Origin: Candidatus Nanopelagicales bacterium
GTDB taxonomy: Bacteria; Actinomycetota; Actinomycetes; S36-B12; UBA5976
Assembly (NCBI GenBank): GCA_044343935.1
Contig: JBIJDU010000006.1
Span: forward strand, 1,103-65,102
Length of the DNA stretch: 64,000 bases
Direction: 5' to 3'
In this document: in pieces, positions 1 through 64,000 of the stretch
Layout of the letters: every line of letters begins with the position of its first letter
Numbering within the stretch: position 1 is the first letter of the stretch
The notes under the pieces: model-generated
Told to the model about the DNA's origin: nothing
The model's input: only the letters and a program-made list of their open reading frames with translations
Databases searched by the model: none
Made by a program: the position numbers and the translations under genes

Positions 1-12
1 CGTTATGTAATT

Positions 13-375
13 ATGAACGAACTTAAATTGCCTATCGGTTCTGAAGAGGAGCGCTCCGGCACTGATTATGAACAGCTAATTGTTGCGTTAGAACAGAAAA
101 TAGCAGAGCGAACAGAGTTAAATTTAGCCAATGTGTTTTTAGCGAACAAAGTTATAGATGGATTTGATCGCAATGCCAACTGGGCTAGCATCATGATGTA
201 TTTGGGAAAGAATTTTGGCGGAATAGGCTTCTATAACAAATTCTTCGCTACCTGTAATCGACTCAGTACCCCAATAAGTGATGCCGCAGCCATAACCAAT
301 TGGCAGCTGCAGGCTGAATATGCAGCTAATCGCGAGCTATCTGCCGTGTTTAATACCAGATGGAAAAAACCATAA
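13..375 (+). CDS. hypothetical protein (120 aa), convergent with integrase 1
   Basis: ATG-initiated ORF filling the space up to the integrase; no recognisable motif. Confidence 0.55.
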   Translation: MNELKLPIGSEEERSGTDYEQLIVALEQKIAERTELNLANVFLANKVIDGFDRNANWASIMMYLGKNFGGIGFYNKFFATCNRLSTPISDAAAITNWQLQAEYAANRELSAVFNTRWKKP

Positions 376-405
376 GCAGCAGTTAGCTACTTTTTGAAAA
401 GGCCC

Positions 406-1617
406 CTAACCAGTTTCTTCCAGCTTCTCCCCCATTGCCCTAATAGTTTCATCAATCTTCTTAGCAATATGAGTGTCACGCTCATGAGTTGCATGCTGAT
501 AACGCATTGCCGCATTCACGGTGGAATGACCAAGCCTGGCTTGTAGTTCTGCCATGGAAGCGCCATGTTGGGCAGCAAGAGTTGCGGCAAAATGTCTTAG
601 ATCATGCCAGTGAATATGTTCTAGATTGTTTTCTTTTCGGGCTTGATCCCACCAACCACGTCGTTCTTCAATCGTGATTGGCTGATTATCTGCCACTTCA
701 AAGATAAACGCATCTGGATCTAATCTGGTGTGATTGATTAGATGCGCTTGCAGCATCTCAAGCAAACTAGTTGGCACTGCAATTAATCTATTGCTGGTTT
801 TTGTCTTTGGTGGCCCAACTATTGCGCCTTTGCCCGGCACACTTACTACCGCCTGGCTTACTCGAATGGTGGCACGAGAGATATCAACATCACGGCGTCT
901 TAAGCCAAACAATTCACCGGCGCGCAGCCCACAAGTGCCGGCGATCAGAACTGCTGCGCGATATTTATCTGGCACAGAATTTGCAAGTTTAATTAACTCA
1001 TCTAGCGTAATAATTGGGCGCTCTTTGGTCTTTGAGTTCATGTGTTTGATTGTTGCTGGTGCTTTCTCAATTAAGCCAGCATTAGCCGCTTCATTAAGAA
1101 TTGCTCTGAGTACGCGATAGGCGTATTGAATCGTGCTAAGTGATGCCACTTGATTCATCGCATCTACCCAGGCCCGAACTAGCTGCTGATCAAATTCAGA
1201 TAAATAATGATCAGATAGTTTTCTGCCATTTACTGGTAGTTGCAGCCAGCGATCAATAATTCGCTGATAGTCATATCTAGTGCGATCCCGAAGATGCAGC
1301 GCAGCTTTTAGCCAGTCGGTGGCAAATTCACTTAACGTGACTGATTCCCCGTTATTGGTTGCTGCTTCCGCCAGGAATTGTGAGGCAATGCCCTTTTGAT
1401 GCAGCACTTGATATTTTGCTTGCCAGAGCTCTTCTACTACTTTTTGGCACCACGCTTCAGCTGCACTATAAGACTCGAAGGTGTGCGGGGCGGCAATGCG
1501 AATGCCGTATTTGCGCACGGTGGCGCTGTATCTGGTTGATGGAAGTTGGCGAATACTTCCAATGTTGCGCCGTCTACCTGGTAGCACAACTAGCCTGGTG
1601 GGAAGCCATGTCCCCAA
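406..1617 (-). CDS. phage-type tyrosine recombinase/integrase (integrase 1)
   Basis: N-terminal GSIRQLPS..APHTF arm-binding-like region; catalytic set GLRAGE (R), KTK (K), HDLRH (HxxR), LGH and RYQH (Y) all intact; TTG start uncertain. Confidence 0.93.
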   Translation of the reverse strand: MGTWLPTRLVVLPGRRRNIGSIRQLPSTRYSATVRKYGIRIAAPHTFESYSAAEAWCQKVVEELWQAKYQVLHQKGIASQFLAEAATNNGESVTLSEFATDWLKAALHLRDRTRYDYQRIIDRWLQLPVNGRKLSDHYLSEFDQQLVRAWVDAMNQVASLSTIQYAYRVLRAILNEAANAGLIEKAPATIKHMNSKTKERPIITLDELIKLANSVPDKYRAAVLIAGTCGLRAGELFGLRRRDVDISRATIRVSQAVVSVPGKGAIVGPPKTKTSNRLIAVPTSLLEMLQAHLINHTRLDPDAFIFEVADNQPITIEERRGWWDQARKENNLEHIHWHDLRHFAATLAAQHGASMAELQARLGHSTVNAAMRYQHATHERDTHIAKKIDETIRAMGEKLEETG

Positions 1618-1684
1618 TTTAAGTTAGCCCTCAGACAATTCTGCCTCTATATCAGCAAGCGAGTTGATGAAAAGTTTGCATATC

Positions 1685-1700
1685 GGGGGGGGGGGGGGGG
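1685..1700. repeat. G16 homopolymer in the divergent intergenic region between integrase 1 and protease
   Basis: tatc-(g)16-atga read directly. Confidence 0.9.
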
Positions 1701-1760
1701 ATGAATTAGAAGGCCGTTGTTAATAGACAAAATTGGCTTTGCTCACATTATGAGCAGCGG

Positions 1761-3482
1761 GTGAACAGGTGTGTAATTCAGACAATTTGCCAGAGATCGA
1801 TTGCAGTTGTGGCTGCTAGGCAGATAGGGCGATACGCTCGCCAGGTGCGCCGAAGAGTAATAACTGCCCTGACCCTGCTGGTATTCACGTTTTCTGCCCT
1901 CCCCGCCACCGCTAATGCATTACATGGCACTTATCAAGTGGATTTTGTCCCCATTAGCTCACCAGCTGGCACGCCAGTATTAACTGAAGCTCAGGTGCGC
2001 AATTGGGTGAGCAAGATGAGCGCAATTTATGAGAGCGCAACTGGTGGCAAGATCAAATTAGAGTTTCGCACCTTATATCCAACTCAAACCACACAAGATC
2101 GCATCACTAGCCCAACTGGGTTAAAGGGTAAATTTCCTGCAGCTAATGTGCCAAAAGCAAATACGGCAGTTAAAGCCATTTTAGTTGGCGTGATTGCAAA
2201 AGATAGCAGTGTGGGATTTGCGGGAATAGCCACCTATAACGGCGATGAAATACTGCTTAACGGGTTAGCCAATGATGATCCAGTAAATATTTCCGTCTTA
2301 GTTCATGAGTTTGGTCATAACTTAGGGTTAGCACATGCTAACTCAGCTAAATGCACTAATCCAGCAGATCTAACTACCTGCACCTTAACTGAATATGGGG
2401 ATTACTCCGACATTATGGGTAAGTACTTTAAATCGTATGTCAGTTACGACGCTCGATTTAATGGTATTAGCTTAAACAAGTTAGGTGTATTAACTGAGAA
2501 TCAAGTCTTTTTAGCAAACACAACGGCAGAGTTAGAGTTAGTTCCACTATATGGCACGCAACCTGGTTTTAAAGTGATTTATCTGCCACTGTATAACCGA
2601 ATGGGTTATGCGGTGGAATATCGGCCAGCAACTGGCGTTGATTCTTCACTGAATCAAACTCAAATCTTTACCAGCAATAACTCCTATTACACCAACACTC
2701 CCTCTTATGGGCTACAAGTTAGATTCATCGGTGGGCAAGTAACCGCTACCGAAAAGTTTTTACCTGACACGGATAAAACCAGCAATACGATCTTCTTTAA
2801 TCGAAATCAAATCCGACAAGGAATGGATGCCGGCGATTCCATCACTTTACCCGATGGCTCAGTGGTGAGTTTTGTCTCTGGCAGCGGCGATAGCGCAGTT
2901 AAAGTGAAAATTGAACGAACAGCAGATACCACCGCACCAACAATTAACACTGCCGAATTTTCCTTGGTTGATGAGGGTAAACTGCCTAAATTCCAACTGG
3001 AATATGAATCCTTATCTGATGATCGCTATGTCACTAAATTAGAACTACTAATTAACTCAAATGTGGTAACCACAATTACAAATCCCGGAGTAAGTGGGGT
3101 AATTGAGCATCAGCTAACTAGCGCGAAGCCATTTAGTTATCAGCTAATTGCAACTGATGGGGCGGGCAACCAAAGTAAATCTGCCGTAACGCCAGCAGTG
3201 GTTGGTTGCAGTAATGAAAAGTGTTATGTCGGGGCAACCTGGGAAGTTGAAGCACCTAGTTGGAAACAGAAACTTGGCAATGCCCAACTGCAGGTGTTAG
3301 TAAATAAAGCTTGGAAGATAGTTACCAGTTCGGCGCCAGTAAGAAAAGATGGGCTTTGGACTTATGACCTGAAATACACCCCAACAAAAACTGGCAAATT
3401 CAAGTATCGAATCTATGTGCTACCAACCAAGAATTGGGCGGCTTATATTGATCGGCCATTTACCCAGCAGGTACCTGGCTAA
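1761..3482 (+). CDS. secreted zinc metalloprotease (metzincin, M11/gametolysin-like) with C-terminal Ig-like domains
   Basis: HEFGHNLGLAH = HExxHxxGxxH; EYGDYSDIMG Met-turn; signal-peptide-like ALPATANA; true start probably downstream of the GTG called. Confidence 0.8.
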   Translation: MNRCVIQTICQRSIAVVAARQIGRYARQVRRRVITALTLLVFTFSALPATANALHGTYQVDFVPISSPAGTPVLTEAQVRNWVSKMSAIYESATGGKIKLEFRTLYPTQTTQDRITSPTGLKGKFPAANVPKANTAVKAILVGVIAKDSSVGFAGIATYNGDEILLNGLANDDPVNISVLVHEFGHNLGLAHANSAKCTNPADLTTCTLTEYGDYSDIMGKYFKSYVSYDARFNGISLNKLGVLTENQVFLANTTAELELVPLYGTQPGFKVIYLPLYNRMGYAVEYRPATGVDSSLNQTQIFTSNNSYYTNTPSYGLQVRFIGGQVTATEKFLPDTDKTSNTIFFNRNQIRQGMDAGDSITLPDGSVVSFVSGSGDSAVKVKIERTADTTAPTINTAEFSLVDEGKLPKFQLEYESLSDDRYVTKLELLINSNVVTTITNPGVSGVIEHQLTSAKPFSYQLIATDGAGNQSKSAVTPAVVGCSNEKCYVGATWEVEAPSWKQKLGNAQLQVLVNKAWKIVTSSAPVRKDGLWTYDLKYTPTKTGKFKYRIYVLPTKNWAAYIDRPFTQQVPG

Positions 3483-3542
3483 CTGGCGCCAGATTCAACA
3501 ATTCCCAAGAATCCAAAGCGCCATCCCGAGTATTATCTACTT

Positions 3543-4844
3543 ATGTCCTCCAGTAGTGAGCGGTTAGCAATCTCCCGGCTGAGCCATCGGTTTGGCTTTG
3601 GCCCAAAGCCCGGTGAATTTGCTCGGTTGATCAAAACTGGACAAAGCCAAGTTGCAACTCAATTACTTAACTCACCAGCGGTTGACATTTTCACGGCAAA
3701 TCAGATCCCGCCAAATGTTTATGATGCGGGTCGTCGACCCATGATGACGTCACCTGAATTAGGTAATTACTTAATTGATAAACGCACTCAATTTCAAAGT
3801 TTGCTGTTCTGGTGGCTAGACCGAATGGTGATTGCGGACCATGGCCTTATGGAGCGAATGACTTGGTTCTGGCATGGCCACTGGGCAACTTCCTACACCA
3901 AAGTAGATGATGCGCTGCCGATGTATCTGCAGAATCAAACCTTACGTCGACATGCGCTGGGAAATTTTGCGGCGATGTCAAAAGCGATGGTTAACGATGG
4001 CGCGCTGATTTTTTGGCTGGATGGACAACTCAATACCGCAAAAGCGCCCAATGAGAACCTTTCTCGCGAATTAATGGAGTTGTTTATTTTAGGCGTTAAT
4101 CGCTATTCGGAATCGGACGTTCGAGAAACCGCAAAGGCGTTAACTGGCTATAAGGTGGTTAAAAATACTGGGGTAGTGTTGTTTAACCCAAGACAGCACC
4201 ACAATGGGCCCATTAGTTTTCTGGGAACAACTGGAAATTACAACGCTGATTCGTTAAGTGATTATTTAGTAAGTCGAGCTGATTGTGCGAAATTTATTGC
4301 CGAGCGAATCTGGTATCGCTTCATTTCAAGTGACCATGAGCTAACGGGGATCAATTATCAACAAGCGTTTCAAGCAAGAGAAATCGCACCGCTAGTGCAA
4401 GCAATTGGTAACAGCGCTGCTATTGCTGATCCCCGCTACAGCATGGTGAAAAGTCCAGTTGATTGGTTAGTTTCAGTTTGTCGTGCCTTCAAAATTCTGC
4501 CAAGTCAGGTAAGAAATCCAACTCAGATCCGCATTGGCTTAACTACGTTAGGTCAACTGCCGCTCCAGCCGCCAAACGTTGGGGGTTGGCCAGCAGATCA
4601 AGCCTGGCTGTCCGCGGCATCAGCCCAGACCCGAATCTCGTTTGCTTCGATGCTTGCCGGTGAAGCAGATTTGTCTCCAATTGCTGATCTCAAAGCCACA
4701 GATCGAGTTGCTGCGATCGCTGATTGGCTTGGCGTATATCAATTTAGCGAGCGCACGTTAACTGCGTTTGAGTCAGCTCGAAAAGATCCAACCAGATTAG
4801 CAGTTCTGGCAATTTGTTCACCGGAATATCTGGTTGGGGCCTAA
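3543..4844 (+). CDS. DUF1800 family protein
   Basis: RLSHRFGFG, ERMTWFWHGHWATS, NENLSRELMELF.LG, PPNVGGW motifs; adjacent DUF1501 partner. Confidence 0.88.
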   Translation: MSSSSERLAISRLSHRFGFGPKPGEFARLIKTGQSQVATQLLNSPAVDIFTANQIPPNVYDAGRRPMMTSPELGNYLIDKRTQFQSLLFWWLDRMVIADHGLMERMTWFWHGHWATSYTKVDDALPMYLQNQTLRRHALGNFAAMSKAMVNDGALIFWLDGQLNTAKAPNENLSRELMELFILGVNRYSESDVRETAKALTGYKVVKNTGVVLFNPRQHHNGPISFLGTTGNYNADSLSDYLVSRADCAKFIAERIWYRFISSDHELTGINYQQAFQAREIAPLVQAIGNSAAIADPRYSMVKSPVDWLVSVCRAFKILPSQVRNPTQIRIGLTTLGQLPLQPPNVGGWPADQAWLSAASAQTRISFASMLAGEADLSPIADLKATDRVAAIADWLGVYQFSERTLTAFESARKDPTRLAVLAICSPEYLVGA

Positions 4845-4852
4845 GGAGAAAA

Positions 4853-6082
4853 ATGGATACCATCACGCGCCGAAAGTTTCTCCAAGTCTTTGGTGCTAGC
4901 GCGGCTGGCGCGGTTGCTACCACGCTGTCATACGACCAAATTGCACAAGCGGCAATTGATCGACCATTGCCCCTTGGCACCCCAATTTTGGTAGTGGTAA
5001 CCCTTTACGGTGGCAATGATGGCTTAAACACCGTTGTTCCAGTAACGGATCCGATCTATCAATCAATGCGCCCTGGCATTGCTTACACGCCAGATCAAGT
5101 GCTGCCACTTGCCGATAATCTCTACTTAAACGGTTCGATGGATGGCTTGCATTATTTGTGGCAACAAAACAAAGTTGCCATTGTGAGAGGAGTTGGTTAT
5201 CCAAATCCTGATCGATCCCATTTTGCTTCGATGGCCATTTGGCAATCGGCAAATTTAACTGCAGTTAAGTCTGGTTGGTTAGGCCGATGGGTAGAGACGC
5301 AGCCGAGAGATCCGCTGCTGGCAATTTCGTTAGGTTCCGTGCTGCCGCCACTGTTAGCTGGTTCTAAGCGTCCTGGTTCAGTATTGCCCTTAGGTGGTTT
5401 GAAAGTTCCAACCGGCCCATTAGGTGCTGAATGCCGCCGACTTTCCGCACCAAGTAAAAGTGATAACGAACTGCAAGCATTAGCAGCACAATCAATGCGA
5501 GATTTATTCACCGTTTCAGCTGATGTCACGCCAATTCTGAAAGGTCCGGCGCCAGCAGCGCCAGATCTACCAACTGCAATTGGTAGCAATGCTGGCGGTG
5601 ATACGAATTTGTCCCAACAACTAGATGTGGTAGCGAAGTTGATTGCTGCTGGTGCACCAACTCGAGTCTGGGTAACTTCGCTGGGTGGTTTTGACACTCA
5701 TGCTGATGGCAAGGATTCGCAATCTATTTTGTTGGATGTGGTTTCTGATGGAATTACTAGATTCATGTCACAGTTGAAATCAACTGAGCGAAGTAAAGAT
5801 GTGGTGGTGCTGGTTTACAGTGAGTTTGGCCGAAGGGTTAGAGCTAATGCTTCCGAAGGAACTGACCATGGCACCTCAGGCCCGGTATTTGTAATTGGTG
5901 ATCGGGTTAAAGGTGGTTTTTATGGCGATCAACCTTCATTGGCTAATCTCAAAAATGACGATCTGGCAGTTACGACAGATTTTAGAGACATTTATGCCAG
6001 CGTGTTAGAGCAGGTATTACAAACGCCAGCGGAGCGAATCCTAGGGAACTGGCGCAGTCGTATTCCGCTGTTTACTGCTTAG
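4853..6082 (+). CDS. DUF1501 family protein, Tat-exported
   Basis: start moved to ATG after AAGGAG; TRRKFL twin-arginine signal; LYGGNDGLNTVVP, GFDTH, SEFGRR, GTDHG motifs. Confidence 0.88.
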   Translation: MDTITRRKFLQVFGASAAGAVATTLSYDQIAQAAIDRPLPLGTPILVVVTLYGGNDGLNTVVPVTDPIYQSMRPGIAYTPDQVLPLADNLYLNGSMDGLHYLWQQNKVAIVRGVGYPNPDRSHFASMAIWQSANLTAVKSGWLGRWVETQPRDPLLAISLGSVLPPLLAGSKRPGSVLPLGGLKVPTGPLGAECRRLSAPSKSDNELQALAAQSMRDLFTVSADVTPILKGPAPAAPDLPTAIGSNAGGDTNLSQQLDVVAKLIAAGAPTRVWVTSLGGFDTHADGKDSQSILLDVVSDGITRFMSQLKSTERSKDVVVLVYSEFGRRVRANASEGTDHGTSGPVFVIGDRVKGGFYGDQPSLANLKNDDLAVTTDFRDIYASVLEQVLQTPAERILGNWRSRIPLFTA

Positions 6083-6084
6083 CG

Positions 6085-7839
6085 CTAGCGCCTCTTGTAA
6101 CCAGCAGGGCATTTTGGTTTTACCGCTTTCACCTTTTTAGTTTTTACCCCGTTAGTGCAGGTAATTGTTTTCGTTACTGGTGTCGGCACTACTACTGGTT
6201 TATTTCGCTCGGCTTCAAGGAGTCTAAATTCAGCTTCAGTCATTACCGAAAATGTGGCAGTATCGCCAATCACGCTGTGAGCAAAAACCACTAAGCCATC
6301 GGTCTTGGCATGTTGATTTGTTGACAGTGGCGCGGTGGCATATCGCTCCAGGTCGGTATTAAAGGAAACTGGCTTATCTTGCTCGGAGGCAATAATCTGA
6401 ACTGGCCCCTTAATTGATGCAATCGTAAAGTCAATCACGTATGCCAGCAGACCAGTGTTTGCACCTAAGGTATCAAAATTAGTATTAGTCCGATATTCAA
6501 TCATTAGCGCTTTGCTGCCACTAATGGGATGAATATAAAGCCGTTTACCACTCCCGGAGTTAATTGGGGCTAGGGTAATTTTTTCACTACTAATTGCAGT
6601 GAGCTGACAAACCACATCGGTATCAGGAAGCCAGCCTTGCACAAATCGATGAAAGCCCAGAAAAGTATTCGCGCTGCCAGAAGTGTTTCCCATTAAGTCA
6701 AAGGGCCCAGGAGATTTACCAGTATTTGGTCCAGATTGCAGATATAAGTCATACATCCCCAATAAGTGACCATACTCATGGGCGAATACCTTCCAACTTG
6801 GCACGCCAGGGGTATTGATGGTGCCAATTACGCCATTTACTAATTGGGAATTAACAATGGTGTCTTTGCCAGCAGTTAATTTGTGGCCAGGAAATGCGGA
6901 ACCATAATATCGCATGGAATCTGCAGTTGGGGCAAAAAAGTTAAGGCTGGCATAGCCTGATAGATCAGCTTGGGTGTTTGCAATTCGTAGTGCTTCATTA
7001 ATCAGGTTCAGATCTTTTCTGCCACCCTGAACATCAAATTTACCTTCACTATTAGGTGCAAAGCTCTTCTCGCTGCTATTTACTCTTACTACCTTTGGGT
7101 GAACATCAAATAAGACATTTAATTTATTGTAAGAATTAAACAAAAAGAACTCATTAGTTATCTTTGGCGATAACACATTGTTAACGCTTGTCATTAAATC
7201 GCCAGTAAACGGCGCATCGGGAAAATCCAGCACGATAATTAAGTTTTTAGTAGTGCCAGTAGCTGGCACTCGGTCGTTATTGCGCGGAAACCCTAATCGC
7301 AGCTCGCCTAATCGATAATCATCCATTTTGCAATCGGCCGGCAATCTGGCTGGAGTGTCAATCTTGAAGCCGAGACCGCCACCCTTGTAGTAACTAGATC
7401 CTGGTTGAATCTCAAACACTTTTTCATCAGTAGATAACTTAAGTCGCCAGGTAACGCCAGCTGCATTTCTAAAGTAATACCCAGCAGCATCTCGATTCAG
7501 ACTGCCAATCTGCCACGGCGGGGCTTGATCAGAGCTGCTTATTGAATCCAGTGCCACATAACAGCCGATTACCGAAATTGGCTCAGTTGCATAATCTGTG
7601 CTGTTTGGCTTGAGTAACGTAAATTCTTGACCAGTGTTTTGAAAAACTAATTTAGTGGTCTTTGGTGTTGGAAGAGTTGGTGAGACATCAACAATATTGG
7701 GGCAGGCGGCTAACCATTCTGGTCGCTTCAACCCATTGGCTTGTGCTGTTACTACCTGAAATAAGCTAAGTAACAGAAATGAAATTGAGAATAATGAAAT
7801 AAATCTGTTGCTGAATCTGACGGTATTGGCTCCGAGCAC
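6085..7839 (-). CDS. secreted M6-like (immune inhibitor A type) metalloprotease with basic Cx15C C-terminal tag
   Basis: signal peptide; HEYGHLLGMYDLY (HExxHxxGxxD); FDLMG Met-turn; tail TKTITCTNGVKTKKVKAVKPKCPAGYKRR. Confidence 0.82.
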   Translation of the reverse strand: MLGANTVRFSNRFISLFSISFLLLSLFQVVTAQANGLKRPEWLAACPNIVDVSPTLPTPKTTKLVFQNTGQEFTLLKPNSTDYATEPISVIGCYVALDSISSSDQAPPWQIGSLNRDAAGYYFRNAAGVTWRLKLSTDEKVFEIQPGSSYYKGGGLGFKIDTPARLPADCKMDDYRLGELRLGFPRNNDRVPATGTTKNLIIVLDFPDAPFTGDLMTSVNNVLSPKITNEFFLFNSYNKLNVLFDVHPKVVRVNSSEKSFAPNSEGKFDVQGGRKDLNLINEALRIANTQADLSGYASLNFFAPTADSMRYYGSAFPGHKLTAGKDTIVNSQLVNGVIGTINTPGVPSWKVFAHEYGHLLGMYDLYLQSGPNTGKSPGPFDLMGNTSGSANTFLGFHRFVQGWLPDTDVVCQLTAISSEKITLAPINSGSGKRLYIHPISGSKALMIEYRTNTNFDTLGANTGLLAYVIDFTIASIKGPVQIIASEQDKPVSFNTDLERYATAPLSTNQHAKTDGLVVFAHSVIGDTATFSVMTEAEFRLLEAERNKPVVVPTPVTKTITCTNGVKTKKVKAVKPKCPAGYKRR

Positions 7840-7898
7840 GGCCAGATTTTACAGGTCAAGCGACTTATTACCTGGGCATAGCGGTTCGGTAGCGAGTG

Positions 7899-10800
7899 CT
7901 ATCGCCTAACTACCACCACAACACAGCGATTCTTGAACTCTGCGCAGAGCGGGCTGACTTTGCCACCCTTGTTCTTCACCTTGATTGGAATGCTCTTGTC
8001 AATGGTTCGTATCGCTTCAGTTGCGGCAACTGCCCTTCGAGCCGCAAACTTACGATCTGATTTGGGCTCAGTTGGCTTGGCATAAGCTTCCAGCACAATC
8101 TTCTTTACTGGCTTATCAAAGATTGAAGTTAGTGGGATGGTGTAGCTGTCGGCAACAGTGCGCTGCAATCGATTAAACCCAATTGTCACCTGATCTGGCG
8201 CATCAATAACTAAGATCTTAAGTGAAGTAGATCGCAAAGTGTTTTGCGGCGATACCCCAACCACCTGCAGCGTATGTTCGCCAAGCTCAATACCTTCAGG
8301 TAGATCATTTAACGTCTCAAACGTGCCGTCTTCTTTAACCTCTACTTCACCCACAAATGTTGGCTCGGAGAAGATAAAGATCTTGGCTAAGGAGAACGGC
8401 ATAAAGCCAGTGCCAGCAGACTTAATCTGTAGTTCCCGCGGCAATGTAAACAAGTTGTTTCTTACTACCGGTGGATTTAGTTGGCTTTGGGATTGCGCGG
8501 ATAAGTCCAACTCCCAAAGATCTGATTTAACATTTATGCCAGCATTATTGGTTTTGGTGGTGGTTACCACATTTACTTCTTTATTGCCCTCTAGTACTAC
8601 TGGGGTAAGGGATGGCTGAGGTGGCGTTGGCAAAATAACCGGCACAACTTGTGTTGGTTGCGGCTTCTCAAACGTGTAAGTAAGTGGCGTTGCAGCACCG
8701 TTATTTATCACTACTTCATATCTGCCTGGTCGCAGTGACCTAGTTTCTAACTCAAATTGAGTAGGTGACTGCCGCCAGTTAGTTGGATCAATAGATAGTC
8801 CATTTAAGGTGACATTAGTAATTGGCCGAGTGAAATTACCTTCAACTCTATTTGTTGGGGCAAATGGATTAGCTGGAATTGAAGGTGGCCGGACTACATC
8901 AGTTTGAGCTGGACGAGGCGGTATTGGTGCCCTTGGTATCACTTCATTACTAGCAATTGAAACAGCGGAGTTAACTCCGCTATAGATTGCAATTGAGGTA
9001 AAGGTGTAGCTGACCCCATTGCTTAAGCCAGTAACCGTGCAAGAGCCTTCGGCTCCATTCACTGTACAGGTAAATCCACCTGGACTCGAGGTCACTAAAT
9101 ATGAAGTTGGTGTTTCAGATGCTGGCGGTGTGACGGTAACTGTTGCTCTGCCATTACCAGGTGTGGCAACTGGTGCTCCCGGAACTTCCGGTGCGCCCGT
9201 GGTAAAGCTTCTAACAGTTCCATAAATCGGACCGCCGATTGTATTTGTGGAATAAGACTGGAAGTAGTACGTGGTATTGAAATTCAGCGACGAGACGTTA
9301 GCTGATACTGAAGTTGCGGCATAGCCTGAAGTGGTGGCGTTTGTACTTGGTGTAATGATGCTAACCGCTGCGTTATCAGAAGTTGCGCAATTGCTTAAAG
9401 TGCTGGAGACACTGATACAGAATCGGTTGGTGGTATTTATTCCATTAGCTACGACCGAAGAATTGAGCACGGCCGTTGAGCCAGATATGGAGCTTGCAGC
9501 AGCACTGGTATTTGTTGGTGCCCCTGAAACATTGATCGTAATTGCTTTGATATCTGATCGAGCAACGGCAACGCCTGCGGAACCCGTTCCATACTCAATA
9601 ATATAACCATTTACGCTTGAAGTATTAGTACCGCTTAGATCATTCCAACAAGAGCTAGTTGCATTCTGGACCAAGTTCCAATTCGTTACAGCGTAATCTT
9701 CATCACTTGCGTTATTTGGTTCTCCGCTGCACCAGTTTGCATAATTCAAGCCTTCGCTAGTTACGACCGAACCATTAGCAACACCTTGCCAGAATTGTTT
9801 GCCTGCTTCAGGTGATCCACCCGTTGGATCCCATTCCCATCGACCTTCAGTTGCAGCATCTGAGGCACCAATCCATACGTTTGCCGCATTTGCAATGTTC
9901 TTAAAAACGAAATCTTGCTCTGCAGCCGAAGTTATCGTTACTAGGTAGCCTGACAGTCCCAAATATGTGCTGGCTTTTGCGGCGGCATTGGCATCTGCCC
10001 AGGAAATCCGAGCATGGGCGCCGCCAGTGCGAGCAACATAGTAATTACCTCTAAATGAAGCAAAGCCAGATATAAATTTAGTTGCGGATACTCGTAATTC
10101 CAGTGCACCGACCGTTGCACCAGTAGTGATCTTTAGGGTAGCTAAGGCAGCATTTATTTCTGTTGCGGTGCCAATAATTGTCAAGTTTGTGAAGCTTGAT
10201 TCTGAGCCGGCCGCAAAGCCAAATGCTCGCTCAGCTGTACCTAAATTAGCTATTTTTGCCGTGGTTCCAGCCCCAGCATTGATCAAGGATAGGGTAACTG
10301 AATAGTCAACGTTCGGCTGTAAGCCAGATACCGAAATTCCACTGGCATTAAAGTCAGTTACATTTGCATTAATACTAAACGATGGTGGAGCAGTAACTAA
10401 TGCTGCTTCATACAGAATGTTTACTGTGAAAGTATTAGTGCTCGATAGCGCACCTGCATCAGTTGCTGTAATTGTGAAGACGTCCGTAACGGATTGGGTA
10501 ATCGCATTAATGGCTGTATCGTTTGGATCATAAACATAGGCGCCAGTTGTCTCATTAATACTAAAGGTGCCATAAATTCCTGCCTTTGAAACAGAACCAC
10601 CAGCTGAAACACCGTCTGTTAAAGCAAATGTGAATGAATTGTTGTCTGGGTCAGTCGGGGTGATGTTTCCAGTTTGATTGGTATAGGTATCCGCATCGGC
10701 AGTGTCATAAAGGGTGATACTGCTGGCAGCTAGGACTGGCGCATCATTGACCGTAGTAATGTTGATGTTAAACGTAGTTGAAGCACTGTTTCCAGTAGCA

Positions 10801-11978
10801 GGAACTGCAGTAAAAGTTACTGTTCTAGTTGCTGCTGGATTATCAGATGTTGATGCATAAGTTAATAGTCGAGCTACCTTCTGAACATTTGCTGCTGTTG
10901 CAAGAGTTCCAACTACGCGAATATTATCAATATAGAGTGAACCGCCAGCAACTTTACCACAAGTTCGATCATGGGTACCATTGACGAAAACAAATCGGTA
11001 ATTTCCAGTAACCGGAATGTTGGCACTAGTGGTAGTCCATGGCTGACTAATTCCATTAGAGTCAATAACTTCAGTTTGTGCACCGGTGGTTGTGTTTACG
11101 ATATAACCGTATGCGTCATAATCGTCACCACCATCTGCAGCAGACCAATCAAAAGAAATCACATCTCCTTGAGCTGCTGCAAATGGTTCACTAACAGCTG
11201 CTGGACCATGAACAACATCGCAGCCGACCTTAGTGCCCATTGTGCTAAATAGTCTTAACGACTTTTCCCCTTCGTTCTTAACCGAAGTCGTGATTTCGGC
11301 CGAAAAAGTTGCAGAATCAGGAATGTTGTTATCCCGGTTTGTGGTATTAGCTGGATATGTGTTGTTTGAGTCATCTGAAACAAATCCACCTAAACTAGTG
11401 ACACCTAAGTTAATAAAGTGATTCTGATTCCCCAAGCCCACAATTGTCCAACCAGCTAGTCTAGTCGAAATACTTGGAGGGCTGGTGTTTCCGTCATCAA
11501 CTGTTATTGCACCGACGGTTGCATTTTCAAAACCTGAGTTTCCAAATGCACTTGTGAAGTTGATCCGAAGTGGCTGTCCATTTGTACCATTCTTGGTTTC
11601 ATCAATAGAGGCAAATGGTTTGGCGGTTGTGTTGTCACCTACATAAATCTGATTACCAACAACTGAAACTACACCATCATCAATAACTGGAGTTTGAACT
11701 TTCTGCAGACTCAATACGTCAGATGCAGCTTGTGAGCCAATTGCAAACTCAATGTATTTTCCATCAAAGGGACCACCAGTTACGGTAAGCCCAGCACCAG
11801 CAAGCACTGCCGCAGCATTTTCAGTGTAGGAAACTGTTGCCCCATCACCAACACCGGCATTTGCAGCTGAAGCACTTAGTGATGGGAGAAATACCTGAAG
11901 CAGCACAAGAGCTGAGAAGATTGCGAAAAGCCGTTGGGTGAAACCAAACCTTTCATCAGTATGCCTCACCAGCAACAT
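7899..11978 (-). CDS. large secreted adhesin (1359 aa): cadherin/VCBS-like repeat, C-type lectin, FnIII, degenerate OmpA-like C-terminus
   Basis: YLVTITSAAEQDFV..WIGASD..EGRWEW..YANWCSGEPNN..WNDL is a C-type lectin signature; PGAPVATPGNGRATVT..YLVTSSPGG is FnIII-like; NDAPV..DPD cadherin-like. Confidence 0.8.
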   Translation of the reverse strand: MLLVRHTDERFGFTQRLFAIFSALVLLQVFLPSLSASAANAGVGDGATVSYTENAAAVLAGAGLTVTGGPFDGKYIEFAIGSQAASDVLSLQKVQTPVIDDGVVSVVGNQIYVGDNTTAKPFASIDETKNGTNGQPLRINFTSAFGNSGFENATVGAITVDDGNTSPPSISTRLAGWTIVGLGNQNHFINLGVTSLGGFVSDDSNNTYPANTTNRDNNIPDSATFSAEITTSVKNEGEKSLRLFSTMGTKVGCDVVHGPAAVSEPFAAAQGDVISFDWSAADGGDDYDAYGYIVNTTTGAQTEVIDSNGISQPWTTTSANIPVTGNYRFVFVNGTHDRTCGKVAGGSLYIDNIRVVGTLATAANVQKVARLLTYASTSDNPAATRTVTFTAVPATGNSASTTFNINITTVNDAPVLAASSITLYDTADADTYTNQTGNITPTDPDNNSFTFALTDGVSAGGSVSKAGIYGTFSINETTGAYVYDPNDTAINAITQSVTDVFTITATDAGALSSTNTFTVNILYEAALVTAPPSFSINANVTDFNASGISVSGLQPNVDYSVTLSLINAGAGTTAKIANLGTAERAFGFAAGSESSFTNLTIIGTATEINAALATLKITTGATVGALELRVSATKFISGFASFRGNYYVARTGGAHARISWADANAAAKASTYLGLSGYLVTITSAAEQDFVFKNIANAANVWIGASDAATEGRWEWDPTGGSPEAGKQFWQGVANGSVVTSEGLNYANWCSGEPNNASDEDYAVTNWNLVQNATSSCWNDLSGTNTSSVNGYIIEYGTGSAGVAVARSDIKAITINVSGAPTNTSAAASSISGSTAVLNSSVVANGINTTNRFCISVSSTLSNCATSDNAAVSIITPSTNATTSGYAATSVSANVSSLNFNTTYYFQSYSTNTIGGPIYGTVRSFTTGAPEVPGAPVATPGNGRATVTVTPPASETPTSYLVTSSPGGFTCTVNGAEGSCTVTGLSNGVSYTFTSIAIYSGVNSAVSIASNEVIPRAPIPPRPAQTDVVRPPSIPANPFAPTNRVEGNFTRPITNVTLNGLSIDPTNWRQSPTQFELETRSLRPGRYEVVINNGAATPLTYTFEKPQPTQVVPVILPTPPQPSLTPVVLEGNKEVNVVTTTKTNNAGINVKSDLWELDLSAQSQSQLNPPVVRNNLFTLPRELQIKSAGTGFMPFSLAKIFIFSEPTFVGEVEVKEDGTFETLNDLPEGIELGEHTLQVVGVSPQNTLRSTSLKILVIDAPDQVTIGFNRLQRTVADSYTIPLTSIFDKPVKKIVLEAYAKPTEPKSDRKFAARRAVAATEAIRTIDKSIPIKVKNKGGKVSPLCAEFKNRCVVVVVRR

Positions 11979-12120
11979 CTTTACTCCCGCTTTAGTGACC
12001 TATAGTCATGAATTAAGCATCCCACTAGATTGTGAACATAATTCAAACTATTGGTCTAAAGATACCGCAGGAAACTGTGACCTGCACAATGCACCAACCG
12101 TGGTGTTTTTGTTGAAGGGG

Positions 12121-13825
<1,705 letters not shown>

Positions 13826-13829
<4 letters not shown>

Positions 13830-14848
13830 TTGATTTTAGTTCCAGTTGACCTGAGATCTTCACAAGCAGTAACAACTCGCTTTGCCATTGATGCTTCCGC
13901 TAACTTGCCGTAACTTCTTGGGTCATAAACCTTCTTATTACCCACTTCGCCATCAATTTTGAGAATACCGTCATAGTTCTTAAACATATGATCCGCAATT
14001 GGTCTAGTAAATGCATACTGCGTATCCGTATCAATATTCATTTTAATTACGCCATAATCTAAAGATTCTCGGATCTCAGTTAATAGCGAGCCAGAGCCAC
14101 CATGGAATACCAAATCAAATGGCTGGTTCTTTCCACTCGCTTTGCCAACTGCGCTTTGAATCTCATCAAGGATCTTTGGCTCTAGTTTCACATTACCTGG
14201 CTTATAGACACCATGCACATTGCCAAACGTTGCTGCTAATAGATATCGCCCGTTTTCGCCAAGGCCTAACTCATTAGCCGTCATAATTGCATCTTCAGTA
14301 GTGGTATAGAGCTTTGCATCTTTGGATGCTTCAATACCATCTTCTTCACCGCCAACAACGCCAATTTCTAACTCCATAACAACGTTTGCTTTAACACAAA
14401 GATCTAGCAACCGCTTCGCAGTTGCTAAGTTTTCTTTCATCGGCAAAATCGAGCCATCCCACATCTGGGATTGAAATAGCGGATTCTTTCCCTGCTTTAG
14501 CCGTTCGATGGAGTTAATTAGTAGCGGCTCCATAAAACCAGAAAGTTTTTCTGGTGGGCAGTGATCAGTGTGCAGCGCGATGTTTACCGAGTACTTCTCT
14601 GCCACTACATGCGCAAATTCAGCAAGTGCTATTGCACCAACGATCATGTCTTTAAGTAGTTGACCTGAGGCAAACTCCGCACCACCCCAACTCACCTGCA
14701 CGATGCCATCTGATTCCGCTTCCGCAAAACCTCTAATAGCTGCAACTATGCTGTTAGAAGAGGTGCAGTTAATTGCGGGGTAGGCGAATTTGCCGGCCTT
14801 AGCTCGATCGAGCATTTCATGGTAGATCTCTGGGGTAGCAATAGGCAT
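13826..14848 (-). CDS. fbaA: class II fructose-bisphosphate aldolase
   Basis: YPAIN, ALHTDHC, ELEIGVVGGEEDG, FGNVHGVYKPG, VFHGGSG motifs. Confidence 0.97.
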
Positions 14849-15053
14849 TAGTGCTCCTTACTGGCTTATCCTCTCAAATCGAGCCCAACAACACCTTATT
14901 GGGCGCTGGTTTCGAGGGGAACTCCGTGACCAATCGGGGCGCATTCCAGGAAATAGCCAACCTTCAAAAAGCTGTCCCAACGAATTGGATTTCTATCAAG
15001 TAATTATCGGGGGTTGAGCCTAGGCTTAAGTCACTATTTAGTAAGGAGTTGCA

Positions 15054-15575
15054 ATGAAACGCAACATCATTATGGTGCTAATTTTGGCAATTGCTTGTTT
15101 AGTGCCAGCAACAACTGCGGTAGCAAAAACTGCCAAATCCGGCGGTCCCTGCGCTACAGCAGGCCAGAAGGTAACTGTTTATGACAAGGTATTACCAAAT
15201 CGAGGTAAAACATTTACCTGCGTTAAGACAAAATCCGGTTTGAAGTTCGGACCTGCCGTTGAAACCGCAAAAATCAAGTCCTTACTAACAATTTCTCAAG
15301 TTTGGAAAGGTAATTCAGTAACCCTTTCAATTCTTGATGGTCAAGGTAAGTCATGCGAGGTTAGCACCAACACGAGTCCCGAGTGCAAAGGATTTTATCT
15401 TGGCTGGCGAGCAAACTTCAAAGATGACGACAAAACAATTGTTTATGGGGATCTAGAAACTGTAATTTCTGGTTTAAGTATTGGTGATCGCGGTGCATTT
15501 AGATTGATGTATCAAGAAAACCAAAATGCTAATCCAGTAATTGTTAAGGAATTTCCGTTCTACTACGACTACTGA
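15054..15575 (+). CDS. secreted hypothetical protein with N-terminal basic Cys-pair module
   Basis: AAGGAG RBS; signal peptide ending TAVA; GGPCATAGQ...GKTFTCVKTKSG. Confidence 0.75.
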   Translation: MKRNIIMVLILAIACLVPATTAVAKTAKSGGPCATAGQKVTVYDKVLPNRGKTFTCVKTKSGLKFGPAVETAKIKSLLTISQVWKGNSVTLSILDGQGKSCEVSTNTSPECKGFYLGWRANFKDDDKTIVYGDLETVISGLSIGDRGAFRLMYQENQNANPVIVKEFPFYYDY

Positions 15576-15584
15576 TTGAACCTG

Positions 15585-15628
15585 ATTACCTCAATTAGTG
15601 GTAAGGCATTACCACTAATTGAGGTAAT
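15585..15628. terminator. perfect 20-bp inverted repeat between convergent genes (probable bidirectional terminator)
   Basis: attacctcaattagtggtaa-ggca-ttaccactaattgaggtaat. Confidence 0.7.
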
Positions 15629-15639
15629 GCAGTTAAGCA

Positions 15640-16278
15640 TTAAATTAAATGCTGCATCGCCCAGGCATACATGGCAATTGCTCCTGCCGCGGAAGCATTC
15701 ATTGACCTAGTTGAGCCATATTGGCTGATCTCTAATACCTGATCTGCCGCTGCTATTGCTTCATCAGATAACCCAGGGCCTTCTTGGCCAAATAGAAATA
15801 CGCACTCTTTAGGTAATACCGCGGTTTCTAATCTAGTTGAACTATCCGTGTTATCAATTGCGATTATTGGCATACTATTTTCGCTGCACCAATTAACAAA
15901 ACTTGCCACGTCTGGGTGATGCATCACATGGAGGTATTTATCGGTCACCATCGCGCCGCGGCGATTCCAATCTCGTTTCCCAACAATATGCACCTTAGCA
16001 ACATTAAATGCATTAGCAGTTCTAACAATTGAGCCAATGTTTAGATCATGCTGCCAATTCTCAATTGCGATCTGCAGTGGATTGCGTTTCGTGTCTAAAT
16101 CTTTAACTATTGCTGCAACTGACCAATAACGATAATGATCCAATACATTTCTTCGATCACCATTTTCTAACAGTTCTGGATCGTATTGCTCACCCTTTGG
16201 CCATGGTTTGGGATGTGGTCCAACCCCAACTACTGGATAAAACTCACCAGGTCCTAGATCCCCGCGATCATCGGTCAT
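15640..16278 (-). CDS. TrmH/SpoU family RNA methyltransferase
   Basis: HDLNIGSIVRTANAF, LFGQEGPGL, QYGSTRSMNASAA SPOUT motifs. Confidence 0.92.
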   Translation of the reverse strand: MTDDRGDLGPGEFYPVVGVGPHPKPWPKGEQYDPELLENGDRRNVLDHYRYWSVAAIVKDLDTKRNPLQIAIENWQHDLNIGSIVRTANAFNVAKVHIVGKRDWNRRGAMVTDKYLHVMHHPDVASFVNWCSENSMPIIAIDNTDSSTRLETAVLPKECVFLFGQEGPGLSDEAIAAADQVLEISQYGSTRSMNASAAGAIAMYAWAMQHLI

Positions 16279-16553
16279 TTACGCCGCTTAAAAAGTTTGA
16301 TCAGCTTTCGTTTCTTCGCTTCTCGTCTAACCTCTTTGAGGGACTCTTTGCTTGGTTCACTTGGTAAAACTGGTTGGTTCTTAAGGAAGTTTTCTAGCTC
16401 AGCAAAATCAAGTTTTGCTTCAATTGGTTTATCTTCTTTTTTAGGTAAGCCAACCGCAGAAGCGCGGAAACTAGAAAACTCAGTCCCGTTGCACCTAGTG
16501 CAAACTCTCACCCCTTGGGGTTCGCTCTTCCCACACGATAAACACAGCGGCAT
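16275..16553 (-). CDS. small hypothetical protein with N-terminal CxxC-x10-CxxC zinc ribbon
   Basis: MPLCLSCG...VCTRCNG; 4-bp overlap with the trmH-family start. Confidence 0.6.
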   Translation of the reverse strand: MPLCLSCGKSEPQGVRVCTRCNGTEFSSFRASAVGLPKKEDKPIEAKLDFAELENFLKNQPVLPSEPSKESLKEVRREAKKRKLIKLFKRRK

Positions 16554-16594
16554 AAGCCAATTCTAGTTAGCCTTTCTTAGATAAGGTTTAGCCC

Positions 16595-17128
16595 ATGAGC
16601 GCAAAAGCAGAACTAAAACAGCAGATCCTGGCTAAAGCCGTAGTTCACGGCAAAGTCATTCTCTCCTCGGGTAAAGAAGCTGACTATTACGTAGATTTAC
16701 GTCGCGTTACCCTCGATGGGGTAGCCGCACCATTAGTTGGTGAAGTAATGCGAGAGTTAACTAAAGATTTAGGTTATGAAGCAGTTGGTGGTCTCACCCT
16801 TGGTGCCGATCCAGTAGCAACCGCAATGCTGCATGATGCGGCAAAACACGGTGAAGTACTAGATGCGTTTGTCGTGCGCAAAGCAGATAAAGCCCATGGC
16901 CTACAGCGCCGAATTGAAGGTGCTGAAGTTGAGGGTAGGAGAGTTCTTGCAGTTGAAGACACTTCCACTACAGGAGATAGTGTTTTAACTGCAGTCGAGC
17001 AACTTGAAAAAGCAGGGGCGATCGTGGTTGGTATTGCAGTAATAGTTGATCGCGGTGCTGGCAAAGTGCTAAAAGAAAAAGGCTATGAATTTAGAGCAGC
17101 TTATTCATTAGCAGATTTAGGGTTATAG
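16595..17128 (+). CDS. pyrE: orotate phosphoribosyltransferase
   Basis: LSSGKEADYYVDLR, RKADKAHG, VEDTSTTG PRPP-binding motif. Confidence 0.96.
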   Translation: MSAKAELKQQILAKAVVHGKVILSSGKEADYYVDLRRVTLDGVAAPLVGEVMRELTKDLGYEAVGGLTLGADPVATAMLHDAAKHGEVLDAFVVRKADKAHGLQRRIEGAEVEGRRVLAVEDTSTTGDSVLTAVEQLEKAGAIVVGIAVIVDRGAGKVLKEKGYEFRAAYSLADLGL

Positions 17129-17148
17129 CCCAAACAAGTAAAGTTAAC

Positions 17149-17931
17149 TCAGTCTTTTTGTCGTCGAGCAAACTCATGGCTGAAATATCGAACTAACGGC
17201 CGAGGTAATGTTCGAGAAACCGTGCTCATGGCTTTGTATTGTGCGCCTGGCACTGAAATCAATTGACCGCGTCTGGCATCAGCTAGTGATTCTTTCGCCA
17301 CTTGCTCTGGGGTTAACCAAAGCCAACTTGGCACATCACTATCGTTCATTTGACTGCGATCAAAGAACTTAGTTTTAGTAAAGCCAGGCGCAACTGCAGT
17401 TACTTGAACTTTAGTTCCCTTTAATTCAGCTGCAATTGCTTCCGTAAGCGATGTGACATAACTCTTCGCGGCAGCATATGTACCAGTTGGCAGCCAGGCG
17501 GCAATTGAAGAAATATTTAGCACTATGCCGCTGTTTTGCTGCTTCATCTTGGGCAGCACGGCATGGCTTAAAACTAATACTGCTTTAACTAATACTTCTA
17601 GTTGCTCGATTTCTTCAGCAAGTGAGTTTTCAGTAAACGGCAGGGAGGAGCCAAAGCCAGCGTTATTTACTAACACCTCAACCCCATCTAACTCTTTTAG
17701 GTGATTAGCAGTTTTCATGATCTCATCATGAATTGAAAGGTCAGCTAAGAAATAATCAACTTTAGTTTTATTACTCAACTCTGATTTTAAATTTTGGAGT
17801 TTTTCTTCACTTCGACCAATTAGTAATAACTCATATCCTTCATCAGCTAATTGCTGGGCATATGCCAGGCCAATGCCAGAAGTGGGCCCGGTGATAACTG
17901 CTAGTTTCACCGGGCCACTTTGGCATAACAT
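17149..17931 (-). CDS. short-chain dehydrogenase/reductase
   Basis: TGPTSGIG, NNAG, YAAAK motifs; real start probably a few codons downstream. Confidence 0.9.
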   Translation of the reverse strand: MLCQSGPVKLAVITGPTSGIGLAYAQQLADEGYELLLIGRSEEKLQNLKSELSNKTKVDYFLADLSIHDEIMKTANHLKELDGVEVLVNNAGFGSSLPFTENSLAEEIEQLEVLVKAVLVLSHAVLPKMKQQNSGIVLNISSIAAWLPTGTYAAAKSYVTSLTEAIAAELKGTKVQVTAVAPGFTKTKFFDRSQMNDSDVPSWLWLTPEQVAKESLADARRGQLISVPGAQYKAMSTVSRTLPRPLVRYFSHEFARRQKD

Positions 17932-17933
17932 GC

Positions 17934-19334
17934 CTAGTTGCGCATCTGGAAGGTGGGGTTTGCGAACAGTTTTCCGTTCACTTTCAAGGAATCAATTAAT
18001 AACTCTGGGTTATCGCCTTTAAGTAGTAGTTTTAATTTACCTGGCTTTCGACTAAACCAAGTAATTGTTTGATCTCGAGTTAACGTCAACTGGCTCATTA
18101 TCCGCTGATTTAACAAGATAGTTAGGGTTGAGTTATTTGAAGCTAGTAGTTTTAAACTGCTTGAGCCAGCCGCAATAGGTCTGATTAATTTTGCTTCTCC
18201 TATCACCTGTATTACCTTGCCACCAGCTGCCCGGTTAATTCGGAGCTGTTTCATAGTTGGCGCTGATGTAAGGGGTGTATCTGAATTAACTATCTCAATA
18301 GCGCTGGGCTCTGGTTTAATTATTTCTGGTTCAACATTAATCTCTGGTTTCACTTCTGGTGTAATCACCACAATGGGTAGCTGTGGTGAGATCACTATTG
18401 GTTCCACCTTAGGCTGCGATTCCACAATTGGTTGAGTTATCGGTGTTGATTCACTTGGATTAGTTTCAACTACTTCTTCAACTGGCTCTGGTGATGTAGT
18501 CGAATCAATGACTGGTTCGACTTCTGATTCAGTTGGTTTCTCAACTATTTCATCAGCAGTTATCGTCGGATCAGTTGTTGATTCCGAATCTGCCGTTGCA
18601 GTTTCAGTTGTTGGTTCTGAGTCACTTGATTGAGGTTGTGATTGGGAAGGGTCAGTTAAATCGGTTGTTGGATCTAACTGAGTTTCTGGCTCTGACTCAC
18701 TTTCAGTTACAACCACTTCTTGCTTTTCATCTATTACTTCTGGCTCAACGGTTGATTCCGGTGCCACGTCCGGCTCCGCCTCAACAATTGGTTCTGGTTC
18801 AACAATAGGTTCCGGCTCAATCACCTCTTCTGGTACTGGTGGCGTTAATGTAAAATCTGCCAAAGCTAAATTAACTAGCGGAATTGTTGTTGCAATACCG
18901 CCAATAGTGACTACCCCAGTTCGTGGATACATCAGCGTAAAACCACTTAATACCGCACCGTTTCTGAAACTAACGCCAGTAATTAAGTAGTTGCCATCAG
19001 CTAAGGTCAAACTGGGTGATTCAATAGTGAAGTTGGTATCAGTTGAATTAGGCGTAATTGAAACTAGAAACTGACCCGAATTACACAAAAAGCCATCCCA
19101 ACTACTTTCTGGACAGATCCAAACTCGTGTAATATCTGAATAAGTTGAGCCATTGATGCGATTAATCACTAAGTTGAACTTAAGCCGATTATCGGTATAG
19201 AAACTTGAAGTGTCAGTAGAGATACTTACTAACTCAACTAACGGATCAGGCCAATCCTGTGCCTGACTTATGCTGGTTTGAGTTGTGAACCAGATGCCGC
19301 TTAACAGAAATACTGCAAGCGCTCTTATTTTCAT
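17934..19334 (-). CDS. secreted protein with long acidic Glu/Pro/Thr-rich linker and basic C-terminal domain
   Basis: signal peptide ending SQA; EPEPIVEPEPIVE-type low-complexity middle; RBS AAGGAG. Confidence 0.75.
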   Translation of the reverse strand: MKIRALAVFLLSGIWFTTQTSISQAQDWPDPLVELVSISTDTSSFYTDNRLKFNLVINRINGSTYSDITRVWICPESSWDGFLCNSGQFLVSITPNSTDTNFTIESPSLTLADGNYLITGVSFRNGAVLSGFTLMYPRTGVVTIGGIATTIPLVNLALADFTLTPPVPEEVIEPEPIVEPEPIVEAEPDVAPESTVEPEVIDEKQEVVVTESESEPETQLDPTTDLTDPSQSQPQSSDSEPTTETATADSESTTDPTITADEIVEKPTESEVEPVIDSTTSPEPVEEVVETNPSESTPITQPIVESQPKVEPIVISPQLPIVVITPEVKPEINVEPEIIKPEPSAIEIVNSDTPLTSAPTMKQLRINRAAGGKVIQVIGEAKLIRPIAAGSSSLKLLASNNSTLTILLNQRIMSQLTLTRDQTITWFSRKPGKLKLLLKGDNPELLIDSLKVNGKLFANPTFQMRN

Positions 19335-19381
19335 AGCTGCTCCTTTGCTAGGAGCGGAAGATTTCCGTGCTATTTCTATTA

Positions 19382-19415
19382 CCTCCCAGGTTGGGTAATC
19401 ACCTAACCTGGGAGG
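19382..19415. promoter_or_regulatory. 15-bp stem-loop in divergent intergenic region
   Basis: cctcccaggttgggt-aatc-acctaacctgggagg (one non-Watson-Crick pair). Confidence 0.55.
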
Positions 19416-19448
19416 GCAGCAGTATGAAATCTGCTCTAAACTTCAAAT

Positions 19449-19811
19449 ATGAGCAGTGTGATTTATGACGGTGATTGTGCATTTTGTTCTTCTACTGCCA
19501 GATTTGGCAAATCGAAAATCGCACCAAAGCTTGAGTTTCTTGCCTATCAACAAATAGATTTGGGTAAGTATGGCTTAACTGCAGCTGAATGTGAAAAGTC
19601 ATTACAGTTTGTATCAGATAACAATGAGATCTTTGTAGGCGCAAAAGCGGTCGCACGGATTTTAATCAGCGCTGGCTTTCCCTACCTAATTCTTGGCCGA
19701 ATCATGAATCTACCAATCCTAAATAAGTTAGCCCAACTGGGTTACCACTTAGTTGCGAAGAATCGTCATCGGTTACCTGGCGGCACACCAACTTGCAAGA
19801 TGGACAACTAA
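19449..19811 (+). CDS. DCC1-like thiol-disulfide oxidoreductase (DUF393)
   Basis: YDGDCAFC N-terminal CxxC; NRHRLPGGTPTC. Confidence 0.88.
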   Translation: MSSVIYDGDCAFCSSTARFGKSKIAPKLEFLAYQQIDLGKYGLTAAECEKSLQFVSDNNEIFVGAKAVARILISAGFPYLILGRIMNLPILNKLAQLGYHLVAKNRHRLPGGTPTCKMDN

Positions 19812-19826
19812 AACGATTTAGAAATG

Positions 19827-19858
19827 ACTAAGGGCCCGGATTTCTCCGGGCCCTTAGT
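19827..19858. terminator. intrinsic terminator hairpin between convergent genes
   Basis: actaagggcccgga-tttc-tccgggcccttagt, perfect 14-bp stem followed by a T-run on +. Confidence 0.85.
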
Positions 19859-19885
19859 TTTAAAGCTTAGGAATTGTTCCCAAAC

Positions 19886-22453
19886 TTAGTTGTTACCGGT
19901 GACGATAACCTGATTTGAGAACAAACCAGTTCCTTCTTGCTTCACACGGATAACCTTGTCCTTCTTGAATCCACGGATGGATCCGTTGAAGTCACCAGGG
20001 GCTGCAACTTCTAGAGTCTTAGCCTTTTCTACCCATGTGGTTGCACCAACAGACTTAACGTAGATGATGATGTCACCTTCGTTATTAACTGCGGTACCAG
20101 AAAGAATCACACGGCCATTGCGCTTCTTGATTTCAAGAGTTGGCGCATCAAATGGTGCGACGTATGCAGAACCAGTTACAGATCCGGTTGGATCAGCAAC
20201 TGAACCGCTACCTGCTGCGAAACGTTTTACGGTTGAACCGGCAGCGTCGTTGTATTCAGCGTAGTTAGCAACATTGAGCGAGACGTTTGCTAGGAAGTTA
20301 CCGTCTTCACCCTGAGTTCCAACAACATCCACGAAGCAAGTTCCATTTGAGCTGGTTACGCAAGTGGTTGTTGAGCCACCGAATGCGAATCGACCAGCAG
20401 CAGATGTTGCTGCACGTGAGAAGTCAACTGTTACGCCAGTTAGAGCATTGCCCCAACCATCTTTAACAGTTGCGGTGATCTTGCCAGGAACCTGATCAGA
20501 TCCCCAGGTAGCAGATCCACCGGTGATAACTAGTGAGCGTGCATTTGCTGCAGTTGCAGTTACAGTGAATGTCTTAGCCACAGAGTGACCTAGTTCAGTT
20601 GTAACAGTTACTGTTGCAGTTCCAGCTGTGGTGCCATAGGCATATACAGCTGTGTTGCTTGCAGCGGTCAAAGTAGTTGTAGCAAGGGTGTCAGTTGAGT
20701 TTGCAGCAACTAGCTTTGCTCCACCAGTTGCGGTGTAAGTCAACAAAACACCGGTCTTAGCAGCAAGACCAACTGCAGTTGAAGCCAATGCTGGAGTTAC
20801 TGAAACGTGGTTAGCCACAGTTACAGTCTCGGTGTATAGCGCTTCATCAGTTGTTGCACCAAGAGTTACATCTAGTGAGTATGCAGCCTGAGTGGTGTAT
20901 TCCACAGTCAATGAAGCATTCTCTAGGTCAGTAGCTAGGTCACCTGGAGCGAAAACGTTCCAGTTCAAGGTGTCATTAGCTGCACCAGCCTTAGCATCTA
21001 CGTGAGTAACGGTTGCATTACCGTTTGCATCAGTGATTGCCTGAGTAGTTGCAGCGTTGCTACCAGTTGAAACTGCTTGAACAACGTAGTTGCTGTACTT
21101 GGTTCCGAATTCGTCAGCCACAGTAACTGTGTATGAACGAGTTGAACCAGCTAGAGCTAGAACTGTGGTCAAGTTTGTTGCTTCAACGTTTGGTGACCAA
21201 GTGACAGTTGCATCCTGAACTGAAGCTGCGTTGTAAGTAACAGTGTGGCTAACACCATCATTTGCATCCTGATAAACGGTTACAACATAACCCTGACCAG
21301 CAGTTGCTGCGGTTGCGGTTACTGTGACCGTTGCTGTTCCAGCAGATCCAATGACTGCGTGATAAGTACCGGCTGTTACTCCAGTTGGAGCGCCACCGCC
21401 ACCAGCAGCAATTACAACTCTAACTGCAGTTCCAGCAGTACCGGAAATGGTGAATGGAATTGATAGGTTTGTTAGTGAAGAGACAACTGGTGCATCTTGA
21501 ATGTCACCATCATCAACAGCATCACTTACTGGAGCAGCTGGGAATGCGTATGCAGCATCTGCAGTTGTTGTAACTCCTGTTTCGCCAGCTTGAACTGCAA
21601 TACCAGTTGTGTAACCCTCAGTAACTGAGGTGTAGGTAGCGGTTGCAGCTGTTGCAAGTGGATTCAGTGATCCACCGAAGTTTGCACTAATTGTTGAAGT
21701 GCTAACTGCAGCAGCCTGAACAGCGAAGTCATACTTATTTGAAGTTAGTGCACTTGCAGCAGTAAGTGTGCTAGAGCGAGGTGAAGCACCTGCTGAGCCG
21801 TCCAAAGTGATGTTGCCAGATCCTGCTGTTTGGGTCATTCCCAAGATAACAGTTTCAGCGCCAGTCAACTTAGTTACTCGGCCACCAGCATCTGTCAAAG
21901 CAACTGAGTAAGTTGCATTCACAGCCACTAGTGAAGCACCCGAATTACCAAGTGCATCTGCTTTAGCGGTTACGGTTAGAGCGGTTGGTGCACCACCAAC
22001 AGTGATCGAACCAGTTGTTGTGGTTTCGCCAGCGTCAATTACGCCGTTGCCATTTGGATCCCAATAGGCCAAATAGCCATAGTCTCCAGCGACATTGAAG
22101 TAATCACCAGCAGCACCAACGGTTACGTTTGTTGAGGCAGCAGCAGCAAGACCACCTGCACCAGCAGCTGGGTTAGCTGCAGTGAACTGATCGCCAACCT
22201 CAAATGTGGTGGCATCGGCTGTTGCTGGAACTGATGTAATACGAATGACCATGTCGCCATCTGCGTCCTGGGCAATCGCTGCAGTGTTCTTGACTGCAAT
22301 TACAGCATCAGTTGTAGCAGTTGCACGAACCACATCTGTTGGGTTTGTGACTGTTACAGCTGAAGCGCTTGCTGGTGCAATCACAGCAAATGGTGCAATG
22401 ACCAATGATGCAATAACGCCAAGCGACAAGCGCTTAGTTGTCTTATTAGACAT
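19886..22453 (-). CDS. Ala/Thr/Val-rich secreted surface protein, S-layer candidate (855 aa)
   Basis: signal peptide ending APASA; beta-rich Ig-like segments; short basic C-terminal domain; AAAGGA RBS; monocistronic with strong terminator. Confidence 0.7.
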   Translation of the reverse strand: MSNKTTKRLSLGVIASLVIAPFAVIAPASASAVTVTNPTDVVRATATTDAVIAVKNTAAIAQDADGDMVIRITSVPATADATTFEVGDQFTAANPAAGAGGLAAAASTNVTVGAAGDYFNVAGDYGYLAYWDPNGNGVIDAGETTTTGSITVGGAPTALTVTAKADALGNSGASLVAVNATYSVALTDAGGRVTKLTGAETVILGMTQTAGSGNITLDGSAGASPRSSTLTAASALTSNKYDFAVQAAAVSTSTISANFGGSLNPLATAATATYTSVTEGYTTGIAVQAGETGVTTTADAAYAFPAAPVSDAVDDGDIQDAPVVSSLTNLSIPFTISGTAGTAVRVVIAAGGGGAPTGVTAGTYHAVIGSAGTATVTVTATAATAGQGYVVTVYQDANDGVSHTVTYNAASVQDATVTWSPNVEATNLTTVLALAGSTRSYTVTVADEFGTKYSNYVVQAVSTGSNAATTQAITDANGNATVTHVDAKAGAANDTLNWNVFAPGDLATDLENASLTVEYTTQAAYSLDVTLGATTDEALYTETVTVANHVSVTPALASTAVGLAAKTGVLLTYTATGGAKLVAANSTDTLATTTLTAASNTAVYAYGTTAGTATVTVTTELGHSVAKTFTVTATAANARSLVITGGSATWGSDQVPGKITATVKDGWGNALTGVTVDFSRAATSAAGRFAFGGSTTTCVTSSNGTCFVDVVGTQGEDGNFLANVSLNVANYAEYNDAAGSTVKRFAAGSGSVADPTGSVTGSAYVAPFDAPTLEIKKRNGRVILSGTAVNNEGDIIIYVKSVGATTWVEKAKTLEVAAPGDFNGSIRGFKKDKVIRVKQEGTGLFSNQVIVTGNN

Positions 22454-22454
22454 T

Positions 22455-22610
22455 TAATTCCTTTCAAAGAATTTCCATTCCAAGGCTTCCCTTTGGGAAT
22501 CCGGCGGATCCGTCCGTCTAGTTGGCTAAGCCAGCTAGTGAAATCCCGATTGATCGGTCCTGAAATGAGTCCAGGAACCACGGGTGTGGTTCCCAACTGA
22601 TAGTCAATGA
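22455..22610 (-). promoter_or_regulatory. multi-hairpin putative 5' leader of the S-layer-like gene
   Basis: stems at 22574-22593 (ggaaccac/gtggttcc), 22518-22538 and 22487-22499. Confidence 0.45.
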
Positions 22611-22765
22611 GTTGGAATAAGTTGTTTGAAACTTGCAATAAGTGGGGAATTGTGAGTAAATAGCTGAGAACAATGGGTTTTTTGAATAAGCGTTGGAATA
22701 AAAAGCACCTAATTACGCCAGATTTGGTTGGATTACGCTTTATTGCACTCTAAATCAGTTGCTGT

Positions 22766-23935
22766 TTAACTTAACTTCTTTAGACTTTCATCAATACTGG
22801 CACTTACTACTCGATCTCGATTCAAGGTGGCGTGCTGATATCGCATTGCAGCTCCAACGGTGGCATGACCAAGTCGGGCTTGCAGTTCAGCAAGTGAGGC
22901 ACCATGTTGAGCAGCCAACGTGGCCGCAAGGTGTCTTAGGTCATGAAAATGCAGATCCGCTAAACCAGCTTCTCTTCGAGCTTCATCCCACCATTTTCTG
23001 CGGTCTTCCACCGTGACTGGTTTATCTTCATCAGTAGTGAAAACCAGGGAATTAGTGCCTGGATCGGTGAAGTGCGTGAGATGAACTTCCATTTTTGGTT
23101 GCAGATAGTCCGGATAAGAGATGGTTCGGACTGAAGATTTTGTTTTTGGTGGCCCAATGATGGTGCCCTTACCTGGCACAGAAACGATTGCTTGCTCTAC
23201 TGTGATAGTTCTGGCAGCAAGATCAATATCTTTTCGGCGTAGGCCAAATATTTCACCAGAGCGTAAACCACAGATACCGGCGATTAAAATTGCTAGGGAA
23301 AACTGAAGTGGAACTAGTTCTGCCAGCACTACTAATTGACTCACATCAATTATTGGTCGGTTGGTTGTAATTTGTTGTTTCTTCTTTATTGGCGCAGGTG
23401 CGCGATGGATGATTCCTTGTGATGCAGCTTCATTCAAGATAGCTCTAAGCACCCGATAGGAGTAATCCGCAGTTGAAGGTGATGCAACTTTTGTAACTTG
23501 GGCTAACCAAGATCTAATTAGTACATTATCAATTTTGGTTATTGGGTAAGAAGAGAAGGTTCTGCCATCAACTTTTATCTGCAGCCACTTATCCAAGATT
23601 CGCTGATAGTCATAGCGGGTGCGATCGCGCAGCGAGGTATTGTTTTTTAACCAAGTTGTGCCAAACGAATCTAACGTGATGGCTGAGCCGGTAGCCGCAG
23701 CAATATTTTGCTGCGACATAAACAGTGGTTCAGAAATTTTTAGGTGAGCATTCGGCGTGTGCTTCATTCGCCAAAGTTTTTTCGCTACTTGATAGCACCA
23801 TTCATCTGCAGCGCCATAATCATCAAACGTGTGTGGTGCTGGGATGCGATACCCATACTTATTAACGGAGGCGGAATACCTCCCACTAGGCAGCTGTCTT
23901 ATGCTGCCGATAGCACGGCGAGACGATCTAGCCAA
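22766..23935 (-). CDS. phage-type tyrosine recombinase/integrase (integrase 2), paralog of integrase 1
   Basis: GSIRQLPSGRY; GLRSGE, KTK, HDLRH, LGH, RYQH catalytic residues intact; LRDRTRYDYQRI and YRVLRAILNEAA shared with integrase 1. Confidence 0.93.
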   Translation of the reverse strand: MARSSRRAIGSIRQLPSGRYSASVNKYGYRIPAPHTFDDYGAADEWCYQVAKKLWRMKHTPNAHLKISEPLFMSQQNIAAATGSAITLDSFGTTWLKNNTSLRDRTRYDYQRILDKWLQIKVDGRTFSSYPITKIDNVLIRSWLAQVTKVASPSTADYSYRVLRAILNEAASQGIIHRAPAPIKKKQQITTNRPIIDVSQLVVLAELVPLQFSLAILIAGICGLRSGEIFGLRRKDIDLAARTITVEQAIVSVPGKGTIIGPPKTKSSVRTISYPDYLQPKMEVHLTHFTDPGTNSLVFTTDEDKPVTVEDRRKWWDEARREAGLADLHFHDLRHLAATLAAQHGASLAELQARLGHATVGAAMRYQHATLNRDRVVSASIDESLKKLS

Positions 23936-24137
23936 TCCATACCCCGAGGCCCTTCGATGTCTGCCACAAACATCAGTAATGTGTTAATTCACAATTACGC
24001 TCTAACGCAATTTAGCGCCCACCCGGAGGGACGCCATAGCGGAAAGATAGACCCAATACCAACTGATCGTTAACAACACACAGCACATTGAGAAAATTTT
24101 CTTATGCGTTTCTTATTAAGCCAATAGCAGAAAGCGC

Positions 24138-24153
24138 TTGCACGAAAGTGCAA
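24138..24153 (-). terminator. short hairpin just after the dcd stop (possible terminator)
   Basis: ttgcac-gaaa-gtgcaa on +; followed on the minus strand by gcgctttct. Confidence 0.35.
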
Positions 24154-24157
24154 CTAA

Positions 24158-24739
24158 CTATTCTTTGATCTCGGTTCGATGGAAATTTAAATGCGATCTT
24201 GACGGCGTTGGTCCGCGTTGTCCTTGATACCTCGAACCATAAACTGCTGAACCATATGGATGTTCTGCCGGAGATGAAAGTCGGAATAAGCAAAGTTGTC
24301 CGATTTTCATTCCCGGCCAAAGTTTGATTGGCAATGTTGCCACATTACTTAACTCAAGGGTCACATGGCCCGAAAAGCCTGGATCAATAAAGCCAGCGGT
24401 GGAATGGGTTAACAGCCCCAATCGACCAAGTGATGATTTACCTTCAAGTCGGCCGGCTACATCATCTGGCAGCGTAATTACTTCATAAGTTGAAGCGAGC
24501 ACGAATTCACCTGGATGCAGCACGAATGCTTCATCAGCAGCGGTTTCAAATGGTCGAGTCAGATCGCTTTGCTCAGTTGCTGGGTCAATAAACGGATAGC
24601 GATGATTCTCAAAAGTGCGATAGAACCGATCTAACCTGACATCAATACTGCTGGGCTGCACCATGCTCTCGTCATATGGCTCAAGTTTTACTCGGCCTTG
24701 GGCAATCTCAGCTTTGATATCTCGGTCACTTAGTAGCAC
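24158..24739 (-). CDS. dcd: dCTP deaminase
   Basis: [38 protein letters not shown] motifs. Confidence 0.97.
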
Positions 24740-24801
24740 GGCCGAAGCCTAGTTAGTAACTAGATTGTTTCGCTGGATCAGCACCAGATTTACCCGAATT
24801 A

Positions 24802-24842
24802 GTCACTCCTTATTAATAGAGTCAGTATTGATAAGGAGTGAC
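24802..24842. repeat. 17-bp stem-loop flanked by 10-bp direct repeats CGCTGGATCA (24771-24780, 24842-24851)
   Basis: gtcactccttat-t-aata-gagtcag-tatt-g-ataaggagtgac read directly. Confidence 0.7.
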
Positions 24843-24967
24843 GCTGGATCAAACTGAACCTTTAACTGCGTTTTTTGGCCAGATTCTGTGGAAATCTGGC
24901 CATCTCTTGGAATTTACTGAAGGATGCCTGAAAATAATCGGGCAAATCGGACAGCGGCGGTTAAGTT

Positions 24968-26089
24968 GTGAGGAAAAGCAGGCAAACTACCGCCATGAAA
25001 TTTAGCGGGTTGAGAGGCGCGGTTATTGCCGTTGCGATCTCGCTTGCGCTAATTGCGCCCGCATCAGCAGTTACCCCTAAGAACACCACCCCGAAAAACA
25101 CCACTAATGAGAACTCAACTTCAGAGCGCCGCTTTCTGCAAGATGATCTGACCTTAATTAGTCAGTTTGGTGGCGTGATTATTGGTGTTAACGGCAAGGG
25201 CGATCAGTTCGAAGGTTTTGATAAAGGCTATAACGTAGCTAGGTCAATTGCGCTTGGCTATCCAATCTTTGGTTCGATGCGCGATGACCTATCGCTGATT
25301 GCCAAATTTGGGGGTGTGATTACTGGTGTTAATGGCCCAGGGGATCAATACGAAGGATTTGTTCGTGGGTTTAGTGTTAATCGATCATTGGCTGCAGGTT
25401 ATGCCCTGCCAGCGTTACCAAAACCGGCAACACCAAAACCAACAACTCCTGCTACTCCAACACCAAAAGAAGAAACTGAACCAACACCAGTTGTGCCAAA
25501 AGAAGAAACACGCAAACCAGGTGTTTATATCTCACCTCGCGCAACTGCAATTACTGAAGGATTCTCACTTCCAATTTCAGTTAGCATTGTTGAGTTGGCA
25601 GCCGCTAAAGCGAGTTTATTCTTAAATGATGGCAATAAGAGTTTCTTAATTGAAACTAAAGATGTGCCCCGAAATGGTCAATTAACTTTTATTACGCCAG
25701 CTGCTATTGGTAGATATTTTGTGGTGCTAAATACTGGTGAGCGATCTAGCAATGCCAGGTTTGACGTTAAACCATTTGGTTTAACTGGCATTAACATCAT
25801 GGATGCAACTACCCCATCAACTATTTCGGTGCCAACTGGTGATTTAGCGATTAACTGGAAGATTGTGTTATTGCGAGATGGCAAAGCAGTTCAATCCCGA
25901 GTTATCACTGCCGAAAACCGCGGCACTGATATTCGATTTAATGTGCCAACTGGGGAAGCCCGCTATACCGTGCAAGCCGAATATGAATATCAAGTTCGAG
26001 ATGCGCGAACTGGTGAAGTAGTAACTAAGTTACGTATTTTTGAAGATCCCGCTGGTGGCGCGGTTTTAACTAGAAACCCAAGCAGATAA
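24968..26089 (+). CDS. secreted protein with two 47-aa tandem repeats, Pro/Thr linker and Ig-like C-terminus
   Basis: signal peptide ending APASA; DDLTLISQFGGVIIGVNG.. repeated as DDLSLIAKFGGVITGVNG.. Confidence 0.75.
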   Translation: MRKSRQTTAMKFSGLRGAVIAVAISLALIAPASAVTPKNTTPKNTTNENSTSERRFLQDDLTLISQFGGVIIGVNGKGDQFEGFDKGYNVARSIALGYPIFGSMRDDLSLIAKFGGVITGVNGPGDQYEGFVRGFSVNRSLAAGYALPALPKPATPKPTTPATPTPKEETEPTPVVPKEETRKPGVYISPRATAITEGFSLPISVSIVELAAAKASLFLNDGNKSFLIETKDVPRNGQLTFITPAAIGRYFVVLNTGERSSNARFDVKPFGLTGINIMDATTPSTISVPTGDLAINWKIVLLRDGKAVQSRVITAENRGTDIRFNVPTGEARYTVQAEYEYQVRDARTGEVVTKLRIFEDPAGGAVLTRNPSR

Positions 26090-26119
26090 TGATCTCCCCT
26101 CGCCTAGAATTGCGCGAGG

Positions 26120-27379
26120 GTGAGAGATAACCATATGCGAATTCTGGTGCTTGGATCTGGTGGCCGTGAGCACGCTATCTGTCACACCTTAGTTAACGAA
26201 AATCAAACCGTTTTTGCAACTGGCAGTAATGCTGGCATTATCACCCTTTTAGGTGCAACTAATTGTTTTGCAATTGAAATTGCTAATCCAATCGCAGTAG
26301 TTAAGTTAGCAACAGAGTTATCTGCTGAGTTAATCGTGATTGGTCCTGAAGCGCCACTGGTAGCAGGGGTGGCGGATAAGTTGCGTGCGGCTGGCTTTTT
26401 AGTGTTTGGGCCAAATCAAGCCGCAGCGCAGATTGAAGCTAGCAAAGCATTTGCTAATGAATTAATGGCAAAACTAAACATTCCAACGGCTGCATCAATT
26501 AATTGTTTGAGCTTAACTGAAGTTGAGGCTGCCATGACTAAATTTGGTGCGCCCTATGTAATTAAAGATGATGGCTTAGCTGCTGGCAAAGGGGTAGTGG
26601 TAACAGCAGATAAATCCGAAGCACTTGAGCATGCGAGAAGTTGTTTTGCGGCTAACTCAAAAGTAGTAGTGGAAGAGTTTTTATTGGGTGAAGAAGTAAG
26701 TGTGTTATGTGTAACTGATGGCACCACGGTTTATCCGTTAGTTGCTGCACAAGACTATAAACGCATTTTTGATGGTGATTTAGGACCAAACACTGGCGGC
26801 ATGGGGGCGTATGCACCAGTTAGTTGGTTTACGTTAGCGATGCAGCAGCAAGTAGTAACTGAAATCGCCCAACCGATCATTAATGAACTAAGCGCCGTTG
26901 GTAAGAAATTTATTGGGGTGCTGTATTGCGGCTTAATTAATACCGAAACCGGATTAAAGGTAATTGAGTTCAATGCCCGATTTGGCGATCCAGAAACGCA
27001 AGTTGTGTTGCCGCTGCTTAAATCTTCACTAGCTGAGTTGCTGTTAGCTGCTGCTAGTGAAAACTTAGCCGAGCTGCCAGCACCTAAGTTTGCTGGGGCA
27101 GCAGTCGCGGTGGTGCTGGCGGCCGCGGGGTATCCGCAATCAGCACGATTAGGTGATGAGATTGAGTTAATCCCAAACACCCCCGAACGGGTGATATTCC
27201 ATGCTGGTACCAAGTTGGACAATGGGGTAGTGAAAACCGCAGGGGGCAGAGTGGTAACGGTGAGCGCAATTGCTGATTCAATTAATGCCGCTCGCGCATT
27301 GGCATATCAGGGAGTGGCACAGCTTAAATTTGCTGGCGCACAGCATCGCAGTGATATTGGGTTAGGCAGGGATAAATGA
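26120..27379 (+). CDS. purD: phosphoribosylamine--glycine ligase
   Basis: GSGGREHA, VIGPEAPLVAG, KDDGLAAGKGV, GPNTGGMGAY, EFNARFGDPE. Confidence 0.97.
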   Translation: MRDNHMRILVLGSGGREHAICHTLVNENQTVFATGSNAGIITLLGATNCFAIEIANPIAVVKLATELSAELIVIGPEAPLVAGVADKLRAAGFLVFGPNQAAAQIEASKAFANELMAKLNIPTAASINCLSLTEVEAAMTKFGAPYVIKDDGLAAGKGVVVTADKSEALEHARSCFAANSKVVVEEFLLGEEVSVLCVTDGTTVYPLVAAQDYKRIFDGDLGPNTGGMGAYAPVSWFTLAMQQQVVTEIAQPIINELSAVGKKFIGVLYCGLINTETGLKVIEFNARFGDPETQVVLPLLKSSLAELLLAAASENLAELPAPKFAGAAVAVVLAAAGYPQSARLGDEIELIPNTPERVIFHAGTKLDNGVVKTAGGRVVTVSAIADSINAARALAYQGVAQLKFAGAQHRSDIGLGRDK

Positions 27380-28791
27380 GTATTTCTGATGTGTTAGCAA
27401 CTAGATATGCCTCAGCCCAAATGGTTGCGATCTGGTCGCCAACTGAAAAAATTAAATTAGAACGGCAATTTTGGCTGCAGGTGCTTAAATCCCAGCAAGC
27501 TCGCGGCCTTGATATCCCAGCGGCTGCCATTGCCAGTTATGAAAAGCAGATTAACAATATTGATCTGAGCTCAATTGCTAACCGCGAGCGATCACTTAAA
27601 CATGATGTCAAAGCTCGAATTGAAGAGTTTAATGCCCTTGCCGGTTATGAATTAATTCATCAAGGCATGACTTCTAGAGATTTAACTGAAAATATTGAAC
27701 AAGCACAAATTTTAACTAGTTTGAATCTAATCCATGATCGCATCATTGCGCTGCTCAATCAGTTAGCAAGTAAAGCGAGCGAACATAATGAGCTTGCCAT
27801 GGTGGGCAGAAGCCATAACGTGGCAGCACAATTAACTACGTTAGGTAAGCGCTTTGCGAGTTATGCCGATGAGTTATTGATTGGCTTTAGCGCAATTAAT
27901 GAGTTAATTGCGCGCTATCCCGCCCGCGGCATTAAGGGTCCAGTTGGTACTAATCAAGATATGGCTAATTTGTTTGATCAGGATTTAGTTAAAGTAAAAG
28001 AGTTTGAAACTGAGTTAATGCAGAGTCTAGGTTTTACAACCACGCTAACTTCAGTCGGGCAGATCTATCCCAGGTCGTTAGATTATGAAGTTGGCAGTTT
28101 GCTGTATCAAATTTCATCGCCTATTTCTTCACTTGCACTCACCATTCGATTAATGGCTGGCCAAGAGTTAGTTACTGAAGGATTTTTACCAGGACAAGTT
28201 GGCTCATCTGCCATGCCGCACAAGATGAATGCTCGCAGTTGCGAGCGCATCAACGGTTTGCATCAAGTGCTAAATGGTTATGTGCAGATGCTTGCGGGTA
28301 TCTCTGGTAATCAATGGAGTGAAGGCGATGTGTCATGTTCAGTAGTGCGCCGAGTTGCACTCCCTGGCATCTTTTTTGCCATTGATGGCATTATTGAAAC
28401 TGCGCTAACAGTGCTAAATGGCTTTAAGGTATTTGAAGCACAAGTTAAAGCTGAATTAGATCGCTACTTACCATTTCTATTAACAACTGAAATTATGCTG
28501 CTATTAGTTAAGCGCGGTGTTGGCAGAGAAACCGCACATAAGCAAGTGCAAGCTCATGCCCTTGCTGCTGCCGCGTCACTGCGAAGCGGTGGTAGTAATA
28601 ACCTCTTTGAGTTGTTAGTGGCCGATAGCGCGCTTGATTTAGATAACGACATGTTAACTCAGTTAGCTTCAAATTCGAAAGTGCAGTTAGCTGCTGCAAA
28701 AGCACAAGTTGATCAAGTGATTGCGAAGATAAACACCATCACCAAAGCTAATCCTGCTGCGGCACAGTATCAGCCAGGTGCAATTCTTTAA
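27376..28791 (+). CDS. purB: adenylosuccinate lyase
   Basis: IHQGMTSRD, GSSAMPHKMN fumarate-lyase-family signature; inside pur operon. Confidence 0.95.
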   Translation: MSISDVLATRYASAQMVAIWSPTEKIKLERQFWLQVLKSQQARGLDIPAAAIASYEKQINNIDLSSIANRERSLKHDVKARIEEFNALAGYELIHQGMTSRDLTENIEQAQILTSLNLIHDRIIALLNQLASKASEHNELAMVGRSHNVAAQLTTLGKRFASYADELLIGFSAINELIARYPARGIKGPVGTNQDMANLFDQDLVKVKEFETELMQSLGFTTTLTSVGQIYPRSLDYEVGSLLYQISSPISSLALTIRLMAGQELVTEGFLPGQVGSSAMPHKMNARSCERINGLHQVLNGYVQMLAGISGNQWSEGDVSCSVVRRVALPGIFFAIDGIIETALTVLNGFKVFEAQVKAELDRYLPFLLTTEIMLLLVKRGVGRETAHKQVQAHALAAAASLRSGGSNNLFELLVADSALDLDNDMLTQLASNSKVQLAAAKAQVDQVIAKINTITKANPAAAQYQPGAIL

Positions 28792-28793
28792 TT

Positions 28794-29645
28794 ATGAATT
28801 GGGAGCTACCTGCTGGTTATCAGCATATTCATTCGGGCAAAGTGAGAGATATTTATTTAACGCCGAATCACACCTTGTTATTAGTGGCATCAGATCGAAT
28901 CAGTGCCTTTGATCATGTGCTGGCAAACACCGTGCCTAATAAAGGCAAAATATTAACTGCCATCTCATTGTTCTGGTTTAAAAATTTAAATGTGCCCAAT
29001 CATCTTATCTCAACTGATGTGCCAGCTGGCGTTACTGGCCGAGCGATTGAAGTTAAGAACTTAACCATGATTCCAATTGAATGTGTAGTGCGCAAATATT
29101 TAACTGGTTCAGCTTGGTTGGAATATCAAGCAACTGGCAGTGTTTGCGGAATTGCGTTGCCCGCAGGATTAGTTAATGGGGCGCAGTTGGCCGAGCCAAT
29201 TTTCACCCCCGCCACAAAGGCAGCAGTTGGTGAGCATGATGAAAATATTAGTTATGAAAAAGTAATTGAGATTGTTGGAAATAAATTAGCTCAGCAGTTA
29301 AGAGATACGTCAATTGAGATCTTTAACCAAGCAATAGAAATATTAAAACCAGCAGGCTTTACGCTCATTGATACCAAGTTTGAGTTTGGTGTTGATGCTG
29401 ATGGGGTTTTAATGCTGGCTGATGAAGCACTCACGCCAGATTCCAGCCGATATTGCAATACCGATGAGATGCAACCAAATAAACTAGCACCATCTTTTGA
29501 TAAGCAGTTAGTGCGCGATTGGTTGCTAGCTAATTGGGATAAAGATAGTGGCATTGCACCACCTAAAATTCCGAAAGAAGTTATTGAGTTAACTGCTGCA
29601 CGTTATCAAGAAGTGCTAGATCGGTTAACTGCTATCTCTTCTTAA
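28794..29645 (+). CDS. purC: SAICAR synthase
   Basis: HSGKVRDIY, SDRISAFD, IECVVR, DTKFEFG, LTPDSSR, DKQLVRDWL. Confidence 0.97.
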   Translation: MNWELPAGYQHIHSGKVRDIYLTPNHTLLLVASDRISAFDHVLANTVPNKGKILTAISLFWFKNLNVPNHLISTDVPAGVTGRAIEVKNLTMIPIECVVRKYLTGSAWLEYQATGSVCGIALPAGLVNGAQLAEPIFTPATKAAVGEHDENISYEKVIEIVGNKLAQQLRDTSIEIFNQAIEILKPAGFTLIDTKFEFGVDADGVLMLADEALTPDSSRYCNTDEMQPNKLAPSFDKQLVRDWLLANWDKDSGIAPPKIPKEVIELTAARYQEVLDRLTAISS

Positions 29646-30666
29646 ACCCAGCGGGACATTTAGGTTTTATTGCTGTTATTTTTCTAACTGTCTTCTTCTT
29701 AATGCAGGTAATTGTCTTTTTAACAGGCTCTATTTTTATCGGTTCAGTTTTAACTGGCTCAGGTTCAACCGTTGGTAGAGTGGCTAAATAATCCAGCGCA
29801 GTTTTAATTACGCCTTCAAAGTGCGCGGCTGCGTAATACTCGCCATGAGAGTTAGTTGACCAAAATGGATCTTGAAATAATCGATCACCATCTGGTGTGC
29901 TGGCATTAATCCCATTTGAGCAGCACATCGCACCTAAATAAACCCATTCATTGCCGCGCTGATACCAAAGCGGACTGCCCGAATCGCCACCGCCCATGTA
30001 GACATTCCTTGGCAGCACGGTTTGCAGCACCATGTTCGGATTTAATCGTTGCACTTCTGCTGAGGCGGCACCTTGAATCGCATTTTTTGTTCGCAGCGTG
30101 GCATTTGTCTTTGTTGGTTTTGGATCTGCTGGATTCCTATCAGTTGGACTCTTAGTGCCATAACCAATTGCCAACACTGGCGAGGCTGCCGTAATAAGTG
30201 AAGCCAGCTCGGGCAGTTTTACATAATCAAATGTTTTAGTCCCAATTGGGGTTTCCAGTATTAATACAGCAAAGTCATATAACGGACCATGACCATTATT
30301 TGGCTCGTAAGATGAATCCTTATATCGCTCATCTCGGAATTGGGCAATTACTCGCACTAACCTTTTATTTCCAACTGGAATTAACGCACCTGGTTCACTC
30401 ACCCAAATGGGTGCATTAGCCAGCGGACCGGAAACTGGTGCAGCACTACCAGTAGCTCGATACAAGCAATGTGCTGCAGTGAATACCACTCGAGGTGCAA
30501 TCAACGCGCCAGAACAACCACGTTGATAGGAGCGATCTTGAGCGATGATGCCAACAACTAATTCGCTACCAGTTGCATCTATCCCATTTCGCATAGCAGT
30601 TGCAGGCGAAAGAGAAGTAAATCCAAACAATATTGCAACTAAAATTGTTAGCAGTTTTGATTTCAT
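29632..30666 (-). CDS. secreted trypsin-like (S1) serine protease with basic Cx15C C-terminal tag
   Basis: triad motifs FTAAHC / YDFAVL / GGDSGSPL; signal peptide; tail KKTITCIKKKTVRKITAIKPKCPAGFKKR. Confidence 0.88.
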   Translation of the reverse strand: MKSKLLTILVAILFGFTSLSPATAMRNGIDATGSELVVGIIAQDRSYQRGCSGALIAPRVVFTAAHCLYRATGSAAPVSGPLANAPIWVSEPGALIPVGNKRLVRVIAQFRDERYKDSSYEPNNGHGPLYDFAVLILETPIGTKTFDYVKLPELASLITAASPVLAIGYGTKSPTDRNPADPKPTKTNATLRTKNAIQGAASAEVQRLNPNMVLQTVLPRNVYMGGGDSGSPLWYQRGNEWVYLGAMCCSNGINASTPDGDRLFQDPFWSTNSHGEYYAAAHFEGVIKTALDYLATLPTVEPEPVKTEPIKIEPVKKTITCIKKKTVRKITAIKPKCPAGFKKR

Positions 30667-31575
30667 CTAGCTCTGTCGCTTCCATATCATGCGCTGATAG
30701 GTGCGATTAATTTCAAATCCCAGCCGCTGATAAAACGGCACCACCCACTCATCAGCCCAGGTGAAATAGATTTTAGTCACCCCAGCACTATGCATTTGAT
30801 TTATTGCATTTTGCACTAACAATTTTCCCAGGCCATAACTGCGATATTGCTCGGCAACACCAACTGGACCAAACCAGCCACCATTCCAAACGGCAAAGCC
30901 AGCATAATCACCATTGACGCTGACTACTGCGAATTCTGCTGGATTTTGCTGCAATTTCGCGACCGCTACATCTGCCCAATCGCCAGGAAAAGCCTCACCT
31001 ACAAATTCATGAAGTCGCGCTGAGTCAACTTTAGTTTCAACCGCAACACCAGCTGCTAACTCAATTGGAATAGCACTATTGATCTCACGACTCATGCTGT
31101 TTGCGATGGCAAGCGGCTCAAATCCGTTCTTAAGAAAGAAGTTCAATGATTCCGAATAGTTATCTAAATCAACACCGGGAAAAGTTGCGGCAGGGGCGGA
31201 TCCAGTTCGGCCGCTTAACAGAATTTCGGCAGTATTCAACGCGGCTATTGCGCGGCTTAGCAATGCGGTACCAATGCCGCGATGTTGCAGATCTGGTTTA
31301 ACAGCAATTGCAGTTAAATAGCCTAGATCTGGCTCAAGACCAAGTCCGGGGGCTGGCAGATTACGCTGATAAGCAACGACAAATCCAACAATTCGGTCGG
31401 TTCGGGCAATAAAACTGGCATGGTTGAGTTTTGGGACACCGTTTACATTGCCAAAAAACAATGAATCAAAGCGTTCTATTGTCATTGGGTGCGCGGTCAG
31501 ACATGCATTCCACAGCGTCACCAATTCAGGAATATCAGTTGAACTTATCGGTGAAATCTCGACTTGGTCTGTCAT
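30667..31575 (-). CDS. tandem-domain GNAT N-acetyltransferase
   Basis: two acetyl-CoA motif-A segments: VKPDLQHRGIGTALL and VAEQYRSYGLGKLLV. Confidence 0.85.
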   Translation of the reverse strand: MTDQVEISPISSTDIPELVTLWNACLTAHPMTIERFDSLFFGNVNGVPKLNHASFIARTDRIVGFVVAYQRNLPAPGLGLEPDLGYLTAIAVKPDLQHRGIGTALLSRAIAALNTAEILLSGRTGSAPAATFPGVDLDNYSESLNFFLKNGFEPLAIANSMSREINSAIPIELAAGVAVETKVDSARLHEFVGEAFPGDWADVAVAKLQQNPAEFAVVSVNGDYAGFAVWNGGWFGPVGVAEQYRSYGLGKLLVQNAINQMHSAGVTKIYFTWADEWVVPFYQRLGFEINRTYQRMIWKRQS

Positions 31576-31594
31576 AGCAGGTATTCTATTTTAG

Positions 31595-32458
31595 ATGGCT
31601 GCGAATAATCAGATTAAGATTTTAGTAACCGGCTCTGCCGGGTTATTAGGCAGCGCGATTTGTGATTTATTAGCGGCAACGCAGGTGCCATTTCAAACCT
31701 TAGATCTAAATCCAAAGGCCCATCCAGGTGCGATTAATCACTTTATTGGACTGGCAACTGATCAACAGCTAGTACAACAAGCTATCAGCGGTGTTGATGC
31801 CGTAATTCATTTGGCTGCTATTAGAAACCCAAACTATGGCACCCCAGTTGCAGTATTTAGTAACGCGTTAGCAACTTTCACGGTGCTCGATGCGGCAGTA
31901 ACTGCGAATGTAAAGCGGGCTGTAATTGCTTCGAGTTTTTCTGCAACTGGATTGCCATTTGGTCAGCTGCCAATTGAGTTGCCTAATTTGCCAATTGATG
32001 AAAGTTTTACTAATCAGATTTCAGATCCATATGCGCTTTCAAAAAATATTGACGAGTTAACTGCGGCCTATCTCACAAAGCGCTTTGAGATGCGAATAGT
32101 TGCGCTCCGCTATCCATATATTGGTGATCACATCGAGCTATTACCAAAACGCTATACCCAAATTGCGGTAGATCCAAGTTTTGGGAAAAAGGAACTTTGG
32201 ACTTATATTGATACTAGAGATGCGGCATATGTTGCAGTTGATTCCATTTTAAATAACGACATTACTGCTGGCAGCTACTTTGTTGCTGCTAGCAATCTAC
32301 TTGGGCCACATAATGCACAAGACTTAGTGGCGCAGTTTTATCCAGAAACTAAACTAAATTCGTCTCATGGTAAGTTCGATTCATTCGTTAATTACAGCAA
32401 GGCAACTGCCGCACTTAATTTTAAACCGCAACATAATTTTCCAAATGAGTCAAAATGA
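31595..32458 (+). CDS. NAD-dependent extended SDR (epimerase/dehydratase or uronate-dehydrogenase-like)
   Basis: TGSAGLLG, HLAA, YALSK motifs. Confidence 0.85.
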   Translation: MAANNQIKILVTGSAGLLGSAICDLLAATQVPFQTLDLNPKAHPGAINHFIGLATDQQLVQQAISGVDAVIHLAAIRNPNYGTPVAVFSNALATFTVLDAAVTANVKRAVIASSFSATGLPFGQLPIELPNLPIDESFTNQISDPYALSKNIDELTAAYLTKRFEMRIVALRYPYIGDHIELLPKRYTQIAVDPSFGKKELWTYIDTRDAAYVAVDSILNNDITAGSYFVAASNLLGPHNAQDLVAQFYPETKLNSSHGKFDSFVNYSKATAALNFKPQHNFPNESK

Positions 32459-33303
32459 AAAAAGTTGAATTGTTTTATCAGATAGATGCCATCATTGGTG
32501 AAGGCGCATATTGGGACTGGCGTACCAGTGAATTACTAATGGTCGATATCACTGGCGGCCGAGTGATCAAGCTTTCACCAAGTGGAGACTTGATTAAGGA
32601 ATACCAGTTAGGAAATAAAGTTGGTGCCGTAATTGGAGTAGAAAATTCTCCCAATTATTTGCTAGTTGAACAGCGCGGACTGACCATGATGGCACCAAGT
32701 GGTGCAAGAACTGAATTGTTAATGCTGCTAGAAGCTAATGAACAAAAGCGATTTAACGATGCCAAAGCTGATCCAGCAGGTCGACTATGGGCTGGCGTGA
32801 TGGGAATGGATCAGCGCCCTGGCGTTGGCGCACTTTATTCTTATCAAGCAGGTGGCTTAATGCACCAGATGATTACTGACTTAACTGTGCCAAATGGACT
32901 GGACTGGACCCTTGATAACAAGACGATGTATTTCATTGATTCGCCAACTAGAACCGTTGGGGTGTATGACTTTAATTTAGAAACCGCTGAGATTTCAATA
33001 CGTAATAGTTTTACTATGCCAATCCCTGGCAATCCAGATGGCATGACTCTTGATGCCGAAGATAATCTATGGATTGCGCTTTGGGACGGCAGTGCCGTTA
33101 TTCAGTTATCGCCGGAAGGCAAGTTAATGCAGCAAATTGATCTGCCAGTTTCCCGCGTAACTACTTGTACTTTTGGTGGTAAAGATCTCACCACGCTGTA
33201 TATCACTTCAGCTAGTTTTGGTGTCGATGAGGATTTAGCTGGCAGTGTCTTTGTTTATGAGACAGATACCCAAGGTAAAAAAGCTAATTTATTTAAGGCT
33301 TAA
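32455..33303 (+). CDS. SMP-30/gluconolactonase family protein
   Basis: GEGAYWD, RFNDAKADPAGRLWAG, PNGLDW, PDGMTLDAEDNLW motifs. Confidence 0.93.
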   Translation: MKKVELFYQIDAIIGEGAYWDWRTSELLMVDITGGRVIKLSPSGDLIKEYQLGNKVGAVIGVENSPNYLLVEQRGLTMMAPSGARTELLMLLEANEQKRFNDAKADPAGRLWAGVMGMDQRPGVGALYSYQAGGLMHQMITDLTVPNGLDWTLDNKTMYFIDSPTRTVGVYDFNLETAEISIRNSFTMPIPGNPDGMTLDAEDNLWIALWDGSAVIQLSPEGKLMQQIDLPVSRVTTCTFGGKDLTTLYITSASFGVDEDLAGSVFVYETDTQGKKANLFKA

Positions 33304-34531
33304 TTATTGAGCCATCAGGCCGTCTAATTTCCGGCCAGGCCCCATTTAGGGGATGCTCTGGTAGGGGATATTTCTTAGCTGCAGCTAAATCAATATCAAC
33401 CCCAAAACCAGGTTTATTGGAAACTTTCAGCACACCGTTTTCCGGTACTGGTGCACCAGGAAAAACTTCTAACACCTCATCGTTTGGCAGATAGATTTCT
33501 TGTATGCCGAAGTTAGTTGCGGCAATTCCTAAATGCAGATGAGCTGCATGGCCAATAGGTGAAACATCACCTGGCCCGTGCCATGCCGTTTTCACACCAT
33601 AAACCTCAGCAAAGTGCGTTAACTTAATTGCTGGCGTAATACCACCAATTTGCGTGATGTGGCAGCGGATGTAATCGAGTTGGCGATTTTGGATCAATGG
33701 GAAATATTCGCTGGGATGGGTAAACAATTCACCTATCGCAATTGGAATAGCAGATTGACTTCGAAGCTGGGCTAAATATCCAGTGTCATCGGGTGAAACG
33801 GGATCTTCCAAATAAAACAAGTTATATGGTTCCAGTTGTTTTGCTAAGTTAATTGCGGCATTTGGCGAGACTCGCTCATGCACATCATGAATGTAGTTGT
33901 ACTCTGCTGGCAAATTTTCGCGCAGATATTTAAACAATTTTGGCACTGCTCTTAAGTAAGCTGCTTCATCCCAGCGCACAGTTTGGTTGCTTAATCGATA
34001 ACTTTGGGATGGTTGTGCGCCAAATTTAGTTTCTTCAGGTTTTCCGCTGCCGTAGCTGGCATTATTTGCTAGCGCTACTTGCACTCGAAAATTTCGAAAA
34101 CCTGAACCAGCGAGTTTTTTAATGTTCTGGGCAATCTCAGCTTCATCACTACCGTTGACATGAACATAAGTTGCTAACTCATCTCGAACTTTGCCACCGA
34201 ATAATTGATAGGCAGGCAGCTTGGCAACTTTGCCTTTGATATCCCAGAGTGCTTGATCAACTCCAGCTAGGGCATTGTTCATCACTGCGCCACCGCGCCA
34301 ATAGCCAGATAAATACAGCGCTTGATGAATATCGGAGATATCGGCCGGATCTCGACCAATCAGCATTGGCTTTAGGTATTGCTCAATTTCAGTCACCACA
34401 GTTAAGGGCCGTTGGGTGAAGGTGGCACAACCCAAGCCATACAGGCCGTCGGTATCCGTGAGGACCTTTACTACCACCAGCCGAATTCCAGCTGGGGCAG
34501 TCACAATTGCCTGGATGTCAGAAATTTTCAT
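33293..34531 (-). CDS. enolase-superfamily sugar-acid dehydratase (ManD/RspA-like)
   Basis: GLGCATFTQR, YWRGGAVMNNALAGVDQALWDIKGK, HDVHER, EDP, GEL, HGPGDVSPIG. Confidence 0.88.
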   Translation of the reverse strand: MKISDIQAIVTAPAGIRLVVVKVLTDTDGLYGLGCATFTQRPLTVVTEIEQYLKPMLIGRDPADISDIHQALYLSGYWRGGAVMNNALAGVDQALWDIKGKVAKLPAYQLFGGKVRDELATYVHVNGSDEAEIAQNIKKLAGSGFRNFRVQVALANNASYGSGKPEETKFGAQPSQSYRLSNQTVRWDEAAYLRAVPKLFKYLRENLPAEYNYIHDVHERVSPNAAINLAKQLEPYNLFYLEDPVSPDDTGYLAQLRSQSAIPIAIGELFTHPSEYFPLIQNRQLDYIRCHITQIGGITPAIKLTHFAEVYGVKTAWHGPGDVSPIGHAAHLHLGIAATNFGIQEIYLPNDEVLEVFPGAPVPENGVLKVSNKPGFGVDIDLAAAKKYPLPEHPLNGAWPEIRRPDGSIIKP

Positions 34532-34595
34532 CAGGTGCTAAAAATACTGCAAAAATCTCTTGCAATCTAGGGGCCAGGGTGCGAAACTTCCTTTC

Positions 34596-35510
34596 ATGAC
34601 CTTGGTGGATCTAACCCAGCTCGTGACCGAGCAGGCTGGTACGAAATACCAAAACCTGCACTCCATGTCGGTGGCGGAGTTGGCTCATGCAATGAATGAG
34701 AACGATCAAGGTGTTGCTGATTCGGTAAATCGAGAGATGAAAACCATTGTCTCGGCCATTGAGCAGATTGTTCCGCGGATGAAAATGGGTGGCCGCCTGA
34801 TTTATGTTGGCGCTGGCACCTCGGGTCGACTTGGCGTTTTGGATGCTTCCGAATGCCCACCAACATTTAATGCCAAACCAGATCAGGTAATTGGAATTAT
34901 TGCCGGCGGCGATACGGCACTTCGCAAGTCAATTGAAGGTGCTGAAGATGACGCTGAGTTAGCAGTAGCAGAGTTAGCTAAATTGGATTTATCAGCGGCT
35001 GACACGGTGGTTGGTATTGCTGCCAGCGGTCGCACCCCTTATGCCATTGCTGCGATGGATTACGCCCGCAGTCGCGGCGCGCTAGCGATTGGTCTTGCCT
35101 GCAACAAGGGCACTGAGTTAGGTCGAAGAGCTGATATTGGTATTGAAATTGATTGTGGACCAGAGTTATTAGCCGGTTCTACTCGAATGAAATCAGGCAC
35201 CGCAACCAAGATGGTGCTCAACATGATTTCAACTATTGCCATGGTGCGATTGGGTAAGGTTTATAAAAACTTTATGGTTGATGTGCAGAACTCAAATATC
35301 AAATTGCAAACTCGCAGTGTAAATATGATTTGCACAATTTTGCATGTTGATGCTGAGACTGCGCTAATGGCACTTAATAATGCAAAAGGCAGTGTGCGAA
35401 AAGCATTAGTAATGTTAGCAAATAATGTTTCACTAGAGCGTGCCGAAGAAATGCTTTCTACTACTTCCAACGATCTCACTTACTTACTGAACGGTCATCA
35501 AAATGGCTGA
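34596..35510 (+). CDS. murQ: N-acetylmuramic acid 6-phosphate etherase
   Basis: GAGTSGRLGVLDASECPPTF, IAASGRTPY, GPELLAGSTRMKSGTATKMVLNM; start moved to ATG 34596. Confidence 0.95.
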   Translation: MTLVDLTQLVTEQAGTKYQNLHSMSVAELAHAMNENDQGVADSVNREMKTIVSAIEQIVPRMKMGGRLIYVGAGTSGRLGVLDASECPPTFNAKPDQVIGIIAGGDTALRKSIEGAEDDAELAVAELAKLDLSAADTVVGIAASGRTPYAIAAMDYARSRGALAIGLACNKGTELGRRADIGIEIDCGPELLAGSTRMKSGTATKMVLNMISTIAMVRLGKVYKNFMVDVQNSNIKLQTRSVNMICTILHVDAETALMALNNAKGSVRKALVMLANNVSLERAEEMLSTTSNDLTYLLNGHQNG

Positions 35511-36456
35511 AATTGGAAAAGTAGTTGCAATGCCAAATTTGGATCCAATTGTTTCGATTCGATCTAGCTATAAAGGTTTCTCTCCTCCAGAGCAGCGCTG
35601 TGCTGATTTGATTCTGCATTCCGCTCAAGCGGTAACGCAGATGTCAATTACTGACTTTGCAATTAAAGCCGACACCTCAGAAGCTACCGTGGTTAGATTT
35701 TGCAAGAAGATTGGCTTTGCTGGGTATCCAAAACTGCGAATTGCACTTGCTACCAATGTTGGTTTTCGCGCTGGCATCACAATTAATGATGAGAATGAGA
35801 TCGAGCTGGGTATCTCACCTGAAGATTCCACCAGTGAAATCATTAGCAAGGTGGGTTCATCAGCAAGCATGACTATTGCGATGACCTCACAGTTAATCGA
35901 TTCTGGGGTTTTAGATTCGTTAACTGAGGCACTTTATGAAGCCAGGACCACAGGCGCATTTGGTGCTGGTGCAAGTTCCCTAGTTGCGGCAGATATCAGT
36001 TATAAATTTAATCGATTGGGCCATGGCTGTGTGCATTGGTCAGACCACCACGCGGCTCTTACTTCGATATCTACCCTGAGTAAAGGCGATGTTTTGTTTC
36101 TCGTTTCTCATTCAGGTAATACACCAGAAACTATTGCGGTGGCAACAGAGTTTAAGAATCGTGGTGTATCAATTGCGGTGATAACTAATTCACCAAGGAG
36201 TGGATTGGCACAACTTGCAGACTTTTTGTTTTTGACGCAAGCGGAACGGAATGTGGTTCGCGTTGGTGCCACAGTCAGCCGCATTGCACAACTGCTGATT
36301 GTGGACTGTATTGCAATCGCAGCCGCCAGGCGCTCATGGGAGATCTCCCGTGCTGCGCTCACCGATGCCTCGGCCGCAATTGAGAGGCAAATTAACTATA
36401 AGGATTGGCTCTATGAAGGGTCAATTGCTTCCGCCACTGATTCATTGGGAGGTTGA
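35503..36456 (+). CDS. MurR/RpiR family transcriptional regulator
   Basis: N-terminal HTH SEATVVRFCKKIGFAGY plus SIS domain (FGAGASS, SHSGNT). Confidence 0.92.
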   Translation: MAEIGKVVAMPNLDPIVSIRSSYKGFSPPEQRCADLILHSAQAVTQMSITDFAIKADTSEATVVRFCKKIGFAGYPKLRIALATNVGFRAGITINDENEIELGISPEDSTSEIISKVGSSASMTIAMTSQLIDSGVLDSLTEALYEARTTGAFGAGASSLVAADISYKFNRLGHGCVHWSDHHAALTSISTLSKGDVLFLVSHSGNTPETIAVATEFKNRGVSIAVITNSPRSGLAQLADFLFLTQAERNVVRVGATVSRIAQLLIVDCIAIAAARRSWEISRAALTDASAAIERQINYKDWLYEGSIASATDSLGG

Positions 36457-36500
36457 AACCAATGAAATCTGGAAGCAGTATCGAAACAAGGGAGAATGCC

Positions 36501-37784
36501 ATGCGGAAACCCGCACTAACTGGCTACAAGAGATTTCTAGCTCTTGTAGTCGCAGCTGTAATTGGTATTACTGGTGCCATCATTGCCCCAGCGAACGCCA
36601 AGACAGTAAAACTTACATTCTGGAGCTGGCGCGTAGAAGACAAAGCCTTCTATGAGCAGGTCATCTCCGATTTCCGTGCTGCTAATCCAGCACACCGCAA
36701 CATTGAAATTACCTTCCAGGCTTATCCAAATGCTGAGTATGCAACCATCTTGTCTTCAGCAATGGCTGCTGGTAAAGGTCCTGACATTGTTCACGCCCGT
36801 GCTTATGGTGCACTTGATCAGCTAATCGTTCCTGGCTATCTAAGCGTCATTCGGCCAAACGAAGTAAAGGGTTTGAACTCTTACAGCAAGTCAATAGTTG
36901 ACTCAATGCGTGGCTTCACTGATAAGAGACTGTTCGGTGTGCCATTTGCAACGCAGAACCTAGGTATTTTTGCGAACAAGGATCTACTACGCCGAGCTGG
37001 CATCACTCGTGATCCACGAACCTATGGCGAATTCCTAGACAATCTAGAGAAACTAAAGAAGGCTGGTATTCAGCCACTTGCCAACGGTGGATCAACTCAC
37101 ATGGAACAAATGTGGGGAGTAATTGCACCAACATTTTATGGCGGCACCGAGTACTTTGATGCGGTTGTAAAGGGCACTAAGAAATTTACTGATCCGGCAT
37201 TTGTTCGTTCCTTGAGCGAAATGGAAAAGTTGTTCCCATATATGCCTACCAATGCAACTGCAGTTTCATATGACTCATCACGTCAGTTGTTCTTCTCTGG
37301 CCGTGCTGCTTACTTCATGGGCGGTATTTTCGAACTAGGATTCTTCAAGACCAACAACGCGGCCTTGAATGTTGATTTCTTCGGAATGCCACCACTAACT
37401 GCTGGCGGAAAGACCTATGTCTCTTCATGGGCTGATGGCGGTTTCGCAGTTAATGCCAAGACACCTCACCGAAAAGAAGCAATGTTGTTCATTAATTACG
37501 TTGCATCCAAGAAGTTTGGCCAGGCATTTTCTGACACTGTTAAGCAGTTCTCAACTGTTCCAGGTGTAACTATTTTGGATCAGACCCTTTGGAAGGCACA
37601 GCGTGCAACTCGTGCTGGTGGTACGCCATACATCATGTTGGTTGGATTCCGTTATAAGAATCCAACTGGTTCAGCGATTCTGCAAACCGGTTTGCCAAAC
37701 ATGCTAAATGGTTCCAAGACCGCAGCTCAGGTTGCTAATGACGTGCAACAGGGCATCGCTTCTTGGTACGAACCACAGAAGTAA
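36501..37784 (+). CDS. carbohydrate ABC transporter substrate-binding protein
   Basis: KLTFWSW, GKGPDIV, GVPF, GRAAYFMGG (SBP_bac_1-like); start at ATG after AGGGAG; no lipobox Cys. Confidence 0.9.
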   Translation: MRKPALTGYKRFLALVVAAVIGITGAIIAPANAKTVKLTFWSWRVEDKAFYEQVISDFRAANPAHRNIEITFQAYPNAEYATILSSAMAAGKGPDIVHARAYGALDQLIVPGYLSVIRPNEVKGLNSYSKSIVDSMRGFTDKRLFGVPFATQNLGIFANKDLLRRAGITRDPRTYGEFLDNLEKLKKAGIQPLANGGSTHMEQMWGVIAPTFYGGTEYFDAVVKGTKKFTDPAFVRSLSEMEKLFPYMPTNATAVSYDSSRQLFFSGRAAYFMGGIFELGFFKTNNAALNVDFFGMPPLTAGGKTYVSSWADGGFAVNAKTPHRKEAMLFINYVASKKFGQAFSDTVKQFSTVPGVTILDQTLWKAQRATRAGGTPYIMLVGFRYKNPTGSAILQTGLPNMLNGSKTAAQVANDVQQGIASWYEPQK

Positions 37785-37802
37785 TTCCCTTATAACGAGC
37801 CA

Positions 37803-38783
37803 ATGATCCTGGCTGGAGGTAATACCTCCAGCCAGGATTTGGCGGACAGGAAATTTGTGAAACAAAAACAAGCACCAATCACCAAATACCAACGGCCTTG
37901 GGTATTTGCGTTTTTGATGCCAGCCATGGTGCTAACCGTTATTTTCACCACGCTGCCGGCAGTGACGTTACTTAGCTACAGCATGTTTGAATGGGAGAGC
38001 TTCAAGCGAATTGGATTTGCGGGATTTGATAACTTTGTTCGACTAAATGGATTCCCATGGCGTGAGCAATTTATCGATGCTTTCTTTAATAACGTATTGG
38101 TGTTTGTTGCTTTGATTATTTTACAAACAGGACTGGGCCTATTCTTGGCGTTAGCAATCTATCGATTAAGGCGCGGTAGACGGTTCTTCCAAGCGGTTAT
38201 CTTTTTACCAGTAATCCTGTCGTTGGTAATTGTTGGTTTCATGTGGAAGCTGTTTCTAGATCCGCTGTTTGGTCCGGTTAACGTATTTTTGATGGAAAAC
38301 GATTTAATGGGATTGGCCAAACCATGGTTAGGTGATCCTAATTTGGCCTTACCAGTATTGATTTTGATTGGACTATGGCGCTGGGTAGGTTTCCCAGCGA
38401 TTGTGTTCTTAGCTGGAATGAACTCGGTAAATGACGAATATCTTGAAGCTGCCCGAATCGATGGTGCAACTGAATTTCAGGTGTTCCGAAAGATTATGTT
38501 CCCGCTGCTGGCGCCTTCATTTACCATCATTGCGGTGCTCACATTTATCGGTGCGTTTGAATGGTTTGAGTTGCCGTACATTGTTGGTGGTGTCACCGGT
38601 CAACCAGGTGGTTCAACGACCACGATGGCGTTGTTGTTCTACCGATTGGCATTTGGCACAGTTGACTCTGGCACAGTAGATGTTGGTTTGAGTAGCGCAA
38701 TTGGCGTGATTCTGTTTATTTTTGTTGGAATTGGTGCAGCCATTGGTTCGTACTACTTACGTAAGCGGGAGGTGCAACAATAA
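37803..38783 (+). CDS. carbohydrate ABC transporter permease
   Basis: EAARIDGA EAA motif, GFDNF, multiple TM segments; real start probably downstream of the hairpin. Confidence 0.92.
   Translation: MILAGGNTSSQDLADRKFVKQKQAPITKYQRPWVFAFLMPAMVLTVIFTTLPAVTLLSYSMFEWESFKRIGFAGFDNFVRLNGFPWREQFIDAFFNNVLVFVALIILQTGLGLFLALAIYRLRRGRRFFQAVIFLPVILSLVIVGFMWKLFLDPLFGPVNVFLMENDLMGLAKPWLGDPNLALPVLILIGLWRWVGFPAIVFLAGMNSVNDEYLEAARIDGATEFQVFRKIMFPLLAPSFTIIAVLTFIGAFEWFELPYIVGGVTGQPGGSTTTMALLFYRLAFGTVDSGTVDVGLSSAIGVILFIFVGIGAAIGSYYLRKREVQQ
37806..37838 (+). promoter_or_regulatory. perfect 15-bp stem-loop after the binding-protein gene (mRNA stabiliser/partial terminator)
   Basis: atcctggctggaggt-aat-acctccagccaggat. 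Confidence 0.65.
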
Positions 38784-39613
38784 TGAAGCGACAATTTAGT
38801 TTGTTTGATCCAATTCTCAAGTTTGGTTTGATTATCAACACCTTCTTTGTGCTGCTCCCAACTTTCTTTGTAATCAACGCATCTTTTAGAAATACCAATG
38901 ACATTTTCAATGCACCACTCTCATTAGCAGAGCGATTTGATCTGACGAATTACCGGTTGGTATTTGAGCAAGGAAACTTCGGTAGATATTTTTGGAATTC
39001 ATTAATCGTCACCGGTGGTTCAATTGTGGTGATTTTGGTTTTAGGAACACTAGCAGGATATGCGCTCGCGAGATATACCTTTAGGTTCAATAACATTATT
39101 TATATCTTCTTCCTAACTGGATTACTAATTCCAGCGAAACTTGCCCTAGTGCCACTGTTTATTCAGCTGAAGAACATGGGACTTCTCGATAGCCGAATTG
39201 GGTTGATTCTGCTTTACTCTGCCGGCGCATTACCGGCGGCGGTGTTCATCTTTACTGGATTTATCAAAGCGCTGCCGGCAGATTTAGATAATGCTGCCCG
39301 AATTGATGGCGCAACTGAGTTTCAGGTATTCCGTAAGATCATGTTGCCGCTGATTGTTCCGGTGATGTCTATTGTTGGAATTTATTCCGCAATTCCGATC
39401 TGGAATGACTTCCTATTGCCATTAGTGTTTATTAAAGACACTTCTAAGATGACAATCATGCAAGGTATGACTGTGTTCTTTGGTGAGTATGCCAACGACT
39501 GGGGTGGGTTATTTGCTGGCTTATCACTTGCCGCACTGCCAATTGTGCTGCTGTATGTGATTTTGTCGGGTCAATTTATTAGGGGTCTTACTGCCGGAGC
39601 AACTAAAGGCTAA
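38783..39613 (+). CDS. carbohydrate ABC transporter permease
   Basis: NAARIDGA EAA-loop variant, WNDFLLPL, multiple TM segments. Confidence 0.92.
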   Translation: MKRQFSLFDPILKFGLIINTFFVLLPTFFVINASFRNTNDIFNAPLSLAERFDLTNYRLVFEQGNFGRYFWNSLIVTGGSIVVILVLGTLAGYALARYTFRFNNIIYIFFLTGLLIPAKLALVPLFIQLKNMGLLDSRIGLILLYSAGALPAAVFIFTGFIKALPADLDNAARIDGATEFQVFRKIMLPLIVPVMSIVGIYSAIPIWNDFLLPLVFIKDTSKMTIMQGMTVFFGEYANDWGGLFAGLSLAALPIVLLYVILSGQFIRGLTAGATKG

Positions 39614-39616
39614 TTT

Positions 39617-40264
39617 GTGATCAATCCAGGTAGTTTGATTGTCTCTGTTCAAGCACGTCCAGATTCAGCGCTGCGTCGACCAGAAATTCTGGCCGCAATT
39701 GCCGAAGAAGTAGTTAAAGGTGGCGCTGCAGCACTTCGAATCCAAGGTATTGAAGCTATTGCTATGGTGCGAAAAGTAGTTGATGTGCCAATTATTGGGC
39801 TAATCAAAACTGAGCGATACGGCTTTGATGCCTATATCACCGCAGCTTCGGATGAAGTAGAAGCAGTTAAGTATGCGGGCGCAGATTGTGTCGCAATTGA
39901 TGCAACTGATCGAAACCGGCCAGAGCCAATTGCTGACCTATTTGCTCGGGCGAAAGAAGTTGGACTAGAGATATTTGCCGACCTAGCAACGGTAGCTGAA
40001 GGACTTAATGCGCAAGTTTTAGGCGCTGACTATGTGGCGACAACTATGGCTGGCTACACCCAAGATAGGGCCGCCACAGTCGGCCCAGATTTTGAATTAC
40101 TCGAACAATTGATTGCCCAGCTAACTATTCCAGTCATCTTGGAAGGTCGAGTATCAACTGCCGAACAGGTGAGGCTTGCGCTGGATATGGGAGCGCATGC
40201 GGTTGTGGTGGGAAGAGCAGTTACTGCGCCCCGAACCATCACCGAAGCTCTGCACCGGAGATGA
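39617..40264 (+). CDS. nanE: N-acetylmannosamine-6-phosphate 2-epimerase
   Basis: LIVSVQA, VPIIGLIK, TTMAGYT, GPDFELL, EGR, VVGRAVTAP. Confidence 0.88.
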   Translation: MINPGSLIVSVQARPDSALRRPEILAAIAEEVVKGGAAALRIQGIEAIAMVRKVVDVPIIGLIKTERYGFDAYITAASDEVEAVKYAGADCVAIDATDRNRPEPIADLFARAKEVGLEIFADLATVAEGLNAQVLGADYVATTMAGYTQDRAATVGPDFELLEQLIAQLTIPVILEGRVSTAEQVRLALDMGAHAVVVGRAVTAPRTITEALHRR

Positions 40265-40271
40265 TTAGCGC

Positions 40272-41135
40272 ATGATGCTTTGCATTGATGCTGGCGCAAG
40301 TAGCGCAAAGTGGTGCTTGAAAACTGACGCTGGCTTTCGTACGGGTAGCGTTGGACCAATCACCGGTCACTTGTTTACTGAAGAAGCGCAAAGCGCGGCG
40401 TATGCAGAACTTGTAAAAATTGCGACGGAAACCAGTGTGATTTCAAAATTGATTATAGGAATAACTGGTCTAGATAACGGCACTGAAGTGGCAAATAATC
40501 TCCTTGCTTATCTTTCAGAGCTCTTTAAAGTAGATAAAGCAAACATTGTGATCATGAATGATATGGAGTTGGCCTATTCCGCCGTGTTTGATCCAGGCGA
40601 AGGTGTCTTGGTTTACGCTGGCACCGGCGCAATTGCCTCCCAAGTAGATAAATCGGGAAACTTTATTCGCGCTGGTGGTTGGGGATTTCATATTGGTGAT
40701 TTTGGTGCAGGCTATTCCATTGGTGCGGCTGCGCTGCGATATGTCACTGGGTTGTGGGATCAAGGCAAAGAACCGCTCAATGATGAGTTTGCCAAGGCCA
40801 TAATGAATTTTGCAAACTGTAAAGACTGGGCAGACCTTCGGATTTTTATTTATGGCAATGGCAGATCCGCAATTGCTTCAATTGCCCCCATGGTTGGTAA
40901 GTTAGCTGATGCTGGCAATGAAATCGCGCAGCTACTGATACAAGATGCCGCCTTAGCGCTAGCAGAACTGGCGCAGCACATCGTGGATCGAACTGGTGCT
41001 ACCAAAGTGATTGCAATGGGTGGCACATTCAAAATCTCCGACCAACTATTTGCCGAATTCAAAGCTGCGCTTGGCTTGTCAGTTGAATTTGTTGACGAAG
41101 ATATTGCTCAATTATGGCTAATAAGGAACAGTTAA
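40272..41135 (+). CDS. BadF/BadG/BcrA/BcrD-type N-acetylhexosamine (GlcNAc/MurNAc) kinase
   Basis: IDAGASS, MNDMELA, YAGTGAI, GGWGFHIGDFGAGYSIG motifs. Confidence 0.82.
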   Translation: MMLCIDAGASSAKWCLKTDAGFRTGSVGPITGHLFTEEAQSAAYAELVKIATETSVISKLIIGITGLDNGTEVANNLLAYLSELFKVDKANIVIMNDMELAYSAVFDPGEGVLVYAGTGAIASQVDKSGNFIRAGGWGFHIGDFGAGYSIGAAALRYVTGLWDQGKEPLNDEFAKAIMNFANCKDWADLRIFIYGNGRSAIASIAPMVGKLADAGNEIAQLLIQDAALALAELAQHIVDRTGATKVIAMGGTFKISDQLFAEFKAALGLSVEFVDEDIAQLWLIRNS

Positions 41136-41749
41136 TGGAATTTGAATCTGCGCTCGCAAATCAACAAGTCGTTCCAGTAATTACGCTAGATGATCCGGAT
41201 CTAGCCATACCAATGGCCGAAGCACTCCTTGCCGGTGGTATCTCAATCTTGGAGATAACGCTGCGTAGTGAGAATTCGATGCAAGTGTTAAAGACGCTAG
41301 CTAAAGATGAGCGATTTACCATTGGTGCGGGATCTGTTAATTCAACTGCTCAATTAGATCAAGCGATATCAGCTGGTGCCAAATTTATTGTCTCGCCGGG
41401 AAGTTATGAGCCGCTGATCAAGGCAGCGCTGGTCACCGGATTGCCTTACTTACCTGGCGTTTCCACACCTTCTGAGATTTTGCTCAATCACAATTTAGGG
41501 TTGGAATTAGTTAAATTTTTCCCAGCAAAACTTTTAGGTGGGCCAGCCGCCATTAAAACCATCTCGGCACCATTTCCAACTATGCGCTTTATGCCTACTG
41601 GCAATATCACCCAAGCCGATTACAGCGAGTATTTAGCCCTGCATAATGTGGTTGCAGTTGGTGGCAGCTGGATGGTGAAACCAGAATTAGTTACAGCGAA
41701 AGACTGGTCGAGTATTACTAAATTAGCTAGTTTGCGGGATAGCAAATGA
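41114..41749 (+). CDS. eda: KDPG/KHG aldolase
   Basis: LEITLRS, GAGSV, FIVSPG, PGVSTPSE, KFFPA, FMPTG, VAVGGSW. Confidence 0.93.
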   Translation: MANKEQLMEFESALANQQVVPVITLDDPDLAIPMAEALLAGGISILEITLRSENSMQVLKTLAKDERFTIGAGSVNSTAQLDQAISAGAKFIVSPGSYEPLIKAALVTGLPYLPGVSTPSEILLNHNLGLELVKFFPAKLLGGPAAIKTISAPFPTMRFMPTGNITQADYSEYLALHNVVAVGGSWMVKPELVTAKDWSSITKLASLRDSK

Positions 41750-42810
41750 AGTTCAAACCAGCAGATCAGGTTGCATTTGATTTAGTTTCGCTGGGTGAAG
41801 TAATGCTCCGGCTCGATCCAGGTGAAGGCCGGATTCGAACTGCTCGTGAATTTAACGTCTGGGAAGGTGGCGGCGAATATAACGTCGCCCGGGGCTTGCG
41901 AAAGTGTTTTGGCATGCGAACTGCAATTGTGACCTCACTAGTTGATAACGAAGTTGGTCGATTAGTTGAGGATTTGATCCTCACTGGTGGGGTAACAACT
42001 GATTTCATTAACTGGGTGGAGTTTGACCAGGTTGGTCGAAGTGCTCGCAACGGATTGAATTTCACTGAGCGTGGGTTTGGGTTGCGCGGTGGGGTTGGCA
42101 TATCTGATCGAGGCCATACCGCAGTTAGTCAATTAAAGCCAGGCATGATTGATTGGCAGCAGATATTTGGTGTGTTAGGAGTTCGGGTCTTTCATACTGG
42201 CGGCATTTTTGCCAGGTTATCCGATAGCACGCCAGCAGTGATTCTGGAAGCAATGACTGCAGCAAAAGAAACGGGCACGCTAATCTCCTATGACTTTAAT
42301 TACCGACCAAGTCTTTGGGCTGGCTTGGGTGGAAAAGCAAAAGCACAAGAGATAAGCAAACAGATCGCACCGTTAGTTGACATCATGATTGGTGGCGTTG
42401 ATGACTTTAATCAATCCCTTGGTATTGAAATTCCTGACCCAACTTTTGAAAACATGGTTCCAGCAGTTGTCGCGCAGTATCCGAATCTGCAATTAGTTGC
42501 CACAACAAAACGAGACTTGAAGTCGGCATCTCAGAACAGTTACAGTGCAATTGGTTGGTGCAAAGATGACGGCTTTGTCACAAGCAGTTTGAATCTAGAA
42601 GTTGAAGTGTTAGATCGAGTTGGCGCTGGCGATAGCTTTGTCTCAGCACTGATTTATTGCTTGCTTAACGCAATGTCGCTACAAACTGCGTTGGATTATG
42701 GCGTGGCGCATGGTGCGCTCACTATGACCACGCCAGGGGATAACTCCATGGCTACGCTAGCTGATGTGCAGGCTGTTATTGCTGGTGGCTCGGCAACAAT
42801 TAAGCGTTAA
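41746..42810 (+). CDS. kdgK: 2-keto-3-deoxygluconate kinase (PfkB family)
   Basis: GEVMLRLDPG, GGGEYNVA, YDFNYRPSLW, DRVGAGDSF; coupled to eda. Confidence 0.85.
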   Translation: MKFKPADQVAFDLVSLGEVMLRLDPGEGRIRTAREFNVWEGGGEYNVARGLRKCFGMRTAIVTSLVDNEVGRLVEDLILTGGVTTDFINWVEFDQVGRSARNGLNFTERGFGLRGGVGISDRGHTAVSQLKPGMIDWQQIFGVLGVRVFHTGGIFARLSDSTPAVILEAMTAAKETGTLISYDFNYRPSLWAGLGGKAKAQEISKQIAPLVDIMIGGVDDFNQSLGIEIPDPTFENMVPAVVAQYPNLQLVATTKRDLKSASQNSYSAIGWCKDDGFVTSSLNLEVEVLDRVGAGDSFVSALIYCLLNAMSLQTALDYGVAHGALTMTTPGDNSMATLADVQAVIAGGSATIKR

Positions 42811-43858
42811 GCGAGTTACTTAAAGCAACAAATTCAGCAAGGTGTAAAACTTTAGTTTTTATCTTACGTTTTCTCAATTGCGTCTTTAGTTGACGGGTAC
42901 AACCTGGGTTTACGCTGATAATGAAATCTAAATCAAGCTTGGCAATCTCTTTAGCTTTTTTCTCAAAGACTCGATTGGAATCTTTCGCTCGCAAAATTGC
43001 ATAAGTGCCAGCAGCACCACAGCAATCACTTGCGCCAGGTAGCTCAACATAATCTGCGATCTGCGCTAGCACTTTGCGTGGTTCGTTAAAGATCTGCAGG
43101 CCATGTCGTAAATGGCAAGAATCTTGGAGTGCAACTCTGGCTCTTTTGCCATTAATCATTACTGGCTTTAATTGATCTGTTTTTTCGGCTAACGCTTGCG
43201 AGTATTCAAATACGCGCTCTTTGCCTAGCACCGCGGCAAGATGAGCCGCACAACCACCACTGGTGGTTAGGATTTTGCCCGGCAGTTTTTCACCTAATTC
43301 TTTTGCCATCTCTTTGCCACGTTCAAGCTCACCGTTATGGGCATGCAGCGCACCACAGCAACCTTGATTCCCGCTAGCGCTGGCGGGCAGATTGGTTTGA
43401 GCCGCCTTTGAAATTCCAGGAAATAGACCGCGCTCAAAACAACCTAACATCAATGAATAATCAGCCGGTTCTTGCTTTTTGAAATTCCTTAAATTGAATG
43501 CACCTAAGAATCGAACTCGCCAAGGCTGGTTTACGGCAAACAACAGCACTTTCAGAATTAGATTTCGATTACTGCCTTGCCAAGCGGCAGATCGCCATTC
43601 TTCAAGCAATGTGCCGTATTCCACGCCAGCCGGACAAACACTCTCACATGCCCGGCAGCCCAAGCAAAAACTAGATTGTGCCAAAGTCTGATCAAGCGAT
43701 AACTCACCAATTTGAACTGCCCGCATTAAATTAATTCGGCCTCGCGGTGATGACTCTTCTTCTTGCGTTAGCGCATAAGTGGGGCAGGCCGGTAAGCAGT
43801 AGCCACAGGAAATACAGCGCTCTAACCGGCTGGGCGTGAATGGCAGATCTTGTTTCAT
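42800..43858 (-). CDS. GlcF-like Fe-S subunit (2x4Fe-4S plus two CCG domains)
   Basis: CISCGYCLPACP, CLGCRACESVCP, GCCGA, DSCH, DCCGAAG. Confidence 0.85.
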   Translation of the reverse strand: MKQDLPFTPSRLERCISCGYCLPACPTYALTQEEESSPRGRINLMRAVQIGELSLDQTLAQSSFCLGCRACESVCPAGVEYGTLLEEWRSAAWQGSNRNLILKVLLFAVNQPWRVRFLGAFNLRNFKKQEPADYSLMLGCFERGLFPGISKAAQTNLPASASGNQGCCGALHAHNGELERGKEMAKELGEKLPGKILTTSGGCAAHLAAVLGKERVFEYSQALAEKTDQLKPVMINGKRARVALQDSCHLRHGLQIFNEPRKVLAQIADYVELPGASDCCGAAGTYAILRAKDSNRVFEKKAKEIAKLDLDFIISVNPGCTRQLKTQLRKRKIKTKVLHLAEFVALSNSLNA

Positions 43859-45258
43859 GAGCCAGTCTTTCCCGGATTTAAAATTCCATTTGGATCAAAT
43901 GCAGTTTTAATTCGGCGGAATAACGCCATTTGTTCTTTGCCGACTTTGCGCTCAAGATATGGCAGCTTGGCAATCCCAACACCGTGCTCGCCAGTGATGG
44001 TGCCACCCATGTCAAGGGAAAGCGTAAAGATGTCATCGAGCGCTTGATGCAATCGGGCAACTTCAGCTGGATCGTTAATATCGGCTAATACTTTTGGATG
44101 TAAATTGCCATCGCCAGCATGACCAAACACCCCAATTTTCACATTACGCTTTTTACTTATCTCGCTAATCTTTGCCACAGTTTCAGCGAGTAGCGGTCTT
44201 GGCACACAAATATCTTCACTAACTGCAAGTGATGCTTCCCGAGCCAACGCGGGCAATGCACAGCGCCTTGCAAAAAGTAGCTGATCTGCCTCAACTACAT
44301 TTTTTGCCCTAGTAACCGAGATCACGCCAGGGGTTGCAGCACAAATATCTGCCATTTGCTGAGTTTTAATCTCAACATCATCACTATCGCCATCTTCACC
44401 AAATAACAGCAACGCGCCGGCAGTGGTGTCTAACCCAATATTTGCAAACTTTTCTACCGCAATAATACAAACCTGATCCAAGAACTCAAGCGTCGCTGGC
44501 AAAATGCCAGCTCCCACAATGTTATCCACTGCAACTGAGGCATCGGCAAGTGTTTTGAAGTATGCAACACCGTATTTAGAAATAGTAGGACGAGGTCGCA
44601 GCGCAACTATTGCTTTAGTAATAACGCCAAGCGTGCCTTCCGAGCCAACCATTAATCTGGTTATGTCGTAACCGGCAACATCTTTCACCATGCGAGATCC
44701 AGTATTAATTACTTCGCCGGTGCCAAGCACTACTTCCAATCCAAGTACATAGTTTCTAGTGACACCATATTTAAGACCGCGTAAGCCACCAGCGCAGGTA
44801 GCAATATTGCCGCCAATGGTAGATACCGTTTTTGAACCAGGATCAGGTGGATACATCAAGCCGTATGCCGCTGCGGCTTCATCCAAGTTAACATTTGTTA
44901 CTGCTGGTTCCACTACCGCCAACATCTCTGATTTTGAGATTTCCAAAATTCGATTCAGTTTAGTCATTACCAAAATGATGCCACCAGTGATTGGCACTGT
45001 TGCTGCCGCTAAATTGCTACCGGCACCACGAGTAATGATCGGCACATTGTGCTCATTTGCAAAGTTAATTAACTTAACAACATCTTCAGTTGATTCAGCA
45101 AACACCACCGCTTCTGGGGCGGCTTTGAATTCTGGTGTGGCATCAGTGGAATAAGCGGTAATGGTCACCGGATCGGATTTGACCTTATCGCCAAAAAGCT
45201 GATGCAGGGCTGGGAGATTCATCTGATGGCAAGGATACACCTGAGGGGAACTGCGCAT
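43855..45258 (-). CDS. GlcD-like FAD-linked oxidase (glycolate/D-lactate dehydrogenase family)
   Basis: TRGAGSNL, YPPDPGS, GGLRGLKYGVTR, GSEGTLG, GHAGDGNLH, GEHGVG. Confidence 0.9.
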   Translation of the reverse strand: MRSSPQVYPCHQMNLPALHQLFGDKVKSDPVTITAYSTDATPEFKAAPEAVVFAESTEDVVKLINFANEHNVPIITRGAGSNLAAATVPITGGIILVMTKLNRILEISKSEMLAVVEPAVTNVNLDEAAAAYGLMYPPDPGSKTVSTIGGNIATCAGGLRGLKYGVTRNYVLGLEVVLGTGEVINTGSRMVKDVAGYDITRLMVGSEGTLGVITKAIVALRPRPTISKYGVAYFKTLADASVAVDNIVGAGILPATLEFLDQVCIIAVEKFANIGLDTTAGALLLFGEDGDSDDVEIKTQQMADICAATPGVISVTRAKNVVEADQLLFARRCALPALAREASLAVSEDICVPRPLLAETVAKISEISKKRNVKIGVFGHAGDGNLHPKVLADINDPAEVARLHQALDDIFTLSLDMGGTITGEHGVGIAKLPYLERKVGKEQMALFRRIKTAFDPNGILNPGKTGS

Positions 45259-45358
45259 TTGGGGTTAACCCTCAACATTTTTAAAGATTTTGTGACTGAT
45301 TCAACCTCTTTTGAAGCGCAGCGATAAGAATTCAGAGATATATTGTAATTGATCGAAG

Positions 45359-45769
45359 TTGAGGAGAAATATGTATTCTGCCGTGAAAAATTTAATCATT
45401 GGCTTAGTATCCACAGGTTTTTTGATTAGTTCGCTTGCTGTTTCAGCTTCGGCTCGCGAGATAGTCCGCACTGGAAATTGTTCAGCTGGGTCAATTTACG
45501 AAGCCGATATGGAGTTGGAATATCGAGTTTGGGATTTAAGTTTTGATGTTGAAACCCGCACAGCAAATCAAAACTGGACCTTTACCCTGAAGCAAAATGG
45601 CAAATCTGTTTATAACAGTACCAAATCAGCCGTAAGCGATTTTGACGACAATTACGCCGAAGTGGAATGGGATGTAATTCGGCCTGACCGCTCGAGCCGG
45701 GACAGATTTCAATTCGTTGCCAAGAATCAGGTAACTGGTGAGGTTTGTCGAGTAACACTTCGTGAATAA
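45359..45769 (+). CDS. secreted hypothetical protein (one Cys pair)
   Basis: signal peptide ending SASA; RTGNCS..TGEVC. Confidence 0.7.
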   Translation: MRRNMYSAVKNLIIGLVSTGFLISSLAVSASAREIVRTGNCSAGSIYEADMELEYRVWDLSFDVETRTANQNWTFTLKQNGKSVYNSTKSAVSDFDDNYAEVEWDVIRPDRSSRDRFQFVAKNQVTGEVCRVTLRE

Positions 45770-45789
45770 TGAAGCGGTTTCTTTTCATT

Positions 45790-45818
45790 GAGGTGCACCT
45801 TGAAGTAAGGTGCACCTC
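45790..45818. promoter_or_regulatory. 12-bp stem-loop built from two copies of the palindrome AGGTGCACCT, at the purS start
   Basis: gaggtgcacctt-gaagt-aaggtgcacctc. Confidence 0.55.
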
Positions 45819-46076
45819 GTGGAAAAAATCATTGTCGAAGTAATGCCAAAACCTGAGATTTTGGACCCGCAAGGTCGAGCCATCCAGGGCGTATTTAATC
45901 GAGATGGGCATGGTGCCATTACTAATGTTCGTCAAGGCAAGCGATTTGAAATTACCGTAACCGGCCCAATCACTGATCAATTGCTTGATGAAGTAGAAGA
46001 GCTAGCCGCAACTGTGCTGAGCAATCCGGTAATTGAGAGTTACGCAATTTATGCTGATGAAGGCGAGGGCGAGTGA
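45810..46076 (+). CDS. purS: FGAM synthase subunit PurS
   Basis: [27 protein letters not shown]; start may be GTG at 45819. Confidence 0.95.
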
Positions 46077-46741
46077 CCACTCGCGTCGGGGTAGTTACTT
46101 TTCCGGGCACGCTTGATGATCGAGATGCCGCAACTGCAGTAGCGCTTGGTGGCGCACAAGCAGTTCCGCTCTGGCATAAAGATACGAATTTAAATGATGT
46201 TGATGCGGTAATTCTTCCGGGCGGCTTTTCCTACGGGGATTATTTGCGCGCTGGGGCATTAGCAAGTGTGTCACCCATTATGAAATCAGTTGTTGAAAAA
46301 GCAAATGAAGGTATGCCAGTGCTGGGAATATGTAACGGATTTCAAATGCTATGCGAAACCGGATTATTACCTGGTGCACTAACTCGTAATCGTGATCTAC
46401 ATTTTATTTGTCGCCCAGAATTAATTACTATCACAAATACCAAGACCGCTTGGACGAATTTTTTTCAGCCTGGCGCTGAGTTGCTTATTCCAGTAAAGAA
46501 TGGTGAAGGCTGTTATCAGTTAACGCCAGAGTCACTTGCCGAAATAGAAGCTAAAGGTTTAGTGGTAGCGCGTTATCAAAATAATCCAAATGGCTCAGTA
46601 AATGATATTGCGGCCATCGCAAATGAAGCTGGAAACGTAGTTGGCATCATGCCCCATCCCGAACATGCTGTTGATGGTTTAGTTGGCGCAGGAGTTGATG
46701 GGCTTGGCTTCTTCTGGTCAATTGCAGGAGTTACGGTCTAA
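46073..46741 (+). CDS. purQ: FGAM synthase glutaminase subunit
   Basis: [29 protein letters not shown]. Confidence 0.97.
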
Positions 46742-48988
46742 ATGGTTGATACAGTCCTAAATGCGGAACAAACGCCAGAAGTTGATCAACCATGGCAACA
46801 GCTCGGCTTAAAAGAAGACGAATATTTACGAATTAAAGAAATTTTAAATCGCCGGCCAACTTCTGCTGAGCTGGCAATGTATTCAGTGATGTGGAGCGAG
46901 CACTGTAGCTATAAGAGCAGCAAGGTTCACCTAAAGCAATTTGGTGAGAAAACCCCAGATAGTGACGTGTTGTTAGTTGGTATTGGTGAGAACGCCGGAG
47001 TTGTTGATATTGGCGATAACTGGGCGGTTACATTTAAAGTTGAATCACACAATCACCCATCATTCATTGAGCCATACCAAGGTGCCGCAACTGGCGTTGG
47101 TGGCATTGTGCGAGACATTTTGGCGATGGGAGCGCGCCCGCTTGCTGTGATGGATTCGCTGCGGTTTGGCGATCCCAAAGCGCCCGATACGGCGCGAGTT
47201 TTAAACGGTGTGGTCGCTGGCATTGGTGGGTATGGCAATAGTTTGGGACTGCCAAACATTGGTGGCGAAACGGTGTTTCATAAATCCTACGCTGGTAATC
47301 CACTAGTTAATGCGCTCTGTGTTGGCGCAATGAAGCATGATCAAATTTTAACTTCGGGCGCTGAAGAAATAGGCGATTTAGTTGTTCTTTATGGTGCTGC
47401 AACTGGTGGCGATGGCATCGGTGGTGTTTCAGTTTTAGCATCAGAAGTTTTTGATGAATCAGCTCATTCGGCTCGACCAAGCGTGCAAGTGGGTGATCCA
47501 TTCATGGAGAAGCTACTAATCGAAGCCACGTTAGAAATGGCGCGTGCAGGCTTAATTGAAGCGATTCAAGATCTAGGTGGTGCTGGCTTATCTTGTGCAA
47601 CTAGTGAAATGGCAAGTAATGGTTCTGGTGGTATGCGGGTGCAACTTGATTTAGTTCCACTTCGAGACTCATCACTTTCACCTGAAGAAATCTTGATGAG
47701 TGAATCGCAAGAGCGAATGTGCGCAATTATTGCGCCAGAGAATCTGGATGCGGTGCTCGCAATTTGTGATAAGTGGGATTTGAGCGCAACTGTGATTGGT
47801 GAAGTAACCCAAACAGATAAGTTAGAGATTTATTGGCACGATGAATTAATTGTTGATGTTCCACCTAGAACTGTTGCGCATGAAGGTCCAGTTTATGAAA
47901 GGCCGGTGAAGCGACCGGCAAATCAAGATAACTTGATTGTAAACACCACGGCAACTTTGCCAAAACCAACTGATGGAGTAGGGATTAAGGCAGATTTAGT
48001 TAAGTTGTTAAGTCATGCAAATTTGGCAGATAAGTCTTGGATCACAGAGCAATACGATAAATATGTACGCGGCGACACTGTGCTTTCCGCACCTGATGAT
48101 GCTGGCATGGTTCGCATTGATCGTAAAACTGGAAAAGGTGTCGCGATATCGTTAGATGGTAATGGTCGGTATTGCCAACTAGATCCATATCTTGGTGCGC
48201 AATTAAATTTAGCTGAGGCTTATCGCAATGTGGCAATGAGTGGGGCAAAGCCAATTGCAGTAACAAATTGCCTTAACTTTGGCTCACCCGAAGATCCAGA
48301 AATTATGTGGCAATTTGCTGAAGCTGTATCAGGTCTTGCTGATGGAGCGCTTGAATTTGGTACGCCAGTTACCGGCGGTAATGTTTCGTTCTATAACCAA
48401 ACTGGCGATGTGGCAATTCTGCCAACACCAGTAATTGGCGTGCTTGGTGTACTTGATGACGTTGGCAAGCGGATCACTCGAGTTTACTCGTCACCCGGTA
48501 GCAAGGTTTATCTGCTTGGTGAAACTAAACCAGAACTAGATGGCTCTATCTGGGCTGAAGTCATTCACAATCATCTTGGTGGCGTACCGCCAAAATTGAA
48601 TATTGATGCAGAGAAAGTACTGGCTCGTTGCATGCGAAACTTTGCAGCGTATGGGATCGCAGAAGCAGCGCATGATTTAGCAGATGGTGGCTTATTAGTT
48701 GCGCTCGCCGAGATGGTTTATGACTCTGGAATTGGTATGCGAGTTGAGTTGCCTGCCGAATTGATGACCGCTGAAATGCTATTTAGCGAATCAACTGCCC
48801 GAGCGCTGGTGGTGGTATCAGGTTATGGCGATACCGGCTTTCACAAGCTCTGCACAGAATTGAATCAGCCAGTCACATTAATTGGTGAAATTGATGACGA
48901 ATATGATGGCTTAGATGTCGCTGGGCTATTTAGCTTAGGAAGCCAGGAACTTTCAGCCGCATTTCAAACTAAATTGTTAGCAAACTAA
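46742..48988 (+). CDS. purL: FGAM synthase synthetase subunit
   Basis: [41 protein letters not shown]. Confidence 0.98.
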
Positions 48989-49046
48989 CGTAGATTGCGT
49001 CAAATAGATAAATCGCTTTAACAGAAATTTCGGCTAGATTTTTGCC

Positions 49047-49547
49047 ATGAGAAAATTTCTATTGGGCATGGTCTTCCTGGTAAGTGGCTGTGGCGCTGGT
49101 TCGACATTCACACTCGATGATCAAATGTTTGCGGCCATGATGGTGCCGCATCATGAACAGGCAATAGTGATGGCAGATATTGCGCTTACTAACTCAACAA
49201 ACCCAGCAATCTTGGAATTAGCAGCAGATATTAAGGCAGCACAACAACCAGAAATAAACGAAATGCTTAGTTGGGGTGGAGCCATGATTGGTGCGCACGA
49301 TGGTCATCAAATGGCTGGCATGTTGTCTGACTCGGAGATTGAAACTTTGCGAAACACCACCGGTGTTGAATTTGATCGACTCTTTCTTAAGGGAATGATC
49401 AAACATCATGAAGGAGCAATTGAGATGGCAAAAATGGTAATCAATTCAAAAACTGAGTTAGCAGCAAAATTGGGTCAGGATATTACTTCTATTCAAATGG
49501 CTGAAATTGAATTTATGAATAAGTTGTTGACCGAACTGGGCAAGTAA
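49047..49547 (+). CDS. DUF305 family lipoprotein
   Basis: lipobox VSGC; MMVPHHEQAI and MIKHHEGAI repeated HH motifs. Confidence 0.88.
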   Translation: MRKFLLGMVFLVSGCGAGSTFTLDDQMFAAMMVPHHEQAIVMADIALTNSTNPAILELAADIKAAQQPEINEMLSWGGAMIGAHDGHQMAGMLSDSEIETLRNTTGVEFDRLFLKGMIKHHEGAIEMAKMVINSKTELAAKLGQDITSIQMAEIEFMNKLLTELGK

Positions 49548-49581
49548 CTAAATCCTCCTCTCTTTTTGCTATAGTCGCATA

Positions 49582-50919
49582 GTGCGCCTGCGATTAGTTA
49601 GTCTCTTGACTGCGTTAACGCTGCTCAGCACTCATGTGGTTGTGGTCTCCTCAGTTGCGGCACCAGTATCTGACTGTCGCATTAGCGTTTCACCAAATCA
49701 AACAGTTTCGCTTGGTTTCCCGATAGCACCAGAGCGAATAAATACCAAGGCAAAACCAAAAATTATGGTGCTGCCATTTCGGTTAAGTGACCGACCGACT
49801 TTTTCATTTAGCGAAAACGTGAAATCAGACTACGAAGCAGCAGCAGTATTCATTGAGCGCTATTCACGTGGCTTGAGTAAACCAGAATTTGTATATGCTC
49901 CCGTGGTTGATATTACCGAAACGGTAGCCGACATGGTCATTCTTCGCCAAAATCAACAACAGCAATGGCAGCGAGACGAGGCTAAATCAACTTGGGGATT
50001 CATAAGAAAACTAATCGCAAACAGTGATGACAAAATTGACTTTACTGGCATTGATGGCGTAATTATGCATGGTTCCTCAACTAGTAGTGATTCATGGATT
50101 GCTGAAGCAATGATGTTCAGTAAAAATCCGCGAGATCCTTGGTTCCGAACTATTAAAACTGCAGAAGGAGAAATCTTGAATGCAGTATTGTTAGATAAAC
50201 ACAACTCAATTTCAACAATTGCGCATGAAATTTTGCACCTTTATGGACTGACAGACTTATATGGAACACCAACTGGTCCTGGAAATCTATCCCTTATGGC
50301 GTCAAATGCAGATGCATTACTTAGTTATGAAAAGTGGGTGCTTGGCTGGTTTCCAGAAAATCAAGTTCAATGTATTGTAGAAGCAACGGAGATCAAATCG
50401 ACACAAGTGAGTACTCGGATCAAAATTCCTAATTCAAATACAGATCAAATCGTAGTGATTAATTCTGATGTTTCTGGTCAGGCCATGATTATTGAAACTT
50501 ACCCAAGCGGCACAAGCACTTATCTGGCTTTCTATTCGCTGAATAATGAAGCTAGACCGCCAATAACTATGCATACACCTCAGCTTGGCTTGCCAGGTTC
50601 TGGATTGATAATCTCAAATACTTCTGGTGTTGGTGCGCAATTACTTTCCCCAAAATACCACTTATTAGTTTCAGATAAAACTACTAGTGAGATTACCTTA
50701 GATTTGATACCCAAGGGACAGCTTTCAAGCGCATCAGCTCTCATTGCAGCAGCAGAAGCAAATCGAATTCGAATTCAACAGGAAACGGCAAGTCAAGTTG
50801 AATCAGTGGGAACTAAACCAAAATCCAACAAAAAGTCTATCGTTTGTGTTAAAGGTAAAACTGTTCGCAAAATAAATGCCGTAAACCCAAAGTGCCCATC
50901 TGGATTTAACAGAAAGTAA
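49582..50919 (+). CDS. secreted M6-like metalloprotease with basic Cx15C C-terminal tag
   Basis: signal peptide; HEILHLYGLTDLY; LSLMA Met-turn-like; tail KKSIVCVKGKTVRKINAVNPKCPSGFNRK. Confidence 0.78.
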   Translation: MRLRLVSLLTALTLLSTHVVVVSSVAAPVSDCRISVSPNQTVSLGFPIAPERINTKAKPKIMVLPFRLSDRPTFSFSENVKSDYEAAAVFIERYSRGLSKPEFVYAPVVDITETVADMVILRQNQQQQWQRDEAKSTWGFIRKLIANSDDKIDFTGIDGVIMHGSSTSSDSWIAEAMMFSKNPRDPWFRTIKTAEGEILNAVLLDKHNSISTIAHEILHLYGLTDLYGTPTGPGNLSLMASNADALLSYEKWVLGWFPENQVQCIVEATEIKSTQVSTRIKIPNSNTDQIVVINSDVSGQAMIIETYPSGTSTYLAFYSLNNEARPPITMHTPQLGLPGSGLIISNTSGVGAQLLSPKYHLLVSDKTTSEITLDLIPKGQLSSASALIAAAEANRIRIQQETASQVESVGTKPKSNKKSIVCVKGKTVRKINAVNPKCPSGFNRK

Positions 50920-51180
50920 CTAATTGATAATCAATGAGTTATCAAGGATTTGATAAATTTGATTTCGTGCACTAAAGATCTTGGCTAAATAGGCTTCAGC
51001 AATCCCTGATTGCTGAGAAACTTGATCTTTTAGTTCTTGATCTGCCCCGTTAGCGCGAATCAGATATTTCGCCTCTTCCCAATCGAAGTGCTCGATCTCC
51101 ATCCCCTCTAGAACTGCCAACTCAATCAGGGCTAACTGGAATAGCGCTTCCGAAGGCTGGGGTGGAATGAGTAAATTCAT
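50920..51180 (-). CDS. small acidic hypothetical protein
   Basis: ATG-initiated ORF filling an otherwise empty gap; no motif. Confidence 0.5.
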   Translation of the reverse strand: MNLLIPPQPSEALFQLALIELAVLEGMEIEHFDWEEAKYLIRANGADQELKDQVSQQSGIAEAYLAKIFSARNQIYQILDNSLIIN

Positions 51181-51256
51181 GAGGGAATGCTCTCATAGGC
51201 CTGGTGTGAGGTGAATAACACAAGGAAAAATTTGCCAAAAGCAGATAGGTGGGGTT

Positions 51257-52315
51257 ATGGTTATGTCGAATTACGAAAGGATGAATTTGCGTAAATATTT
51301 TGGGCTAGCCACCATGGTCGCCCTTATCTTGAGCCTTACCGCTTGCGCAGCTGATTCAGATCAGGCAACTGGCGCAGGTGACTCATTAAGCGGAACTGAA
51401 TTGACTGTCTACTCTGGCCGAAGTGAAGAATTCATTGGCCCATTTTTTGCTGACTTTGAGGCAGCAACTGGAATTGAATTGAATGTTCGATATGGCGATT
51501 CCGCTGAATTAGCCGCACAGCTCTTAGAAGAAGGTGACAACTCCCCAGCTGACATCTTTATCTCACAAGATGCCGGTTCCTTGGGTGCGGTAGCAGAAGC
51601 AGGAATGCTCGCCTCTTTGGAAAGTGATGTTCTCTCATTGGTTCCAACTGAATATGCGGCAGCGGAAGGAAACTGGGTAGGAATTACTGGCCGAGCCCGA
51701 GTTTTTGCCTATGATCCGATCAAAGTAACTGAGTTACCAACTTCCATTGATGATTTATTGGATCCAAAATGGGATGGCAAAATTGGCTTTGCACCAACAA
51801 ACGCATCATTTCAAGGATTTGTGACAGCACTGCGACAACTGCGCGGTGATGCAGCAGCAGAAGCATGGTTAACTGGCTTGGCAGCTAACAATCCGGTGCC
51901 TTATGAAAAAAATACCATGATTGTAGAAGCAATTAATGCGGGTCAGATTGAAATAGGTTTAACCAATCATTACTACATTTATACCGTAGCTGATGGGCTT
52001 GGCACTGAAATAAATGTTAAAGATGGTTTCTTTGCCGCAGGCGATCCAGGTAATTTGATTAATGTTTCTGGCGCTGGAGTCTTGAATACTGCTGCAAATT
52101 CAGCTGGTGCTCTTGAACTGATTAAATTCTTGCTTAGCGATGAATCACAAAATCGATTTGTAACTGATACCTATGAATATTCAGTACTTCCAAGTATTCC
52201 AGCACCGCAAGATCTACCTTCCTTTGTTGAGATCGGCTCCCCAATAGTTGATTTAGACGCATTAAAGGATGTTAGAAGAACTCAAGAGATGTTAATTAGG
52301 GCCGGCTTGCTTTGA
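51257..52315 (+). CDS. Fe(III) ABC transporter substrate-binding lipoprotein (FbpA/FutA-like)
   Basis: lipobox LTAC; VYSGR, SPADIF, NHYY tyrosine ligand pair. Confidence 0.9.
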   Translation: MVMSNYERMNLRKYFGLATMVALILSLTACAADSDQATGAGDSLSGTELTVYSGRSEEFIGPFFADFEAATGIELNVRYGDSAELAAQLLEEGDNSPADIFISQDAGSLGAVAEAGMLASLESDVLSLVPTEYAAAEGNWVGITGRARVFAYDPIKVTELPTSIDDLLDPKWDGKIGFAPTNASFQGFVTALRQLRGDAAAEAWLTGLAANNPVPYEKNTMIVEAINAGQIEIGLTNHYYIYTVADGLGTEINVKDGFFAAGDPGNLINVSGAGVLNTAANSAGALELIKFLLSDESQNRFVTDTYEYSVLPSIPAPQDLPSFVEIGSPIVDLDALKDVRRTQEMLIRAGLL

Positions 52316-53871
52316 CCTTAACTCGCACTCCAGCAACCCCCAGCGGAAGGACCGCTGGGGGTATTGCTGTTCCTAGGGTGCTACGTCTATCTGCCGTTTT
52401 GGTTCTAATGCTTGCCAGTATTCCGCTTGGCTATCTGGTAATCCGTGCCAGCGGTGGTGGTTTTGATGCGGCAGCTGCAGTATTGCTGCGTGAAAAAACC
52501 ATCAACATGGTTTTCACCACCGTCGCGCTTGCGATATTGGTTGCGCTGTTTTCATCATTGTTAGGAATTAGTTCAGCATGGTTAATTCAGCGAACGAATT
52601 TGCCAGTTAGTAAATTGTTTTTGGTTCTGGGTACTTTGACTCTTGCCGTGCCAAGTTATGTTTCTACTTACGCGTGGATTGCGTTAATCCCAAACTTTGC
52701 TGGGTTTTGGGCAGCGGTATTTATTCTCACGCTGACCACTGCACCATATGTCTTACTCGCAAGCCTAGCTGCCCTGCGACGCATAGACGCCACTCAAGAA
52801 GAATCCGCACGAGCGCTGGGATTGAATTCAGTTGCAGTTGCAAAACGTGTTATCTGGCCACAGGCAAGACCTACGGTGTCAGCTTCAGTGCTATTGGCCA
52901 TGCTCTACGTGTTGAGTGATTTTGGTGCGGTCTCACTGCTTCGAGTTGATACTTTTACTCGAGTAGTTCATACCATGTATAAAGCAGCCTATGACCGTAG
53001 TGCGGCAGCAGTAGTTGCGATTATCCTGGTGCTGCTTGCCGCAATTTTGATTTACACCGAGCAGCGAGCACGCGGCAAAGCGGTAGCCGCAAAATCAGGG
53101 CTAGGTTCAATTAGGTTGGCACCAAAAGTAGATTTAAGTTGGAAAAAGTATTTAGCAGCAAGCTACCTGTTGGCCATTGCCACAGCATCAATTGGGGTGC
53201 CATTTTATGTGTTGGTTACCAGATTTATTTCAGTTTCTGCTGACATTAATTTTTCAGATTTAGTTACGGCTGCAATTTCCACACTTTCAGCAGCCTTCAC
53301 AGGCGCACTCATGGCGATGGCATTTGCGATCCCGCTTGGAATTTTGGCAGCGAGATATCGTTCAAAACTTTCTAGTTGGGCTGAGATTGGTATTTTGTTG
53401 ACTCATGCGCTGCCTGGCGTGGTAATTGGACTTGCGTTGGTTGCGCTTGGCTCCAATCTAGGATTCTTGTATCAAACCCTGCCGCTACTTGCGTTCAGCT
53501 ATGCCGTGTTGTTCTTAGCAAAGGCAGTAGGTTCAATTAGGAATAGTTTTGCTCGAGTGCCAAAAGTTTATGATGATATTTCTCGCTCACTTGGCTATAC
53601 ATCGTGGCAGACCATACGAAAGGTAACTATTCCAATCGCAGCACCTGGTGTTATTACTGGCTTTTTATTAGTGCTGTTAACTGCCATGAAGGAGCTACCA
53701 GCTACGCTGATGTTGCGGCCAACCGGGTTTGATACGCTCGCGACTGAGATCTGGACTAAAACTGCAATTAGTCAATATGGCCAAGCCGCACCTTATGCGC
53801 TGCTGCTAGTTCTCGTAGCTGCTATTCCAACTTATCTGCTTTCCCGCCCCGACCGAGCGCAACCAGAGTAA
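52312..53871 (+). CDS. Fe(III) ABC transporter permease (duplicated-domain FbpB-like)
   Basis: two EAA-like loops (EESARALG, DISRSLG), SDFGAV, KELPATLMLRP; real start probably after the hairpin. Confidence 0.9.
   Translation: MTLTRTPATPSGRTAGGIAVPRVLRLSAVLVLMLASIPLGYLVIRASGGGFDAAAAVLLREKTINMVFTTVALAILVALFSSLLGISSAWLIQRTNLPVSKLFLVLGTLTLAVPSYVSTYAWIALIPNFAGFWAAVFILTLTTAPYVLLASLAALRRIDATQEESARALGLNSVAVAKRVIWPQARPTVSASVLLAMLYVLSDFGAVSLLRVDTFTRVVHTMYKAAYDRSAAAVVAIILVLLAAILIYTEQRARGKAVAAKSGLGSIRLAPKVDLSWKKYLAASYLLAIATASIGVPFYVLVTRFISVSADINFSDLVTAAISTLSAAFTGALMAMAFAIPLGILAARYRSKLSSWAEIGILLTHALPGVVIGLALVALGSNLGFLYQTLPLLAFSYAVLFLAKAVGSIRNSFARVPKVYDDISRSLGYTSWQTIRKVTIPIAAPGVITGFLLVLLTAMKELPATLMLRPTGFDTLATEIWTKTAISQYGQAAPYALLLVLVAAIPTYLLSRPDRAQPE
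52331..52369 (+). promoter_or_regulatory. GC-rich stem-loop after the iron-binding-protein gene
   Basis: cagcaa-cccccagcgg-aagga-ccgctggggg-ta-ttgctg. Confidence 0.6.
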
Positions 53872-53891
53872 CTGCGAGAAAATATCACCCT

Positions 53892-54908
53892 ATGACTGCC
53901 CTAAAAATTGATGGCTTAACTGTCACTTACGCCAACCGGCCAGTGCTTAATGAACTGAGCTTGCATGTGCCAAGTGGTGCGTTTGCCACAGTGCTGGGTC
54001 CATCAGGCTGCGGCAAAACTACCTTACTCAGAGCAATTGCTGGCTTCATCTCACCATTTAGTGGAACGATTCGATTTGGCGATCAATTAGTTAGCGTTTC
54101 ATCCATTGTGGTACCACCAGAGCGTCGCAAAGTTGGTTATGTTGCGCAAGAAGGTGCGCTGTTTCCGCACTTAACAGTTGCGCAGAATATCGCCTTTGGT
54201 ATTACTGATAGCAAAGTTAAATCAGATTTAGTTGCTGAACTACTCGATCTAATTGGTATGAGTAAATTTGCTAACCGGATGCCGAATGAATTATCTGGCG
54301 GACAACAAACTCGAGTTGCGTTGGCTCGCGCACTGGCACCAGAGCCAAAAGTGATGTTATTGGATGAACCATTTAGTGCGCTTGATGCTGCGCTTCGAGA
54401 TGATTTGCGAGCAGAAGTCAGTGAGTTGTTAAAGAATCGAAAAACCACCACATTGATGGTGACGCACGATCGAGAGGAAGCATTAGTAGTAGCTGATCTA
54501 GTTGCGTTGATGCGATCAGGTCAGTTTGTGCAAACCGGTACACCAACTGAGGTTTACCTTGATCCAGTATCACCAGAGGTAGCCATTTCAACAGGCGATG
54601 TGTTGTTGCTGAGCTCAACTAAGGACGAAGCGGGCAAGATTGATTCAGTGCTAACACCAACAAAATTGGGCACAGAATTTGTTTCTGGCAAATTAGTGAT
54701 TCGTCCGGAAGAGATTCGGATCAAGCCAGCAGGCAGCGGCATTGCGGCATCAGTTATTGATCTGGATTATTACGGCCATGATGCGGTGGTTCATCTAGAT
54801 GCCGCAGGTGAGCGAATAAATGTCCGAATTAGTGGGGATTTGAAAGTTCAGGTTGGCGATCAGGTTGGGCTAGAACATGTTGGTCCGATTCGGTGGTTTC
54901 CAAACTGA
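53892..54908 (+). CDS. ABC transporter ATP-binding protein (FbpC-like)
   Basis: GPSGCGKT, LSGGQ, LLDEP, TOBE-like C-terminus. Confidence 0.93.
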   Translation: MTALKIDGLTVTYANRPVLNELSLHVPSGAFATVLGPSGCGKTTLLRAIAGFISPFSGTIRFGDQLVSVSSIVVPPERRKVGYVAQEGALFPHLTVAQNIAFGITDSKVKSDLVAELLDLIGMSKFANRMPNELSGGQQTRVALARALAPEPKVMLLDEPFSALDAALRDDLRAEVSELLKNRKTTTLMVTHDREEALVVADLVALMRSGQFVQTGTPTEVYLDPVSPEVAISTGDVLLLSSTKDEAGKIDSVLTPTKLGTEFVSGKLVIRPEEIRIKPAGSGIAASVIDLDYYGHDAVVHLDAAGERINVRISGDLKVQVGDQVGLEHVGPIRWFPN

Positions 54909-54939
54909 ACTAGCGGGTGATTTCAACTAAAGTACCGCT

Positions 54940-56406
54940 GTGATTAGGGCTGATGGCCGACTAGGCCACGAGTTAAGTCCAGAAGAACACCTACCCCAAG
55001 ATGCATGTGGTGTATTTGGTATTTATGCCCCCAATGAAGATGTCGCTCGATTAACTTATTTTGGTCTTTATGCACTGCAACATCGCGGCACTGAATCTGC
55101 TGGCATTGCCGTTTCTGATGGTGAAGCGATCATGGTTTATAAAGATATGGGATTAGTGGCGCAGGTATTTAACGACGCTGCGCTGGATTCGCTTAAAGGA
55201 ATTATTGCAGTTGGCCACACTCGATATTCCACAACTGGCGCCACTAACTGGGATAACGCCCAACCGACTTTTCATGTTGGTCAGAATCGACAGATTGCCC
55301 TTGGTCATAACGGCAATTTAATGGATGTAAACAAACTACATGAGAAACTCCACAACGGCCGAGTGCTAACTGGCAAAGGAATTCGCGGCACTAGCGACAC
55401 TGAATTAGTTGCTGCGTTAATTGCATCTAATCCAGCAGAAAGCACTATTGCTGCGCTGAAAGATGAGTTGATTGAGCTAAAAGGTGCATATTCATTTGTG
55501 CTAACTGATGCTAAAAGTTTAATTGGTGCTCGCGATCCACAGGGAATTCGACCATTAGTGATTGGTCAATTAAATGATGGTTGGGTCATTACATCTGAAA
55601 CTGCTGCGTTAGACATTGTTGGTGCGAAGTATCTACGTGATGTAGAGCCCGGTGAAATAGTAGTAATTGATGAAACTGGCATGTCCAGTCATACTTTTGC
55701 ACCAAGTAAACCAGCTCACTGCTTGTTTGAATATGTTTACTTAGCACGTCCCGATACCTTGCTTACTGGCCGCAGTGTTCATGCCACGCGAGTTGAGATT
55801 GGCCGCAAACTTGCCCAAGAGCATCCAGCGCCAGCAGATTTAGTTATTCCGGTGCCGGATTCGGGCACACCTGCGGCAGTTGGTTATGCCCAAGCATCAG
55901 GTATTCCGTTTGCGCAAGGATTAATTAAAAATGCCTATGTTGGTCGAACCTTTATTCAACCAACTCAGACCATTCGCCAACTTGGTATTCGGATGAAGCT
56001 AAATCCACTCAAAGAAGTAATTGCTGGACGTAGATTAGTTGTGGTGGATGATTCAATTGTTAGAGGTAATACGCAGCGAGCGATTGTGAAAATGCTCAAA
56101 GATGCTGGTGCGCTAGAAGTGCATGTTCGGATCTCCTCGCCACCGGTGTTGTGGCCGTGTTTTTATGGAATTGATTTTGCTCAAAAAGAAGAGTTGATTG
56201 CAGATGGCAAAACTATTGAACAAATCCGAGAATCAATTGGTGCAGATTCGTTAGGTTTTGCATCCCTAGAATTATTAACGGCAGCAACTAAATTGCCAAG
56301 TGAGAATTTATGTCGTGCCTGTTTTGATGGTAAATATCCAATTGAAGTTGCCGAGGATGTTAAGCGTGGCAAGCTTCATCGCGAACTTCCGATATTAAAT
56401 GGCTGA
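54940..56406 (+). CDS. purF: amidophosphoribosyltransferase
   Basis: DACGVFG propeptide/Cys1, LQHRG, GHTRYST, VDDSIVRG, CFYGID. Confidence 0.98.
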   Translation: MIRADGRLGHELSPEEHLPQDACGVFGIYAPNEDVARLTYFGLYALQHRGTESAGIAVSDGEAIMVYKDMGLVAQVFNDAALDSLKGIIAVGHTRYSTTGATNWDNAQPTFHVGQNRQIALGHNGNLMDVNKLHEKLHNGRVLTGKGIRGTSDTELVAALIASNPAESTIAALKDELIELKGAYSFVLTDAKSLIGARDPQGIRPLVIGQLNDGWVITSETAALDIVGAKYLRDVEPGEIVVIDETGMSSHTFAPSKPAHCLFEYVYLARPDTLLTGRSVHATRVEIGRKLAQEHPAPADLVIPVPDSGTPAAVGYAQASGIPFAQGLIKNAYVGRTFIQPTQTIRQLGIRMKLNPLKEVIAGRRLVVVDDSIVRGNTQRAIVKMLKDAGALEVHVRISSPPVLWPCFYGIDFAQKEELIADGKTIEQIRESIGADSLGFASLELLTAATKLPSENLCRACFDGKYPIEVAEDVKRGKLHRELPILNG

Positions 56407-57481
56407 TTACAAATCTGCCGGAGTTGATACCCAAGCAGGGGAACGCGCAGTTGAGTTAATGAAGGAAGCGGTGCTAGCTGCACAGCGACCAGAAACAGTT
56501 GGTGCATTTGGCGGCTTTGCTGGGTTATTTGATGCTTCAAAGCTGAAGGATTACACCAAGCCACTATTAGTGACTGGCACCGATGGTGTTGGTACTAAAA
56601 TCGAAATCGCAAAAGCGCTAGATAAGCATGACACCATTGGCATTGATCTGGTTGCAATGGTGGTTGATGACATTGTAACTGTCGGCGCGGAACCACTCTT
56701 TATCACTGATTACATCGCAACTGGCAAAGTTAAACCAGAACTAATCGCACAGGTAGTAACTGGAATTGCAGCTGGAGCTAAATTAGCAAATGTTTCACTG
56801 TTAGGTGGTGAAACTGCCGAACATCCAGGCGTGATGAGCGAAACAGATTATGACCTTGCTTGTGCTGGCACGGGCATTGTCGAAGCAGCTGATTTATTAG
56901 GTGCTGAAAAAGTTGAGATTGGCGATGTGGTGCTGGCAATTAGATCAAGCGGACTGCACTCAAACGGCTTCTCGTTAGTTCGAAAAATAATTGCAGAGCA
57001 AAACTTAAACTTAAGCACCATCGTGCCTGATTTTGGTAAGACGCTGGGGGAAGAGTTGCTTACCCCAACCGATATCTACTGCACTGATCTGCTTAAACTA
57101 ATGAAGACAGTGCCAACGGCAGTCCACGCAATTTCCCATGTCACAGGTGGTGGGATTGCAGCTAATTTGGCTCGGGTGCTGCCCATGGCCGCTCATGTTG
57201 ATTTAGATAGATCAAGTTGGCAGCCAGATCAAATCTTTAGTTACTTGGCCAAAAAGAATAAATCTGAGTTAGCTGCATTTGAAGACACTTTTAATCTAGG
57301 CATTGGCATGTTGTTGGTTGTGGCAGCTGATGAAGTATCAAGTGTGAAATCAGCGTTGACCAAAATTGGTCGCGATGCTTGGCTGGTTGGTGAAGTGGTG
57401 ACCCGGACAAATCAAATCTCAGATGCCGCACCTAAAGGTGGCAGTGGCGGCTCAGTTAAGTTGGTAAACAGCTTTAGTTAA
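56399..57481 (+). CDS. purM: AIR synthase
   Basis: YKSAGVD, GTDGVGTK, GGETAEHPG, SSGLHSNGFSLVR, HVTGGG, FNLGIG. Confidence 0.97.
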   Translation: MADYKSAGVDTQAGERAVELMKEAVLAAQRPETVGAFGGFAGLFDASKLKDYTKPLLVTGTDGVGTKIEIAKALDKHDTIGIDLVAMVVDDIVTVGAEPLFITDYIATGKVKPELIAQVVTGIAAGAKLANVSLLGGETAEHPGVMSETDYDLACAGTGIVEAADLLGAEKVEIGDVVLAIRSSGLHSNGFSLVRKIIAEQNLNLSTIVPDFGKTLGEELLTPTDIYCTDLLKLMKTVPTAVHAISHVTGGGIAANLARVLPMAAHVDLDRSSWQPDQIFSYLAKKNKSELAAFEDTFNLGIGMLLVVAADEVSSVKSALTKIGRDAWLVGEVVTRTNQISDAAPKGGSGGSVKLVNSFS

Positions 57482-57669
57482 GCTGTTTCATCCTCATCTT
57501 CGTCATCTTCATACACCGCGTACTTATCTGCTAAATCGGCGTATTGAGCATCATCATTGTGTTTTGTTGCAAGCTCTTGCTGCAATTTATCTAGATCAGT
57601 GTCAAATGAGTGATATTTCAATTCTCTAGCAACACGCGTCTGTTTTGCCTTTTTCCGGCCTCGGCCCAT
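57478..57669 (-). CDS. DUF3073 family protein
   Basis: MGRGRKKAKQTRVARELKY; position convergent with purM is typical of Actinobacteria. Confidence 0.88.
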   Translation of the reverse strand: MGRGRKKAKQTRVARELKYHSFDTDLDKLQQELATKHNDDAQYADLADKYAVYEDDEDEDETA

Positions 57670-57792
57670 GCGTGGCCCTCCCAGACTGTTCCTCGTATTT
57701 TCTCAGGGGCAGAGTTTAGCGGGGGGATTCACAGAATTAAACAGGTGACTTTTGTCCGATTCTTTGAGAGAGTGACCTTGGAGGGTATGAAT

Positions 57793-57993
57793 ATGAGTAG
57801 TCATGAGGAGTTGATGACCCCAGGTCAGGTGGCCAAACTGTTCGCAGTTGACCCAAAAACTGTTTCCAGGTGGGCGAACTCAGGCAAGATCACCACAGTC
57901 AAAACCCTGGGCGGGCACCGGAGATTTCGGGCCGCTGAAATCCGAGCCATGCTGGCAGCCAGTCAGGGGTCGGGTCTAGACGATATGCGCTAA
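57793..57993 (+). CDS. bldC: BldC family (MerR-like wHTH) transcriptional regulator
   Basis: LMTPGQVAKLFAVDPKTVSRWANSGKITTVKTLGGHRRF; GGAGGG RBS 7 nt upstream. Confidence 0.88.
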   Translation: MSSHEELMTPGQVAKLFAVDPKTVSRWANSGKITTVKTLGGHRRFRAAEIRAMLAASQGSGLDDMR

Positions 57994-58000
57994 CTTACGC

Positions 58001-58024
58001 TACCGTAACCTACGGTACCGTAAC
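58001..58024. repeat. 9-bp direct repeat TACCGTAAC x2 overlapping the 12-bp palindrome TACGGTACCGTA
   Basis: taccgtaac-ctacgg-taccgtaac, 15-bp period. Confidence 0.6.
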
Positions 58025-58035
58025 TTAGGAGCAGG

Positions 58036-59448
58036 TTGAATAACTCGCTTGGACTCCCTGTGGTGATTCAGGGCGGCATGGGGGTGGCAGTTTCCGGTTG
58101 GGAACTGGCTTACAGCGTTGCTAATCACGGCCACTTGGGTGTGGTCAGCGGCACCGCGCTAGATACCGTGGTCGCTCGCCGATTACAAAATGGTGATCCG
58201 GGCGGGCATATGCGCCGAGCACTTGCTGAATTTCCTTATCCACAAGTTACCGAAAAATTGTTAGCTGCTTGGTATTTACCCGAAGGACGAAATGGGAAAC
58301 CCTATCGACCGATGCATCGCATTAGTTTGAAATCAAATGTTGAACATGATCAACTTGTTGCGGCGGCAAACTTTGCTGAAGTTTGGCTAGCCAAACAATC
58401 TGGCGGCAAAGTTGGCATTAACTTTTTAGAGAAACTACAAACCGCAACTCCAGCTGCGCTTTATGGCGCAATGCTGGCAGAAGTTGATGTGGTGTTAATG
58501 GGCGCTGGTATCCCGCGTGAAATCCCACAACTTATTCGAGATTTTGCGGCAGGTAACATTGGCGCCTTAACTGTTGACGCTGATCGACCTAATGATGTCG
58601 CTGCACCTAAGTTAAGTTTTGATCCAGTTGCGGCATTTGGCATTGCGAAAAAACTTAAAGCACCAAAGTTTTTAGCAATTGTGACAGCTGAAGTGTTAGC
58701 AAATTATTTGGCACGAAGTGAAATAACTCGCCCAGATGGTTTTGTGGTTGAGCATTGGATGGCAGGTGGCCACAATGCACCTCCTAGAAAATTACAAGAT
58801 ACCGAATCTGGCTTTGGTCCGCTAGATGAAGTTAACCTGGAAAAGATGCGCGCAGTTGGTTTGCCGTTCTGGTTAGCCGGTGGCCGGGCTACCGCTGCGG
58901 CGGTTAAAGATGCGATTGATCATGGTGCAGCAGGGGTTCAAGTTGGATCGTTGTTTGCGCTATCAAATGAATCTGGCATGCGCGATGATTTAAGAATTCA
59001 GATGTTGCAAGCAGCAAAAGAAAAGAAACTAAAGGTCAGAACAGATCATCGTGCCAGTCCAACGGGTTTTCCCTTTAAAGTAGTTGAACTACCGGGCACA
59101 GTTGGTATGGCAGAAACATTTAAAGCTCGACCAAAACTTTGTGACTTAGGTTATTTGAGATCAAACACTATTACCGATGATGGCAAAGTTATTTCAAAAT
59201 GCGCATCAGAGCCAGAGAAACCTTTTTTGCGCAAAGGTGGCGATGAAGCTGAGATCGAAGGCCGGATCTGTCTATGCAATGGCTTGCTAGCAACAATTGG
59301 GCTCGGTCAAGAACGCGCTGATGGTTATCACGAAGCACCACTTTTGACTTTAGGTGCGACAACTAGTGATGTGGAACATATGCTGCAACTGCATCCAGAT
59401 GGCTGGAGCGCGAAAGACGTATTGGATTTACTTACTTCAAAAATTTAA
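58036..59448 (+). CDS. nitronate monooxygenase / 2-nitropropane dioxygenase-like FMN enzyme
   Basis: VIQGGMGV, LGVVSGT, MGAGIP, AGGHN, GVQVGS motifs. Confidence 0.85.
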   Translation: MNNSLGLPVVIQGGMGVAVSGWELAYSVANHGHLGVVSGTALDTVVARRLQNGDPGGHMRRALAEFPYPQVTEKLLAAWYLPEGRNGKPYRPMHRISLKSNVEHDQLVAAANFAEVWLAKQSGGKVGINFLEKLQTATPAALYGAMLAEVDVVLMGAGIPREIPQLIRDFAAGNIGALTVDADRPNDVAAPKLSFDPVAAFGIAKKLKAPKFLAIVTAEVLANYLARSEITRPDGFVVEHWMAGGHNAPPRKLQDTESGFGPLDEVNLEKMRAVGLPFWLAGGRATAAAVKDAIDHGAAGVQVGSLFALSNESGMRDDLRIQMLQAAKEKKLKVRTDHRASPTGFPFKVVELPGTVGMAETFKARPKLCDLGYLRSNTITDDGKVISKCASEPEKPFLRKGGDEAEIEGRICLCNGLLATIGLGQERADGYHEAPLLTLGATTSDVEHMLQLHPDGWSAKDVLDLLTSKI

Positions 59449-59449
59449 G

Positions 59450-59526
59450 TGGTGGCCAGGGCCGGGATCGAACCGGCGACCTTCCACTTTTCAGGCGGAC
59501 GCTCGTACCGACTGAGCTACCTGGCC
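59450..59526 (-). tRNA. tRNA-Phe(GAA)
   Basis: GGCCAGGTAGCTCAG..TCCGC-CTGAAAA-GTGGA..GGTTCGATCC..CTGGCCACCA cloverleaf, CCA encoded. Confidence 0.97.
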
Positions 59527-59563
59527 ACACCACAAGGTGTTTCTAGCGAACTAGAAATACCAG

Positions 59564-59637
59564 CGACCCCGACGGGACTTGAACCCGCGACCTCCGCCGT
59601 GACAGGGCGGCGCGCTAACCAACTGCGCTACGGGGCC
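59564..59637 (-). tRNA. tRNA-Asp(GTC)
   Basis: GGCCCCGTAGCGCAG..CCGCC-CTGTCAC-GGCGG..GGTTCAAGTCC; CCA not encoded. Confidence 0.97.
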
Positions 59638-59657
59638 TCGTTGCGTAACGAGACACG

Positions 59658-59730
59658 TACCCCCAACGGGATTTGAACCCGCGCTACCGCCGTGAAAGGG
59701 CGGCGTCCTAGGCCGCTAGACGATGGGGGC
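59658..59730 (-). tRNA. tRNA-Glu(TTC)
   Basis: GCCCCCATCGTCTAG..CCGCC-CTTTCAC-GGCGG..GGTTCAAATCC; CCA not encoded. Confidence 0.97.
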
Positions 59731-59972
59731 CTGCAGGTTGAATAACTCAACCCGTTAGGAGAGGCGAAAGCGTATCTCAGCCCCAATGGCAATTGTTAGT
59801 CGGGGATTTGCCTATCTATAAATTCCCCGAAATAACTCATATTGGTCGAACTATTGCTGGGTAATCGTTATCCCAACTAATCTGATGATCGGTAAGAGTC
59901 GTAGTTAGTGGAATTTTCACAATCCGCTAATGCCCGCTCATTCTGATACGGTTGCAAGCGCAAGGGAGAGCT

Positions 59973-60779
59973 ATGGGACTAGAGATGTTTGATTTAACCG
60001 GCCGAGTTGCAATGGTTTCTGGTGCCGCAAGTGGAATGGGAAAAGCGATGGCGACAGCAGTTGCCGAAGCTGGTGCCGATGTGTTGCTAGTTGATTTTGA
60101 TCAAGAGGGAGTTGAGCAAACAAAGCGTGAACTTGCATATCTTGGTCGCAAAGTAGTAGCTGCAGTTTGTGATGTTTCTGACCTAAACGCAATTGACTCG
60201 CTATGGAAAACTTTAGATAAAGAATTTGGTCGAATTGATTTCTTAGGTAACGTGGCTGGCAACGGAGCGTTGGGAAAGCCAGAAGAGATTCCAATTGACA
60301 CTATAAAACAAGTGCTACAGAACCTGGTTGTGGGCCGCTTTTATATGTGTCAGCACGCTGGTAAGCGAATGCTCAAACAAGGAAAAGGTAGTATCGTCAA
60401 TATCGGCTCACTTGCGTCCATGAACGCACTTGGTCGTGGCCATGTTGCATACAGCATGTCTATGGGTGCAGTAATTCAAATGACCAGAGAGTTAAGTACT
60501 GAATGGAGTAGCCGCGGCGTTCGCGTTAATGCGATTCTGCCAGGCCAGGTAATGAATAAAGGCATGGAAAAACGGATCGCAGGGGATCCAGCCATTTTGG
60601 AAACTTGGTTACGAGGTTTACCAATTGGTCGGTTAGGTCAACCAGATGAAATTAAAGGATTGGCAGTTTTGCTAGCATCAGATGCATCTTCATTTATAAC
60701 TGGTGCGCTTATTCCATTCGATGGTGGCAACCTGGCCAAGAACGCTGGTGGTTCGCACCCAGGCATGCCAGGAAACTAA
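59973..60779 (+). CDS. short-chain dehydrogenase/reductase
   Basis: SGAASGMG, NVAG, YSMSM in place of the usual YxxxK, VNAILPG, PIGRLGQPDE; start after GGGAG. Confidence 0.88.
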   Translation: MGLEMFDLTGRVAMVSGAASGMGKAMATAVAEAGADVLLVDFDQEGVEQTKRELAYLGRKVVAAVCDVSDLNAIDSLWKTLDKEFGRIDFLGNVAGNGALGKPEEIPIDTIKQVLQNLVVGRFYMCQHAGKRMLKQGKGSIVNIGSLASMNALGRGHVAYSMSMGAVIQMTRELSTEWSSRGVRVNAILPGQVMNKGMEKRIAGDPAILETWLRGLPIGRLGQPDEIKGLAVLLASDASSFITGALIPFDGGNLAKNAGGSHPGMPGN

Positions 60780-61681
60780 TTGCGTTTTGATTGGGCCATG
60801 TTGTAAACAACTAGCCCGGTGATGGTGAGCAAAAGCGCTGGAATTACGGCCAAGCTAACTTCTTGGTTAAAAAATATCCAACCAATAAACGCAATTAACG
60901 GGATTTTTGCGAGTCCAGTTAACTGCAAGATAGCAGCTTGACCGTGCTTTAGATAAAGGTTGGTCAGGGTATGAACCACGATTTGACCAAAAAAAGTAAT
61001 TAACAAAATCCCAACCCAATCGCTAGATTCCACAACAGCAATTGACTGACCGGTTATGAAGCCATAAAAAAGGGCGATTACCGCAGCTAGCGTAAACACG
61101 ATTACGACATACGAAAAATTTGAAACTGTGGACCTAACTTTCTGGCCAATTACCATGTAAAGCGCAAAAGTGATCGCTGCAGTCAACAGCAGTAACAGCG
61201 AGGTTTGATTCTTTGCTTCAAACGTGTGCCCGGAATATGCATAAAGCAAGATTCCAGCGAAGCCAGCAATTAAACCTGCCCATTGGCCGCTAGAAAGAAA
61301 CTGTCGAAATACCACCATGCTGATTAAGCCAACCCAGATAGTTCCGGTGGATAAAATCGTATAAAAAACGGCAAAACTTACTTGATAAAGGCCTTCCATA
61401 TAAGTAATGAAATGAATGGCAAGAGCTAGTGCAGCAACCATCATGTAGAGCCATTGTGTTCTAGTTATTTGTCGGTAGAACTTTGGCTGCGTAACTAATG
61501 CTAACGGCAAGAAAAATAATCCACCCAAAATGCATCGCCAAAACGTTACGATAAGTGGATCCATCTCATATGCCAATACGATCGGACTAGTTATCAGCGC
61601 GGAAAACTGAATTATCAGCAAATAAATAGCATCTCGATGGCGGTAGTTTGAAATTCGGTCACTAGCGCCAGATAAAGTCAT
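60776..61681 (-). CDS. DMT/EamA family transporter
   Basis: 10 TM-like segments; VTFWRC..HFI pattern. Confidence 0.82.
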   Translation of the reverse strand: MTLSGASDRISNYRHRDAIYLLIIQFSALITSPIVLAYEMDPLIVTFWRCILGGLFFLPLALVTQPKFYRQITRTQWLYMMVAALALAIHFITYMEGLYQVSFAVFYTILSTGTIWVGLISMVVFRQFLSSGQWAGLIAGFAGILLYAYSGHTFEAKNQTSLLLLLTAAITFALYMVIGQKVRSTVSNFSYVVIVFTLAAVIALFYGFITGQSIAVVESSDWVGILLITFFGQIVVHTLTNLYLKHGQAAILQLTGLAKIPLIAFIGWIFFNQEVSLAVIPALLLTITGLVVYNMAQSKRN

Positions 61682-61688
61682 GATGAAA

Positions 61689-62606
61689 TCAATTTTCAGA
61701 CGTGGATACTTTGGGTTGCGCTAAGTTAAAAATAATCAACCCAACAATAGTGAGTATCAGTGCCGGAATTACTTCTAAACCAATTTGCTGATCAAACAAA
61801 ACCCAGCCTATAACGGCAACCAAGGGAATCTGGATCAATGTTGTAAGTTGCAATATTGCTGCCTCGCCATGCTTTAGATAAAGATTAGATACCGCATGCA
61901 CGAGAATCTGACCAAGAAATGTAATTAGTAAAATGCCTACCCAATCACCAGATTCTTCTACCCGAATAGAATTTTGAGTGATTACTGAATAAGTCAAAGA
62001 GATCAAGGCTGCCACTGAAAAGACAATCGATACGTAGGCAAAATTTGTTATGGTTGCGCGCACTTTCTGCCCAATCACAACGTAAACCGCACCACTAATA
62101 GCTGATGCCAACAGCCAAAGTAGTGCGGCTGAGTTCCTGGCCTCAAATGAATTACCAACATAGGCATAAAGCACAATTCCACCAACGCCAGCAACTAAAC
62201 CTGTCCACTGACCTGCAGTAAATACTTGCTTTAGTATGACAATGCCAATTAAGCCAATCCAAATTGCTCCAGTAGACATGATAGTTAGCGCAATACCTAA
62301 ACTCACTTGATAAAGCCCTTGCATTAGTCCAATAAAGTGAATTGAAAGTGCGGCACCGGCAATAATCATGTATCCCCATTGGGCTTTTGCTATTTTTCGG
62401 TAGAAACCTCTCTGGGTGAAAAGTGCAATAGGAATAAAGATCAATGCACCAAAAAAACAGCGCCAAAAGGTAACCAGGAGAGGATCCATCGAATAGGCCA
62501 CCACAATGGGATTAAGAATTAGTGCTGCAGTATTTACAGTAAATAAATAGATTATGTCGCGATAGCGATGTCCAGATATCCGATCGCCAGCAGCTGAGAT
62601 GCTCAT
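61689..62606 (-). CDS. DMT/EamA family transporter, tandem paralog
   Basis: collinear similarity with 60776-61681 (MDPL.VTFWRC, YQVS, FT.GQW.GL, DWVGILLITF.GQI.VH..NLYLKHG.AAILQLT). Confidence 0.82.
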   Translation of the reverse strand: MSISAAGDRISGHRYRDIIYLFTVNTAALILNPIVVAYSMDPLLVTFWRCFFGALIFIPIALFTQRGFYRKIAKAQWGYMIIAGAALSIHFIGLMQGLYQVSLGIALTIMSTGAIWIGLIGIVILKQVFTAGQWTGLVAGVGGIVLYAYVGNSFEARNSAALLWLLASAISGAVYVVIGQKVRATITNFAYVSIVFSVAALISLTYSVITQNSIRVEESGDWVGILLITFLGQILVHAVSNLYLKHGEAAILQLTTLIQIPLVAVIGWVLFDQQIGLEVIPALILTIVGLIIFNLAQPKVSTSEN

Positions 62607-63371
62607 TTAGTTAGCGGACCAACCACCATCCACTGATAACACGATGCCATGTACATATTCGGCAGCAGGTGAAGCTAGAAACACTGCAGCACCAGCAATA
62701 TCTTCTGGTTGGCCCCACCGTTGAGCTGTAATTCGACTCGAAATAAACGCATATCGTTCTGGCAAATTGGTTTTTAGTGCCTTATTTATGTCAGTCTCAA
62801 TGAATCCTGGAGCGATCGCATTCACATTCACGCCATGATGTGCCCATTCATTTGAGATGGCCTTAGTTATGCCTCCAATTGCATGTTTACTTGCGGCATA
62901 ACTGACGACATTCAACCCACCTTGCAAAGTCCATAACGAACCAATAAAAATTACTTTTCCGCTTTTACGCTCGACCATCTGTCGACCTAGTTCACGAGTC
63001 AATACAAATGGTGTGGTGAGGTTTACCTGCATCACTTTGTTCCACATCTCATCAGTGTGCTCTAGCGTCGGCGTTCGCTGGGTGATGCCAGAGTTATTAA
63101 CTAAAATATCGATCTTGGTCGAAGCCAGGTCCCGAGTTAGCGCTAACACTTCATCGTGGTTAGCAAAATCACATTTGATTGCAGTGAAACTTCGACCAGC
63201 TGCCGTAACGGCTGACTCAACCTCACTGCTATTGGTGTCAATCTGGGAGCTTATGCCAATAATGTCGGCTCCGTGCGCTGCCATAGCAGTAGCGATGGCT
63301 AGCCCAATTCCTTTTCTAGCCCCGGTAATTACAGCAGTTTTGCCACTTAGGTCGAAACTGGGAGATTTCAC
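62607..63371 (-). CDS. KduD-like 2-dehydro-3-deoxy-D-gluconate 5-dehydrogenase (SDR)
   Basis: TGARKGIG, NNSG, YAASKHA, NEWAHHGVNVNAIAPG, RWGQPED. Confidence 0.8.
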   Translation of the reverse strand: MKSPSFDLSGKTAVITGARKGIGLAIATAMAAHGADIIGISSQIDTNSSEVESAVTAAGRSFTAIKCDFANHDEVLALTRDLASTKIDILVNNSGITQRTPTLEHTDEMWNKVMQVNLTTPFVLTRELGRQMVERKSGKVIFIGSLWTLQGGLNVVSYAASKHAIGGITKAISNEWAHHGVNVNAIAPGFIETDINKALKTNLPERYAFISSRITAQRWGQPEDIAGAAVFLASPAAEYVHGIVLSVDGGWSAN

Positions 63372-63586
63372 TAATTCACCATGCCATATTGATTGAAGTA
63401 ATGGCGTGACCTTAGTTCAATGTGGATATCAAAGTCCAATGTTTATTAGATTCTTATTGAGTTGTTTACTATGAATTCGTTACCATATTATTGTGCTGAC
63501 CGTAATCGATTTATTGTGTTGACTATGACTGAACACGAGCCTACGCTTAAGCATCATCAGGGCATCAATCAACTAATTGGAGTGAA

Positions 63587-64000
63587 ATGACAAAGCCAGT
63601 GTTTGCGGTAGCAACCGGATCTATTGCAATGCCAAACTGGATTGACCCACTGGCGGCTGAACTTGGGTTTGAACTTCGAGCCGGATCAATTGATACGCCT
63701 GATGAAGTAGCAAAACTAACCGAAGGTGCGACCTCCCTATTAGTGGCGACACAACCTGTTACTCGCGAAAAGATTGCCGCACTTGCTGACAGTGTGGAAT
63801 CAATTGGTCGGATGGGAGTGGGACTCGATAACATCGATTTAGATGCAGCTAAAGATCACGGGATAGCAGTTGTTCATCAACCTGCTTATGCAGTTGATGA
63901 AGTGTCAAATCACGCGGCTGCAATGATCTTGGCTTCGAATCGAGTTTTATTACCATCCGACCAAGATCTTCGAGAGAACAGCTGGCGAACAAAAGACTTT
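63587..64000 (+). CDS. D-2-hydroxyacid dehydrogenase (PGDH/CtBP-like), truncated by window end; absent from the ORF track
   Basis: manual translation MTKPVFAV..IGRMGVGLDNIDLDAAKDHGIAVVHQPAYAVDEVSNHA; open to the window end; GGAG RBS. Confidence 0.88.
   Translation, partial: MTKPVFAVATGSIAMPNWIDPLAAELGFELRAGSIDTPDEVAKLTEGATSLLVATQPVTREKIAALADSVESIGRMGVGLDNIDLDAAKDHGIAVVHQPAYAVDEVSNHAAAMILASNRVLLPSDQDLRENSWRTKDF

What the first reader, a model, noticed from the sequence alone, without database searches (positions are those of the whole stretch)
406..23935. Two intact paralogous phage-type integrases with no phage or ICE cargo, bracketing 21 kb of surface plus core genes
Seen: both minus-strand integrases keep R-K-HxxR-H-Y and an N-terminal arm-binding-like region, and roughly half their residues match by eye. 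Neither has an excisionase, repressor, phage, relaxase or tRNA next to it. The interval holds core genes (purA, fbaA, pyrE), so it is unlikely to excise as one element. Each integrase sits next to surface-protein genes. Inference: either minimal island remnants or domesticated recombinases that swap or invert surface-gene cassettes.
Basis: partly seen in the sequence, partly recalled or inferred. Interest (0 to 1): 0.62.

Follow-up and report, generated by a model that had tools for sequence, protein, structure and literature searches.

The report
Paired integrases bordering a surface-protein island
Two related, intact integrase genes in a tiny freshwater actinobacterium (Nanopelagicales) mark the borders of its fast-changing cell-surface gene island. 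One is preceded by the genome's only long run of G/C, a possible random on/off switch, but what DNA the enzymes cut and join is still unknown.

Summary
int1 (406-1617, minus) and int2 (22766-23935, minus) are full-length tyrosine integrases, 54% identical, with all catalytic residues. No tRNA, excisionase, phage or conjugation gene lies nearby.

The "21 kb bracket" is not a unit. In relatives the two genes lie 4-6 kb apart around surface-protein genes only. Here a rearrangement, best explained by one roughly 32-kb inversion, moved int1 and half of the array to the far side of purA-fbaA-pyrE.

The integrases do have cargo:
- int2 is followed by an S-layer-like gene.
- int1 faces a 13-kb array of seven secreted-protein genes on the adjoining contig, including two more S-layer-like paralogs.

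Both genes belong to a clade seen only in this genus and in metagenome contigs close to it. The next relatives are at most 37% identical, and L5-type phage integrases about 30%. Both are under purifying selection (dN/dS 0.06-0.18). They are nonetheless lost or replaced together with the island between strains whose flanks are 98% identical.

I found no att repeats above chance, and read mapping was unavailable.

One new item: a length-variable poly-C tract (9 to 16 C) sits at a fixed distance upstream of int1 in 6 of 7 orthologs. It is the only such tract in the 1.38-Mb genome.

My best reading is working island integrases of a replaceable surface-gene island, at about 50% confidence.

The parts
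1..375 (+). 3' end of a 519-aa secreted protein. It is the last gene of a 13-kb co-oriented array of seven secreted or surface genes that converges on int1. The array starts on the adjoining contig C16.
   Evidence: Contig C16's right end overlaps C26's left end by 127 nt.
406..1617 (-). int1, an L5-like heterobivalent-type tyrosine integrase. The probable true start is near 1575.
   Evidence: Orthologs are 72-76% identical in G006, L052 and L057. dN/dS is 0.06-0.18.
1632..1652 (.). Conserved CAGA-N-TCTG-type palindrome in the int1 leader or promoter region. It overlaps a 13-mer (TCTGCCTCTATAT) whose only other copy in the genome lies upstream of S-layer-like paralog A on C16.
   Evidence: Alignment of int1 upstream regions. 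Genome-wide count of the 11-mer core is 2. The pair is near chance expectation and is only a lead.
1685..1700 (.). G16 (C16 on the int1 strand) homopolymer between the divergent int1 and peptidase genes. Candidate slipped-strand contingency tract.
   Evidence: It is the only G/C run of 9 or more in 1.38 Mb. The same position upstream of int1 orthologs carries C9, C11, C13, C14 and at least C6, ending 122-129 nt before the IGSIR codon.
1761..3482 (+). Secreted HExxH metallopeptidase (weak M10/M12B matches), divergent from int1. This is the conserved partner of int1.
   Evidence: The ortholog is 58% identical next to int1 in L057. 3' remnants remain in G004 and G006.
3543..6082 (+). DUF1800 and DUF1501 pair, conserved next to purA in relatives.
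6085..11978 (-). Two surface-protein genes (584 aa and 1359 aa) inserted between DUF1501 and purA. They are absent in genus member G004.
   Evidence: In G004, positions 230/255 join window 12133 to 6073. Weak fn3, cadherin-like and lectin matches.
12121..17931 (-). Core block: purA, DUF3151, fbaA, a small secreted protein, a SpoU methyltransferase, pyrE and an SDR. Its orientation relative to dcd differs between relatives.
   Evidence: Synteny is shown.
17934..19811 (.). A 466-aa secreted repeat protein and a DCC1-like oxidoreductase. This variable filler sits where the relative L052 carries int1 plus a response regulator.
19822..19862 (.). Terminator hairpin of the S-layer-like gene. It is also present after paralog A on C16.
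19886..22453 (-). S-layer-like surface protein C (855 aa), directly downstream of int2 and co-oriented with it. The signal peptide and the last ~80 aa are conserved and the middle is hypervariable.
   Evidence: Paralogs A (909 aa) and B (1023 aa) are on C16.
22454..22765 (-). Promoter and 5' leader of the S-layer-like gene. It is shared with paralogs A and B, so it is a family feature and not an att site.
   Evidence: alignment of three upstream regions. Conserved in G002, G003 and L052.
22766..23935 (-). int2, the integrase next to dcd.
   Evidence: The order dcd, int, then a large surface gene recurs in 10 or more independent contigs. dN/dS is 0.07-0.12.
23936..24157 (.). int2 upstream region with a ~150-nt block conserved among int2 orthologs. 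The island edge on the dcd side lies near 24125.
   Evidence: alignment. The G004 deletion junction is at about 24125-24128.
24158..24739 (-). dcd (dCTP deaminase), the conserved core gene that anchors the island.

Best explanation
int1 and int2 are working tyrosine integrases that belong to the main cell-surface flexible genomic island of one genus of freshwater Nanopelagicales (acI-type actinobacteria).

What is shown:
- The island sits next to dcd.
- Its basic layout in relatives is: peptidase, int1 pointing inward, a co-oriented array of S-layer-like and other secreted-protein genes, int2 pointing inward, then dcd.
- In this genome int1, its peptidase partner and most of the array lie on the far side of the purA-fbaA-pyrE block, so the two integrases appear to bracket core genes.

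What is inferred:
- One inversion of about 32 kb converts the layout seen in relatives into this one.
- The integrases carry out site-specific integration, excision or exchange of island modules. This would allow whole surface-gene sets, integrases included, to be swapped between strains under phage or grazer pressure.
- Homologous recombination in the conserved gene ends adds further mosaicism.
- int1 expression is probably stochastic, set by a length-variable poly-C tract about 40 nt upstream of its putative -35 box.
For: Intact and selected:
- The two proteins are 54% identical and full length, with invariant catalytic residues.
- dN/dS is 0.07-0.12 for int2 and 0.06-0.18 for int1. This includes pairs where synonymous sites are not saturated: dS 0.18 and 0.41.

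Clade:
- A tight clade of about 30 clusters is split from all other integrases by a drop from 47% to 37% identity and by a branch with 100% SH-aLRT support.
- int1 is sister to all dcd-adjacent integrases.

Recurrent local architecture:
- dcd, integrase, about 300 nt, then a large co-oriented surface gene in G002, G003, L052, L056, GCA_041447075.1, L141 and L142-L145.
- Peptidase divergent from int1, with surface genes converging on int1, in the window, L057, L147 and G002.

Variable cargo behind int2: five surface genes, glycosyltransferases, a response regulator plus a 1544-aa fn3 protein, or a sulfotransferase-like gene.

The pair lies close together in relatives: 6.4 kb in G002 (convergent) and 3.8 kb in L052 (direct).

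Strain-level replacement:
- G006 and L052 share 98.4% identity over 6.6 kb of flank. Their islands differ entirely, starting at one sharp junction. int2 is present in only one of them, and the int1 alleles are only 88.8% identical.
- G004 lost both integrases by a deletion. It fuses the last ~95 nt of the peptidase gene to a point about 30 nt after the dcd stop.

Assemblies break around these genes. Most contigs carrying them are only 1.3-3 kb, and dcd lies near a contig end in many MAGs of the family.

Inversion model: inverting the segment from paralog A through DCC1 in the joined C16+C26 sequence reproduces the gene order of G002, G004, G006 and L057.

Mosaic integrase genes:
- A 770-nt patch of int2 is 99-100% identical to L056, while its flanks are 83-90% identical.
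- The int1 of L052 carries an int2-type C-terminal patch.

Poly-C tract.
Against: - I found no direct or inverted repeat above chance at any island edge, so no att site is identified.
- There is no tRNA target, excisionase or other recombination directionality factor.
- The observed deletion (G004) and the gene mosaics look like illegitimate or homologous recombination, not integrase products.
- Other genera of the family also have a variable stretch beside dcd without these integrases. Variability there therefore does not need them.
- The inversion is inferred from gene order in MAG contigs of different species and has no identified breakpoint repeats.
- L052 shows a fourth arrangement that a single inversion does not explain.
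Confidence: 0.5

Rival explanations
1. The two are domesticated recombinases that invert or shuffle surface-gene segments. They would act on sites in or near the conserved 5' or 3' ends of the S-layer-like paralogs, or in the 3' ends of the int genes themselves. The outcome would be antigenic variation, and the large inversion would be one of their products.
For: - Three S-layer-like paralogs share the promoter, leader and signal peptide and the C-terminal ~80 aa plus terminator. Paralog C is inverted relative to A and B.
- The orientation of the int1-core block relative to dcd differs between relatives.
- In G002 int1 and int2 are convergent around the array.
- Recombination breakpoints cluster about 25-30 codons before the int stop codons.
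- Both genes are long retained under purifying selection in a 1.38-Mb genome.
Against: - These are ~390-aa integrases with an arm-binding-type N-terminal domain, not ~200-aa Fim/Tsr-type invertases. NCBIfam invertase models score only 16-20 bits against cut-offs of 221-222.
- No inverted repeat pair above chance lies at the inferred inversion ends.
- The paralog repeats are only 77-82% identical over 200-290 nt, and all three copies have their own promoter, so no silent-cassette logic is visible.
- The integrases are lost or replaced with the island.
Confidence: 0.15
2. The integrases are passengers with no present role in island turnover. All variation arises by homologous and illegitimate recombination plus diversifying selection. 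In this view the integrase genes persist only because they are linked to selected surface genes.
For: - No att sites, Xis or target tRNA were found.
- The G004 deletion ends inside the peptidase gene.
- Mosaic patches and gene conversion typical of homologous recombination are present.
- Other genera have a variable dcd-side region without these integrases.
Against: - dN/dS of 0.06-0.18 with every catalytic residue invariant across about 30 clusters argues for selection on the protein itself. Those clusters have diverged to 46% identity.
- Linkage alone would not keep 1.2-kb ORFs intact for that long in a streamlined genome.
- The positionally conserved, length-variable poly-C tract upstream of int1 suggests regulated expression.
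Confidence: 0.2
3. The two are fixed capture platforms, integron-like. Each integrase stays in place and inserts incoming promoter-bearing surface-gene cassettes at a site beside itself, so that arrays grow and turn over downstream.
For: - The arrays of co-oriented secreted-protein genes directly downstream of int2 vary in length and content.
- The integrase keeps the same position beside dcd in lineages whose neighbouring 373-aa protein has diverged to 49%.
- Sequence conservation ends sharply at or just before the int stop codon.
Against: - No repeated attC-like element lies between array genes. The spacers hold only terminator hairpins or are 16-53 nt long.
- int2 is co-oriented with the array, not divergent from it as in integrons.
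- The integron-integrase model scores 31-47 bits against a cut-off of 265.
- int2 is absent in one of two conspecific strains.
Confidence: 0.1

Closest known systems
Mycobacteriophage L5 integrase and related actinobacterial phage and AICE tyrosine integrases (heterobivalent, with arm-type and core-type DNA binding)
   Same: - Same length class (370-400 aa).
- 29-30% identity over 94-96% of the protein.
- phrog_1 integrase match at E = 2e-51 to 2e-59.
- N-terminal Integrase_N_phage domain in clade members.
- All catalytic residues present.
   Different: - No phage or conjugative genes, no tRNA target, no Xis and no recognisable attL/attR.
- The clade appears only in chromosomal contigs of one genus and close metagenome relatives and is absent from IMG/VR.
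- Two paralogs sit at opposite borders of one island.
Flexible or hypervariable genomic islands of streamlined plankton (Nanopelagicales GIs; Pelagibacter and Actinomarina HVRs; Prochlorococcus island elements)
   Same: - A positionally conserved, strain-variable island.
- It encodes surface proteins, glycosyltransferases and a defence module.
- It breaks metagenome assemblies.
- Planktophila work reports genomic islands and six large inversions (PMC12817590).
   Different: - The HVRs in the papers I could search are bounded by tRNAs (bioRxiv 10.64898/2026.04.03.716425), and the main text of the 2025 Nanopelagicales paper never mentions an integrase.
- Here the borders are two paralogous integrases and a dcd gene, with no tRNA.
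S-layer and surface-antigen variation by inversion between paralogs with conserved ends (Campylobacter fetus sap; Lactobacillus acidophilus slpA/slpB). Named from my own knowledge.
   Same: Several S-layer-like paralogs have conserved 5' and 3' ends and variable middles. One is inverted relative to the others, and the DNA between them has a different orientation in relatives.
   Different: - All three copies carry their own promoter and leader.
- The repeats are only about 80% identical.
- The inverted segment is about 32 kb and includes essential genes.
- No population-level switching is shown.
Promoter-region homopolymer contingency loci (Bordetella fim C-tracts, Neisseria and Haemophilus promoter repeats). 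Named from my own knowledge.
   Same: A long G/C homopolymer lies in a divergent promoter region. It is unique in the genome, fixed in position and different in length in every ortholog.
   Different: - It lies upstream of a recombinase gene, roughly -75 to -90 from the inferred start site, not between the -35 and -10 boxes.
- It occurs in an actinobacterium.
- Length variation within one population has not been measured.

Membership tests
Tyrosine recombinase / phage integrase superfamily (PF00589) | Catalytic domain with R, K, HxxR, H and the Y nucleophile | tested here: met
   PF00589 scores 81 and 73 bits against a cut-off of 27. R225, K264, H331, R334, H357 and Y366 are invariant in 15 sequences.
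Heterobivalent (lambda/L5-type) integrases | N-terminal arm-type DNA-binding domain plus a SAM-like core-binding domain ahead of the catalytic domain | tested here: inconclusive
   Clade members carry PF26003 Integrase_N_phage in precomputed annotations. My own Pfam scan gave only sub-threshold Phage_int_SAM_5 matches of 17 bits. Full-length alignment to L5 Int at 29% identity. No structure was predicted.
Integrative element (prophage, ICE or genomic island) integrase | attL and attR direct repeats at the element ends, usually in a tRNA or other conserved target | tested here: not met
   No tRNA. No repeat above chance at any junction. Only one 13-mer pair, which is near chance expectation.
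Integrative element (prophage, ICE or genomic island) integrase | Presence/absence polymorphism of integrase plus cargo between close relatives | tested here: met
   G006 and L052 have 98.4% identical flanks but different islands, and int2 is present only in L052. G004 lacks both integrases.
Integrative element (prophage, ICE or genomic island) integrase | Excised circular form or precise empty site | not testable with these tools
The only empty state seen (G004) is an imprecise deletion.
Tyrosine-type DNA invertases (FimB/FimE and Tsr-like) | Short (~200 aa) recombinase flanked by an invertible segment with inverted repeats | tested here: not met
   The proteins are 389-403 aa. NCBIfam invertase models score 16-20 bits against cut-offs of 221-222. 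No flanking inverted repeats were found.
Integron integrase | IntI-specific insertion, a divergent attI/Pc arrangement and attC-bounded cassettes | tested here: not met
   TIGR02249 scores 31-47 bits against a cut-off of 265. The array is co-oriented with int2. No attC-like repeats lie in the spacers.
XerC/XerD chromosome dimer resolvases | Match to Xer equivalog models and universal single-copy presence | tested here: not met
   XerC and XerD models score 36-59 bits against cut-offs of about 330. The genes are absent from most genomes of the genus and family.
Simple-sequence contingency locus (for the G16 tract) | Homopolymer at a conserved site whose length differs between otherwise homologous copies | tested here: met
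   C16, C9, C11, C13, C14 and at least C6 at 122-129 nt from the IGSIR codon in 6 of 7 orthologs. The tract is unique in the genome.
Simple-sequence contingency locus (for the G16 tract) | Length heterogeneity within a population, and an effect on expression | not testable with these tools

The most novel reading that the evidence does not exclude
The paired integrases are a dedicated system for exchanging whole sets of cell-surface genes, found in one genus. Two paralogous L5-like integrases sit at opposite borders of the surface-gene array. They act on sites that are not classical tRNA-type att repeats, possibly within the last ~30 codons of their own genes, where recombination breakpoints cluster. 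They exchange or invert whole blocks of S-layer-like and secreted-protein genes. One integrase is gated by a slipped-strand poly-C switch, so only a random fraction of cells is competent to rearrange. If so, this would be a programmed mechanism behind the flexible islands of streamlined freshwater bacterioplankton.
Probability: 0.12. Interest if true: 0.8.

Novelty: new variant of a known kind. Interest (0 to 1): 0.5.

Why it matters
Nanopelagicales are among the most abundant freshwater bacteria. Their coexistence in many strains is attributed to hypervariable surface-gene islands, yet how those islands turn over is unknown.

Here the main surface island of one genus carries two conserved, selected integrases at its borders, with no phage, plasmid or tRNA context. 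One of them sits behind what looks like a stochastic switch. That gives a concrete, testable candidate for the turnover machinery.

If the integrases prove inactive on island DNA, the case still shows that strain-level replacement, large inversions and gene conversion all concentrate at one locus. It also explains why this region is missing or fragmented in most MAGs.

Tried and rejected
- Direct and inverted repeats. I ran the repeat finder on 1-25000 and an 11-mer comparison of all eight junction regions, which found nothing. I also looked for maximal exact matches of each integrase flank against 45 kb of the joined contigs; only 11- to 13-mers at chance level turned up. Boundary-to-boundary searches in L052 and G006 gave one 9-mer and one 8-mer, both at chance level.
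- The 41-nt hairpin shared by window 19822-19862 and C16 first looked like an inversion site. It is the common terminator of S-layer-like paralogs.
- The conserved 312-nt spacer after int2 looked like a possible att region. It is the promoter and leader shared by all three S-layer-like genes.
- Rfam search of 1-30000: nothing credible.
- Consensus promoter and terminator scans: uninformative.
- The metagenome-contig scan with the clade alignment chose generic motifs and returned only integrases of 47% identity or less over partial matches (mostly 27-37%).
- A DNA-level genus search with window 16595-19900 found only G001. The SDR and fbaA protein searches showed that this block is missing from most MAGs of the genus, so genus-level synteny stayed thin.
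I therefore could not see where the peptidase, DUF1800 and DUF1501 lie in that 199-kb contig.
- The 52-aa ORF upstream of int2 in L052 was checked as a possible excisionase. It is a truncated ABC-ATPase N-terminus.
- I considered a poly-G sequencing artefact for the G16 tract. I rejected it because independent assemblies carry the tract at the same position.


Full report
**1. What is there**

The window is C26:1103-65102 of a 1.38-Mb, 37-contig, 94%-complete MAG. Related contigs are titled Candidatus Nanopelagicales, and the gene content (DUF3151, class II aldolase, purA) fits an actinobacterium.

They are 403 and 389 aa, 54% identical over 383 residues, and both match PF00589. R, K, HxxR, H and Y are invariant across a 15-member alignment. 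They are the only integrases of this type in the assembly. The only other tyrosine recombinase found is a distant Xer-like gene on C25.

Between them lie:
- a secreted HExxH peptidase;
- DUF1800 and DUF1501;
- two surface proteins (584 and 1359 aa);
- purA, DUF3151, fbaA, a SpoU methyltransferase, pyrE and an SDR;
- a 466-aa secreted protein and a DCC1-like protein;
- an 855-aa Ala/Thr-rich surface protein.

dcd, a 373-aa secreted protein and purD follow int2. There is no tRNA within 35 kb, no Rfam match and no excisionase-like ORF.

**2. The window cuts the picture in half**

The contigs of this assembly overlap by exactly 127 nt. The right end of C16 joins the left end of C26. On the joined sequence, the 3' side of int1 faces a 13-kb array of seven co-oriented secreted-protein genes.

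The first two genes of that array (909 and 1023 aa) are paralogs of the 855-aa gene next to int2. All three share the promoter, leader and signal-peptide region, the last ~80 codons and the same terminator hairpin, with unrelated middles. Further left lie another giant surface protein and an AbiEii/AbiEi pair. So neither integrase is without cargo.

**3. Relatives**

The arrangement dcd, integrase, about 300 nt, then a large co-oriented surface gene recurs in many places:
- genus members G002 and G003;
- a 199-kb ENA contig, L052;
- a strain with 96%-identical int2, L056;
- GCA_041447075.1;
- more distant contigs whose integrases are only 46-52% identical to int2.

The cargo behind int2 varies. 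It is five surface genes in one case, glycosyltransferases in another, a response regulator plus a 1544-aa fn3 protein in a third, and a sulfotransferase-like gene in a fourth.

int1 orthologs lie divergent from the same peptidase and converge on surface genes (L057, L147, G002).

Importantly, int1 and int2 lie 6.4 kb apart and convergent in G002, and 3.8 kb apart in direct orientation in L052. In both cases only surface or regulatory genes lie between them.

G004 has neither integrase. Its DUF1800 is followed by the last ~95 nt of the peptidase gene, fused about 30 nt after the dcd stop. This is a deletion scar. G006 keeps a shorter peptidase remnant.

Inverting the joined sequence from paralog A through the DCC1-like gene gives this order: purA(+), DUF1501(-), DUF1800(-), peptidase(-), int1(+), array(-), int2(-), dcd(-). 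That is the order seen in G002, G004, G006 and L057. The 21-kb bracket is therefore best read as the by-product of one roughly 32-kb inversion. It is an inference from gene order, and I found no breakpoint repeats. L052 has yet another arrangement, so the locus is a rearrangement hot spot.

**4. Evolution of the integrases**

The large protein search recovered three tiers:
- about 18 int2-type clusters at 76-96% identity;
- about 10 clusters at 52-54%, mostly int1-type;
- one type at 47%.

All further integrases are at most 37% identical.

In the tree the whole clade has 100% SH-aLRT support. int1 is sister to all dcd-adjacent integrases, a grouping supported at 86%, so the duplication is old. 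dN/dS is 0.07-0.12 for int2 and 0.06-0.18 for int1. This includes pairs that are not saturated at synonymous sites.

Both the integrase clade and the S-layer-like family were found only in this genus among 41 family genomes. The best phage match is 34% identical (an unannotated 'Bacteriophage sp.' record from human faeces). L5-type mycobacteriophage integrases are 29-30% identical. No member of the clade is in IMG/VR. The best solved relative is the Tn1549 integrase.

**5. The integrases are not fixed**

G006 and L052 are 98.4% identical over 6.6 kb of the dcd-side flank. To the left of one sharp junction, at the end of a truncated ABC-ATPase gene, they carry unrelated islands:
- G006 has int1(+) and a 767-aa gene;
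- L052 has int1(-), a response regulator, a 775-aa gene and int2.

Their int1 alleles are only 88.8% identical.

The integrase genes are also mosaic. A 770-nt patch of int2 is 99-100% identical between the window and L056. Its flanks are 83-90% identical and the downstream leader 68-81%. The int1 of L052 has an int2-type patch about 27 codons before its stop. Breakpoints thus cluster just after the RYQHAT motif.

**6. Search for recombination sites**

No direct or inverted repeat above chance links any pair of island edges.

The one lead is the 13-mer TCTGCCTCTATAT. It occurs in the int1 leader, where it overlaps a palindrome conserved among int1 orthologs, and upstream of paralog A. This is the only such pair in the genome. 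The expected number of chance 13-mer matches over all my searches is about 0.2 to 1, so it remains only a lead.

Spacers within the array hold only terminators or are very short.

**7. The poly-G tract**

G16 at 1685-1700 is the only G/C run of 9 or more in the whole assembly, and there is no A/T run of 12 or more. On the int1 strand it is a poly-C tract that ends 122 nt before the conserved IGSIR codon.

Independent assemblies carry C9 (G006), C11 (L057), C13 (L147) and C14 (L152). One contig starts inside the tract (L148, at least C6). All of these tracts end 124-129 nt from that codon. Only L052 lacks the tract.

Downstream of the tract, the orthologs share a weak -35-like hexamer, a 17-18-nt spacer and a TAnnnT box, read from the alignments. 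This would place the tract at roughly -75 to -90 of a putative int1 promoter. It also lies close to a predicted divergent promoter for the peptidase. Stochastic control of int1, the peptidase or both is an inference and needs read-level and reporter evidence.

**8. Verdict**

The idea that the interval is not one element is right. "No cargo" and "remnants" are not.

The most likely account is working integrases belonging to a replaceable surface-gene island, split here by an inversion (about 0.5). The rivals are:
- passengers with no role in turnover (0.2);
- invertase or shuffling enzymes (0.15);
- an integron-like capture platform (0.1).

The kind of thing, a flexible island with integrases, is known. 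Four features differ from the textbook cases:
- the integrases come as a pair of paralogs;
- there is no tRNA, att or Xis context;
- the clade is restricted to one genus;
- int1 carries the homopolymer tract upstream.

Noticed in passing
window 1685-1700: G16 homopolymer between int1 and the peptidase gene. It is the only long G/C run in the 1.38-Mb genome. Its position is conserved and its length varies (C9 to C16) upstream of int1 orthologs.
   Followed up: yes
G000 contig C16:21044-22382 (about 15 kb left of the window start): An AbiEii nucleotidyltransferase toxin (PF08843, E = 1e-28) with an upstream DUF6088/AbiEi-like partner. This is a type IV toxin-antitoxin or abortive-infection pair inside the surface-protein island.
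   Followed up: partly
G000 contigs, all ends: Nearly all contig ends overlap another contig end by exactly 127 nt (the assembler's k-mer). Contig order around the window can therefore be recovered: C17, then C16, then C26.
   Followed up: partly
window 22855-23623: A 770-nt patch of int2 is 99-100% identical to ENA contig L056, while the surrounding DNA is 83-90% identical. This indicates recent recombination confined to the integrase gene.
   Followed up: yes
L052:14718-15900 (int1 ortholog, identical to P0023): A ~27-nt patch near the 3' end (encoding KAITAEIN) matches the int2 of the same contig rather than other int1 genes. This indicates gene conversion between the paralogs, which lie 3.8 kb apart.
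   Followed up: yes
L052:9283-9441, and the same sequence in G006:C57: A 52-aa ORF that is the N-terminal fragment of an ABC-transporter ATPase, cut just before the Walker A motif. Its end coincides exactly with the strain-level island boundary.
   Followed up: partly
window 6085-11978: The 584-aa and 1359-aa surface-protein genes form a separate ~6-kb insertion between DUF1501 and purA. It is absent in genus member G004, so this is a second variable spot with no integrase of its own.
   Followed up: partly
window 15585-15628: A perfect 20-nt inverted repeat with a 4-nt loop between the 173-aa secreted-protein gene and the SpoU methyltransferase gene. It is probably a bidirectional terminator.
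   Followed up: no
window 22454-22620 and C16 upstream of both paralogs: The three S-layer-like genes share a ~170-nt leader: TTGACT-type box, GGGATTTCACTAGCTGG, then CAACTAGACGGACGGATCCGCCGGAA. It could fold into a stable 5' UTR structure.
   Followed up: no
G001:C18:5905-6929: In genus member G001, fbaA is matched as two separate pieces with a gap in query coverage. This suggests a frameshift or an assembly error in that MAG.
   Followed up: no

Follow-up and report, generated by a model that had tools for sequence, protein, structure and literature searches.

Surface proteins of the LPXTG/sortase type share a common layout in which a signal peptide is followed by a functional domain, a Pro/Thr-rich or helical spacer and a C-terminal anchoring element. 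Wall-binding modules such as LysM, GW, CW_binding_1/2, SLH, SH3b and PG_binding_1 are likewise found at the ends of unrelated exported enzymes, where they follow spacers, can be repeated in tandem and lack a membrane helix. Anionic polymers of the teichoic type are the ligands of several of these, among them GW modules and basic S-layer anchoring domains. Cationic disulfide-stapled beta-hairpin peptides of the thanatin, tachyplesin and protegrin type have affinity for the anionic lipids and polymers of the envelope.

Here we describe a basic mini-domain, the Cx15C module, that may bear on how exoenzymes are retained on acI cells in dilute water. The acI bacteria (Nanopelagicaceae) are among the most abundant bacteria of lakes; their genomes are streamlined and their cultivation is difficult. 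Proteins carrying the module have the layout of LPXTG/sortase proteins, but the module also occurs in N-terminal and tandem positions and its proposed attachment is non-covalent. It shares the placement, spacers, repetition and missing membrane helix of the wall-binding modules, whereas it is smaller (~28 versus 40-80 residues), has a single Cys pair and is predicted to form a three-stranded mini-sheet. Thanatin, tachyplesin and protegrin resemble it in size, strong positive charge and a beta-hairpin that in the module is probably disulfide-locked, a physical analogy for binding that does not extend to homology; in contrast to these free peptides, the Cx15C hairpin is built as a domain into large exported proteins and has, besides a third strand, one Cys pair that encloses a loop of 15 residues.

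The module in the window and in the genome

The window, a 64,000-nucleotide stretch of DNA, encodes three exported proteins with a 29-residue unit in common at their C-termini; one is a trypsin-like protease, and the others are M6-like metalloproteases. All three open reading frames were found as the earlier note had described them, including an N-terminal signal peptide on each (an n/h/c-like region, read by inspection of the translations), a Pro-rich linker in two of the three, and a strongly cationic tail, the pI of the module being 10.5-10.9 against 5.6-6.4 for the host bodies. The focal gene (6085-7839, minus strand) encodes an exported M6-like zinc metalloprotease of 584 aa with a match to the TIGR03296 M6 domain (E 1.4e-16, under the curated cutoff) and further weak matches to Peptidase_M6 and Reprolysin. 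By inspection of the translation, its signal peptide comprises residues 1-34 (MLGANTVRFSNRFISLFSISFLLLSLFQVVTAQA; 7738-7839, minus strand), and a short Pro-rich linker (EAERNKPVVVPTPV; 6175-6216, minus strand) leads from the protease body to the first module copy, TKTITCTNGVKTKKVKAVKPKCPAGYKRR (6088-6174, minus strand, stop codon at 6085-6087; pI 10.5, net charge +10). The second gene (29632-30666, minus strand) encodes an exported trypsin-like (S1) serine protease of 344 aa (PF00089 Trypsin, E 2.5e-13), in which a Pro/Glu-rich linker precedes the copy KKTITCIKKKTVRKITAIKPKCPAGFKKR (29635-29721, minus strand; pI 10.9, net charge +12). The third gene (49582-50919, plus strand) encodes an exported M6-like metalloprotease of 445 aa with an HEILH motif (TIGR03296, E 1.2e-10, under the cutoff) and ends in the copy KKSIVCVKGKTVRKINAVNPKCPSGFNRK (50830-50916, plus strand; pI 10.7, net charge +9). 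The tail of a candidate S-layer protein at 19886-20248 was also read and differs from the module.

Comparison between the window tails revealed different codons at 8 of 16, 10 of 13 and 12 of 18 identical residues; the likeness is thus one of protein rather than DNA, and the copies do not stem from a recent duplication. The whole-genome search that the earlier note had proposed was carried out with an HMM built from the three tails; it covered the whole 1.38-Mb genome as six-frame ORFs, 22,277 in number. It recovered the window tails at E 6e-17 to 5e-15 and a fourth, independent copy at E 7.7e-8, with the next match only at E 0.32. This fourth copy (contig C31, 5860-5955) is not C-terminal; it belongs to a Rieske protein, whose Tat signal peptide it follows immediately.

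Within the genus the module was found in 8 of 8 genomes, and the orthologues of the 445-aa protease retain it in all of them. Homologues of the focal protease keep it at the C-terminus in 111 of 120 cases, while eight end in another basic tail with two Cys, KKVCSAKPKPKGC. The linker site in these homologues is occupied by variable Pro/Thr-rich or long AAELKAKQEAEAK-type spacers, and the free variation of the linkers is accompanied by the absence of a conserved processing site before the module.

Family size, host proteins and position

In a search of 1.84 billion representatives the profile matched 2,780 protein clusters (E<=1e-3), and 36 of the best 163 of these clusters carry 2-5 module copies. 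Across 220 copies the consensus is K-T-T-I-T-C-[VI]-K-G-K-x-x-K-K-V-T-A-[VI]-[KN]-P-K-C-P-x-G-[YF]-K-K-K, with a Cys-Cys spacing of 15 in all but one copy (219/220) and an invariant C...P-x-C-P-x-G; the invariant positions other than Lys are I, C, G, P, C, P, G and an aromatic residue, at fixed spacing. We propose to define the family by the pattern [TK]-I-x-C-x-K-G-x3-[KR]-x-V-x-[AG]-x-x-P-x-C-P-x-G-[YFW], a Cys spacing of 15 and an exported host, and this pattern is present in all three window tails and in the C31 copy. Mean net charge over the copy alignment is approximately +7.5. The minimum is -5, with the divergent proteins P0014 and P0018 far less basic than the rest, so charge alone may not be the property under conservation.

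Members are concentrated in Candidatus Planktophila and the Nanopelagicaceae (freshwater acI Actinobacteria), a taxonomic spread that agrees with the mention, in the earlier note, of similar tails in freshwater actinobacterial proteins; among cultured Nanopelagicaceae, the OZ2541xx isolates carry the module. The module is also present on trypsin-like proteins with signal peptides encoded by putatively viral IMG/VR contigs; among GenBank phages, tblastn found no match to it. The module may have been acquired by phages of freshwater bacteria.

At least 20 unrelated extracytoplasmic bodies carry the module, including trypsin, M6-like, GH43-like, BNR, PD40, LRR_5, Laminin_G_3, Ig-like, Rieske, DUF1501 and phytase-like proteins. 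The idea of a modular unit common to unrelated exported proteins is therefore well founded; the narrower view of it as a tag on proteases is not, as many of these bodies are no proteases. Modules on unrelated bodies are ~70% identical to each other, which suggests, from sequence, a common ligand. Signal-peptide-like N-termini occur in ~92 of 98 complete host ORFs, in line with the expected co-occurrence, and Tat motifs are present on the Rieske and DUF1501 hosts. Among 84 representative proteins of >=200 aa, 19 have no obvious signal peptide, and most of these resemble truncated gene calls.

The last module copy lies within 6 residues of the stop in 126 of 127 and in 160 of 163 proteins in two sets, and the module is preceded by Pro/Thr-rich or long AAELKAKQEAEAK helical spacers; this position near the stop and after spacers is anchor-like. 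A strictly C-terminal location, as had been anticipated, does not hold for the family, since in the Rieske family the module is N-terminal, P0016 and P0051 have it at an internal position, and elsewhere 2-5 copies stand in tandem. These N-terminal, internal and tandem copies are properties of a domain or repeat rather than of a sorting signal. In the Rieske family the module is conserved at the mature N-terminus; the homologues recovered in a search for lipobox or transmembrane anchors in its place were only close orthologues, in which the module is present. We conclude that the module is an autonomous domain, and is neither a protease tag nor a C-terminal sorting signal.

Predicted fold and relation to described families

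AlphaFold2 predicted the same three-stranded mini-fold with a pLDDT of ~90, both for the module alone (in a model headed by KKTITCIKKKTVRKITAIKPKCPAGFKKR) and in the context of the Rieske protein, in which the module and the Rieske domain are kept apart by a helix and a disordered linker. In the predicted fold the second Cys returns to strand 1, and the model is consistent with the earlier proposal of a small beta-hairpin with two Cys placed to close it. The genome encodes a membrane-anchored DsbA-like protein (PF13462, 1.4e-20) and a VKOR (PF07884, 1.1e-33), and the Cys count of host bodies is even in 80 and odd in 18. The fixed Cys spacing within the module and the even counts favour an internal disulfide, and with the DsbA-like/VKOR pair and the predicted fold it is most likely that a Cys-x15-Cys disulfide staples the module.

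No model of the module was found in Pfam or NCBIfam with full proteins, tails alone or tandem arrays as queries, literature searches that included the motif strings returned nothing relevant on it, and neither sequence search nor Foldseek with the module model gave a significant match in the PDB. The only candidate was DUF7871 (PF25277); its best score, 20.8 bits (E 4e-4), came from an array of two copies taken in isolation and lies below the gathering score of 29.5. This match spans profile positions 2-52 over two tandem copies of a 105-position model whose second half was never matched; on the full protein it falls to 15.7 bits, and it was seen in 1 of 36 multi-copy proteins and never with single copies. 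Because these matches are sub-threshold and non-recurrent, the assignment was rejected. LysM, SH3b, GW, CW_binding_1/2, SLH, PG_binding_1 and WxL domains were all absent from the Pfam scans of proteins, tails and arrays. A zinc ribbon or zinc knuckle was likewise rejected, since these need four Cys/His and the module conserves no more than two Cys, lacks conserved His and occurs on extracytoplasmic hosts. The Cx15C basic mini-domain is accordingly proposed as a new, so far undescribed family.

Known sorting signals provide no better description. The window tails contain neither LPXTG nor a hydrophobic stretch, an LPXTG regular expression returned just 3 spurious matches genome-wide, and the sortase signature TLxTC was not found by regular expression among the six-frame ORFs of this 94% complete genome. 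PEP-CTERM, GlyGly-CTERM, MYXO-CTERM and PGF-CTERM signals were rejected in view of the missing transmembrane helix and the N-terminal, internal and tandem copies; the only NCBIfam match of CTERM type was a meaningless one to SVAGG (E 0.04) within the body of one protein. The distinction that had been drawn from LPXTG and PEP-CTERM signals therefore stands, the module having no hydrophobic helix.

Proposed envelope retention and alternative explanations

We consider it somewhat probable (approximately 55%) that the module is a non-covalent, electrostatic envelope-retention domain, a function suggested by architecture and charge. The proposed unit would be an extracytoplasmic mini-domain of ~28 residues, comprising a two-strand hairpin, then a Pro-flanked loop that contains the second Cys, then a short third strand, disulfide-stapled and with a net charge of about +7 to +12, that a Pro/Thr-rich or Ala/Glu/Lys helical spacer joins to one terminus of proteins exported by Sec or Tat. 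Following export, the module would be oxidized by the DsbA-like/VKOR system and would bind an anionic envelope component, which may be a wall glycopolymer, a lipoglycan or membrane phospholipid, with the S-layer as a further candidate, and the spacer would project the enzyme outward. Exoenzymes and redox proteins would thereby be kept on the tiny planktonic monoderm cell. That LPXTG-type tails and a sortase signature were not found by regular expression points to no competing anchor and was counted in favor of retention.

The same properties could serve to bind targets other than the cell's own envelope, so that hydrolases and adhesin-like proteins would be guided to foreign surfaces or polyanionic substrates such as algal or bacterial walls, acidic polysaccharides, eDNA or particles. 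Many hosts are indeed hydrolases or binders (proteases, GH43-like, BNR, LRR_5, Laminin_G_3, Ig-like), some end in C-terminal tandem arrays, and on the putatively viral trypsin-like proteins binding to the host wall would make sense. We nevertheless regard substrate binding as unlikely, given that the Tat-exported Rieske [2Fe-2S] protein and the DUF1501 hosts have no polymeric substrate and need membrane proximity, and that anchors typically sit, as the module does, at a terminus behind long spacers. A role outside localization is a good deal harder to reconcile with the data, whether the module would serve for oligomerization or as an intermolecular-disulfide handle, regulate its enzyme intramolecularly or be released as a cationic antimicrobial hairpin. 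Regulation specific to an enzyme is at odds with the occurrence of one module on 20 or more unrelated bodies, cross-linking (conceivable for tandem arrays) with even Cys counts and a precise Cys spacing inside the module, and release with freely variable linkers that lack a conserved processing site; the physical likeness to cationic disulfide-stapled hairpin peptides thus leaves this explanation only a small probability.

Processing by a dedicated enzyme, with covalent attachment or lipidation through Cys in the manner of LPXTG/sortase or MYXO-CTERM systems, appears very improbable. The absence of a hydrophobic helix, the position at the N-terminus of mature Rieske proteins, the internal and tandem copies and the confident prediction of a folded domain all argue against a sorting signal, even though the module mostly occupies the extreme C-terminus, the usual place of such signals in other monoderms, contains two invariant Cys and is replaced by KKVCSAKPKPKGC ends in eight homologues of the focal protease, a hint of interchangeable C-terminal signals. 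Nor was a sortase-, CPBP- or Lgt-like gene, or a partner of oxidoreductase or protease type, recurrent beside the module genes in 79 loci, where the only recurrent neighbors were a membrane protein and an ECF sigma/anti-sigma pair bound to one host family. Finally, a short Lys-rich unit might be thought to reflect chance or low-complexity tails without specific function. Chance similarity is refuted by genome E-values of 1e-15 to 1e-17, fixed spacing, a family of thousands of members, conservation despite synonymous divergence in codons and a confidently predicted fold; with the invariant non-Lys positions, the probability of this explanation as a whole is negligible.

Beyond envelope retention as such, we tentatively suggest that in acI (Nanopelagicaceae) the module might provide a general, sortase-independent means of surface display and represent a new fold class of wall-binding domain for a lineage-specific anionic wall glycopolymer, a broader proposal that we hold with considerable doubt. 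If true, the whole set of exoenzymes and extracytoplasmic redox proteins would be held on the acI surface by the module. A single-disulfide cationic domain of 28 residues that folds autonomously would be among the smallest protein-targeting modules known and a possible display tag. The module is an easily recognized domain that probably marks the surface-exposed proteome of acI/Nanopelagicaceae, which ranges from proteases, glycosidase-like and binding proteins to a Rieske protein and an uncharacterized, large 600-aa family. A curated Pfam/NCBIfam profile would provide better annotation for several thousand proteins now called 'hypothetical'.

A conserved two-cysteine module and its predicted fold

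Three exported proteins encoded in the window end in the same basic, 29-residue, two-cysteine unit, and translation placed these reading frames and tails exactly where the earlier note had reported them. They comprise two M6-like metalloproteases, one of 584 aa (the focal protease, 6085-7839, minus strand; TIGR03296, E 1.4e-16) ending in TKTITCTNGVKTKKVKAVKPKCPAGYKRR and one of 445 aa (49582-50919, plus strand; TIGR03296, E 1.2e-10) ending in KKSIVCVKGKTVRKINAVNPKCPSGFNRK, both matches lying below the curated cutoff, and a trypsin protein of 344 aa (29632-30666, minus strand; PF00089, 2.5e-13) ending in KKTITCIKKKTVRKITAIKPKCPAGFKKR. By inspection, all three have a typical n/h/c signal-peptide region at the N-terminus. 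The trypsin gene and a convergent ORF of 283 aa (28794-29645), which resembles SAICAR synthase (purC) by eye, overlap at their 3' ends by 14 bp (29632-29645), a stretch that on the trypsin side holds the final module codons and the stop. When all six-frame ORFs of the genome (1.38 Mb, 46% GC) were searched with an HMM built from the three tails, the tails themselves scored E 6e-17 to 5e-15 and an independent fourth copy 7.7e-8; no further copy was revealed, all remaining scores being 0.32 or worse. Chance similarity is excluded. Because half or more of the identical residues in the window tails use different codons, the unit is conserved as protein and not as DNA, which rules out recent duplication and reflects old divergence under purifying selection.

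The module consensus is K-T-T-I-T-C-[VI]-K-G-K-x-x-K-K-V-T-A-[VI]-[KN]-P-K-C-P-x-G-[YF]-K-K-K, with a cysteine spacing of 15 in 219 of 220 copies and 97-100% conservation of C, G(+3), P(+14), C(+16), P(+17) and G(+19). Its mean net charge is +7.5; the window modules (pI 10.5-10.9, net +9 to +12) are joined to bodies of pI 5.6-6.4. Structure prediction, as the earlier note had advised, returned its beta-hairpin (KTITCIK / TVRKITA) followed by a loop (IKPKCPAG) and a short third strand (AlphaFold2, 46-sequence module alignment; mean pLDDT 89.7). The three elements recur, again at pLDDT about 90, when the complete Rieske protein bearing the fourth copy is predicted independently; there a helix and disordered linker lie between module and Rieske domain. 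From the predicted strand register, the second cysteine should come back beside the first. An intramodule disulfide is plausible because host bodies mostly have even cysteine counts (80 even, 18 odd) and because the genome encodes a membrane-anchored DsbA-like protein (contig C13:1295-2080, minus strand; FQCPAC motif) and a VKOR homologue (contig C14:18246-18821, plus strand; CPWC motif). These proteins, encoded on separate contigs, are the actinobacterial oxidative-folding pair and suggest that exported proteins encoded in this streamlined genome are folded oxidatively.

Host proteins and placement of the module

The earlier note had regarded the unit as a C-terminal tag of secreted proteases, and neither restriction held. 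Stripped of the module, host bodies fall into 20 unrelated clusters that include trypsin, M6-like, GH43-like, BNR, PD40 propeller, BspA-type LRR, Laminin_G_3, Ig-like, Rieske, DUF1501 and phytase-like types, as well as a large family of ~600 aa that is uncharacterised and unmatched in Pfam; Matrixin, fn3 and Flg_new bodies are further host types. A signal-peptide-like N-terminus was judged heuristically to be present in about 92 of 98 complete host ORFs, most representatives with no obvious signal peptide seem to reflect truncated gene calls, and no convincing cytoplasmic host was found among the hosts examined.

Searching 1.84 billion representative proteins exhaustively with a profile of the module yielded 2,780 clusters at E<=1e-3, of which 174 reached E<=1e-10. 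Among the best 163 representatives, a copy lies within 6 residues of the C-terminus in 160 and 2-5 tandem copies occur in 36; across 79 named genome loci, 126 of 127 copies are C-terminal. The fourth genome copy (contig C31) directly follows a Tat-type signal peptide, MKRREALTVLAGSVVALLPISTANA, and precedes a helix, a Ser/Gly/Pro-rich linker and a Rieske [2Fe-2S] domain, an N-terminal placement kept in all Rieske orthologues found. In two of the database representatives, P0014 and P0016, every copy lies away from the C-terminus; in P0016 a CAP-like domain comes after two internal copies. In P0051, one copy separates two NHL-type propellers and another stands at the end. The Cx15C unit is a domain, not a C-terminal tag.

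Two types of spacer join module to body, namely Pro/Thr/Ser-rich stretches and long AAELKAKQEAEAK-type repeats, the latter probably extended helices to judge from composition. The length of both varies freely among orthologues and the module is constant; wall-spanning stalks of anchored Gram-positive surface proteins have the same spacer architecture. The module ends 111 of 120 focal-protease homologues, and in eight (P0173, P0182, P0246, P0263, P0266, P0267, P0272 and P0275) its place is taken by a shorter basic two-cysteine tail, KK[IV]C[SA][AV]KPKPKGC-stop, which is preceded by a long coiled-coil-like region and may be an interchangeable alternative C-terminal element.

The host seen most often belongs to an uncharacterised exported family whose members, about 550-650 aa long, match nothing in Pfam (L056:1153-3087, with 73 related ORFs at outside loci L019-L097). 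They frequently stand in tandem as 2-3 paralogues, and at some loci they adjoin genes for a membrane protein, an ECF sigma factor and an anti-sigma-like protein. Beside the focal gene, and convergent with it, lies a Tat-signal DUF1501 and DUF1800 pair (3543-6082); the window DUF1501 protein has no module, and those of two related genomes (L007, L015) end in one after a Pro/Ser-rich linker. Near the focal gene is also an exported-looking, zinc-metalloprotease-like ORF of 573 aa with weak Reprolysin and M10 matches and no module (1761-3482, plus strand). Directly upstream of the focal gene, a 1,359-aa exported protein (7899-11978, minus strand) with cadherin-like, C-type-lectin-like and fn3-like regions ends unusually in ...SPLCAEFKNRCVVVVVRR, in which five Val and two Arg follow a C-x6-C; the ending differs from the Cx15C module and may be another anchoring element.

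Distribution across genomes and putative viral contigs

With a narrow four-sequence profile, 2-4 copies were found in all eight genomes of the window's genus; one of 17 genomes of the family's other genera gave a match and none of 16 from the order's other families did. The 173 confirmed matches in named species-representative genomes are almost all from Candidatus Planktophila, Nanopelagicaceae or freshwater actinobacterial MAGs, and complete isolate genomes with the module include IMCC26103 (CP015604.1) and several OZ2541xx chromosomes; a few odd-labelled matches, on very short contigs, look like binning errors or mislabels. Divergent and multi-copy members occur on other backgrounds (e.g. 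P0051, whose contig has 64.6% GC and whose neighbour is a DUF2516 protein of actinobacterial type), and the family therefore reaches beyond acI, though expanded there. Module identity is 0.79 within host families versus 0.69 between them, a difference reached in 0 of 500 permutations, so attachments are mostly old and vertical.

The module is also encoded on 31 putatively viral IMG/VR contigs (L099-L129), some of 55-80 kb and all at 28-39% GC apart from L129 (44%). These copies are mostly on signal-peptide trypsin-like proteins (e.g. L118:3104-4096 and L108:3095-4090), and their neighbours (2OG-Fe(II) oxygenases, a JmjC protein and methyltransferases) resemble phage auxiliary-gene regions. The copy on L129, TTITCYNQITGESVPVTGVNPSCPAGF, is divergent and non-basic and lies close to the end of a 528-aa Gly/Ala-rich protein (2555-4138) without reaching it. 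A search for the module in GenBank phages was negative.

Proposed retention at the cell envelope

Neither Pfam-A (2025 copy) nor NCBIfam (release 20) has a model covering the module; named database members are all called 'hypothetical protein' or named for the body. DUF7871 was rejected as its family, being always sub-threshold and matching only one of 36 multi-copy proteins. The PDB yielded no sequence or fold relative, and a literature search found mention of neither the motif nor DUF7871.

We favour, at a probability of roughly 0.55 and from sequence features, a non-covalent retention module that would hold exported proteins on an anionic envelope component. This reading is based on its terminal position after a spacer, its presence on exported proteins of every kind (among them redox proteins exported by Tat, which have to remain at the cell), its tandem arrays, and its extreme positive charge with no hydrophobic helix. 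It draws also on negative results: no dedicated processing gene near the module genes and, in regex searches of the genome, neither a sortase signature nor LPXTG substrates. That the module is a processed sorting signal is most improbable, since N-terminal, internal and tandem copies and a confidently predicted fold speak against it. The main rival, that the module directs enzymes to polyanionic substrates or surfaces foreign to the cell, we consider doubtful.

Retention at the envelope would be alike in concept to the non-covalent wall-binding modules of monoderm bacteria, from which the module differs in size, predicted fold and putative single-disulfide design, all of them new; physically it resembles cationic disulfide-stapled beta-hairpin peptides. 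The cationic module would bind its anionic ligand, for which a wall polymer, a lipoglycan and membrane phospholipid are equal candidates, and so retain the exported host, with tandem arrays adding avidity. The identity of about 70% among modules on unrelated bodies is as expected if all of them serve one ligand.
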